From Nitrospirota bacterium (GTDB lineage Bacteria; JACPQY01), in assembly GCA_016180645.1 (NCBI GenBank), contig JACPAV010000030.1, positions 1 through 39,804 on the forward strand: DNA of 39,804 nt, read 5' to 3'. The position numbers and the translations under genes are program-made. A model generated the notes under the pieces. That model was not told the origin of the DNA, searched no databases, and saw nothing but the letters and a program-made list of their open reading frames with translations. This document shows, piece after piece, positions 1-39,804 of this stretch; the stretch's first letter is position 1; every line of letters starts with the position of its first letter.

Positions 1-99
1 TTTCCGCTTCTGTCCCATGATCTCTCCTTCCGTTTCTTGAACCTCGATTCTGCCAAAATCTTGGCTTAACCACCTGTCCAAAAAACGGGGGTAACTTCA
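1..99 (-). mobile_element. Left end of an IS3-family insertion sequence (terminal inverted repeat and first codons of orfA); runs off the window
   Basis: Minus strand from 99 reads TGAAGTTACCCCCGTTTTTTGGACAGG, a TG-starting IS3-type terminus. A GGAG RBS and ATG at 18 follow, giving MGQKRK. The HsdS-like frame begins abruptly at this junction. Confidence 0.75.
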
Positions 100-659
100 C
101 TCACAACACTCCAATCTACACAAAGGAGGGTGTTCCGTTCTTGTCGGTAAAGAATCTGACCAAGGGGTTCATCGACTTTACGGATACGAGATTCATCTCA
201 GTCAAGGATCATGAGTTTCTGACCAGGAGATGCAAACCGCTAAGGGACGACATCCTTTACACGAAGGTCGGCACAACAGGGATAGCTCAGGTCGTTGATG
301 TCGATGATGAGTTCAGTATTTTCGTCAGCGTCGCTCTGCTGAAACCAAAGCACGATGTGGTTTACAACTTGTATCTGGAACACTTTCTCAATGCTCCCTA
401 TGCCAGACAGCAAGCCCAGAAGAGGACACGGGGTATGGCGAATAGGAACCTCGTGATATCGGACATCAAAGAAATCGACATTCACTTCCCTGGAACCTTG
501 GACGAGCAGCGGAGCATCGTCTCCAAACTTGAATCAGTTTCCGCCGAAACCCAGCGCCTCGCCTCCCTCTACGAGCGCAAGCTCGCCGCGCTAGACGAGT
601 TGAAGAAGTCATTGCTGCACCGTGCATTCAATGGAGAATTGACAAAGGACAATGAATAA
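100..659 (+). pseudogene. hsdS: 3' half of type I restriction-modification specificity subunit HsdS, separated from its 5' half by the IS
   Basis: Frame reads HNTPIYTKEGVPFLSVKNL...DDILYTKVGTTG... (TRD) and then the conserved helix LDEQRSIVSKLE...LDELKKSLLHRAFNGEL. Lower GC than neighbours. Lies upstream of hsdR. Confidence 0.88.
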
Positions 660-664
660 TGAAA
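630..664 (+). repeat. Heptamer tandem array, left arm flanking the four-helix-bundle gene
   Basis: AATGGAG AATTGAC AAAGGAC AATGAAT AATGAAA. Overlaps the hsdS end and the next ATG. Confidence 0.85.
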
Positions 665-1018
665 GACGGTCCGCTTCAGACCAAGTCGTTTGCTTTCGCG
701 GTGCGGATTGTGAGCCTGTATAAGTATCTGTGCAACGAGAAGAGGGAATTTGTGCTGTCCAAGCAGTTGTTGCGGTCCGGAACGGCGATTGGCGCATTGG
801 TTCGCGAGGCGGAACAGGCGGAAAGTAAACCGGATTTCATTCACAAGATGGCCATTGCCCTGAAGGAAGCCAACGAGACCGAATATTGGTTGTTGCTTCT
901 TCAGAAGACCGATTGCCTGGAAACGGCGAAATTCCAGTCAATGCGCCAAGATATCCTCGAACTTCTGAAGTTGCTGACCAGCATCATAAAATCGTCGAAG
1001 CAAAACCTGAACGCATGA
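659..1018 (+). CDS. Four-helix-bundle protein (23S rRNA intervening-sequence protein / Avd-like family)
   Basis: 119 aa with the family signature KSFAFAVRIV...LSKQLLRSGTAIGALVREA...AESKPDFIHKMAIALKEANETEYWL. Confidence 0.92.
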   Translation: MKDGPLQTKSFAFAVRIVSLYKYLCNEKREFVLSKQLLRSGTAIGALVREAEQAESKPDFIHKMAIALKEANETEYWLLLLQKTDCLETAKFQSMRQDILELLKLLTSIIKSSKQNLNA

Positions 1019-1023
1019 TCGCT

Positions 1024-1051
1024 GTCCATTTTCAATTGTCCATTATCCATT
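1024..1051 (-). repeat. Heptamer tandem array, right arm, inverted relative to 630-664
   Basis: GTCCATT TTCAATT GTCCATT ATCCATT, whose reverse complements are AATGGAC, AATTGAA, AATGGAC, AATGGAT. Confidence 0.85.
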
Positions 1052-1058
1052 GAAGAAC

Positions 1059-3386
1059 ATGAACGAAGCCGAGACCCGAGCCGAGCATATCGATCCCGCG
1101 CTGAAAGCGGCGGGGTGGGGCGTCGTCGAGGGAAGCCGCATCCGGCGTGAGTACCCGATCACGCTGGGGCGCATCGAAGGTCACGGCAAGCGCGGCAAGC
1201 CGCTCACGGCGGACTACGTTCTGGAGTATCGAAACCACAAGCTGGCCGTGATCGAGGCCAAAGCGTGGGACGAGGAGCTGACCGAAGGCGTGGGGCAAGC
1301 GAAGAACTACGCCGGCAAGATGGCCATCCGCTTCACCTACGCCACCAACGGTCAGGCCATTTACGGCGTTGATATGCAGACCGGCAAGGAAGGAGAGACG
1401 CCGCGCTACCCCACGCCGGACGCGCTCTGGGCGATGACCTTCGCCGAAGCGAACGCCTGGCGCGACCGCTTCGCCGCCGTGCCGTTCGAGGACAAGGGCG
1501 GCTCGCACCCCAGCCGCTACTACCAGGACATCGCCGTCGAGCGGGTGATGGAGGCGATCACTGAGAACCGGCAGCGCATCCTGCTCACGCTCGCCACTGG
1601 AACGGGAAAAACCTTCATCGCGTTTCAGATCGCATGGAAGCTGTTCCACAGTCGCTGGAATCTGGGCCGTGAGCCCTCGCGCCGCCCGCGCATCCTTTTC
1701 CTCGCCGACCGCAACATCCTCGCCGACCAGGCCTATAACGAATTCTCCGCCTTCCCTGAGGACGCGATGGTGCGCATCAAGCCGGAGGACATTCATAAGA
1801 AGGGCAGGGTGCCGAAGAACGGCAGTCTGTTCTTTACGATCTTTCAGACCTTCATGAGCGGCCCGCCGAAGGACGGTAAGCCGTCGCCCTACTTTGGCGA
1901 GTACCCGCCGGACTTCTTCGACTTCATCGTGATCGACGAGTGCCATCGCGGAGGCGCGAACGACGAGAGCAACTGGCGCGGCATCCTCGACTATTTCGCC
2001 CCGGCGGTACAGCTCGGCCTCACCGCCACGCCCAAACGCAAGGACAACGTGGACACCTACGCCTACTTCGGCGACCCGGTTTACATTTACTCGCTCAAGG
2101 ATGGCATCAATGACGGATTCCTCACGCCGTTCAAGGTGAAGCAGATCTCCACGACGCTTGACGAGTACGTTTATGCGCCAGACGACAAACTGATCGAGGG
2201 CGAGATCGAAACCGGCAAGCGCTACACGGAAACCGACTTCAACAAGATCATCGAAATCAAGGAACGCGAAGCGCACCGCGTGAAAGTCTTCATGGAACAG
2301 ATCAACCAGAACGAAAAGACGCTGGTCTTCTGCTCCACGCAGGATCACGCGCTGGCCGTGCGCGACCTCATCAACCAGATGAAGACGAGCAAAGACCCGA
2401 ACTACTGCCAGCGGGTCACGGCCAACGATGGGGAGCTTGGCGATCAGCACCTGCGGGATTTCCAAGACAACGAGAAAACGATCCCCACGATCCTTACGAC
2501 CTCACAGAAACTCTCGACCGGCGTGGACGCGCGAAACATCCGCAACATCGTGCTGATGCGCCCGATCAACACCATGATCGAGTTCAAGCAGATCATCGGG
2601 CGCGGCACGCGGCTCTACGACGGCAAGGACTACTTCACGATCTATGACTTCGTGAAGGCGCATCACCATTTCAGCGACCCGGAGTGGGACGGTGAGCCGA
2701 TCGAGCCGGAGCCCAAAGAGCCGAGGGATGAGCCACATCCGGCGACGCCGCCGGATGAGCTTCATGAGCCGGCGCAAGAATACGTCAGACGCCGGAAGAT
2801 CAAGGTGAAGCTCGCCGACGGCAAGGAGCGCGCCATCCAGCACATGATGGCGACGACTTTCTGGCACCCCGATGGAACGCCCATGTCCGCCCAGCAGTTC
2901 ATGGAGATGCTTTTTGGAAAGCTACCCGAGTTCTTCAAGGATGAGGCCGAACTGCGCACCCTCTGGAGTGCGCCGGAGACGCGGAAGAAGCTTTTGCAGG
3001 GGCTGGCCGAGAGGGGCTTCGGCGGTGAGCAACTGACCGAGATGCAGAGGCTGATCGATGCCGAGAAGAGCGACCTGTTCGACGTGCTCGCCCACGTGGC
3101 CTACGCCTTGCCGCCGATTACCCGTGAAGAACGCGCCGCAAGGGCCAAGGTCGTCATCAGTGCGCATTTCAACAGCAAGCAGCAGATCTTTCTCGACTTC
3201 GTGCTTTCGCACTACGTCAGAGTCGGCGTGGAAGAACTCGATGAGGAAAAGCTCACGCCCTTGTTGCGCCTGAAGTACCACAACTCCATCGCCGACGCCC
3301 TGGCCGATCTGGGAAGAGCGGAGGAGATTGGGCGGGTTTTCGCAGGCTTTCAGAAATACCTGTATCAGCAACAGGCGGCCGCGTGA
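1059..3386 (+). CDS. hsdR: Type I restriction enzyme R subunit (EcoEI/EcoAI-like HsdR)
   Basis: MNEAETRAEHIDPALKAAGW start, nuclease motif ADYVL...IEAK, Walker A ATGTGKT, DECH box, LTATP, QIIGRGTR, EcoEI-type C-terminal region. Confidence 0.95.
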   Translation: MNEAETRAEHIDPALKAAGWGVVEGSRIRREYPITLGRIEGHGKRGKPLTADYVLEYRNHKLAVIEAKAWDEELTEGVGQAKNYAGKMAIRFTYATNGQAIYGVDMQTGKEGETPRYPTPDALWAMTFAEANAWRDRFAAVPFEDKGGSHPSRYYQDIAVERVMEAITENRQRILLTLATGTGKTFIAFQIAWKLFHSRWNLGREPSRRPRILFLADRNILADQAYNEFSAFPEDAMVRIKPEDIHKKGRVPKNGSLFFTIFQTFMSGPPKDGKPSPYFGEYPPDFFDFIVIDECHRGGANDESNWRGILDYFAPAVQLGLTATPKRKDNVDTYAYFGDPVYIYSLKDGINDGFLTPFKVKQISTTLDEYVYAPDDKLIEGEIETGKRYTETDFNKIIEIKEREAHRVKVFMEQINQNEKTLVFCSTQDHALAVRDLINQMKTSKDPNYCQRVTANDGELGDQHLRDFQDNEKTIPTILTTSQKLSTGVDARNIRNIVLMRPINTMIEFKQIIGRGTRLYDGKDYFTIYDFVKAHHHFSDPEWDGEPIEPEPKEPRDEPHPATPPDELHEPAQEYVRRRKIKVKLADGKERAIQHMMATTFWHPDGTPMSAQQFMEMLFGKLPEFFKDEAELRTLWSAPETRKKLLQGLAERGFGGEQLTEMQRLIDAEKSDLFDVLAHVAYALPPITREERAARAKVVISAHFNSKQQIFLDFVLSHYVRVGVEELDEEKLTPLLRLKYHNSIADALADLGRAEEIGRVFAGFQKYLYQQQAAA

Positions 3387-3461
3387 GAGGGATCGGGATA
3401 AGTCGAAGGAGCGTGGCTCAGTTTCGGAAGAAATCGGCAGATCGCGCCTCCTGAAAGGCCG

Positions 3462-3672
3462 CTATTCCAGAAGTCCTCGGGCCGTATTTGCTACCCGTTC
3501 GGCGAGATCCATGGCCTTTTGCGCTTCGGCGGGGGGATTTCCTCCCAGCCGCCTGGGCTGATGTTGGCGCCTGCTCTCCCGCCTCGAATAGGAACTTGGC
3601 TGCCCGGAGGTCGTCCGCTGCGTAGCGGACCCACTCGCCTGCCAGTTTACGCTGCGCGGTCTCGCCTTTCAT
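3462..3672 (-). pseudogene. HEPN-domain toxin remnant (internal deletion plus frameshift)
   Basis: N-terminus WVRYAADDLRAAKFL is HEPN-like. C-terminal pieces PGGWEEIP and EAQKAMDLAERVANTARGLLE* lie in other frames. The central QQAAEK and RxxxxH region is missing. Overlaps the MNT gene end. Confidence 0.65.
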
Positions 3673-3991
3673 AGAGAACCACCCCTTCCTCCAAGGCAGG
3701 CTTGAGGATCGTCCCCACCTTGTCTCCGAATTCTTCGACGTCCTCAGGCGTGAAGACTACGAGGTCTTTGGGCACGGGGATGTCGGTCAGCGCCGCTCCG
3801 ATTTGGACGGCCGCTTCGCGCCGCGTCGTGCTGACGGGCATGATAACGAGGAGGTCTACATCGCTGTCCGGTCCGGCTTCACCCCGCGCGTGTGAACCGA
3901 AAAGAACGATCTTATCCGGGTCAAACCGGTCCACAACCGTGGTTACAATCCGTTCAATTCGACCATGCAGCGACTCGGGTGGCGAGATCAT
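3647..3991 (-). CDS. Minimal nucleotidyltransferase (MNT) antitoxin
   Basis: LFGSHARGEAGPDSDVDLLV motif; C-terminal EGVVLYE. Confidence 0.9.
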   Translation of the reverse strand: MISPPESLHGRIERIVTTVVDRFDPDKIVLFGSHARGEAGPDSDVDLLVIMPVSTTRREAAVQIGAALTDIPVPKDLVVFTPEDVEEFGDKVGTILKPALEEGVVLYERRDRAA

Positions 3992-4085
3992 CCTTCAAAC
4001 CCTACCAAGATGCTTCGGAGATTGAAAGTCCTGCACCCTTCCGGTGGGAGGTGTCTTCCCGGTGCATTTGGGGCAGTATTGGCAC

Positions 4086-4784
4086 ATGCCGATCCGTGTA
4101 ACTGCGCAGGTGGTGGTCAAGGAACTGATCGACGGCTGTTTCGAGGTCCGCCTCAATCGGCCGGAGAAGAGGAATGCGCTGTCGATCGAGGTCAGGGAAG
4201 AGGCTGCGGAAGTGTTCCAGAGGTTGGCGGAGGACGAGGCGTGCACGGCCGTCGTGCTTTCGGGAGAAGGGCCGGCGTTCTGCGCGGGAATGGATTTCAC
4301 GCAGTTCGGGGGGGGGCCGGGAAACAAGGTTCGGCTCTTGGAGTCCACTCAAGCTCTTTTTACGAGTCTGCTCGGATTTCCCAAGCCGATCATCGCGGCC
4401 GTACACGGAGCAGCAGTGGGTGGCGGATTTGCATTGGCGTTGACGTGTGACGTGCGGATCGCATCGGAGGGCGCCTTTTTCGGGTTCTTCGAAGTGAAGC
4501 GTGGGATTCCGGCGTTCTTCGATCTCGTCAGGCTTTTCGTGGGTGAGGAGGTGGCGCGGGATTGGTGTACCACGGGCCGTCGGATCGAGGCGGCGGAACT
4601 TCTGCGGTTGGGAGTCGTAAAGCGAATGGCGCCGCAGGGCAGCCTGATGGATGAAGCCATCCGGGAAGCCGGCGAGACCCGCGCGAGGGGACTGCCTCCT
4701 GGAATCGTCAGCGTCTTCGCGGAGGAGCATTTGCGCTTCCGGAATGCTTTGTTTCCGGGGGAGTACATGGGCAAGGGAATCTAG
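4086..4784 (+). CDS. Enoyl-CoA hydratase/isomerase family protein
   Basis: LNRPEKRNAL, FCAGMD, PKPIIAAVHGAAVGGGFALALTCDVRIA. Start uncertain. Confidence 0.9.
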   Translation: MPIRVTAQVVVKELIDGCFEVRLNRPEKRNALSIEVREEAAEVFQRLAEDEACTAVVLSGEGPAFCAGMDFTQFGGGPGNKVRLLESTQALFTSLLGFPKPIIAAVHGAAVGGGFALALTCDVRIASEGAFFGFFEVKRGIPAFFDLVRLFVGEEVARDWCTTGRRIEAAELLRLGVVKRMAPQGSLMDEAIREAGETRARGLPPGIVSVFAEEHLRFRNALFPGEYMGKGI

Positions 4785-4803
4785 GCTCTGTTTGAAAACG
4801 TAT

Positions 4804-4827
4804 CGCGGACCCTAAAGGGCCCGCTAC
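4804..4827 (-). repeat. GTAG-type REP palindrome
   Basis: Reverse complement GTAGCGGGCCCTTTAGGGTCCGCG. Confidence 0.65.
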
Positions 4828-5005
4828 GGACGAACGTTTCTTGGTCTGCAGCGGAGCCTCGCTGCCGCCCGGCTCCGAATGAGTTCGGAGGGGAGGGATG
4901 TCTTGGTAGTCGCACCCCCATGCCGAGGACGGTATGGGGCCATGAGATGTCGCCGTGCCACGGTTGGCACGGCATGTAACATGGCCTTTAGGGTGCGTCT
5001 TCGGA

Positions 5006-5028
5006 CGCAGGCTGAAGCCTGCGGCTAC
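5006..5028 (-). repeat. GTAG-type REP palindrome
   Basis: Reverse complement GTAGCCGCAGGCTTCAGCCTGCG; near-identical copies at 7006 and 7046. Confidence 0.8.
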
Positions 5029-5086
5029 CGGTCCAGCGCGTTTTCAAACAGAGCCTAGTCCGGGCTGAGGGGGTACGCCGGCTGAT

Positions 5087-5114
5087 TTGACTTTTCGGAG
5101 GGGGGGAGTATTAT
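5087..5114 (+). promoter_or_regulatory. Candidate sigma70-type promoter for the RRM-helicase unit
   Basis: TTGACT-N16-TATTAT in a GC-rich background, about 165 nt upstream of ATG 5279. Confidence 0.5.
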
Positions 5115-5278
5115 AGGCGCCAGTTTGATTTCGAACGGGGACTCAAATCCATCACGGGTAGATTCAAACAACGTGGCTTCCGGCGACACTCTTCCCCGCC
5201 TAGGCAAGCGCGCAACAAGATTTGGGAGAGTGTGATCGCCCGCCGTGGGGAAGCCCCGAGCGGGTGGAAGGAGGCCAC

Positions 5279-5605
5279 ATGGCCACGAAATTGTACGTTG
5301 GTGGGTTGTCGTTCGACACCACAACCGAAGAGCTCCGCAGCTTCTTTGAATCTGCAGGCAGCGTTCAGTCCGTCAATATCATCACCGATCGCATGACCGG
5401 CCGCTCCCGCGGTTTCGGTTTCGTCGAGATGGGGACGGAAGAGGAAGCGAAAGCCGCCATTTCCAAGTTCAACGGGCAGACGCTCGGCGACCGTACCATC
5501 ACGGTGAATGAAGCGCGTCCCCAGGCCCCGCGTCCCGGCGGTGGTGGGGGTGGTGGCGGCGGTGGTAACCGTCGTCCAGGCGGCAGACCCCGCCAGCGCT
5601 GGTAA
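5279..5605 (+). CDS. RRM (RNP-1) RNA-binding protein with glycine-rich tail
   Basis: RNP2 KLYVGGL, RNP1 RGFGFVEM, ITVNEARP, poly-Gly tail; GGAGG RBS. Confidence 0.95.
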   Translation: MATKLYVGGLSFDTTTEELRSFFESAGSVQSVNIITDRMTGRSRGFGFVEMGTEEEAKAAISKFNGQTLGDRTITVNEARPQAPRPGGGGGGGGGGNRRPGGRPRQRW

Positions 5606-5607
5606 AG

Positions 5608-6981
5608 GTGCCGGATCCCTACACGATTGGGGGAGGCCCCCCGGCGGGACGGAGTCCGTCCACGAGCGGTGATCCTCATCCCCTGGACGTGCGCACTGCT
5701 TCCCCCTCCGCTGCGCCTGCTGCGGAGGCCGGGAAGGGTGGGAGTGAAACCCCGCCCGTCGCGTTCAAAGATTTCGGCTTGAATCCGGACCTCCTCGGGG
5801 GCATTGACAGCCTCCGATGGGATACGCCTACTCCGGTTCAGCTGAAAGCGATCCCTCCGGCGATGGAGGGGCGGGACTTGATTGCCTCGGCGCAGACGGG
5901 AACGGGCAAGACCGCGGCGTTCCTGCTCCCGATGTTTCACCGGTTGATGGCCCGTCCGCGCGGCAAGATCCGCGCCTTGATTCTGACTCCCACGCGAGAG
6001 CTGGCGGTACAAATCGACGAGCAGGCGATGGCCTTGGGCTTCTTCACTCAGGTGAATGCGGCGGCCGTGTACGGCGGGGTGAGCATGTATCCGCAGGAGC
6101 AGGCCCTCAAGTCGGGCGTGGACATCATCGTTGCCACGCCAGGCCGGCTGCTCGATCACCTCGGCCAGGGGTATGTGTCGCTCGACTCGGTGGAGATCCT
6201 GGTCCTGGACGAAGCCGATCGGATGCTGGACATGGGGTTCCTCCCGGACATCACTCGGATTCTCGATCGCCTTCCCTCGAAACTACAGACTCTACTTTTC
6301 TCGGCGACGCTGCCGCCCCAACTGGTTCAACTTATCCGCCATCGGCTTAACGATCCACTGACCATCCGCATCGGGAAGGAACTCCCGGCCAAGGGAGTTC
6401 GGCAGTTCGTCTGCCATGTGTCGGTGAAGGCGAAGGCGCGACTTCTCCACGGCCTGCTCCGGCGCGAAGCGATGAACTCCGTCCTGGTGTTCGCGCGGAT
6501 GAAAATCGGGGCGGATCGGCTGTCGCGACAATTGGCCCAGCGGGGAGTCCATGTGGGTGTTCTGCACGGGGGCAAGGATCAAGCCGAGCGGGAACGGACG
6601 TTGAGGGATTTCAGGAATGGCACGTACCGGGTGCTGGTGGCTACGGATGTGGCCTCCCGCGGGCTGGACGTGGAGGGCATCTCGCATGTCATCAACTACG
6701 ATGTACCCCGTGCCCCCGAGGACTACGTGCATCGTGTGGGAAGGACGGCCCGGGTCGAGCAGCTCGGAGATGCGATCACCCTCTGTTCGCCGGAGGAATC
6801 GAAATATCTTGCGGACATCGAGCGTTTCATCGGCGGCAAGGTCCCTGTCATGGAGCTTCCCGGTTTCCAGGATCACGGCGGAAACGGATCAGCCACTGTG
6901 GAAGATCGATCCCGGCACGGGAATCGGCGCCGCCACCGTCACCATTCGCAGGGCCACCCCGGCCACGCCCCGGCCCAGTAG
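5608..6981 (+). CDS. DEAD-box RNA helicase (RhlE-like)
   Basis: Q motif PTPVQ, AQTGTGKT, PTRELA, TPGRL, DEAD, SAT, HRVGRTAR. Confidence 0.95.
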   Translation: MPDPYTIGGGPPAGRSPSTSGDPHPLDVRTASPSAAPAAEAGKGGSETPPVAFKDFGLNPDLLGGIDSLRWDTPTPVQLKAIPPAMEGRDLIASAQTGTGKTAAFLLPMFHRLMARPRGKIRALILTPTRELAVQIDEQAMALGFFTQVNAAAVYGGVSMYPQEQALKSGVDIIVATPGRLLDHLGQGYVSLDSVEILVLDEADRMLDMGFLPDITRILDRLPSKLQTLLFSATLPPQLVQLIRHRLNDPLTIRIGKELPAKGVRQFVCHVSVKAKARLLHGLLRREAMNSVLVFARMKIGADRLSRQLAQRGVHVGVLHGGKDQAERERTLRDFRNGTYRVLVATDVASRGLDVEGISHVINYDVPRAPEDYVHRVGRTARVEQLGDAITLCSPEESKYLADIERFIGGKVPVMELPGFQDHGGNGSATVEDRSRHGNRRRHRHHSQGHPGHAPAQ

Positions 6982-7005
6982 GGCGATACTCCCTCGAACT
7001 TCCGG

Positions 7006-7068
7006 CGCGGGCTGAAGCCCGCGGCTACCTAAGATGCCATCCGAGGTAGGCGCAGGCTTCAGCCTGCG
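7006..7068. repeat. Inverted pair of GTAG-type REP palindromes
   Basis: CGCGGGCTGAAGCCCGCGGCTAC (7006-7028) and GTAGGCGCAGGCTTCAGCCTGCG (7046-7068). Confidence 0.8.
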
Positions 7069-7203
7069 GCCTTTCCTGTTGAGGATTCATCGGGTTGCAA
7101 TTTCCTCGGGCTTGTGAGAAACGGCCTCTCTGGCACCTAGTCGGCTCCTTTCCCGGTGATGTGCCGGGAAGGAAGCAGGCGGTTCGGCCAAAGGAGGCAA
7201 TCC

Positions 7204-8400
7204 ATGGCGCTCGATTTTTCACTCGCGGAAGAGCACAAAATGATTCAACAGGCGGTGGACGACCTGTTCAAACGGTTCGCGCCCCGTCGCGACGAATTTC
7301 GCAAGATGCTCCTCAAGGAGAAGAAGTTTCCACAGGAGCTCTGGATGGCCATCGCCGATGCCGGCCTCATCGGGAGCCTTATCCCCACGGAATACGGTGG
7401 AAGCGGAATGGGCCTGCTGGCCTTGACGATCGCCTCCGAGAGAATGGCTGCCCACGGGTTTGGGAACGCGATGATCGTTCTCACCGCCATGGATTCGCTG
7501 TGCATCCTGCGAAACGGCACCGAAGACATGAAGCGAAAGTTCCTTCCCGAAGTGGCCAAGGGAAAAATAAAGTTTTGTTTCGCCCTCACCGAGCCGGACG
7601 CGGGGAGCAACACCTTCCGGCTCAAGACCACGGCAAAGAAGAACGGGAAGGGATATCTCTTGAACGGCTCTAAGACGTTCATTACCGGGGTGGATGTGGC
7701 CGACTACATGCTCACGGCGGCGCGAACGACCTCGATCGACGAGGCCCAGAAAAAAGGGCTGCCGAAGGCCTACGGCATCTCCCTGTTCGTGCTGCCCACC
7801 AAGTCAAAGGGCATCGAACTTCAGATCATTCCCACCCACGGGATCGAGGGAATGAACCAGTTCACGATCTACTTCGACAACGTGGAGGTCCCCGCCGAAA
7901 ACATGGTCGGCCAGGAGAACCTGGGGATGATGGCGTTGTTCAATTCGCTGAACCCCGAGCGGATTCTCGCCTCCGCGACGGCGGTCGGCATGTCGGATTA
8001 CGTAATCAAGAAGGCGGTGGAGTATTCACGCGATAGAAAGGTTTTCAAAGACAGGCCCATCGGCGAGTATCAGGGGCTCCAGCATCCCCTGGCCGAATGC
8101 AAGATTGAAGTCGAAGCGGCGAGACTCCTGATGTACAAGGCGGCGTGGGCTTTCGATCAGGGTTTGGACCCGGCGGAAGTGGGGACGATTGCCAACATGG
8201 CGAAGTACATGGCCGCGGAAACGGCAATCAAGGCGGTAGACCGATCCATCCAGACGCATGGCGGCTATGGGTTCTCGGAGGATTACGGGGTCATCTGGTA
8301 TTGGTCCGCCGCCCGGCTGCTTCGCACCGCACCCATCAGCAAGGAGATGATCCTCAACTACGTGAGCGAGCACGTGCTGGGGATGCCGAGATCCTACTGA
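7204..8400 (+). CDS. Acyl-CoA dehydrogenase
   Basis: IPTEYGGSG, FALTEPDAGSN, LNGSKTFITG, QTHGGYGF; AGGAGG RBS. Confidence 0.95.
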   Translation: MALDFSLAEEHKMIQQAVDDLFKRFAPRRDEFRKMLLKEKKFPQELWMAIADAGLIGSLIPTEYGGSGMGLLALTIASERMAAHGFGNAMIVLTAMDSLCILRNGTEDMKRKFLPEVAKGKIKFCFALTEPDAGSNTFRLKTTAKKNGKGYLLNGSKTFITGVDVADYMLTAARTTSIDEAQKKGLPKAYGISLFVLPTKSKGIELQIIPTHGIEGMNQFTIYFDNVEVPAENMVGQENLGMMALFNSLNPERILASATAVGMSDYVIKKAVEYSRDRKVFKDRPIGEYQGLQHPLAECKIEVEAARLLMYKAAWAFDQGLDPAEVGTIANMAKYMAAETAIKAVDRSIQTHGGYGFSEDYGVIWYWSAARLLRTAPISKEMILNYVSEHVLGMPRSY

Positions 8401-8406
8401 AGTAGC

Positions 8407-8510
8407 TGTCAGCGATCAGCCGTCAGCGATCGGCTTCAAAAGCGGGATTGGGAAGCAAGACGGAAGTTTTCTTCGAGGCTGAAAGCTGACCGCTGGAAGC
8501 TGAGAGCTGC
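8407..8510. repeat. Inverted pair of heptamer arrays with a short non-coding spacer, between convergent genes
   Basis: TGTCAGC GATCAGC CGTCAGC GATCGGC ... GCTGAAA GCTGACC GCTGGAA GCTGAGA. Confidence 0.85.
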
Positions 8511-8515
8511 TTTCC

Positions 8516-9133
8516 CTATTTCGCCAGATCGACGTCGTAGCCGGACACCCATCCGGTATTGCCCTTGGGGGTTTTCACCTTGAACCAGGGGCCGTTTTGG
8601 CCGACGACAACCATCTGCGTTCCCGAGGGAACATTCTTCAAAACCTTCCCATTCTTTTTGGGCAGGGCACGCATGGGGATGGAAGGCTTGTTGGGAACGA
8701 GAACCTTTGATCCGGCCGGTTTGGCCGCCTCGGCAGGCTTCGCGGTCTCCGCACCCGTGGATGCCTCGGGTTTCTGCTCCTCGGCAGCCGGGGCTGCCCC
8801 GTTTGACCGGCCGGCGCCGTTCCCGTTGGAGGCGGCCGCCGTGGGCGCAGATTCAGATTCTTTCCCGGCTTCTACGGGTTTGTCGCCGATCAGGTAGCCC
8901 GTCACCCAGCCTTCGGACCCTGCTTCGTCCTTCACCAAGAACCACTGTCCCACGCGCTTGGATGAGGTGACCGGCGTATTGCGGTCTACACGGGAGACGA
9001 CTTCATAGTAGTAGCTGGGCCCCTTTCGGAGTTCCGCGCGAACGGCCGTGACGAAGAATTTCTTATCCTGGGCGAGAGCGGGCGCACTGACCAAGAGGGT
9101 GAGTAAGAGGGCCAGGAAAGTCCGCATATTCAT
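8516..9133 (-). CDS. Secreted protein with two bacterial SH3 domains and an Ala/Pro/Glu-rich linker
   Basis: Signal peptide MRTFLALLLTLLVSAPALA; two repeats ending WFLVK...EGWVTGY and WFKVK...TGWVSGY. Confidence 0.85.
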   Translation of the reverse strand: MNMRTFLALLLTLLVSAPALAQDKKFFVTAVRAELRKGPSYYYEVVSRVDRNTPVTSSKRVGQWFLVKDEAGSEGWVTGYLIGDKPVEAGKESESAPTAAASNGNGAGRSNGAAPAAEEQKPEASTGAETAKPAEAAKPAGSKVLVPNKPSIPMRALPKKNGKVLKNVPSGTQMVVVGQNGPWFKVKTPKGNTGWVSGYDVDLAK

Positions 9134-9204
9134 GGCGGGGCGTATTCTACCGTCAGCCGCCCTGATTTGACAAGAGCTTGGGATTACCGGAGTCTGCCGC
9201 GGTG

Positions 9205-9264
9205 ACTCCACCCCCACCGGAATCTCAAATCTCAAGTTTCAAATCTCAAACGGGAGGCGGGGTG
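9205..9264 (+). repeat. Heptamer array in the loop of a GC hairpin covering the RBS and start of the MMPL gene
   Basis: ATCTCAA ATCTCAA GTTTCAA ATCTCAA (9222-9249), closed by ACTCCACCCCC / GGGAGGCGGGGT. Confidence 0.7.
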
Positions 9265-11553
9265 ACGTTTCTTGAACGCGCTGCCCGATTCCTAGTTCGG
9301 CGCCGGATACCCATTCTCATGGTGTGGGCGGCCATTACCGTTGCGGCCACCCTCGCTGCTCGTCGGCTTCAGTTCGATTTCAATTTCGTGAGCCTCTTCG
9401 AGTCGAACGATCCCTCGGTGGCGCGCTTCCAGGACTACCGGGAGCGCTTTGGGGACGATGCCTCCTATGTCGCCGCTATCATCCAAAGCGATCGGATCTT
9501 CACGCCACAGGTTCTCTCGGGGATTCAGACCTTGGGGGCGTCGTTCTCCCAGACTCGCGGCATCAAGCGGACGGTGCATCTCATGAATTTCAAGGTGCCG
9601 CAGCCGGTGCGGGACGGATTTGAAGTGCGCCCGTTGGTGAAGCGACCGCCCTCCACGCTCGATGCGGCGGAAGAGTTGAAAGAGAAAGCACTCGGGCACC
9701 CCTTGATGAACGGGGCCCTCGTGTCCCCCGATGGGACCACGGCGGCCGTCATCGCGGAGTTCGACGATGATGTTGAAAGTGTGGGCGAGCGGGAGGTGAT
9801 CCAGCGTGAGCTGGACCGGCGGGCGGGTGAAACCCTCTCCGGCCTCCCAGTGACTTTCTTCCTAACGGGCATTCCGGTCATTCAACAGCGATACAAAGAT
9901 CTCATCTTCAGCGAGCAGGTCCGGTTCGTGCCGGTGGCGGCCGCGATCCTTCTCCTCTTCGTCTACGCCTTCCTGCGCCGTCCGGCGTTCATTCCCATCG
10001 CCGTGGTTCCCGTTACCGTCTCGGTGGTCTGGACGCTGGGGATCATGGCTCTTTCCGGCCGCGGGGTGAACATCATGAACCAGGTGATTCCGGTGACCCT
10101 CATGGTGGTGGGCATCGCGGACGCCATCCATCTCCTTGTCCGCTACCAGGAGGAGCTGGTTTCGGGTCGCACCCAACAGGGCGCCATTCTGAAGACGGTG
10201 TCCACACTGGGCAAGGCGTGTTTCCTGACCAGCTTCACCACCGCCGTCGGCTTTTTCTCGCTCCTCAGCGCCCACGCGAAGGTGGTCCGGGAGCTCGGTT
10301 GGTACGCGGGACTGGGCGTCATGCTTGCCTACCTGAATACCATCGTCTTGGTGCCGATCCTGCTCACGTTTACCCAGTCGCCTGCCCCTTCCGCATCTCC
10401 GCGACCGGCGCCGGGCACTTCGGCGGATTCCCAGGGGAAGCTCTCCGCCCTGCTCGGAAGAATCGGGCACAGTGCCCTCACACATCCGCGAATCGTTTTT
10501 GTCTCGGTGGCGCTCCTCACGCTGACCGGGGCGCTCGCGGCGCTCCGGGCGGAATCGCACCATCGGATCCTGGAGGAGATCCTTCCCAGCGATCCGGTCT
10601 ATCGGGGAGTCATGGCATTGGAGGAGAAACTTAGCGGACTGCTCAGCTTCGCAGTGGTGGTGGATGGGGGTCATGAGGATGCCATCCTCGAACCCGGAGT
10701 CCTGCGGGCGCTTGAGGACGCTCAGCGTTTTCTGGAAGAGGCCGAGCCGGAGTTCATCAGCCGAACCCTGTCGGTGGCGGACGTGGTGCGCGAAATCCAC
10801 GGGCAGATGGCGGGAGATTCGGGATCGCTGCCGGCGGAGAAGAAACTGCTTTACCAGTATCTCCTGTTTCTGGATCGGGAGACGCTGGAGCCCTTTGTGG
10901 ACGAGGGATTCCGCCGTGCAGCGATCCGCGTCCGGGGAAAGGATCTCGGAAGTGAGCGTTGGCTCAAGTTGAAACCGGCGTTGGAGAAGCGCCTCACGGC
11001 CAATCTACCCAAGGGATACCGTGTATCCTTCACCGGAGCGTCGGATCTTGCCATTACGACGCTGACCTTCATTGTGCACGACATGCTCGTCAGTCTTTCC
11101 TGGTCCTTCGTCATGATCTTTGGGATTATCATCCTGCTTTTCCGGTCGGCACGGGTAGGACTCATCAGCATCCTGCCCAACATTCTCCCGCTCCTGACCA
11201 CCTTGGGGCTGATGGGCCTTGCCGGAGTTCCCATCCGAACTGCATCCGTCATCATCTTTACGGTTTCGCTGGGCATCGCGGTGGACAACACGATTCATTT
11301 CATCGCGCGGTACCACGAGGAGCGCGGGGGGGGGCTGGCGCCGCGAGAGGCGGCGGAAAAGTCGCTCCACACGTCCGGACGCGCCATGACGATCTCCACC
11401 CTGATGCTGGTGTCCGGCCTGGGCGTCTTCCTGTTTTCCAATTTCCGGGCCGTTCTGGAATTCGGGATTTTCGGGGGGTGGACGTTGCTGGTTGCGCTGG
11501 TCTTGGATCTGGTCGTCACGCCCGTCCTCTTCGTCGCGTTCGACCGTCGCTGA
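9262..11553 (+). CDS. MMPL/RND-superfamily transporter
   Basis: Two (TM + periplasmic loop + 5 TM) halves, GIADAIHL and GIAVDNTIHF motifs, LTSFTTAVGFFSL; GTG start after GGAGG. Confidence 0.92.
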   Translation: MTFLERAARFLVRRRIPILMVWAAITVAATLAARRLQFDFNFVSLFESNDPSVARFQDYRERFGDDASYVAAIIQSDRIFTPQVLSGIQTLGASFSQTRGIKRTVHLMNFKVPQPVRDGFEVRPLVKRPPSTLDAAEELKEKALGHPLMNGALVSPDGTTAAVIAEFDDDVESVGEREVIQRELDRRAGETLSGLPVTFFLTGIPVIQQRYKDLIFSEQVRFVPVAAAILLLFVYAFLRRPAFIPIAVVPVTVSVVWTLGIMALSGRGVNIMNQVIPVTLMVVGIADAIHLLVRYQEELVSGRTQQGAILKTVSTLGKACFLTSFTTAVGFFSLLSAHAKVVRELGWYAGLGVMLAYLNTIVLVPILLTFTQSPAPSASPRPAPGTSADSQGKLSALLGRIGHSALTHPRIVFVSVALLTLTGALAALRAESHHRILEEILPSDPVYRGVMALEEKLSGLLSFAVVVDGGHEDAILEPGVLRALEDAQRFLEEAEPEFISRTLSVADVVREIHGQMAGDSGSLPAEKKLLYQYLLFLDRETLEPFVDEGFRRAAIRVRGKDLGSERWLKLKPALEKRLTANLPKGYRVSFTGASDLAITTLTFIVHDMLVSLSWSFVMIFGIIILLFRSARVGLISILPNILPLLTTLGLMGLAGVPIRTASVIIFTVSLGIAVDNTIHFIARYHEERGGGLAPREAAEKSLHTSGRAMTISTLMLVSGLGVFLFSNFRAVLEFGIFGGWTLLVALVLDLVVTPVLFVAFDRR

Positions 11554-11770
11554 TCGTCTCAAGAGATCGGACTTTCGTGCCGATTATTTTCCGTACAGGT
11601 ACCATGTTGCTCAAGTCTCGGAATGGATGGGTCGAAAGATGCTTTCCGGCAACAGGGTACGCACGCCCCGCCTTCATGCGGGATTTCACTTTGAGAGCGG
11701 GGCTGCCGTGCCGCGTGGACGCCCGTAACCGCCCAGGCACTTCTTCGACTCGGCACTCGGAATAATCTGC

Positions 11771-13207
11771 GTGACCAAGAAGAAAATCCTTTGGGTCGGG
11801 CGATGCTGGTTCGAGAAAGAACTCCGCCGTTCGTTTGATCTCACTGTCGTTTCCGGAACTGAACCCCGCGACGTGGCCCCGGACACATGCAACCTCTCGG
11901 TGGGGTCTCTGATGCGCACGCTCGGCCGCCCGGACCTTGTGGTATGGACGGACGGCGATCTGACGCATCTCGTCGATCTCGACGAAGTGGAGGTGCCGAC
12001 CGTTTGCCTGATGTACGATCCCCACTTGCTGAAGGCATGGGCCGCACCTTATGCCGAGGTGTTCGATCACGTCGTGAGCACGCAAAAAGGATTCGTGAGC
12101 CAAGTGCACGGCGCCATCCGAGGTTCGGCCAACTGGTTTCCCTACTGGGCCGATCTGAACGGGCGCGCCGGAATTCGGCCAAAGCCGTTCAAGTCCCGGG
12201 AAATCGACGTGGCCTTCGTCGGGAATGCGGGCAAGCCAAGCCAGTCGAAGCGAGATGAATTCCTCCGGAAGGTGTTTGAGCGGCTGGCCCCGGGGGTCCG
12301 AGTGCACGTTGGGCCCGGTGATTGGCAGGACGTCTACTCGCGGTCCAAAATCGTGTTGAATGTTCCTGTCGACGGTGACCTCAACATGCGTGTGTTCGAG
12401 GGCATGGCCTGCGGCGCGCTTGTCTTTTCCCCACGTTCGATCCTGGGCACGTCGGATCTCTTTGAATTTGGAAGCGACCTGAAGGACTACGATTCCAAGG
12501 ACGTGGAGCAAACCGTGGCCGAAATCGAAAGGGCCCTCCGGAACGGGACCCGATCCCAGGAGATTGCGCACAACGGATACCTGAAAGTGTCCGGCAACCA
12601 TCTCCTGGCGCATCGAGCGCGCCAAATGAAGCTGTTGCTCGCTCAGATTGGCCGGGAGCGCCGGCCGAGCGCTCCGGCTCCGAATCGCTCCCTCGCGATG
12701 AGCCGGGCCCTCCTGTCCCTGGCGCTGGATCCGCCGGTCGTCCAATCCGAGGGTTGGCGATGGTGGTTCGACGATCGGCTGGCGTTGGCCGAAGGCAGGC
12801 TGAAACGGGCCGGGTCGGAGAACGCCACGGAAGCGATGTTCCTACGTGGGCTGCTGTCGTTCTTGAAAAAAGATTTGGCTGGGGCGGTGCAATCCATGCT
12901 GGCCGCCGGTCGGGACGCGGAACTTGAACCCGTGGCCCGCTACGGGGCCTCGCGCGGCTGGCGGTTGTTGGGGGAATCCGTGAAAGCGAATGCGATCTAC
13001 CCGATCGGCCTCAGAGCGGGTGCGCTTGCGCGCCGGCCCCGTCGCTACTGGGATCTTCTCATCGAAGTACTGAATTTCAAGACGAAGGATTTCGTTGCGG
13101 CAGGTTCGAGCGGCGCAGGGTCGCGAGTGGTGCGGTCCCGGGTTCGGGAAGGCGGAAACGTCATCGACACCAGCCGGGCCGAACGGCTACTCCAACTTTC
13201 GAACTAG
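11771..13207 (+). CDS. Glycosyltransferase (CgeB / GT1-like) with helical C-terminal extension
   Basis: DVAFVG, YSRSKIVLN, DLNMRVFEGMACGAL motifs. Confidence 0.8.
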   Translation: MTKKKILWVGRCWFEKELRRSFDLTVVSGTEPRDVAPDTCNLSVGSLMRTLGRPDLVVWTDGDLTHLVDLDEVEVPTVCLMYDPHLLKAWAAPYAEVFDHVVSTQKGFVSQVHGAIRGSANWFPYWADLNGRAGIRPKPFKSREIDVAFVGNAGKPSQSKRDEFLRKVFERLAPGVRVHVGPGDWQDVYSRSKIVLNVPVDGDLNMRVFEGMACGALVFSPRSILGTSDLFEFGSDLKDYDSKDVEQTVAEIERALRNGTRSQEIAHNGYLKVSGNHLLAHRARQMKLLLAQIGRERRPSAPAPNRSLAMSRALLSLALDPPVVQSEGWRWWFDDRLALAEGRLKRAGSENATEAMFLRGLLSFLKKDLAGAVQSMLAAGRDAELEPVARYGASRGWRLLGESVKANAIYPIGLRAGALARRPRRYWDLLIEVLNFKTKDFVAAGSSGAGSRVVRSRVREGGNVIDTSRAERLLQLSN

Positions 13208-13238
13208 GTGCTTCCCCCCATGTTCGCCAAGGTTCCGA

Positions 13239-13319
13239 CCCTTCGACAGGCTCAGGGTGAGCGGAGTTAAGGCCTGAGGCAACGCCGGAAACCGCTCGTG
13301 GTGAGGTTGTCGAACCACG
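13239..13319. repeat. Inverted pair of CCCTTCGACAGGCTCAGG-type extragenic palindromes between convergent genes
   Basis: CCCTTCGACAGGCTCAGGGTGAGCGG and the degenerate inverse CCGCTCGTGGTGAGGTTGTCGAACC. Confidence 0.7.
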
Positions 13320-13350
13320 GTCGATCGCAAGAAGACTTATGTCGGGTCCC

Positions 13351-13572
13351 TCACCCGTGCGGCTCGAGCTCGTCGACCAACTCAAAGAGGACCAGGATTC
13401 TCGCCTCGTATTCGATCTGGCCCTTCGAATCGACCGCGGCAGACCACCGGACGACTTCGACCTCGCGGATCCCCACGATCGTCTTGTAGGCCCTTCGCAG
13501 GACCTCCTCCACGGCGTCCTTCCAGCTCTTGCGCGAACGCCCGACCGCTTCCACCGTTTTCAAGGCCGGCAT
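13351..13572 (-). CDS. Dodecin-like small protein
   Basis: 73 aa, KTVEAVGRSRKSWKDAV...AYKTIVGIREVEV...EYEARILVLF; GGAGG RBS. Confidence 0.75.
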   Translation of the reverse strand: MPALKTVEAVGRSRKSWKDAVEEVLRRAYKTIVGIREVEVVRWSAAVDSKGQIEYEARILVLFELVDELEPHG

Positions 13573-13586
13573 GGCTTCTTCCTCCG

Positions 13587-14555
13587 TCAGGTCCGCATCT
13601 CGTAGAACAGCAGACCCTTCTTTTCCGTCACCTTCACCCTATTCTGTTCTTCCAGGATTTCAAGGTGTCCCATCACTTCGGACATGGCCAGCATCATCTG
13701 AGTCTTGGCCCTTCCGCCGAAGACCTCGACGGAGAGCTGGTACGGGGTTCTCGGTCCGGATGAGAGGAGCCGCTCGACTTTTTTCGCCCTCTTGTCCTTG
13801 AGTACGTGGTAACGGCGGATCAATTCACGGTGATCGACGAACGGCTCACCGTGGGACGGATACGTCATGTCCACCTCAAGGTCCATGATCTTGTCCACGG
13901 ACTTCATGAAATCCGACAGGGCCTTCGGTTTCGTTTCCTTCTCCGGGAACTGAAGCAGCGGAACCGGCGTGATCGTGGGGAGAAGGTGGTCGGCGGAAAA
14001 CAGGACTCGGCGTTGCGGCATGTAGAGCACCATTTGGCCGTTGGTGTGGCCCGGCACGTGGATGACGCGGATCTCCTCGCCGGCAAAGTGCAGGACCTGG
14101 TCGTCGGACACGGTTTCATCCACATCCACGCTTTCGCGCACGTAGCCTTTGCTCATGTCGATGGAGAAGTTGACCATGATGAGTCCCATGGGCACGCCGC
14201 GCCTACGGAGATAGGCGGTGATGCGGGGGTACGCGCCGAACTCCCAGTTCCCACGCTCGATCGCGCGGATTTCCTTCTCGTGCGACACGACCTTCGCTCC
14301 GCTGATCTTCTTGATGCGCCGGGCCTGGCCGGCATGGTCGGGGTGTGAATGGGTCAGGAGCATCAACCGGATATCGGAAATGTTGCGTCCGAGATCGCGA
14401 ATGCCCTTCTTGAAAGCCAGCCACGACGATCGATTGCGCGTGCTGGTATCGATGAGACAGAGTCCCTCGGGGCCTTCGATCAGGTAGAGGTTGACCGTCT
14501 TGACGGGGAACGGAACGGGAATCGTCAGACGATGAATCCGCGCGTCGGATCTCAT
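13587..14555 (-). CDS. Metallo-beta-lactamase-fold hydrolase
   Basis: THSHPDHAG, PGHTNG, SADHLLP, PSHG motifs; winged-helix-like tail. Start uncertain. Confidence 0.9.
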   Translation of the reverse strand: MRSDARIHRLTIPVPFPVKTVNLYLIEGPEGLCLIDTSTRNRSSWLAFKKGIRDLGRNISDIRLMLLTHSHPDHAGQARRIKKISGAKVVSHEKEIRAIERGNWEFGAYPRITAYLRRRGVPMGLIMVNFSIDMSKGYVRESVDVDETVSDDQVLHFAGEEIRVIHVPGHTNGQMVLYMPQRRVLFSADHLLPTITPVPLLQFPEKETKPKALSDFMKSVDKIMDLEVDMTYPSHGEPFVDHRELIRRYHVLKDKRAKKVERLLSSGPRTPYQLSVEVFGGRAKTQMMLAMSEVMGHLEILEEQNRVKVTEKKGLLFYEMRT

Positions 14556-14670
14556 GGGTGGCGGCGATGGTATCACGATTTGACGCACTGCACCATTTTC
14601 CGGACGGGCGCGGTCGGTGAGCTTTCCGTCGTTTTGTTGCAATCGGCCCGGCTTGGTGGATAATGATTTC

Positions 14671-15213
14671 ATGCCGCTTGCGCTGTTGATTCAGGAAGAT
14701 GCTTCCGATGCGGCGCCGATCCGGGAGGTGTGCCGTCGGAGAGGATGGGAACTGGTTCAGGCCTCATCCGCGGCGGCGGGAGCGGCGGCGACGGGATCGA
14801 CGCGAGTGGACGCGCTCTTCGCCTGCTTCCGCACCCTCGGAGGGCAATGGCCGGAATTTCCGTCCATCAGCTTCGTTCTGGCCGCCCCCGATGAAGTTCG
14901 TCCGGCTCTTGCCGCCATGCAGAAGGGTGCGTTCGACTACATCCTCCGGCCCGCCACCGTTGATGAAGTTGAGCTGAAGGTGGCCCGGGCGGTGGACTCC
15001 GCCCGGTGGCTGGAGAAGAAAATAGAGAAGATTCTGGGCGGAGTGCGGAACGGCAAGGGCAGCGTACATCCGATCATCATGAGCGAGGTGGAGCGCGTGC
15101 TCATTCTGAAGGTCCTGGAGAAGACAAACGGCAATCAAGTCCAGGCCTCGAGCATGCTCGGCATCAATCGGAACACGCTGCACAAGAAAATCCGGGAATA
15201 TCACTTGCGATGA
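14671..15213 (+). CDS. Degenerate receiver domain fused to a Fis-type HTH
   Basis: AMQKGAFDYILRP (receiver end) and VERVLILKVLEKTNGNQVQASSMLGINRNTLHKKI (Fis HTH); no AAA+ domain. Confidence 0.8.
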   Translation: MPLALLIQEDASDAAPIREVCRRRGWELVQASSAAAGAAATGSTRVDALFACFRTLGGQWPEFPSISFVLAAPDEVRPALAAMQKGAFDYILRPATVDEVELKVARAVDSARWLEKKIEKILGGVRNGKGSVHPIIMSEVERVLILKVLEKTNGNQVQASSMLGINRNTLHKKIREYHLR

Positions 15214-15259
15214 CCCCACCGCCCCTCTTGAAATTTGAGATTCCGAGGGAGGTGGTGGG

Positions 15260-17056
15260 ATGACCCGTCCGCGAAGTCTCGCCCCGATGGTGTTCATGCT
15301 CTTTGCCGTGGTGGGTCTGTCAGGCGCCGTCGAGTCGGCGGGCCTGCACTCTGTTTACTTCGATTATGGCAGTTCCGCGCTGTCCGCCGAGTCCCAGAAG
15401 ACGCTCGAACGTCATGCGGCGTGGCTCAAGGACCACGCGGAGGTGCTCCTGGAAGTTCAGGGATGGGACGACTTCTACGTGGGCAAGGGGGATGGGAGGC
15501 TTTCGGTGAAACGTGCGGAAGCCGTTAAGGAATTTTTGTCCAAGAAAGGGGTCGAACTGGATCGGATGACGATCAAGGATCGCGGAGCGGCGCCGTGGGA
15601 TCCCACCCGGAAGAGCGATCCTCGGACCTTCCGGAGGGTGGACTTTCTGGTGATTGGAAAAAGATCGCCGACGCGCAGTACTCCGGAAGCCTCCGAGCCG
15701 ATGGTGGAATCAGCCGCGCCTGCGTCGTCCACCGCCCCGCCCGTGGGAGCCGTGGAGCCGGTGCCGACCGAGAGCGCCCCGGTGAGGGAACCTGCCAAAA
15801 CGGAGATACCTGTGAAAGCTGAGCCCACCGCCGCTCCGGAGCAGGCCAGACCGGCGCCACCCGTCGAACCGCCTGTGAAGAAAGAAACACCGCCCGCCGC
15901 CGTGCCTCCGAAGGAAGCTAAATCGGTTGCCTCCGCCCCGGAAACCAAGCCTGTGCCACCCTCAGCCGAACCGGAGAAAGTGGTCGTTGCCGCGCCGGCG
16001 AAGGAAGAAAAATCACCGCCTGTCGCCACCGCGCCAGAACCCGCATCGGCAGCGGCCCCGCCTCGTGGGACCTCCGCCGCCGCGGTGCCCGAACCGGAAC
16101 CTCCCCGTGAGGAGAAGATCGAGCAAGCGTGGATGAAGTGGAAACCCTCGAATGTCGGCCCGAAGCCGCGCTGGGGTCACGGCATGGTCTTCGATGCGTC
16201 AAGCGGGCGCGTGGTTCTATTTGGTGGCACCAACGGGAAACTGGTTTTCGGGGATCTTTGGGAATTTGATCTCAAGAGCACACGCTGGTCCCCCGTTCAA
16301 CCCGGGGGGGGGGATCCGGGTCCGCTCGCGTACCACTCGGCGGTCTACGATTCACAGGCCAAACGCATGATCATCTTCGGCGGATCGAGCAACCTGCGCG
16401 ACACGACGGATTCGGTCTGGTCGCTGAGTCTGAAAAAGGGGGCGGAGTCCTGGGTGAAAATCGAATTCCCCGTGTCTCCCGGCCCGCGGGCCGCGCAGTC
16501 CACCGCGTATGATTCCCGCAGCCACCGGATGGTGATCTTTGGCGGATGCGCGAAGAATCTCAAGGCGTGCCTTTACTCCAATGACTTGTGGGAACTCGAC
16601 CTCAAGGTGGGCGCCGAAACGTGGTCGCCGTTGTCCGGCGTCAACTCACCTCCCGGTGAACGCGAAAGCGCCATGGCCTTCACGCAGGCCGACGGCAACC
16701 TGGTGGTCATCGGCGGGTTCAACGCCAAAGGATACCTGAGAGACGCGTGGATCTACGATCGGAAGAAGAAGGTGTGGAGTCCGATGGAAACGCCGCTCAG
16801 TGCGCGGTGCTGCGCGAGCTATCATGAGGCTGCGAAAGGATCGGTGTTGTTCGGAGGGAACGACCGGCGGGCGTTTTTTCAGGATACGTGGTGGTCGAAC
16901 GGGAAGGAGTTCAAGGAAATCCGCGAGCCCTCCATGCCGCAGGCGAGGGCCTTTTCGCGGCTGGTGCCCACGGGCGAGCCCAACATGTATTTCCTTTTTG
17001 GGGGTCAATCCCCCAGCGGCGCGATGGGCGATTTCTGGGTGTTGAAGCTGAAGTAG
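15260..17056 (+). CDS. Exported OmpA/Pal-like peptidoglycan-binding domain, Pro/Ala-rich linker and Kelch beta-propeller
   Basis: Signal peptide; VYFDYGSSAL...LSVKRAEAV...RRVDF; about six Kelch units (P-R-x-H...FGG...DLW). Confidence 0.85.
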   Translation: MTRPRSLAPMVFMLFAVVGLSGAVESAGLHSVYFDYGSSALSAESQKTLERHAAWLKDHAEVLLEVQGWDDFYVGKGDGRLSVKRAEAVKEFLSKKGVELDRMTIKDRGAAPWDPTRKSDPRTFRRVDFLVIGKRSPTRSTPEASEPMVESAAPASSTAPPVGAVEPVPTESAPVREPAKTEIPVKAEPTAAPEQARPAPPVEPPVKKETPPAAVPPKEAKSVASAPETKPVPPSAEPEKVVVAAPAKEEKSPPVATAPEPASAAAPPRGTSAAAVPEPEPPREEKIEQAWMKWKPSNVGPKPRWGHGMVFDASSGRVVLFGGTNGKLVFGDLWEFDLKSTRWSPVQPGGGDPGPLAYHSAVYDSQAKRMIIFGGSSNLRDTTDSVWSLSLKKGAESWVKIEFPVSPGPRAAQSTAYDSRSHRMVIFGGCAKNLKACLYSNDLWELDLKVGAETWSPLSGVNSPPGERESAMAFTQADGNLVVIGGFNAKGYLRDAWIYDRKKKVWSPMETPLSARCCASYHEAAKGSVLFGGNDRRAFFQDTWWSNGKEFKEIREPSMPQARAFSRLVPTGEPNMYFLFGGQSPSGAMGDFWVLKLK

Positions 17057-17057
17057 C

Positions 17058-17146
17058 GGTCAGCCGTCCGCTCTCAGCATTCAGCGGAACATGCAATCAG
17101 GGAACAGCCCGAAAAGCTGAGTGCCGATCGCGGATCGCTGAAAGCT
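17058..17146. repeat. Inverted pair of heptamer arrays between convergent genes (same family as 8407-8510)
   Basis: GGTCAGC CGTCCGC TCTCAGC ATTCAGC ... GCTGAGT GCCGATC GCGGATC GCTGAAA. Confidence 0.8.
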
Positions 17147-17149
17147 TTT

Positions 17150-17740
17150 CTAGTAGAAGTAAAAACGGATGCCGAGCGACGAGTCGATGACGGATCTCGT
17201 TTCCTTGGCCAGACGGACGCCGGGTGCAGCCTCAACGAACAGTTCCAACGGATAGCGCCGCAACAGAAAATTGACGCCCAATGGGACACGGAGGAGAAGT
17301 CCCTCCAGATCCTTCACGCTCTTGTCGTTTCCCGTGCTGACATAGCTGAGACCGATTCCGGCATAGAGAGGAATGATATTCTTAAGGAGGGGGGCAATAT
17401 CGTGCGCGAGGTAGCTGCTTCGTACGATAATCATCTGGTCGCTGCCGCTGCTGTACCCCACATCGAAGGTGATGGCCTTGGTTTCGCGGAGCCAATATTT
17501 GAAAGTGACACCGGGTGGGACGCCCGTGGTTTGGCCGTAGATGCCCGCGCCTGCGGTGTGGTGGGCAAATCCATTCGTGGCGGTAGCATCCTCATCCTCC
17601 ACCGGGGAGGCGGCTGATGTGGCGGTCGGGGCGGGTTTGCCGGCCTGAGCCCAAGCGCCGGACGCGAACACCGCGGACAGGAAAAGGGCCGAAAGAGCCC
17701 TCACAAATAGAAGTGAATGCACACTACGAGTAACAGTCAT
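17150..17740 (-). CDS. Putative small outer-membrane beta-barrel protein
   Basis: Signal peptide ending AWA-Q, amphipathic strands (LYAGIGL, LLRVPLGVNF, LELFVEAAPG), C-terminal GIRFYFY. Confidence 0.7.
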   Translation of the reverse strand: MTVTRSVHSLLFVRALSALFLSAVFASGAWAQAGKPAPTATSAASPVEDEDATATNGFAHHTAGAGIYGQTTGVPPGVTFKYWLRETKAITFDVGYSSGSDQMIIVRSSYLAHDIAPLLKNIIPLYAGIGLSYVSTGNDKSVKDLEGLLLRVPLGVNFLLRRYPLELFVEAAPGVRLAKETRSVIDSSLGIRFYFY

Positions 17741-17889
17741 CTCGCCTCCATGGGCACACATTAAACGGGGTTTGCCCGAAATTGTCAAGCAGAAAAGAGA
17801 GATGTGGGAAAAGATTGACGGCTATGCTTGACGCGGGTGGGGGGGGGTGGTACGGGGACAAGGTATTCACCCAGATGAAGGAGGTCAAC

Positions 17890-19317
17890 GTGAAAGAGGA
17901 ATTTCGAACTGAATCCGACTCCATGGGACCGGTGCAGGTTCCGGCGAAGGCGTACTACGGGGCGCAGACTCAACGGGCGGTGGAGAACTTTCCCATCAGC
18001 GGGCTCCGGTTTCCGCGGAGGTTTATCCGCGCGATGGGATTGATCAAGCGCTCGGCGGCGGAGGTCAATCTGAAGACGAAGCAGATCGAAAAGAAGCTGG
18101 CCGACGCGATCGTTCAGGCGGGCACGGAGGTCATGGAGGGGAAGTGGGATGGCGAGTTTGTCGTCGACATTTTCCAGACCGGCTCCGGCACGTCGACGAA
18201 CATGAACACCAACGAAGTCATCGCGAACAGGGCCATTGAAATTCTCGGCGGGAAGATCGGGTCCAAGTCTCCGGTGCATCCGAACGATCACGTGAATATG
18301 GGGCAGTCGTCCAACGACGTGATCCCCACCGCCATTCATATTGCCGCGCTGGAGGCCATCGAGAAGGATCTGATTCCCGCGTTGGATGTTCTGCGCAAGG
18401 CGTTGGCGGACAAGGCCAAGGCGTTCGACAAGATCGTCAAGATCGGGCGGACGCATTTGCAGGACGCCGTGCCCGTGCGTTTGGGGCAGGAGTTCGGCGG
18501 TTACGCCACCATGGTTGCGCACGGGATCGATCGCGTGAAGGACGTTCAGAAGCGGCTGGCGGAACTCGCGCTGGGTGGGACGGCGGTCGGCACGGGGCTC
18601 AACGCCGATCCGGAATTTGTGAAGCAGGTGGTGAAGCGGATCGCGGAGGCGACGGGATTGCCGTTCCGCGAGGCGGACAACAAGTTTGAGGCGCTGGCGA
18701 CGAAGGACGCCGTGGTGGAAGCGAGCGGGGCGATGAAGACCCTCGCATGCAGCCTGATGAAGATCGCGAACGACATTCGCTGGCTCGGCTCCGGTCCCCG
18801 GTGCGGGATTGGCGAGATCAAACTCCCGGATTTACAGCCGGGAAGTTCCATCATGCCCGGCAAGGTCAATCCCGTCTTGCCCGAGGCGCTCACCATGGTG
18901 GCTGCACAGGTAATCGGGAACGATGTCGCCGTGACGGTCGGCGGGCAGGCCGGCAATTTCGAGCTCAACGTGATGAAGCCCGTGATGGCGTACAATCTCC
19001 TCCAGTCCATCGAAATCACGTCCAACGTCGTCCGCGTCTTCACCGAGCGGTGCGTGAAGGGGATCGAGGCTGATGAGAAGCGGTGTGAGGAGTCGATCGA
19101 GAAGAGCCTGGCCATGTGCACCGCGCTGGCGCCGCATATCGGGTATGACGCCGCAGCGAAAATCGCGAAGGAGGCTTACTCGACCGGCAAGACCGTCCGT
19201 CAAATCGCCGTCGAGAAGAAGGTTCTGCCGCCGGATCGGTTGAAAGAGGTTTTGGACCCGATGGCCATGACCCATCCCGGAGTGCCCGGAGGCAAGAAAC
19301 TTCCCGGCGGCGGGTAG
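17890..19317 (+). CDS. fumC: Class II fumarate hydratase
   Basis: FRTESDSMG, FQTGSGTSTNMN, HPNDHVNMGQSSND, KIGRTHLQDA, GSSIMPGKVNP; AAGGAGG before GTG. Confidence 0.95.
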   Translation: MKEEFRTESDSMGPVQVPAKAYYGAQTQRAVENFPISGLRFPRRFIRAMGLIKRSAAEVNLKTKQIEKKLADAIVQAGTEVMEGKWDGEFVVDIFQTGSGTSTNMNTNEVIANRAIEILGGKIGSKSPVHPNDHVNMGQSSNDVIPTAIHIAALEAIEKDLIPALDVLRKALADKAKAFDKIVKIGRTHLQDAVPVRLGQEFGGYATMVAHGIDRVKDVQKRLAELALGGTAVGTGLNADPEFVKQVVKRIAEATGLPFREADNKFEALATKDAVVEASGAMKTLACSLMKIANDIRWLGSGPRCGIGEIKLPDLQPGSSIMPGKVNPVLPEALTMVAAQVIGNDVAVTVGGQAGNFELNVMKPVMAYNLLQSIEITSNVVRVFTERCVKGIEADEKRCEESIEKSLAMCTALAPHIGYDAAAKIAKEAYSTGKTVRQIAVEKKVLPPDRLKEVLDPMAMTHPGVPGGKKLPGGG

Positions 19318-19368
19318 GGGAGAGAACCTATAGAGCGACGACTCCCGCTTACCCTTGGTGGGAGCAGG

Positions 19369-20109
19369 CTACTTTCCGGTGAGTTTACGCCAGAGGAGGC
19401 GGAGGGGATCGTAGTAGCGGGTGGCGACGCGTTCCTTGAGGGGGATGATGGCGTTGTCCGTGATGTGAATGTCTTCGGGGCAGACTTCGGTGCAGCACTT
19501 GGTGATGTTGCAGTAGCCGAGCCCGGCCTCCTCTTTCAGGAATTGGAGGCGTGATAGGCTGTCCAGCGGGTGCATGTCCAGGTTGGCCAGCCGCACGAAG
19601 AACCGCGGTCCCGCGAACTCGCCGAGCTTGCCGTGATTGCGGATGACATGGCAGACGTCCTGGCACAGGAAACATTCGATGCACTTCCGGAATTCCTGGA
19701 CGCGGTCCACGTCCGGCTGAAACATCTTCCACTCGACGTCTTTCGCCGGCGTGAACGGCGGAATCCGCTTGTTCACTTCGTAGTTCTTGGAGACGTCCGT
19801 CACCAAATCCTTAATGAGAGGGAAGGCGCGCAAGGGATAGACGGTGATGGGTTCGCCGGCGGGGAAATCATCGATGCGCGTTTTGCACATGAGCCTTGGT
19901 TTTCCGTTGACCTCGGCGCTGCACGAGCCGCACTTCGCGGCCTTGCAGTTCCACCGGCAGGAGAGGTCGGGCGACAGGTAGCCCTGTATGTGGTGAATGG
20001 CGTCCAGAACGACCATACCGGGGCCGACGGGGACTGTGTATTCTTTCGCTTCGCCGCCGCGCGGATCGCCGCGGAACACTTTGAGAACGACCTCTTTCGA
20101 CTCCGACAC
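19369..20109 (-). CDS. sdhB: Succinate dehydrogenase/fumarate reductase iron-sulfur subunit (Sdh1-like)
   Basis: WNCKAAKCGSC, CIECFLCQDVC and CNITKCCTEVCP cluster motifs. Confidence 0.92.
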   Translation of the reverse strand: MSESKEVVLKVFRGDPRGGEAKEYTVPVGPGMVVLDAIHHIQGYLSPDLSCRWNCKAAKCGSCSAEVNGKPRLMCKTRIDDFPAGEPITVYPLRAFPLIKDLVTDVSKNYEVNKRIPPFTPAKDVEWKMFQPDVDRVQEFRKCIECFLCQDVCHVIRNHGKLGEFAGPRFFVRLANLDMHPLDSLSRLQFLKEEAGLGYCNITKCCTEVCPEDIHITDNAIIPLKERVATRYYDPLRLLWRKLTGK

Positions 20110-21917
20110 TATTTCTTCTCCTCGGCCATCAATTTCTTGATTTCATCGGACCATTCCGGGAGGGGTTTCGGCTCCACCTTGGGCTTGTCGCCGTCCTTCA
20201 CCGCCACGAAATTGACCTTCGAGAACGCATCCTCCATCTTCGGAAAATCGGTTCGGGCGTGACCGCCACGGCTCTCCTTGCGAAGCAGAGCGCCGCGGGC
20301 GATGACTTCGGAAACGGTAATCATGGTGTCGAGGTCCTTGGCGAGGTGCCAGCCGGGATTGTACTGTCGGTTGCCTTCGACGGAGATCGTCTTGGCCTTT
20401 TCCCGGAGCTGCTGAAGTTTCTGGATGCCCGTGTTGAGATCGGACTCGCTGCGGAAGATGCCGACGTAGGTGGTCATGACTTCCTGAAGTTCGCGATGGA
20501 CTTCATACGGGCTGGGGCCGCTCTTGCGGTCGAACGGGGCGAACAGTTCCTTCTCGGCGCGGTCCACCGCGGCGTCGGGGATCTTTGCTTCGGGAGTCTT
20601 TTTTCCGTATTCCGCGGCATACAGGCCCGCGCGTCGGCCGAAGACGATGAGGTCCGACAGCGAATTGCCGCCGAGGCGGTTGGCCCCGTGGAGTCCAGCG
20701 GCGCATTCGCCAGCGGCGTAGAGGCCAGGAACGTTGGTGGCCTGCGAATCGGCGTTCACCCGAATGCCACCCATCATGTAGTGCATGGTCGGTCCGATTT
20801 CCATGGCCTGTTTCGTGATGTCGACGTCCGCGAGTTCCTTGAACTGCATGTACATGCTGGGGAGTTTTCGCTTCACGTACTCGGCGGGCATGTGGGAAAT
20901 ATCGAGGTACACGCCGTCGTGTTCGCTGCCGCGGCCCTCTTTGACTTCGTTGTAGATCGCGCGGGCGACGATGTCGCGTGGGAGAAGTTCGGGAGGCTTG
21001 CGCGCTGTGATGGGACGCGCCTCGCGGATTTCGGTGAGCCACTTTTCGGCTTCGGCTTCCGTATCGGAGATCTGTCCTTTGTAGCGTTCCGGGATGTGCT
21101 TGAACATGAAACGCTCGCCCTTGTTATTCTTCAGGAGGCCTCCGTCGCCGCGCACGCTCTCGGTGACGAGGAGACCGCGCACGCCGGGAGGCCAGACCAT
21201 GCCCGTGGGGTGGAATTGGACGAACTCCATGTCCATCAGCTCCGCGCCGATGTCGTAAACCATGGCGTGCCCGTTCCCGGCGTACTCCCACGAATTGGAT
21301 GTGATCTTGTACGCCTTTCCGGATCCGCCGGTGGCGATGACTGCCGCCTTCGCCTGGAAAATCATGAGCCGACCGCTCTCACGCCAGTAGGCGAGGGCGC
21401 CCGCGAACCGTCCGTCCTCTTTGAACAGGTTCGTGACGGTGCATTCCATGTAGACGTCCACGCCGAGCTGGACGGTGCGTTCCTGGAGTGTGCGAATGAG
21501 TTCCAGTCCCGTGCGATCGCCCACGTGGACGAGTCGGCGGTACTTGTGCCCGCCGAAGGCTCGCTGGAGGATGCGGCCGTCCGCCGTGCGGTCAAACAGC
21601 GCGCCCCATTGTTCGAGTTCACGGACGCGCTCCGGCGCTTCCTGAGCGTGGAGCTGCGCCATTCGCCAGTTGTTGACGTAGACGCCGCCCCGGAGTGTAT
21701 CGGCGCAGTGCGTTTTCCAGTCGTCCGAGGGATCGATGTTGGCCATTGCGGCCGCGATGCCTCCTTCGGCCATCACCGTGTGGGCCTTGCCGAGGAGTGA
21801 TTTGCAGATGAGTCCGACCGATGCGCCCTGAGACTTCGCTTCGATGGCGGCACGAAGGCCGGCGCCGCCCGCGCCGATGACGATCACGTCGTATGGGTGC
21901 GTTTCGTACTTGTCCAA
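20109..21917 (-). CDS. sdhA: Succinate dehydrogenase/fumarate reductase flavoprotein subunit
   Basis: GAGGAG, KAHTVMAEGG (covalent FAD His), QFHPTG, HYMMGG, HGANRLGGNSL, ESRGGH. TTG start inferred. Confidence 0.93.
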   Translation of the reverse strand: MDKYETHPYDVIVIGAGGAGLRAAIEAKSQGASVGLICKSLLGKAHTVMAEGGIAAAMANIDPSDDWKTHCADTLRGGVYVNNWRMAQLHAQEAPERVRELEQWGALFDRTADGRILQRAFGGHKYRRLVHVGDRTGLELIRTLQERTVQLGVDVYMECTVTNLFKEDGRFAGALAYWRESGRLMIFQAKAAVIATGGSGKAYKITSNSWEYAGNGHAMVYDIGAELMDMEFVQFHPTGMVWPPGVRGLLVTESVRGDGGLLKNNKGERFMFKHIPERYKGQISDTEAEAEKWLTEIREARPITARKPPELLPRDIVARAIYNEVKEGRGSEHDGVYLDISHMPAEYVKRKLPSMYMQFKELADVDITKQAMEIGPTMHYMMGGIRVNADSQATNVPGLYAAGECAAGLHGANRLGGNSLSDLIVFGRRAGLYAAEYGKKTPEAKIPDAAVDRAEKELFAPFDRKSGPSPYEVHRELQEVMTTYVGIFRSESDLNTGIQKLQQLREKAKTISVEGNRQYNPGWHLAKDLDTMITVSEVIARGALLRKESRGGHARTDFPKMEDAFSKVNFVAVKDGDKPKVEPKPLPEWSDEIKKLMAEEKK

Positions 21918-21925
21918 CTTGATTC

Positions 21926-22684
21926 CTAGAAGAGGCGATCGAGATCGGCCGGGATGTAGCCCATCGCGCCGAGTCGAACGTAGAGGTCCGCGATCGTCAC
22001 CGAGATGAAGCTGAGCCACGCGTACAGCATGTGATGTTCGTTGGCGCTGCTGCTGGCCTTCCACACGGCATGGCGCTGTTTCCCGCACCAGGCTTTCGCG
22101 AAGCAGTCGAGTCCACCGCCGAGCATGTGGCGGGTGGCATGGCAGGAGAAGACGTACATGCTGATGCAGGACACATTGGCCAGCAAGACGAGTGTGCCGA
22201 TGCCCACGCCCAGGCCATCCTCAAATCTCACGGCGAGATAGACGTCGTACCACATGGTCGCCAGCGGAATGAGACCGATGATCAGGATGTAGCGGTGGAG
22301 GTTCATGAGGACGAAGGGGAACTTGTTTTCGCCGCCGTAGTTGTGGCCCCACGGTTCCTGCACGGCGCACGCCGGTGGGTGCATGAAGTAGGCGCGGTAG
22401 TAGGCTTTCCGATAGTAGTAGCACGTGGCGCGGAAGCCGATGGGAATCCACATGATCAGAATGGCGGGAGAGAGCGGCCACCAACTGGGTTGGAGCAATG
22501 GGGAGTAGATCGGGGAAACGTACGGGCCCCACTCGTAGTTGTTGCCGAGAAACGTGACGATTGTGGCGTAAATGATGAGGCATGCGAGGGCGCTGCCTTG
22601 AACGAGCGGGGCCACCCACCACGCGTCTTTTCTCTGGGTGAGGCCGTATCCCGGCGCTTCCATGGAGACGGTTCCGTTGCCCAT
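21926..22684 (-). CDS. Single-subunit membrane anchor of Sdh1-type succinate dehydrogenase
   Basis: FRATCYYYRKAYYRAY...PPACAV, NLHRY, SCHATRH and HMLYAW motifs, as in the mycobacterial Rv0249c-type anchor. First gene of the operon. Confidence 0.8.
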   Translation of the reverse strand: MGNGTVSMEAPGYGLTQRKDAWWVAPLVQGSALACLIIYATIVTFLGNNYEWGPYVSPIYSPLLQPSWWPLSPAILIMWIPIGFRATCYYYRKAYYRAYFMHPPACAVQEPWGHNYGGENKFPFVLMNLHRYILIIGLIPLATMWYDVYLAVRFEDGLGVGIGTLVLLANVSCISMYVFSCHATRHMLGGGLDCFAKAWCGKQRHAVWKASSSANEHHMLYAWLSFISVTIADLYVRLGAMGYIPADLDRLF

Positions 22685-22788
22685 TTGCGGGCGGACCATA
22701 GCACTCCGATAAACACGTTTCAATAGACCTCGGTCAAGTATTTCTCTGCGGCGAATATGGCATTCGAGCGGGTGGGGAACCATCGGCG

Positions 22789-22797
22789 TGCTATAAT
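22789..22797 (+). promoter_or_regulatory. Extended -10 promoter (TGnTATAAT), probably giving a leaderless transcript
   Basis: TGCTATAAT ends 6 nt before ATG 22804; no SD. Confidence 0.55.
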
Positions 22798-22803
22798 ATT
22801 CAA

Positions 22804-23208
22804 ATGCAGCGAATGCGGAGAAAAGCCGTCGATCGCGGAGCCTTACTCCGACCCTACCTCACCGCGTGGCGGGAGAGGCTGGCGCGTCAGGAGCGGTTGG
22901 CCGAGAGGAAAAGGCGAAGCGCGTTGAAGGAGGCGGTGGATCTGGCCAAATACTTGGCGAGGCGGTACTCGGTTCGTCGTGCCGCCGTTGTAGGCTCGAT
23001 CATGCGCCCCGGCGATTTCCGTGCCGGTTCGGACATCGACCTAATTGTGTGGGGACTGGCCCCGTCCGCCCTTATTTCCGCGTGGGTGGACGTGGAGAAA
23101 CGGACTTCATTCCCGGTTGATCTCATCGCGTGGGAACACGCAACCCCCCGGCTCCGTCGCACGTTCTTGCGCGAGGGCCGGGTCATTTTTGGCGCCGGTG
23201 CGAACTGA
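22804..23208 (+). CDS. MNT nucleotidyltransferase antitoxin
   Basis: VVGSIMRPGDFRAGSDIDLIVWG, FPVDLI. Confidence 0.85.
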   Translation: MQRMRRKAVDRGALLRPYLTAWRERLARQERLAERKRRSALKEAVDLAKYLARRYSVRRAAVVGSIMRPGDFRAGSDIDLIVWGLAPSALISAWVDVEKRTSFPVDLIAWEHATPRLRRTFLREGRVIFGAGAN

Positions 23209-23689
23209 TCCGCAGCGCTGGCAACGGCTGGCGGAGGAAATCCGTTCGGATCTATCCGAGCTGGATGCTCTGGTCGTGGAAATTCACTCCCACCTGAAGC
23301 ACGCAACAGGAAAGAAGCTGTCCGACCGGATCACCGGAGGGAAACTGGTTCATGATGTCTACGGAAAGGTGGAATCCATCCTTGTCAAGATTGCGAAAGA
23401 TCTGAACGGGGGTGTTCCATCAGGAGATGATTGGCACCAGCGCCTCCTGAAGCAGATGGCCATGCCGATCCGGGAGGTTCGTCCGGCCGTGCTTTCCGAG
23501 AAAACCCGGGCGAGCCTCGAAGAGTACCTGCGATTCAGGCACGTCTTTCGCAACGTGTATGCGATGTATCTGGACTGGGCTCCCATCCGGCGGCTGGCGG
23601 CAGGGACGCCGAAAGTCGTTCGGTCCGTTGCCTCCGACGTCGATCGGTTCATCGGGTTCCTGTCGAAGCTTGCTTCCAGCGCCGGTTGA
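23198..23689 (+). CDS. HepT-like HEPN ribonuclease toxin
   Basis: HDVYGKVE, PSGDDWHQRLLKQM, RPAVLS, YLRFRHVFRNVY; overlaps the MNT stop. Confidence 0.85.
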   Translation: MRTDPQRWQRLAEEIRSDLSELDALVVEIHSHLKHATGKKLSDRITGGKLVHDVYGKVESILVKIAKDLNGGVPSGDDWHQRLLKQMAMPIREVRPAVLSEKTRASLEEYLRFRHVFRNVYAMYLDWAPIRRLAAGTPKVVRSVASDVDRFIGFLSKLASSAG

Positions 23690-23702
23690 ACAAGGAGTAA
23701 CC

Positions 23703-24116
23703 ATGTCGAAAACTCAGCGGAAAGTTCTCTGGACCCTTCTCGTGCTCCTCGGTGGATTTCTGCCGGTGTGGTGGGGGTTGGTCTACACGGGGTATTACGA
23801 CGACAAGATGTCAGCAGATAAGATTGCTTACGCCAGATCTTTCATTCTCTCTGACAGCTTCCTGATTCTCCTGACGGTCGGATTGATTTACGGAGTCGTG
23901 AAAAACTGGGTGTGGGGGTACGTGTGCGGCTTGGTGGTTTGCGGAACCGGCTTCTACATGGCCATTCACGGCGTGCACGCGATGATCGTCGGCACGTTTC
24001 CGCGTGACCCCGTTACCGTCTGGCTCTACCTCTCGAATATTGTGGGTCTGCCCATCCTCGGCCTGATCCTTCTACGCAGTCTCCGGAGGACCATCGGCGC
24101 GCTGCGCGATGACTGA
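23703..24116 (+). CDS. Hypothetical four-TM membrane protein
   Basis: AAGGAG RBS; four hydrophobic segments. Confidence 0.7.
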   Translation: MSKTQRKVLWTLLVLLGGFLPVWWGLVYTGYYDDKMSADKIAYARSFILSDSFLILLTVGLIYGVVKNWVWGYVCGLVVCGTGFYMAIHGVHAMIVGTFPRDPVTVWLYLSNIVGLPILGLILLRSLRRTIGALRDD

Positions 24117-24207
24117 CTCCTTCCGGGGCGATTAGTCAATAAAGAATGCCTGACCCCAAACCCCAAACCCTCAAATCCGTCGGTAGGCCGGCCCTGCGTT
24201 GCGCCGC

Positions 24208-24471
24208 TCAGAACGTCAGTCGATGCGATGGATCCAATCGTTCGCGAATCCACATCTTAATGATCGCTTGCCGGGAAACATTGAGTTTGACGGCCTCACG
24301 ATCAAGCAGGTCTACCATCCATGATGGGAAATCAACGTTGACTCTCTGAACGATGGTCGCACGCTTGAGATCCAAGAATCTCGAGATATCTTCGCCCCGG
24401 TCGAATTTTTCATCGAAGGCCGTGGCTTGGATTCTCCTGCTATTTTTCTTTCCCCTGGATGTGGCTTTCAT
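24208..24471 (-). CDS. BrnA-type / CopG ribbon-helix-helix antitoxin
   Basis: FDEKFDRGEDI...RVNVDFPSWMVDLLDREA...VSRQAIIKMWIRERL; downstream of BrnT. Confidence 0.85.
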   Translation of the reverse strand: MKATSRGKKNSRRIQATAFDEKFDRGEDISRFLDLKRATIVQRVNVDFPSWMVDLLDREAVKLNVSRQAIIKMWIRERLDPSHRLTF

Positions 24472-24724
24472 AGATTCTCTCCAATCGGCGATCTGCCCGG
24501 TGGCAGCTGATGAGCCTGATTGTTTCACCTTTCCGTGTGAAGACGGCGGCGTAACACTTGCCGCCGATCTTCGCCAGGATCAGGCAGCGGTTCTCGCCCG
24601 CGACGTTCTTGGCCGGGATGATGATGTGAGTAACATCCCATAGGCCTTGGGCCCATTCGAGATCGACTCCGTGGCGCTCTCGGTTGAGTTGGCTCTTTGC
24701 GGGATCAAATTCGAAGTGCTCCAT
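24440..24724 (-). CDS. BrnT-family toxin
   Basis: FEFDPAKSQLNRERHGVD...IRLISCHR. Confidence 0.88.
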   Translation of the reverse strand: MEHFEFDPAKSQLNRERHGVDLEWAQGLWDVTHIIIPAKNVAGENRCLILAKIGGKCYAAVFTRKGETIRLISCHRADRRLERIYESHIQGKEK

Positions 24725-24734
24725 CCATCGATAA

Positions 24735-24747
24735 TATAACAGTTATA
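24735..24747. promoter_or_regulatory. Palindromic putative autorepression operator upstream of brnT
   Basis: TATAAC-A-GTTATA, 10 nt upstream of the start codon. Confidence 0.5.
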
Positions 24748-24837
24748 CCGGGCAAAAGCCATGTGCGACTCGCGAATCACCCTCCCTCCGGAAAGCAGGA
24801 ATTGCCTCGTGTCGAGAGTTGAACTCCAAGCCGCCCG

Positions 24838-25053
24838 TGGTTCCACGTGCTTGGGCGTCGGAGTCAGTACGGTATGAACTATGCGCACTACCGGCGTCTG
24901 TTGGAGGTCTTTCCCCTGCCTCGTCCCTACATTGCGCGCCCTTCTCGGTGGCTTACGCGTCAGCCGGGTGACCTGCTTGGAAGAGCCGGATGCCGGAAAT
25001 CGGCCCGTCCGGATCTGTGAGGGTGAAATCGGGCAACCGATGAACTACTCGAC
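24838..25053 (+). mobile_element. 3' remnant of a group II intron (maturase C-terminus, domains V and VI)
   Basis: In-frame WFHVLGRRSQYGMNYAHYRRLLEVFPLPRPYI...GRAGCRKSARPDL*. DV GAGCCGGATGCCGGAAATCGGCCCGTCCGGATC (24983-25015) with AGC triad and GAAA loop. DVI with bulged A, ending CTACTCGAC. Confidence 0.88.
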
Positions 25054-25109
25054 CAAGCCCCCTTGAGGGCACAGAGATCAAGCTGGTCCGCTCGATCGCC
25101 GGGTTAGAT
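25054..25109 (-). other. Left half of an integron attC site, truncated at the intron 3' junction
   Basis: Minus strand ATCTAAC CCGGCGATCGAGCGGACC (RYYYAAC inverse core containing the cassette stop codon), complementary to GTTAGAT at the cassette start. Right arm is absent. Confidence 0.75.
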
Positions 25110-25676
25110 CGGAACCCTTCCAGTCCACAAGTGCAGTGCATGAGGAAGCTGATGCTCCGGGGTACCGCGAAGTCGGCACAACTCGCGGACCATGCCCTCT
25201 GCCACCTCCAGTGCGTTGACGGCGTCAGCCAACGTTAGGGTGTCCACCACCGATGTGTCCGCGAGCCCCTGGATCACGACACCGGGTAGATTCAGGGTTT
25301 CGTGGGAGCTTGTAAAGTGCATCAGTGCGTTACGACGCTCCTTGAGAGCGAGAAAGGCTTTGGGCGTTGGCGCTGTGAAGTCTAAGCCCTTGCCGAGAAC
25401 ATCGGCAGGCCAGGTTCTCAGTTTGCGGTCGAGCGACCTTCTCCTGTCCAGATCGTCAAGGACGCGTTGCTTGTGCTGCATGAATCCTGGTTCACTGACA
25501 ACTACGCGAAAGAAGATGTTCAGGAACGCCTCGACGACCGTCACCGCCAGCATGATGCAGAGTGCAGCGTCCTGCTTCAGTTCCGTTCCGTCCCTACTGT
25601 GGTTGAGGCCTCCGACGAGGCGGCGGAGAGCGTCGAAGTACTGCCATATCATCCGGTTCGGCGAAGAGAGATTCAT
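25104..25676 (-). CDS. Integron cassette gene: hypothetical protein with a HEPN-like RNxxxH motif
   Basis: 190 aa, helical-looking, AVTVVEAFLN and LKERRNALMHF; bounded by GTTAGATCG and CGATCTAAC. Confidence 0.7.
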   Translation of the reverse strand: MNLSSPNRMIWQYFDALRRLVGGLNHSRDGTELKQDAALCIMLAVTVVEAFLNIFFRVVVSEPGFMQHKQRVLDDLDRRRSLDRKLRTWPADVLGKGLDFTAPTPKAFLALKERRNALMHFTSSHETLNLPGVVIQGLADTSVVDTLTLADAVNALEVAEGMVRELCRLRGTPEHQLPHALHLWTGRVPI

Positions 25677-25698
25677 TGGCCCGCGCTCATCATGTGCG

Positions 25699-25758
25699 AT
25701 CTAACGCCCAGCATCAGCTGCGGCGCGAAGCGCCGTCAGCTGCATGCTGTTGTTGGGC
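25699..25758 (-). other. Integron attC site (60 bp)
   Basis: Minus strand GCCCAAC AACAGCATGCAGCTGACGGCGCTTCGCGCCGCAGCTGATGCTGGGC GTTAGAT: RYYYAAC...GTTRRRY with an imperfect palindrome and extrahelical bases. Confidence 0.92.
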
Positions 25759-26499
25759 AGCAGCCTCGGGCTTGCCGAGTATGGAGTAAAGCTGCGCAGC
25801 GAGGGACTCACGGTTTTCTGAAAAGAGCCGAACCCGATGTCCGTTTGCGCCGGACGGATGCGGAAAGCCTGAGAGCCACCGTCCAGCGCGAACTCGGTTC
25901 TCCACGGCGAGAAGCTGAAGAACCTCCTCGACCGATCTTCCGAGTGGAACGAGCACCGCGTTCGGTATTGATTCCAGCTCACTAGCAAGTATCTCACGGG
26001 CGAAGTCCATCAGAAACGGGGACTGGCTTGGTCGCGGGTTCGTTCCAGTGTAGTTGCGCGTGCCGACGAAGACGGGATACCGGAAGGCGGACGTGGTATG
26101 AAGGAGCGAGCGCGCAACTCCGAAGAGATCCGAGGAGGACTGGATGCTGAGGAGCCGCGGTAGATCGAGCGCGTCGAGCATGCGGGTGAGGTTCACTCGC
26201 ATCGAGCCAGCAAAACTGGCGCGAAGTTTTGCATGCCGACAGGCATCCTCTTCCGGGTTGCCCGCAGCAAGGGCATCCCGAACGGTTCGGCACGCGATCT
26301 CCATTTGCGTCCAACCCGGCGTGATTCCGAGGATGATCACCTTCGCTTCGGGGTTCTCCGAGTCGAAGGGACAGTAGAAGACACGAAGAGCCCCTTCCTT
26401 CGCGATCTGCAAGGCAGGGACAAGGAGATCGGTGTGATCGTACCGTTCCCGGGATGGAAGCGATGCGAGGAACGGGCCATACCTCTCAAAGAGCGACAT
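25714..26499 (-). CDS. Integron cassette gene: uracil-DNA glycosylase superfamily-like protein
   Basis: 261 aa; PFD..N..AKVIILGITPG (motif A-like), LHTTS, LVPLG, GFPHPSGAN (motif B HPS). Cassette starts at GTTGGGC (26517-26511). Confidence 0.72.
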   Translation of the reverse strand: MSLFERYGPFLASLPSRERYDHTDLLVPALQIAKEGALRVFYCPFDSENPEAKVIILGITPGWTQMEIACRTVRDALAAGNPEEDACRHAKLRASFAGSMRVNLTRMLDALDLPRLLSIQSSSDLFGVARSLLHTTSAFRYPVFVGTRNYTGTNPRPSQSPFLMDFAREILASELESIPNAVLVPLGRSVEEVLQLLAVENRVRAGRWLSGFPHPSGANGHRVRLFSENRESLAAQLYSILGKPEAAAQQQHAADGASRRS

Positions 26500-26523
26500 G
26501 GTTCCCGGCTGCCCAACCACTGA

Positions 26524-26793
26524 TCAACTTGCCATTTTGCCCTGATAATTCAATATTGGAGTGGTTTTCGGGGTTCTTCGGTCTCCGATGGAGGGGATTC
26601 TCAGTCCTTTTCTGAGACGAACCAGAATCCAACCTTCCAAAACGTCTATGAGATTCCGGCGGCATTCTTCCAAGGAGCGACCGGTTGCCCACACTCCCTT
26701 CACGCCTCTGATCTCGCCGTAATAGGGATCGCGGCCACGAATGCGCTCATACCGCGCGCGTTTGAGGGCCGCTTCAACGTACTCGCCGATCAT
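26524..26793 (-). CDS. HicB-family antitoxin (orphan)
   Basis: MIGEYVEAALKRARYE...YYGEI.GVKGVWATGRSLEECRRNL.DVLEGWI. Confidence 0.82.
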   Translation of the reverse strand: MIGEYVEAALKRARYERIRGRDPYYGEIRGVKGVWATGRSLEECRRNLIDVLEGWILVRLRKGLRIPSIGDRRTPKTTPILNYQGKMAS

Positions 26794-26870
26794 GGCGCCC
26801 ATGCTATCACCTGTTTCTTCCCGTTTCACCCTCAGCCTGATAGCGAGTGTGGGCTAGGTGGAGGACGGGA

Positions 26871-26934
26871 TCACTTCCGCGGATGTGGGTGTCCTGCCCG
26901 AGGCACCCTGGATTCCCGCCTTCGCGGGAATGAC
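26871..26934. repeat. GTCATTCCCGCGAAGGCGGGAATCCAG-type palindrome with a degenerate inverted partner
   Basis: CTGGATTCCCGCCTTCGCGGGAATGAC at 26908-26934; decayed copy ATCACTTCCGCGGATGTGGGTGTCC just upstream. Confidence 0.7.
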
Positions 26935-27085
26935 ACTCTGAAGATGTCGCCCTGTTGTCCGGTGCCGGTGCCTGGCATGACTTCCTGACATTCCAGCAGG
27001 ATCTTCGATTTCCTCGGGCCCCCAACCGGAGTGGGATGATTCTCCACACGCACAGGAGGAGAAGCCTGCCAAGTACTCCTCACCC

Positions 27086-27349
27086 TCACGCGGCCATTTT
27101 CAGAAGCACCTCGTTGATGACCGTTTGATAGCCAACGCCCCGGCGCTCCGCCTCTTGCTTGGCCCATACAGCGACCCGGGGATGAAGACGAATGGAAATG
27201 GGCAGATATTTGTCTCCATTCTTGGGCGGGCGGCCGCGACTCCTACGCTTGACGCCAAGCTTATGTTCGATGGCTTTGTGGGCGGCTCGCACCTCCTTGT
27301 CCGTAATGCGTCTGGCCGACTCAAACGGGAATTCCCTAAGTTTCTTCAT
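27086..27349 (-). CDS. BrnA-family antitoxin
   Basis: RGRPP...PISIRLHPRV..WAK.....GVGYQTVINEVL. Confidence 0.88.
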   Translation of the reverse strand: MKKLREFPFESARRITDKEVRAAHKAIEHKLGVKRRSRGRPPKNGDKYLPISIRLHPRVAVWAKQEAERRGVGYQTVINEVLLKMAA

Positions 27350-27614
27350 AGCGTCTTCTCTCCTTTCGAATTGCCTTTCGAGCGCTGATGATCCGATAGA
27401 CATTTCCAAGCTGAATCACCGTGAATACCACGACGACGATACTGCTGTCCGATTGGCCGATGAGCCACTCTCGAACTTCCGCCGGAGTAGAATGCCCCGG
27501 GTCCGGTGCAATCAAGGCATATGGATCATCGAACGCCGTGATCGCTTTCTCAAAACTCAGCCCATGCTTCGCGAAATTGCCGGCTGCCTTCTCCGGGTCC
27601 CACTCAAACCTCAT
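27336..27614 (-). CDS. BrnT-family toxin
   Basis: MRFEWDPEKAAGNFAKHGLSFE...HS..E.R...IG...RIISARKA; AGTATATACT palindrome at 27619-27628 just upstream. Confidence 0.92.
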   Translation of the reverse strand: MRFEWDPEKAAGNFAKHGLSFEKAITAFDDPYALIAPDPGHSTPAEVREWLIGQSDSSIVVVVFTVIQLGNVYRIISARKAIRKERRRYEET

Positions 27615-27824
27615 TAATAGTATATACTTGAATTAGGAGCAAATATCAACTGAACAGTTCGTACGGTGTTGCATCCGATGTGCTCTATTTTCCCATCAGT
27701 GGGGTCCCATCAGTGGGGGCATGGGACCTGACACTATTGCTCATGCCCGATCGTGGATAGGGACACCAGTGTCGCATCTCCGTTGACCCGGTCCTATTTG
27801 GGCGGCTGTACTTTTCTCGCGGCC

Positions 27825-28043
27825 ATGAAGATCCCGGTGCTGTTGGAGAAGAATGTCGAAGGCGGGTACACCGTGACTTGCCCGACACTCCCCGGTTGTA
27901 TCAGTGAGGGGGATACGCGTGCCGAGGCCCTGAAGAATATCCGCGAGGCGATGATCCTCTACCTTCGGGCCGTCGCGAAAGAGGAGCAACTGCTCCGCTT
28001 GGAAAAAGACTGCCGCGCTGAGATCGTCCAGATCGCGTTGTAG
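27825..28043 (+). CDS. HicB-family antitoxin
   Basis: EGGYTVTCPTLPGCISEGDTRAEALKNIREA. Confidence 0.9.
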   Translation: MKIPVLLEKNVEGGYTVTCPTLPGCISEGDTRAEALKNIREAMILYLRAVAKEEQLLRLEKDCRAEIVQIAL

Positions 28044-28052
28044 ACGCCGCGT

Positions 28053-28280
28053 TTGCCGCGGATACCCGGCAAGGAGGCCGTCCGCGTCCTCCCGCGCGCC
28101 GGATTCGAAGTTTTCGATCAGGAGGGGAGCCACGTTTACCTCCACAAGCGCGTGGGTGATTCCTTTGCGGGTCGAGTAACCATTCCCCTTCACGGCAAGA
28201 AAATTCTGAAACCGAAGACTCTCAAGTCGATTCTCCAGCAGGCAGGCTTGAAGGTGGAGGATTTCATCAGGTTCATGTAG
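28053..28280 (+). CDS. HicA-family toxin
   Basis: AGF...QEGSHVYL...VTIPLH...LKPKTLKSILQQAG. Start codon uncertain (TTG). Confidence 0.85.
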   Translation: MPRIPGKEAVRVLPRAGFEVFDQEGSHVYLHKRVGDSFAGRVTIPLHGKKILKPKTLKSILQQAGLKVEDFIRFM

Positions 28281-28336
28281 AGGCGCCGGAGTTGGGGGTT
28301 GGTGCGTCGGGGATTCGAACTGAGGCCGCGATGTGA

Positions 28337-28398
28337 CCCCCTCACCCGCACCCGCCACTGAATCGTCGGGCAGGCCCTCTCCCTTAGGGGGAGAGGGG
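28337..28398. repeat. CCCCTCACCC...CCCTCTCCC-N-GGGAGAGGG (BoxC-like) palindromic element
   Basis: CCCCTCACCC followed by the hairpin CCCTCTCCCTTAGGGGGAGAGGG, with an extra internal segment. Confidence 0.6.
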
Positions 28399-28577
28399 AA
28401 GGTTCTTTCCTCATCGACCTTCCCATGCTTGGAGGAATAGGACTTTGCCGGAAAAAGGGGCGGAAGGAATTGCCGGGGAGGGCGGAGGATTTGTTTCGAT
28501 TCGGATAAGTTGGCGCGGCGCGTCAAATTCGGGCAAAACGGCGTTGCGGCAGGGACTTAAACTTCAAGGGACTCGGC

Positions 28578-28593
28578 TGGCACGGGAATTGAC
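28578..28593 (+). promoter_or_regulatory. Candidate sigma54 (-24/-12) promoter of the flg operon
   Basis: TGGCAC-GGGAA-TTGAC versus consensus TGGCAC-N5-TTGC (one mismatch), just upstream of flgF. Confidence 0.6.
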
Positions 28594-28608
28594 ATAAGGG
28601 GGTCGGCC

Positions 28609-29400
28609 ATGAGTCTGATGATGCAGGGGATTTATATGTCCGCCGCAGGCGGAGTCGTTCAGGAAGAACGCCTCTACCAAACCTCCAACAACATCGCGAA
28701 CCTCAACACCTCCGGCTACAAGAAAGACACGATGGCCTTCCGCGATTGGCTGCCGCCGTATGGGGCCGAAACTTACGGCCCGAAAACCTTCCCGCCGTTC
28801 CTGCCGGTCACGTGGAGCTCGCTCGTTTTCAAGGATGACAAGCTGTATCCCTACACGGACGAGATCCGCACCGATTTCTCTCAGGGCAACATGGAAGCGA
28901 CACAGAACCCGCTGGATCTTGCGATCGAGGGCGAAGGGTTCTACGCCGTGCAGACGCCCGGCGGCGTCCGCTACACGCGCGATGGGAATTTTTCGATCAA
29001 TTCAGATGACATGCTGGTGACCGCGCAAGGGCTGCCCGTCCTTGGAGAAAAAGGCCCGATCAAGATCGACGGCGAGGACGTGACGATTTCGCGCGACGGT
29101 GTCGTGATGGTGGACAAGGAAGAAATCGACAAGCTGAAGGTCGTCCGTTTCTCCAAGCTCTTCGGATTGAAGAAAGTGGGCGACAACCTATTCGAGAACA
29201 TCGATCCCGAACAGAACCCGGCCGGTGAGGCCACGAACTTCACGGTTCGCCAGGGGTTTCTTGAACTGGCGAACGTGAACGGGATCAAGGAAATGCTTCA
29301 TATGATCGAGCTGATGCGGGCCTACGAGACGCAGCAGCGGGCGATGACGAGCCAGGATCAGATCAACGGGCGCGTCGTCAACGATCTCGCGAGGGTCTAA
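28609..29400 (+). CDS. flgF: Flagellar basal-body rod protein FlgF
   Basis: SNNIANLNTSGYK, TQNPLDLAIEGEGF, YTRDGNF, QGFLELANVN; precedes flgG. Confidence 0.9.
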   Translation: MSLMMQGIYMSAAGGVVQEERLYQTSNNIANLNTSGYKKDTMAFRDWLPPYGAETYGPKTFPPFLPVTWSSLVFKDDKLYPYTDEIRTDFSQGNMEATQNPLDLAIEGEGFYAVQTPGGVRYTRDGNFSINSDDMLVTAQGLPVLGEKGPIKIDGEDVTISRDGVVMVDKEEIDKLKVVRFSKLFGLKKVGDNLFENIDPEQNPAGEATNFTVRQGFLELANVNGIKEMLHMIELMRAYETQQRAMTSQDQINGRVVNDLARV

Positions 29401-29418
29401 GGGTGACACAATCGAGGA

Positions 29419-29446
29419 CGTGGCGCGTGACGCGTGACGCGGGGCG
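29419..29446 (+). repeat. Heptamer array at the flgF/flgG junction
   Basis: CGTGGCG CGTGACG CGTGACG CGGGGCG. Confidence 0.7.
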
Positions 29447-29461
29447 CGAAGGAGGGAGAAG

Positions 29462-30253
29462 ATGATTCGGTCGCTGTATACGGCGGCAACGGGCATGCAT
29501 GCCCAGCAGATGAACGTGGACGTGATCGCCAACAACCTGGCGAACGTGAACACGGCCGGCTTCCGCCGGAGCCGCGTGGAATTTCAGGACCTGTTCTATC
29601 AGACGCTCCGGGCGCCCGGCGCGCCATCGGTCCTTCTCGGCACGGAAGTGCCCACGGGCCTCCAAGTCGGCCTCGGCGTGCGGCCGGTGGGCACCAAGAA
29701 AATTTTCATGCAGGGGACCTTCGAGAAGACGAACAACTCCTTCGACATGGCCATCGAGGGCAACGGCTTCTTCCAAGTACGCCGCGCCAACGGCGAGATC
29801 GGATACACGCGGGCCGGGTCTTTCAACCCCGATTCGCAGGGACGCCTGATGACATCGGACGGCCTGCTATTGGCGCCGGAAATCACGATTCCCAGCGATG
29901 CGATGCAGGTGAACATTGAGAAGGACGGCACTGTCTCCATCATGGTCGAAGGACAGATCGATCCCGTGGAAGTCGGCACGCTCGAGATGGCGCGATTCGT
30001 CAACCCGGCGGGTCTCCAGGCCATCGGCGACAATCTGTTCCTGCCGAGCGCCGCGTCCGGTGAGCCGATCGTCGGTCGTCCGGGCGAAGAGGGATTCGGC
30101 CAGCTCTCCCAGGGCTTCCTGGAAACTTCGAATGTGAACACAGTGGAAGAACTCGTACACATGATCACGGCCCAGCGGGCCTACGAGCTGAATTCGCGCG
30201 TCGTCTCGGCCTCGGATGAGATGCTGCAGACGGCGAACGGACTGAAACGATAA
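29462..30253 (+). CDS. flgG: Flagellar distal rod protein FlgG
   Basis: MIRSLYTAATGM, ANNLANVNTAGF, FQDLFYQ, PTGLQVGLGV, MITAQRAYELNS. Confidence 0.96.
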   Translation: MIRSLYTAATGMHAQQMNVDVIANNLANVNTAGFRRSRVEFQDLFYQTLRAPGAPSVLLGTEVPTGLQVGLGVRPVGTKKIFMQGTFEKTNNSFDMAIEGNGFFQVRRANGEIGYTRAGSFNPDSQGRLMTSDGLLLAPEITIPSDAMQVNIEKDGTVSIMVEGQIDPVEVGTLEMARFVNPAGLQAIGDNLFLPSAASGEPIVGRPGEEGFGQLSQGFLETSNVNTVEELVHMITAQRAYELNSRVVSASDEMLQTANGLKR

Positions 30254-30304
30254 ACGGGTAGGCGAGTAGCGGGCTAGACCCAAAAGAACAGGTGGAATGA
30301 GGCG

Positions 30305-31153
30305 ATGAAGGGGAAAGGCATTCAGGCGGACGGCGCCCAGCGAGCGCGAGCGACGGCCTCACTTGCCGAATCGGCGCCGCCCATCCATGGGACGGCGCTC
30401 GTAGCGGCAGGTGCCGCACCGTCCTGGCTGGCGGGGTGTGTCTTCATCCTGCTGCCGGTCCTCCTCTGGGGCGCCCCGGCGACGGCCTTGACGCCACCGC
30501 AACCGGCCTCCTCGACCAAGCAGGAGGCGATCAGCCCCATCCAGCGTCAGGCTGAGTCCTACATACTCTCGCAGGTTCCGGAGTTCATCCAGGTGGAGTC
30601 GATCGCATGGACGGGCGTCCGGATCCCCACCGATGTCGGAGAAGACGTTCAGATCCGAATCTCACCGGCAGCCCGGTTCACTTGGTTCGGGCCACAGAGA
30701 CTCCTCGCGGAATACCCGTCCACGAGCGGTCGCGTGAGAAAGCTGTGGCTGTCCTTCGAAGTCCGCGGCCAGGCGCGGGTCGCCTGCGCCGTGGAAGGTC
30801 TGGCGCGGGGCAAGGTGCTGAGCGATGCGAACACCCGGATCGTCGCGGTGCCACTGGCGGAGCTTCCACCGGACTACGTGACGGACGTATCGGCCCTGGT
30901 CGGCCGAAAGGCGCTGCGCCAATTCCGCGAGGGAGAAATTCTTTCTTCCCGGAGTTTCGAGCAGATTGCGGATATCCGACGGGGCGAAAAAGTAGGCGTG
31001 ATCCTCAGCCAGTCCCGCTTCACGGTTGAAACCGTGGGCGTGGCGCAGGAGGACGGCCGTGTGGGCGAGGTCATCTTCGTGAAGAATCCGGAGTCGGGCA
31101 AGACGTTTCTCGGGCGGATCTTGAGCGATCACCGGGTGGAGGTGACCCTTTGA
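30305..31153 (+). CDS. flgA: Flagellar P-ring assembly chaperone FlgA
   Basis: SAF-like C-terminus (LARGKVLS, IRRGEKV, GVAQEDGRVGEVIFVKNPESGK) and position. Start uncertain. Confidence 0.88.
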   Translation: MKGKGIQADGAQRARATASLAESAPPIHGTALVAAGAAPSWLAGCVFILLPVLLWGAPATALTPPQPASSTKQEAISPIQRQAESYILSQVPEFIQVESIAWTGVRIPTDVGEDVQIRISPAARFTWFGPQRLLAEYPSTSGRVRKLWLSFEVRGQARVACAVEGLARGKVLSDANTRIVAVPLAELPPDYVTDVSALVGRKALRQFREGEILSSRSFEQIADIRRGEKVGVILSQSRFTVETVGVAQEDGRVGEVIFVKNPESGKTFLGRILSDHRVEVTL

Positions 31154-31157
31154 AGAA

Positions 31158-31192
31158 ATTTGAGATTTCAAATCTGAGATTTGAGATCGAAA
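31158..31192 (+). repeat. Heptamer array at the flgA/flgH junction
   Basis: ATTTGAG ATTTCAA ATCTGAG ATTTGAG ATCGAAA. Confidence 0.8.
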
Positions 31193-31208
31193 ACGGGGAG
31201 GTGACACC

Positions 31209-31952
31209 ATGATGGAAGAGGAAGAACCCCTTACGCCGTGGGGAAGAAAGACCGTGATGGATCGCGGCATGTTCGCCGCGGGATCGATCCTCGTGACGAT
31301 GGCAACGGTGATGCTGGGCTTCGTCTTGTTCGCCGGCTGCGCAACGCCGAGGAAGGATATCGGGACCGACGTCAGTTCCAAGATCGCCCAACAGGTGGCG
31401 GTGCTGAACCGGCCGCACTACGAGGGATCGTTGTGGACCGAAGGCAGCTCCGCCGGATTCTTCACCGATGTGAAGGCGCGGGTGGTAGGCGACATCGTGA
31501 CCGTGCAGGTGACGGAGAGTTCGCATGCCAAGAAGCGCGCCGGCATGAAGTTGGACCGCGAGGGCGGGATCAGCGGCCAGATCGAGGGCAAGGATGCGGT
31601 GATCCCGATCAAAAGTGCGAAGGGCTCCCTCAAGATGGGAAGCGATTTGAACTCGACCGGAGAAACCCTGCGAAGCGACGACGTGGTGGCGAGCGTGACG
31701 GCGTTCGTCACGGAGGTCATGCCGAACGGCAATCTGCGGATTGAAGGTCGGAAAGACGTTCGTGTCGACAGCGAGAACCAGTTTATCTACGTGGCGGGCA
31801 TTATTCGTCCGACGGACATCACGCAATATAACATCGTGACGTCCACGGCCCTGGCGGACGCCAAAATTGAGTACAGCGGTGAAGGCGCGCTGTCCGACGC
31901 CTCGCGTCGGGGGTGGCTCAAGCGCGCCCTGGATTTCGTTTGGCCGCTGTGA
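31209..31952 (+). CDS. flgH: Flagellar L-ring lipoprotein FlgH
   Basis: Lipobox FAGC, GSLW, KARVVGDIVTV, VMPNGNLRIEG, GIIRPTDI, ADAKIEYSG. Confidence 0.93.
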   Translation: MMEEEEPLTPWGRKTVMDRGMFAAGSILVTMATVMLGFVLFAGCATPRKDIGTDVSSKIAQQVAVLNRPHYEGSLWTEGSSAGFFTDVKARVVGDIVTVQVTESSHAKKRAGMKLDREGGISGQIEGKDAVIPIKSAKGSLKMGSDLNSTGETLRSDDVVASVTAFVTEVMPNGNLRIEGRKDVRVDSENQFIYVAGIIRPTDITQYNIVTSTALADAKIEYSGEGALSDASRRGWLKRALDFVWPL

Positions 31953-32058
31953 ATCGTGATGAGTGATGAGTGACGTGTGATGAGTAGGACCATGGAAGAC
32001 CGGAAAGAGGTTTTGTCCGAGGCTCCTGTCGCTTCACTACTCACCGTTCACTCTTCAC
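31949..32058. repeat. Inverted pair of heptamer arrays after flgH
   Basis: GTGAATC GTGATGA GTGATGA GTGACGT GTGATGA ... GCTTCAC TACTCAC CGTTCAC TCTTCAC. Confidence 0.85.
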
Positions 32059-32717
32059 GAGAAGAAAGCCCCCTTGCGTCGGGTCCCCCCCACCCGGCGC
32101 TACCTCCATTGAGCGGGCCCCCACGGATGGGGGCCCGCTTTGCTCCTTCGGTGAACCCGATTCCCGAGGGTCGTCCTTTTCGGCGACCTAGGGAAGGGTC
32201 GGGGCGCCGTAGGGGTGCCGGCCACCTCCTCTCTTCCCATGCGCCTTTGCCGGCCGTGGGAACAACTCTCCACCCCGATGCTCCGTCGGGGCGGTTTCCA
32301 TCAGACCTTGGCCGTTTCCCTCGAAGCTCCGGCAGCCACTCCAGCTCGCCGGAGGCTTCACTCCTTGTGGCCACGGGCCCTCGGGAACCAAGGATGGTTT
32401 CCCGGAAAGTTTCGGGATTCCCGAGGGCTCTCCTTGCCCCGCTCTTTTCCAGGATTTCCCACTTGGGATCTCGGATCTCAAGTTTCCTGGCGGACGCGGA
32501 CCTTGCCTCCCCACAAGGAAACGGCGCGCTCGCGGAGCGAGCTTCGGGGTCCGCCCTGGAGTGGGCGGACCACTCAGATCGATTGTCCCTCGGCGACGCC
32601 CACGCGGCGTTCCGCGGGAATCGCCTGAGCATCCTTCCGAGGCTTGCACACGCTTTCGCGTCAACGGGGATCGACCGCGACCACGGTTTGCAGGCCCTTC
32701 CCGGGCTTGTGAAGAGG

Positions 32718-33827
32718 ATGTGGTATCTCTTTGCCTGTTTTTTGTCTCTGGCTTTGTGGGCCGGGATGGTATTCCCCATCCCGGCCCGAGCCGAGCGGGT
32801 AAAGGATTTGGTGGACATCGCGGGGGTTCGGAACAACCAGCTCATCGGCTACGGCCTCGCGGTGGGTTTGGAGGGGACGGGGGATTCCTTCTTCCGATCG
32901 AATTTCACACAGCAAAGTCTGGCGAATTTCTTGAAGAAGCTCGGCATCCTTCTGGACGAGCGCACGATCCGCGGGCTGCGGCTTCGGAACAGCGCCGCCG
33001 TGATGGTGGTGGCCACGCTCCCGCCGTTTGCCCGGCAGGGATCGCGCATCGATGCGATTGTCTCCTCGGTGGGCGACGCGGGCGGCCTTCAGGGCGGTAC
33101 CTTGCTTATGACGCCTCTCAAGGGCCCGGACGGCCGTGTGTATGCCGTGGCCCAGGGGCCGGTCTCCGTCGGGGGGTTTCGCCCCGGAAAGGTCCCGGTT
33201 CGGGGGGAGAGAAACTACTCGACCACCGGCCGCATCTCCGGCGGGGCCATCATTGAAAAAGAAGTCATTGTCGATTTGGAACAGAAAGAGCAATTGACGC
33301 TCGTTTTGATCAATCCGGATTTCACGACTTCGTCCCGCATCGCTCAGGCCGTCAACGCCGGCCTAGGAGGCGACGTGGCGAAACCGATCGATGCGACGGC
33401 GGTGGCCGTGAATATCCCGGACGATTTCCGGGGCAACGTGGTGGATATGGTGACCGCCATCGAGGCCCTTGAGGTGGACGAAGGCGTGCGGGCGCGGATC
33501 GTTCTCGACGAGCGGACGGGAACGGTGGTCATGGGCGAGAATCTTCGGCTCAAGTCCGTGGCCATTTCCCATGGGGACCTTCATATCGCCATCAAGGAGG
33601 AGCCGGAACCTTTGCCGCTCTCTCCCAACGAGAGTATAATCGTGCCCCAGGATATGAGTGAAGATGGCTCCAGGAAGGAGCAAGTCTTGTTGCTACCGCC
33701 GGGTCCCACGTTGGGGGAAATCGTCAAGGCGCTCAACACCGTGGGGGTCACCCCGCGGGATCTGATCGCCATCCTCAACACCCTTCGCGCGGCCGGCGCC
33801 CTCAACGCCCAGATTGATTTGATGTGA
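32718..33827 (+). CDS. flgI: Flagellar P-ring protein FlgI
   Basis: Signal peptide, then ERVKDL..IAGVRNNQLIGYGLAVGLEGTGD, AAVMVVATLPPF, GGTLLMTPL, ERTGTVVMG, PRDLIAIL. The frame is open back to 31977. Confidence 0.93.
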   Translation: MWYLFACFLSLALWAGMVFPIPARAERVKDLVDIAGVRNNQLIGYGLAVGLEGTGDSFFRSNFTQQSLANFLKKLGILLDERTIRGLRLRNSAAVMVVATLPPFARQGSRIDAIVSSVGDAGGLQGGTLLMTPLKGPDGRVYAVAQGPVSVGGFRPGKVPVRGERNYSTTGRISGGAIIEKEVIVDLEQKEQLTLVLINPDFTTSSRIAQAVNAGLGGDVAKPIDATAVAVNIPDDFRGNVVDMVTAIEALEVDEGVRARIVLDERTGTVVMGENLRLKSVAISHGDLHIAIKEEPEPLPLSPNESIIVPQDMSEDGSRKEQVLLLPPGPTLGEIVKALNTVGVTPRDLIAILNTLRAAGALNAQIDLM

Positions 33828-33829
33828 AG

Positions 33830-33896
33830 CCTCGCTGCCCCTGGAGGATTTCAGATTTGAGATTTGAAATTTCAGATTTGGCCGAAGGCGGTGGGG
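33830..33896 (+). repeat. Heptamer array in the loop of a hairpin covering the flgJ initiation region
   Basis: ATTTCAG ATTTGAG ATTTGAA ATTTCAG (33848-33875), closed by CCTCGCTGCC / GGCGGTGGGG; ATG at 33898. Confidence 0.78.
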
Positions 33897-33897
33897 A

Positions 33898-34758
33898 ATG
33901 AAGATCGATCCCCAGACAAGTCTGACGCTCCTGGGTGAAAAACTTAAAGGCGAATCTCAGAATTCGAGCCTTCAGGGCCTTCAGCGGCTCAAGAACGGGC
34001 TTTCCCCCCCGGGCCCCGGAGACCAACCCCCCGTCGATCCGGCTCAAGCCCGCAAAGCCGCGGAAAACTTCGAGTCGTATTTTCTGTTTTACGTTCTCAA
34101 GGGAATGCGCGAGGCGTTTACCGACGGCGATCCCCTCCTCGAAGGCGAGGATGGCGGCGGGTTTCAGGGCAGTGTTTTCAAAGAGATGATGGACGAAGAG
34201 TTGGGAAAAACGATGGCGCAGAACGGCGGAGTCGGCCTCGCCGACATGGTTCTCAAACAGCTCGGCGTCCCCTCGGACCGAAATCTTGTTTCGCCGTCGC
34301 GCGCCGGCGCAACCGTCGTACGCTCTCCCTCTTCGGCCACCGGGTTGCAGAAGGAGAATCGAGAAGGCTTGCGGCTGAATCGGCCCGTGCCCGGCGCGAT
34401 CACGTCGTCCTTCGGCACGCGCGCCGATCCGTTCACGGGGCGGGCGGAAAAGCACGAGGGCGTGGACCTCCGCGCGTCGGAAGGTGATGACGTGCGTTCC
34501 GCTGCCGCGGGAATCGTTGTCTTCAGCGGTGAGAAGCCGGGATACGGCCGCGTGGTGGAAGTCCTGCACGCGGACGGCTACAGCACGATTTATGCGCATC
34601 TAAAACAGCCGCTCGTTGAGCGGGGTGATTTCATTTCACGTGGCGGACTGGTCGGTCGGGCCGGGGAGACCGGTCGGGCGACGGGTCCCCACGTACATCT
34701 TGAGCTGAAGAAGGACGGGGAGCCGATCAATCCGGAGCCCTATCTTTTGGAAGCCTGA
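33898..34758 (+). CDS. flgJ: FlgJ-like rod-binding domain fused to an M23 peptidase
   Basis: AAENFESYFL..VLKGMR...GGVGLADMVLKQL, then HEGVD, YAHL, TGPHVHLE. Confidence 0.85.
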   Translation: MKIDPQTSLTLLGEKLKGESQNSSLQGLQRLKNGLSPPGPGDQPPVDPAQARKAAENFESYFLFYVLKGMREAFTDGDPLLEGEDGGGFQGSVFKEMMDEELGKTMAQNGGVGLADMVLKQLGVPSDRNLVSPSRAGATVVRSPSSATGLQKENREGLRLNRPVPGAITSSFGTRADPFTGRAEKHEGVDLRASEGDDVRSAAAGIVVFSGEKPGYGRVVEVLHADGYSTIYAHLKQPLVERGDFISRGGLVGRAGETGRATGPHVHLELKKDGEPINPEPYLLEA

Positions 34759-34877
34759 ACATATTGTAACAGCCGTGGATACTGGACGACCTGGCCAATC
34801 GGAAGAGGGATTTCCTTGCAGGGAATGTTTGTTTCCGGTTCAAACCTTCACAAAGTGCCGAAACTTACAAAACCTGT

Positions 34878-34904
34878 TAAAGTTCATGGATATCCTTCCG
34901 ATAG
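34878..34904 (+). promoter_or_regulatory. Sigma28 (FliA) promoter for flgM-flgN-flgK-flgL
   Basis: TAAA-N15-TCCGATAG versus consensus TAAA-N15-GCCGATAA. Confidence 0.78.
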
Positions 34905-34935
34905 ACTAGACTGAGGAGAAAGGAGAAAAGGCCAA

Positions 34936-35250
34936 ATGTCGCCCAGAATCACCGGAATCGGCTCCAAGCAAGTTGAGCAGCTCGTTTCGAACAAGGTTCA
35001 GAAGCGGGATGACCGGGTAAAAGCCGACAAGACCGAAACGCGCACCACCGAGGCGGGTGAGCGTGTTTCCCTTTCCGAAGCGGCCCGAGAGGTCGCCGCG
35101 GCAAGGAGCAGGGTCGAGCTGATCCCGGACGTCCGCACGGAACGAGTCGAGCAACTGAAGGACGCGATTTCCAATGGCACATACCAGGTGGATGGACGGG
35201 CAGTGGCCGAGAAGCTCCTCAAGGAAACTCTGCTCGACATCCTCTTGTAG
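34936..35250 (+). CDS. flgM: Anti-sigma28 factor FlgM
   Basis: ERVSLS, PDVRTERVEQLKDAISNGTYQVD...VAEKL. Confidence 0.92.
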   Translation: MSPRITGIGSKQVEQLVSNKVQKRDDRVKADKTETRTTEAGERVSLSEAAREVAAARSRVELIPDVRTERVEQLKDAISNGTYQVDGRAVAEKLLKETLLDILL

Positions 35251-35309
35251 TCCCGGCTCCGCCGTCCGGCGGAAGATTCGGGGGGACCGCGAATTCCAAG
35301 GAGGGAAGT

Positions 35310-35816
35310 ATGGCCGGTGCACCTCTGCCTCGTTCCGACTTCTTTAACGAACTCACCACCGCTCTTTCGCGTCAATGCGAAGCGCTGGACGCGCTGAAGC
35401 AGAAATTGGAGAACCAGAAGGAGCAGTTGATCCGCTTCCAGGTGGATGACCTGGAACAGAGCAACGCCGAGATCGCCGAACTCACCGCCCGCGTAGCCAC
35501 TCTTGAAAAGGACCGGTACGTGTTCGTCGCCCGGAAGTTCGGCCGTTCAGAGATGAAGCTTTCCGAGATTGTGGACGTGGCCCCCGTGGAACACGGGGCC
35601 CGCCTCCGGGAGATCCACGCCCGCTTGCGCTCCCTCTCGCGTGCCGTGGGCCGCTTGAGCACGGCGAATGCCGATCTCATGAGGAACGGCGCCGGTCTCG
35701 TGGAGGGGATGCTCAACTTGTACCGTCACTCGCTCAACGCCCGGCCGGTGTATGAGCGGGAGCGGATCGTCGATACGGTGGGACTCCAGGGCTCGATGGT
35801 GAGCACGAGGCTGTGA
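35310..35816 (+). CDS. flgN: Flagellar export chaperone FlgN
   Basis: Helical 168 aa protein between flgM and flgK. Confidence 0.75.
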   Translation: MAGAPLPRSDFFNELTTALSRQCEALDALKQKLENQKEQLIRFQVDDLEQSNAEIAELTARVATLEKDRYVFVARKFGRSEMKLSEIVDVAPVEHGARLREIHARLRSLSRAVGRLSTANADLMRNGAGLVEGMLNLYRHSLNARPVYERERIVDTVGLQGSMVSTRL

Positions 35817-35918
35817 GTCGTGAAGAGTGAAGGGTGATGGGTGAAGTGAAACTCCGAAGGGCAGAGAGAATTCGACCCATGAATTCATTCTCATCACCCC
35901 TCACACATAACGCATCAC
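35813..35918. repeat. Inverted pair of heptamer arrays at the flgN/flgK junction
   Basis: GTGAGTC GTGAAGA GTGAAGG GTGATGG ... TCATCAC CCCTCAC ACATAAC GCATCAC. Confidence 0.82.
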
Positions 35919-35926
35919 GGTAGGAT

Positions 35927-38104
35927 ATGCCCGGAATTGACGACATGCTGGGAATCGCCACGCAGGCGATTCTTGTCCACCGCGCCACCTTGGAGGTGGC
36001 CAGCCACAACATTGCCAACGTCAATACTCCCGGGTATTCGCGCCAGAAGGCGTTCTTGGAGAACAACGGGCCGAACGACGATTTCTTCGGCAAGATCGGC
36101 ACGGGTGTGTTCCTCCGTTCCGTCAAGCGCGAGGCGGACATCTTTCTGAACACGGAGATCTACTCGAACACCTCCGGGTTGGGGAAACTCCGGGCCCAAA
36201 GTCAGCAGCTCCAGAGGCTGGAGGCGATCTTCAATGAATCCGTGGATGCCGGCGTCAGTAAGGCGATCAAGGATTTCTTCTCGGCGTGGAACGACCTGGC
36301 CAACAAGCCGGAGGGAATCGCGGAGCGGAATGCCGTGCTGGAGCGGGGGAAGGTTCTTCGCGACACCATCCGGCGCACCCGGCAGCAAATCGACGACCTC
36401 AATCGCCTGCTTTCTTCCCGGCTGAGCCAGGTGGTCGCCCAAGTCAACACGTACGCCCAGGAAATTCGATCCCTGAATGTGCGTGTGGCCAACACCGAGG
36501 GCCAGGGTTCGTCCGCCAACGATGAGCGGGACCTCCGTGAACAGAGAATGAAGGAGCTTTCGGAACTGGTCAGTTTCCAAAGCTACGAGGACCCCGTTAC
36601 GAAGATGGTCAACATCACGGTGGGCGGGCTGCCGCTCGTGGCCGGGAACGTGAGCAATTCCCTCTCCTCATCCTTGAACACGTCCGGCAACCTGATCCTG
36701 AATTTCGTTCGCCGGGATGGGAGCACTCAGGCCATTACCAACCTGATCACCGGCGGGCAGGCCAAGGGGCTGATCGACTTGCGTAATACGACGATACCGG
36801 ACTACCAGTCACGCCTCGATACGCTCGCCCGCGAGATCATCGAGGAGGTGAACCGGGTGCACACGCGCGGCGTCGGTCTCGCCACGGATTCCACGGGCAA
36901 ATCCGCCGGCTTTACCTCCATCACGAGCAAGTTGGCGATCAAGCAGAGCCTCGCCCTGGGCACGGCCGTGACAACCGCCGGGAGTCCGTTCTCCCTCGTG
37001 GACGGCGGGACCTTCACGATTCACGCCTACGACTCCACCGGCCAGGTCATTGCCCAGCGGACGTTCACGATCGATTCGAACAACAGTTCGGCAAGCTTGA
37101 ATTCGGGCACGGCCGTCCATTCCTTCCCGGCCGGCACGCTTGTGGAGCTCGCGATGAACATCAATACCACCATGGGGGCGAATCTGACCGCCACGGTGAC
37201 CACCGTCGGCTCGGGTACGGCGCTCCTCACGCTCGGCACGGATGCCGGCACGTCCTATTTCACCTTCAGCGAAGACTCCAGCGATCTCCTGAGCGTCCTC
37301 GGCATGAACACCTTTTTCTCCGGGGACGATTCCCGGGACTTCGACATCGATTCGGTGGTCTTGAACGACGTCAACCACATCAATGCCTCCAAGGTGGACC
37401 GACGCGATTTCATGTCGAACGCCGTGGCGTACGGCTCGGGCGGTCCGCTCGGGGGATCCGGCTTCAGCTTGGGATTCGGATCGGCTTTCACGCCCGGGAC
37501 GATGACGATTGACGTGTACGATCAGTTCGGGAGCGTCATTGAAACCAAGTCCATCTCCATCCGCGGCCAGACGCAGCTTGTCAGTCTGGATGCCGGGACC
37601 ACCGGATACGGGATTGACGCCACGTTCGAGAACCTCGAAGCGAGCGTCAATGGAGGCGGAACGCTGATTGGCATCCGCGCCATCGGCATGGGGAAAAGTT
37701 TCGTGATTCGGAACGACACGTCCAGCTTCATGCAAAACCTTCAAATTACCGGGAACGTGCCCGGCCCGCGCAATTTTTCCCAGGGCGACAATCGGAACGC
37801 GCTGGAGCTGTCCGCTCTCGAAAGCGCCCTGGTGTTGAACGGAAACACGCAAACGTTCAGCGAATACTACTCCGACTTCCAGGCGAAGGTCGGCTCCGAG
37901 GTTCAGAACAACCAGCGGAACTTCGACCAGCAGGAGCTCTCCGTCGAACAGCTTGAAGGATTCCGCGATGAGCGCGCGGGTGTCAACCTCGACGAAGAGA
38001 TCGCGAAACTGATCAAGTATGAGCAGGCGTACAATGCGTCGGCGCGTCTGGTGGCGCTGGTCCAACAGCTTACGGATACGCTGCTCAACATCATCGGAGC
38101 GTAA
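35927..38104 (+). CDS. flgK: Flagellar hook-associated protein 1 FlgK (long form)
   Basis: SHNIANVNTPGYSRQ N-terminus; GVNLDEE...YEQAYNASAR C-terminus. Confidence 0.95.
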   Translation: MPGIDDMLGIATQAILVHRATLEVASHNIANVNTPGYSRQKAFLENNGPNDDFFGKIGTGVFLRSVKREADIFLNTEIYSNTSGLGKLRAQSQQLQRLEAIFNESVDAGVSKAIKDFFSAWNDLANKPEGIAERNAVLERGKVLRDTIRRTRQQIDDLNRLLSSRLSQVVAQVNTYAQEIRSLNVRVANTEGQGSSANDERDLREQRMKELSELVSFQSYEDPVTKMVNITVGGLPLVAGNVSNSLSSSLNTSGNLILNFVRRDGSTQAITNLITGGQAKGLIDLRNTTIPDYQSRLDTLAREIIEEVNRVHTRGVGLATDSTGKSAGFTSITSKLAIKQSLALGTAVTTAGSPFSLVDGGTFTIHAYDSTGQVIAQRTFTIDSNNSSASLNSGTAVHSFPAGTLVELAMNINTTMGANLTATVTTVGSGTALLTLGTDAGTSYFTFSEDSSDLLSVLGMNTFFSGDDSRDFDIDSVVLNDVNHINASKVDRRDFMSNAVAYGSGGPLGGSGFSLGFGSAFTPGTMTIDVYDQFGSVIETKSISIRGQTQLVSLDAGTTGYGIDATFENLEASVNGGGTLIGIRAIGMGKSFVIRNDTSSFMQNLQITGNVPGPRNFSQGDNRNALELSALESALVLNGNTQTFSEYYSDFQAKVGSEVQNNQRNFDQQELSVEQLEGFRDERAGVNLDEEIAKLIKYEQAYNASARLVALVQQLTDTLLNIIGA

Positions 38105-38120
38105 CGGATGACCGACCCCC

Positions 38121-38148
38121 GCCTCACGCCTAACGACTCACGACTTAC
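38121..38148 (+). repeat. Heptamer array at the flgK/flgL junction
   Basis: GCCTCAC GCCTAAC GACTCAC GACTTAC. Confidence 0.75.
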
Positions 38149-38154
38149 GGTTCG

Positions 38155-39330
38155 ATGAGCTTCCTTCGCGTCACACAGAATCTGATGTTCCGGAACATCA
38201 ACACCGACATCCAGCGGAATTACAACCGGCTGGCTCTCGACCAGATGAAACTCGGATCGGCCAAGCGCGTCAACAAGCCGTCCGACGATCCCGTCTCCAT
38301 CGCCCAGATCATGGAGTTCAGGAAAACCATACGGGAGGTGGACCAATTCGACCGGAACATTGAGCAGGCCAGAAGGTTCCTGCAATCCAGCGATTCAACG
38401 CTCGACTCCGTGCACACCATGCTTGTCAGGGGCAAGCAGTTGGCCATTCAAGCGGCCAATACTCCGCTGAGCGACTCGGCCCGTGACGGCATGGCCAAAG
38501 AGGTGGAAGAAATGCAGAACGAGCTGGTCAAGCTGGCCAACAGCCGGCAGAACGGCCAGTACCTTTTCGGCGGATCCAACACCAAGACGGCCACCTTCGT
38601 TACGAGAACTCTTTCCGAGAACGTGTCGACGACTGAGAATACCCGATTTCGAGTGGTGACCTACAACGGGCAGGGTGTGGACGTTTCGGATGCCAACGAC
38701 ATCGACACGGACAGTCTCACCGCCGGTTCGACCACCGACGAACTGCCGGACGCGACCAGTTCCGTCGCGGCGGGCAATATCGCGAATGCCACCTTCTACA
38801 CGACCACCGGAGCGCCGGTGGCCACTTTCGGCGCGGGCGCCACGCAAAACCAGGTTCGTACGCTTCCGAAATTCTTCGATCCCCTGGAGGTCCAGATCAC
38901 CTTCGGGAATAACGGCCGCCTCCAGATCAACGAAACCGGCCGGATCTTCACGGGCGATGGGACCAATGACGATGGCGACAGCGAAGTCAATCTCTTCAAA
39001 ACCCTTGACGACTTCCGGATCGCCCTGGAGAACAACAGCCTCGGCGCCGGAGGCGTGGGCGGCATCCAGGCGCGCATTTCGGAGTTTGATTATGGCATGG
39101 ATACCATTCGCGAGGCCCAGGCGAGGATTGGGTCGCGGCTGAACCGGGTGGAACAGGCCGGCTCGGCCCACGAGAATATCCGGCTCTCGGTTCAGGAATC
39201 GCTCAGCAAGCAGGAAGACTTGGATATTGCGGCCACGATCACCGACCTCCAATTGGCGCAAGTTGTGTATCAGGCTGCGCTGGCCAGTGCGGGGCGGATT
39301 TTGCCTCTCAGCCTCCTGAACTTCATCTAA
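38155..39330 (+). CDS. flgL: Flagellar hook-associated protein 3 FlgL
   Basis: RVTQN, KRVNKPSDDP, GQYLFGGS, YQAAL...LSLLNFI. Confidence 0.95.
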   Translation: MSFLRVTQNLMFRNINTDIQRNYNRLALDQMKLGSAKRVNKPSDDPVSIAQIMEFRKTIREVDQFDRNIEQARRFLQSSDSTLDSVHTMLVRGKQLAIQAANTPLSDSARDGMAKEVEEMQNELVKLANSRQNGQYLFGGSNTKTATFVTRTLSENVSTTENTRFRVVTYNGQGVDVSDANDIDTDSLTAGSTTDELPDATSSVAAGNIANATFYTTTGAPVATFGAGATQNQVRTLPKFFDPLEVQITFGNNGRLQINETGRIFTGDGTNDDGDSEVNLFKTLDDFRIALENNSLGAGGVGGIQARISEFDYGMDTIREAQARIGSRLNRVEQAGSAHENIRLSVQESLSKQEDLDIAATITDLQLAQVVYQAALASAGRILPLSLLNFI

Positions 39331-39804
39331 GCGATGAGCCGATTGCGCAGTCTTCTTTCCGGTCTTTTGACCCCACGGCCGAAAGGTGCACGCGCCCCGC
39401 GTCGCACGATCGCACTCCGGGCACGACAAGCCATCAAGGAATCGCATGTCCTTCGCGGGGTGCGTCGCCAGATGGAATCGACTCTTCCCCTGGCGGCTCC
39501 CGTCTTTACGCACTTGCTGGACGCACCCCTCGATCGCGCGCGTTCCAACGGGAACGGGCACGCCCGGAGGATTTCGCGCCCTCGTCGAAAGAATCCTCTC
39601 GCCATGGTCCTCGGCTTCACCCTCCCGATCGGCAACGGCCGCGGCTCCTCCCGCCTCCATATCCGCACCCTCTTCCGCCTCGAACGGTAGGCGCTACGAG
39701 CAGACCCTTAACCTGAATCCGGCGTGAAGGTGAGTATATCACAGCTGGATTCCTTGCTTGGCGAGGGGCTAGTGCGTATTCTGAGGGGATGGGCCGTTTC
39801 TACG

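Follow-up and report, generated by a model that had tools for sequence, protein, structure and literature searches.

Inverted heptamer elements in the window

The window, that is, the whole 39,804-nt stretch of DNA analysed here, comes from a groundwater bacterium and contains four elements (E1–E4) in which two arms of tandem heptamers flank a spacer in opposite orientation (Table 1). The four elements had been reported by the sequence-only reading, and they were confirmed by sequence, by folding and by an excess over controls. As a count of the arrays, four is far too low, since the window also holds at least five solitary arrays. E1–E4 start 0–7 nt from the upstream stop codon. In E3 and E4, which are situated between co-directional flagellar genes, the first GTGA unit itself contains this stop codon. 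The spacers (30–47 nt) contain no PF05635 open reading frame and, unlike the arms, have no match elsewhere in the genome.

Table 1. Positions of inverted elements, solitary arrays and the gene-bearing unit in the window.
Feature	Position	Strand	Parts and neighbours	Upstream stop codon
Gene-bearing unit	630–1051	+	Left arm (AATGGAG/AATTGAC...) 630–661, overlapping the hsdS end; PF05635 gene 659–1018; right arm (GTCCATT × 4) 1024–1051, immediately before hsdR	
E1, TCAGC-family inverted element	8401–8513	+	Left arm 8407–8434 (4 × NNTCAGC); spacer 8435–8477; right arm 8478–8509 (4.5 × GCTGANN); outer stem from 8399–8406; convergent neighbours: acyl-CoA dehydrogenase gene 7156–8400, SH3-domain gene 8516–9235 (minus strand)	TGA 8398–8400
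Solitary array AATCTCA × 4.3	9221–9250	.	GATTTGA family (C40 cassette unit)	
E2, TCAGC-family inverted element	17057–17146	+	Left arm 17058–17085; spacer 17086–17115; right arm 17116–17146; behind OmpA/Kelch gene 15260–17056, convergent with gene 17150–17788 (minus strand)	TAG 17054–17056
Solitary array CGTGRCG × 4	29419–29448	+	In the 61-nt spacer preceding the next flagellar rod gene	
Solitary GATTTGA-family array	31156–31187	+	flgA–flgH gap	
E3, GTGA-family inverted element	31949–32058	+	Left arm 31949–31983 (5 × GTGANNN); spacer 31984–32030; right arm 32031–32058 (4 × NNNTCAC); behind flgH	TGA 31950–31952
Solitary GATTTGA-family array	33847–33880	+	Behind flgI	
E4, GTGA-family inverted element	35813–35918	+	Left arm 35813–35847; spacer 35848–35890; right arm 35891–35918; fills the flgN–flgK spacer	TGA 35814–35816
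Solitary array CTCACGN × 3.9	38123–38149	+	flgK–flgL gap	

The decamer CTGAAGTAGC had been noted in front of both TCAGC elements. This is true of E1 and E2, but the decamer was rejected as a family signature: it occurs seven times in the genome, and only the two copies in the window precede arrays. In E2, the decamer largely consists of the last codons of the host gene and is kept in the relative G001.

E1–E4 all fold as long interrupted hairpins with energies of -59, -43.1, -47.8 and -43.7 kcal/mol and z-scores of -6.7, -4.1, -3.8 and -4.7, respectively, and for each element none of 200 shuffles was as stable. The E1 fold differs between the two strands (-59 vs -40 kcal/mol), which made G-U strand asymmetry a promising sign of an RNA role. 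Across 27 elements, however, the sense RNA is the more stable in 11 and the antisense RNA in 12; as the sense folds are not more stable, the G-U signature that would mark an RNA role is absent, and this sign was discarded. No match to the simple consensus of intrinsic (Rho-independent) terminators (a short G+C-rich stem, a 3–8-nt loop and a T run) spans any of E1–E4. No Rfam family matches E1–E4 at its gathering score, and the E3 left arm gives only a chance-level C/D-box match (E-value 0.2).

Genome-wide population of heptamer arrays

E1–E4 are embedded in a large population of arrays. In the whole genome, TRF finds 356 period-7 arrays of at least three copies, as opposed to 75 with period 6 and 76 with period 8; the corresponding counts in a copy of the genome generated by a third-order Markov model are 14 (period 7), 17 (period 6) and 14 (period 8). 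The period-7 excess over the adjacent periods and over a control, proposed as a check by the sequence-only reading, is thus present. Period 7 also predominates in 454 kb of unrelated metagenome loci (15 arrays, vs 4 of period 6 and none of period 8), which served as a background for repeat periods and comprise 76 loci found by FlgI, all at most 50% identical and without close relatives.

After merging, 361 period-7 arrays remain, 61 of them with a reverse-complement partner at most 300 nt away (score of at least 12). Direct partners number 21, and the reverse-only and complement-only controls gave 2 and 3. Most of the merged arrays are solitary, and a hairpin is therefore not obligatory. A strict catalogue lists about 51 inverted array pairs; it recovered only E1 among E1–E4, so this number is a lower bound. 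Among 47 inverted elements outside long ORFs, 31 have a stop codon within 15 nt and nine abut a start codon. Other arrays run in frame within large ORFs. Arrays of the TCAGC family number 52 and its inverted elements about 20, and many copies of the GTGA family carry a purine-rich, RBS-like tract 3' of the left arm.

Phased cores and free positions

The kept feature of the units is a core of 4–5 nt (TCAGC or GTGA) in a strict 7-nt phase, while the other two or three positions are free. The core is oppositely oriented on either side of a unique 30–50-nt spacer, right behind a stop codon. In 45 TCAGC arrays, 14 within-array mismatches fall on the five core positions and 117 on the two variable positions (chi-square p 9e-49), and 93 GTGA arrays have the same kind of bias (p 3e-21). 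The earlier argument that units would become alike under slippage alone holds, as the variation is confined to fixed unit positions in both sets of arrays.

Covariation of the arms, a check called for at the outset, is absent: the complementarity of the arms at the free positions is no greater than that of arms swapped between different elements. Remnants of a gene were also lacking. When a profile of 33 PF05635 proteins was searched against six-frame translations of 54 gene-less elements, the lowest E-value was 1.6 and random intergenic sequences scored as well as the elements or better, in a search whose power is low at spacer lengths of 14–120 nt. The proposal that the elements are deleted derivatives consequently found no PF05635 remnant in its favour. 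Because neither arm covariation nor gene remnants were found, the conserved item is the phased 4–5-nt motif, not a base-paired stem. Conservation of a phased motif without that of a paired stem points to recognition unit by unit.

Heptamer arrays around PF05635 genes

All five PF05635 genes of the genome (four-helix-bundle, rRNA-IVS protein; above the Pfam cut-off) are bracketed by inverted short-period arrays. The exact units of two of these cassettes are also common outside them. Among 125 units of free arrays, GATTTGA ranks first (29 free arrays) and GGTTCCT ranks fifth (10), whereas random genomic heptamers have a mean of 0.41 arrays, with a probability of 0.0075 for nine or more. Exact units were used for this comparison, as sharing at one mismatch is too permissive; at one mismatch only the C40 unit exceeds random heptamers (p 0.012; other units 0.10–0.89). 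Of 351 free arrays, just 90 differ by no more than one mismatch from the unit of some resident cassette. No copy of the TCAGC family bears a gene in this assembly (97% complete), and none of the four cassettes of G001 belongs to the family. The units of resident cassettes also occur in free arrays of the genomes G001, G012 and G036.

The association extends to other genomes. Small samples of 57–80 kb per genome contain 45 heptamer arrays in 1.03 Mb from 15 PF05635-positive genomes and eight in 1.17 Mb from 15 PF05635-negative genomes (one-sided MWU p 0.006), the latter having been chosen for few contigs and having a mean G+C of 0.43 vs 0.52. The contrast persists at a G+C of at least 0.44, with 40 arrays in 0.81 Mb vs two in 0.56 Mb. 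Period-6 arrays in the same samples number 14 and 19, respectively. An inverted partner (score of at least 12) accompanies 11 of the 45 arrays and none of the eight, and the arrays of the negative genomes are mostly A/T low-complexity. In whole genomes, (GTGANNN)3GTGA or (TCAGCNN)3TCAGC is found in 10 of 24 PF05635-positive and 1 of 36 PF05635-negative genomes (Fisher p 0.0002). An association of arrays with PF05635 genes, of the kind that the sequence-only reading had proposed to look for, is seen in both sampled DNA and whole genomes.

Arrays lie on both sides of 22 of the 29 PF05635 genes inspected in other genomes, and in 15 of 18 cassettes the upstream unit is near the reverse complement of the downstream unit. 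The similarity of the PF05635 proteins predicts that of the arm units weakly (Spearman -0.17, 406 non-independent pairs). The inverted arms of all five cassettes, the common units and the cross-genome concentration indicate that the gene-less elements go together with the four-helix-bundle unit, as had been suspected.

Turnover at the same junctions in relatives

G001, the sole same-family genome in the collection compared, carries a gene-less element at the junction of E2 and another at that of E3, each of the same family as its counterpart with other units and another spacer (GTGAGCC/GGCTCAC at the E3 junction). The E4 site of G001 holds other heptamers (GAGAATC and CTGCCGA), and a relative in run X8 (about 84% identical) has a 38-nt GATTTGA-type array there instead. 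A gene between the arms, which relatives had been expected to reveal, was seen neither in G001 at any of the four sites nor in run X8 at the E4 site. Arrays are concentrated in PF05635-bearing genomes and turn over between relatives. The C40 and C18 cassette sites gave best matches of 48% and 40% identity in G001, with no downstream gene in common. The X8 joints at 31155/31182 and 33846/33878 were considered as a rearrangement and rejected, as they come from two look-alike GATTTGA arrays.

Comparison with known repeats

The features of SSR/STRR-type convergent heptamer pairs are all found in E1–E4, namely cored 7-nt units in arrays of about 3–6, inverted pairs and an intergenic location no more than about 50 bp from a stop codon or overlapping it. 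In Xanthomonas, Rehm et al. 2015 (PMC4692102) describe (GGGANTN)n arrays, mostly of about four units, that lie within 50 bp of a stop codon or overlap it and form 70–75 convergent pairs with possible stem-loops; the Nostoc repeats are GGGGA(C/T)T. A conserved core, free positions and a location between co-directional genes are common to these repeats and to the elements described here. The present units (TCAGCNN and GTGANNN) lack the G3 tract of the G-quadruplex heptamers of that class, and the G-quadruplex reading is therefore inapplicable. The elements also occur in another phylum, and a link to PF05635 is absent from the passages of PMC4692102 consulted.

The heptamers of the cyanobacterial STRRs (short tandemly repeated repetitive sequences) of PMC2670836 can form hairpins, one example being between hupS and hupL; transcript stability, translational coupling or termination have been proposed as roles of the STRRs, their function being unknown according to that source. 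Tandem 7-bp units, a capacity to form hairpins and a location between genes or near 3' ends are shared. The unit sequences differ, and the present elements have two arms around a 30–50-nt unique spacer and a measured absence of arm covariation. TAACTGA direct repeats, reported in PMC4679880 from marine Beggiatoaceae, cyanobacteria and some Bacteroidetes with a patchy phylogenetic spread, resemble the present arrays in being intergenic, in abutting gene boundaries with 2–6 heptamer units and in having a unit with stop codons. They consist of one unit only, nearly always placed immediately upstream of a start codon, with only one inverted case reported.

A gene-bearing parallel is the intervening sequence (IVS) in the 23S rRNA of Coxiella burnetii, in which, according to PMC4990558, inverted termini form an almost perfect 28-bp stem with a PF05635-family ORF (S23p) in the loop. 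The 5' arm contains two to three tandem GACAGAT units, depending on the strain, and RNase III cuts the stem at the first heptamer repeat. Like a PF05635/IVS-type cassette, E1–E4 have inverted short-period arms with one unit family on both sides. Unlike the Coxiella IVS, they lack an ORF, lie outside rRNA and have stems interrupted every 7 nt. This paper was the only one found in print that links PF05635 to heptamers (subscription journals being outside the coverage); the link beyond the Coxiella IVS was thus not found in print, while convergent heptamer pairs near stop codons are already known.

Origin of the elements

With somewhat better than even confidence, E1–E4 are assigned as gene-less members of a genome-wide heptamer-array population of the same kind as the arrays around every PF05635 (Avd-like) gene. 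The points against this assignment include the TCAGC family, for which neither this assembly nor G001 shows a cassette, and the three-quarters of the free arrays that remain unmatched to a resident cassette unit.

The unmatched arrays would be expected if the arrays were ordinary simple-sequence repeats, with slippage favouring 7-nt units (proposed by Mrazek, according to the summary in PMC4679880), chance inverted pairs kept as 3' hairpins and PF05635 cassettes preferring, or surviving best in, such hairpins as landing sites. The predominance of period 7 in unrelated metagenome loci, the solitary state of most arrays and their in-frame presence inside large ORFs also fit this account, and a landing-site model would likewise yield common units and a cross-genome association. 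However, slippage followed by decay would distribute mismatches evenly, whereas they are observed at two or three positions only, and hairpin selection would leave pairing at the variable positions, where none is found beyond that of swapped arms. The scarcity of arrays in PF05635-negative genomes is a further point against simple repeats, which are an unlikely explanation overall.

Much less probable is an origin by deletion, in which each gene-less element is a former full cassette minus its PF05635 gene. The architecture and the placement behind stop codons agree with those of cassettes, and the RBS-like tracts behind the left arm of many GTGA-family copies would suit a lost gene. Against this stand the fruitless, low-power PF05635 profile search, the uniqueness of the E1–E4 spacers in the genome and the gene-less state of the E2 and E3 junctions in G001.

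REP/REPIN elements are many-copy short palindromes at 3' gene ends, often inverted doublets, that are mobilised by RAYT transposases. A REP/REPIN identity is highly improbable for E1–E4, although the elements lie at 3' gene ends and the first unit has GTAGC in front of it in E1, in E2 and its G001 copy, and at C31:35972. Most of the about 20 TCAGC-family copies have no GTAG head, and the reading was rejected for the family as a whole. GTAGCNNTCAGC is present 16 times, on both strands, and the TAG in E2 is the stop codon of the host gene. The arms consist of phased degenerate units and are not near-identical copies, stem pairing is unconserved at the variable positions, and the spacers are unique. 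MITEs were rejected for E1–E4, whose unique spacers provide no conserved internal sequence common to copies.

As members of the array population that surrounds PF05635 genes, E1–E4 would be non-autonomous partners of the cassettes, not deletion products of them. The broader interpretation offered by the sequence-only reading was hence upheld for the kinship with the PF05635 unit and for the slippage point, and not for deletion, covariation or a gene at the junctions. The units may be made or kept one by one through a multimeric nucleic-acid binder that recognises the phased core. The pentameric PF05635 protein suggests itself as the candidate for this role, a prediction that is possible, if short of probable. 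In the transcript, the inverted arrays would close into an interrupted hairpin at the upstream cistron's 3' end. By analogy with the RNase III-cut stem of the Coxiella IVS, such a hairpin could quite plausibly, at a little under an even chance, serve as a signal for processing or stability.

Among the long simple repeats of many bacteria, those of heptanucleotides show the strongest over-representation, and we know of no accepted cause. The PF05635 'intervening-sequence proteins' form a very large family that is, to our knowledge, without a known function. A more speculative and rather doubtful extension is that PF05635 genes and heptamer arrays constitute one two-part system across bacterial phyla, with autonomous cassettes and non-autonomous gene-less arrays and hairpins such as E1–E4. 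Writing or rewriting in blocks of phased cores with free positions would produce the arrays, which would be born degenerate, not grown by slippage. If true, such a system would explain the long-noted heptanucleotide excess and provide the 'IVS protein' family, now 30 years old, with a substrate. In the present genome, arrays and PF05635 genes exist side by side, a modest cross-genome test connects the two, and the two negatives, no covariation and no gene remnants, narrow the models. Because the elements occupy operon junctions and even lengthen reading frames, they affect gene calling and intergenic comparison.

Architecture of the four gene-less elements

The window forms the entire 39.8-kb contig C42 of the Nitrospirota genome G000 (4.72 Mb, 60.8% G+C, 65 contigs). 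As described in the sequence-only reading, it contains four elements with inverted heptamer arms behind stop codons (E1–E4). E1 and E2 are built from 4 × NNTCAGC, a unique spacer (43 and 30 nt, respectively) and 4–4.5 × GCTGANN, and E3 and E4 from 5 × GTGANNN, a spacer (47 and 43 nt, respectively) and 4 × NNNTCAC. Each element starts 0–7 nt past the stop codon of a Pfam-identified gene, and in E3 and E4 the first GTGA unit includes the TGA stop of the host gene. All four form long interrupted hairpins (z-scores −3.8 to −6.7) that none of 200 shuffles equals in stability. Their spacers have no match anywhere else in the genome, and comparison with the terminator consensus and Rfam yielded no fitting consensus or family. 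The decamer CTGAAGTAGC, previously proposed as a shared feature preceding E1 and E2, was rejected as a family feature on its genome-wide occurrences.

Features of the window and of other G000 contigs (window positions unless a contig is named)
Feature	Position	Strand	Description
PF05635 cassette	630-1051		PF05635 gene (E-value 9e-26) between hsdS and hsdR; arms AATGGAG.../...GTCCATT
E1	8401-8513		Upstream gene: acyl-CoA dehydrogenase
E2	17057-17146		Upstream gene: OmpA/Kelch protein
Group II intron domain V/VI (Rfam RF00029)	24981-25053	+	52 bits (gathering score 40)
High-depth stretch	26338-27004		Contig depth 10 to 100 times neighbouring bins in 4/4 runs
Perfect 2 × 14-nt repeat	27691-27718		Self-complementary unit TCCCATCAGTGGGG; upstream of 27741-28526 (minus strand)
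E3	31949-32058		Upstream gene: FlgH
Non-coding block	32060-32525		Between E3 and the true flgI start
E4	35813-35918		Upstream gene: FlgN
GTGA-family hairpins with CGGGGTTTCAC	C31:98279-98369, C31:289790-289866, C54:33873-33962, C3:190941-191138, others		Motif at inner edge of right arm
TCAGC-family elements with long spacers	C11:32046-32199, C48:47563-47737		Similar inner sequence, nested palindromes
In-frame arrays	C10:46200-51650, C47:5440-6900, C51:15660-16290		Different heptamer arrays in large repetitive ORFs, ~100-600 nt spacing

Genome-wide distribution and sequence constraints

TRF detected 356 period-7 arrays of at least three copies in the whole genome versus 75 with period 6 and 76 with period 8, and a third-order Markov copy of the genome contained 14, 17 and 14, respectively; the period-7 excess that had been set as a check is thus present. 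A reverse-complement partner within 300 nt (score ≥12) accompanies 61 of 361 merged arrays, compared with 2–3 in controls and 21 with direct partners. An inverted-element catalogue (score ≥11, ≤200 nt) lists 51 elements, an undercount in that it recovers only E1 among E1–E4. Forty-seven of these lie outside long ORFs, with a stop codon within 15 nt in 31 and an adjoining start in nine. By location, 125 of the 356 arrays are intergenic, 27 are partly intergenic and 204 fall within called ORFs, the gene calls being rough with over-extended starts; some arrays are truly in frame within large repetitive ORFs, and those of C10, C47 and C51 look as if they mark module linkers. Solitary arrays occur at five further window junctions, four of them within the flagellar cluster.

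Two families dominate, with TCAGC cores (52 arrays, about 20 inverted elements) and GTGA cores (102 arrays of period 7 and 42 of period 8). In both, variation is restricted to fixed unit positions. Comparing units within each of 45 TCAGC arrays (153 units) gives 14 mismatches over the five core positions and 117 over the two free ones (chi-square p 9e-49), and the corresponding test on 93 GTGA arrays gave p 3e-21. The covariation between arms that was to be examined is absent. In 20 TCAGC-family elements, free positions are Watson-Crick complementary between arms at 35 of 150 sites (chance 25%). Arm complementarity is 0.418 in the TCAGC family versus 0.474 ± 0.036 with arms swapped between elements, and 0.582 versus 0.593 ± 0.026 in the GTGA family. 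Since swapped arms are equally or more complementary, neither arm is an inverted duplicate of the other, and pairing is not selected beyond the core. RNA folds display no sense-strand bias (11 versus 12 of 27 elements). The non-periodic motif CGGGGTTTCAC, found in many GTGA-family hairpins, is absent from E3 and E4. The two TCAGC-family elements on C11 and C48 look like composite elements.

Relation to PF05635 cassettes

The genome contains seven matches to PF05635, the four-helix-bundle family of rRNA-IVS proteins, five of them above the Pfam cut-off. Inverted short-period arrays bracket all five and neither of the two weak matches, with arms of GGTTCCT, GATTTGA, GTGA-type, AATGGAC and a CATG-based 8-mer. 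In the window, the left arm (630-661) overlaps the final hsdS codons and its first units are translated as ...FNGELTKDNE*; the array therefore provides the tail and stop of hsdS. Among PF05635 genes from the sampled other genomes and the same-family relative G001, TRF arrays flank 22 of the 29 inspected on both sides. Of 34 cassettes, a total that includes the five of G000, 18 are flanked on both sides by period-7 arrays, and in 15 of these 18 the upstream unit differs by at most two mismatches from the reverse-complemented downstream unit. In the neighbouring cassettes L096 and L098 (G001:C79), 21–23 upstream AGTGAGC/AGTGAAC units face just 3–8 downstream. At L125 (G041:C278), the PF05635 gene is 5'-truncated, the upstream DNA reads like a reverse-transcriptase/maturase ORF, and the downstream arm is TNAGCNC x6.

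The proposed link between gene-less elements and the four-helix-bundle unit stands in part. In its favour, besides the bracketing, the exact cassette units GATTTGA and GGTTCCT form 29 and 10 free arrays outside cassettes (ranks 1 and 5 of 125 units), against a mean of 0.41 for random genomic heptamers. Other counts speak against a strict cognate rule: exact free copies of the C43 and C42 cassette units number 0–1, only 90 of the 351 free arrays come within one mismatch of a cassette unit, and no cassette in G000 or among the four of G001 belongs to the TCAGC family of E1 and E2. Nor did a profile of 33 PF05635 proteins find a remnant in 54 gene-less elements, which leaves their proposed origin as deleted derivatives unsupported.

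Other genomes and equivalent junctions

Sixty other genomes from 60 different families comprise 24 with and 36 without PF05635. In 57–80 kb from each of 15 genomes per group, the genomes with the gene yielded 45 period-7 arrays in 1.03 Mb and those without it 8 in 1.17 Mb (one-sided Mann-Whitney p 0.006), the samples being small and the latter genomes chosen for few contigs and lower in G+C; the contrast remains at G+C ≥0.44. Array number in the sampled DNA also follows PF05635 copy number (Spearman 0.45), so the anticipated association is observed. Period 6 does not differ (14 versus 19) and period 8 leans the same way as period 7 (15 versus 5). Inverted partners (score ≥12) accompany 11 of 45 arrays versus 0 of 8, and arrays of genomes lacking the gene are largely A/T low-complexity. 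Over whole genomes, the pattern (GTGANNN)3GTGA is present in 7/24 with versus 1/36 without PF05635, (TCAGCNN)3TCAGC in 5/24 versus 0/36, and either pattern in 10/24 versus 1/36 (Fisher p 0.0002).

G001 is the sole other genome of the same 'phylum' in the collection (FlgH identity 70%). Its E2 junction carries a TCAGC-family inverted element with different free positions and spacer, its E3 junction a GTGAGCC/GGCTCAC element, and its E4 junction the unrelated units GAGAATC and CTGCCGA, of which CTGCCGA is also the unit of one of the G001 cassettes. Its E1 junction lacks heptamers, and none of the flagellar cluster's solitary arrays is present. In a relative from run X8, ~84% identical over flgN (89 differences/540 nt), the whole flgN–flgK spacer including E4 is replaced by a 38 nt GATTTGA-type array. 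The four-helix-bundle gene expected between the arms was seen at none of these junctions (four sites in G001; E4 in X8).

Interpretation and known systems

Most likely, E1–E4 are the gene-less part of a population of heptamer-array elements associated with PF05635 cassettes. What is conserved is a core motif in fixed phase rather than the pairing of a stem. Turnover of the arrays is fast, yet their free positions are already degenerate, so neither an old decaying palindrome nor plain slippage fits. The main rival, which is possible, is that slippage makes the repeats, selection acts on the hairpins and cassettes land in them. The misfit of the simpler models therefore favours a multimeric binder that recognises or writes the arrays unit by unit. 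A candidate binder would be a PF05635 pentamer: PF05635 proteins are Avd-like (PMC10053308), and PMC4990558 cites one that forms a homopentameric toroid. Also favoured, by analogy, is a role at the RNA level, where the elements may act as interrupted 3' hairpins, because RNase III cleaves the Coxiella IVS within its heptamer-bearing stem (PMC4990558).

E1–E4 are of a kind already in print, from a little-sampled lineage. Xanthomonas convergent heptamer pairs similarly have a conserved core and about four units at or over stop codons (PMC4692102), cyanobacterial STRR likewise form heptamer hairpins between genes (PMC2670836), and Coxiella has heptamers in an arm of its PF05635-bearing IVS (PMC4990558). 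A search of literature outside subscription journals found no paper that ties PF05635 to genome-wide heptamer arrays. The absent arm covariation, the position-specific variability and the cross-genome association with PF05635 are added here.

Other features of the window

The non-coding block downstream of E3 is more conserved than neighbouring genes, with 16 differences/462 nt from a run X5 contig, compared with 99/970 nt for flgI. Its first ~90 nt are nearly identical in G001, and at its start a GC-rich hairpin precedes TTT. The block has no Rfam family match and may represent a leader or a structured RNA. The depth at 26338-27004 points to a stretch that is multicopy or shared widely.
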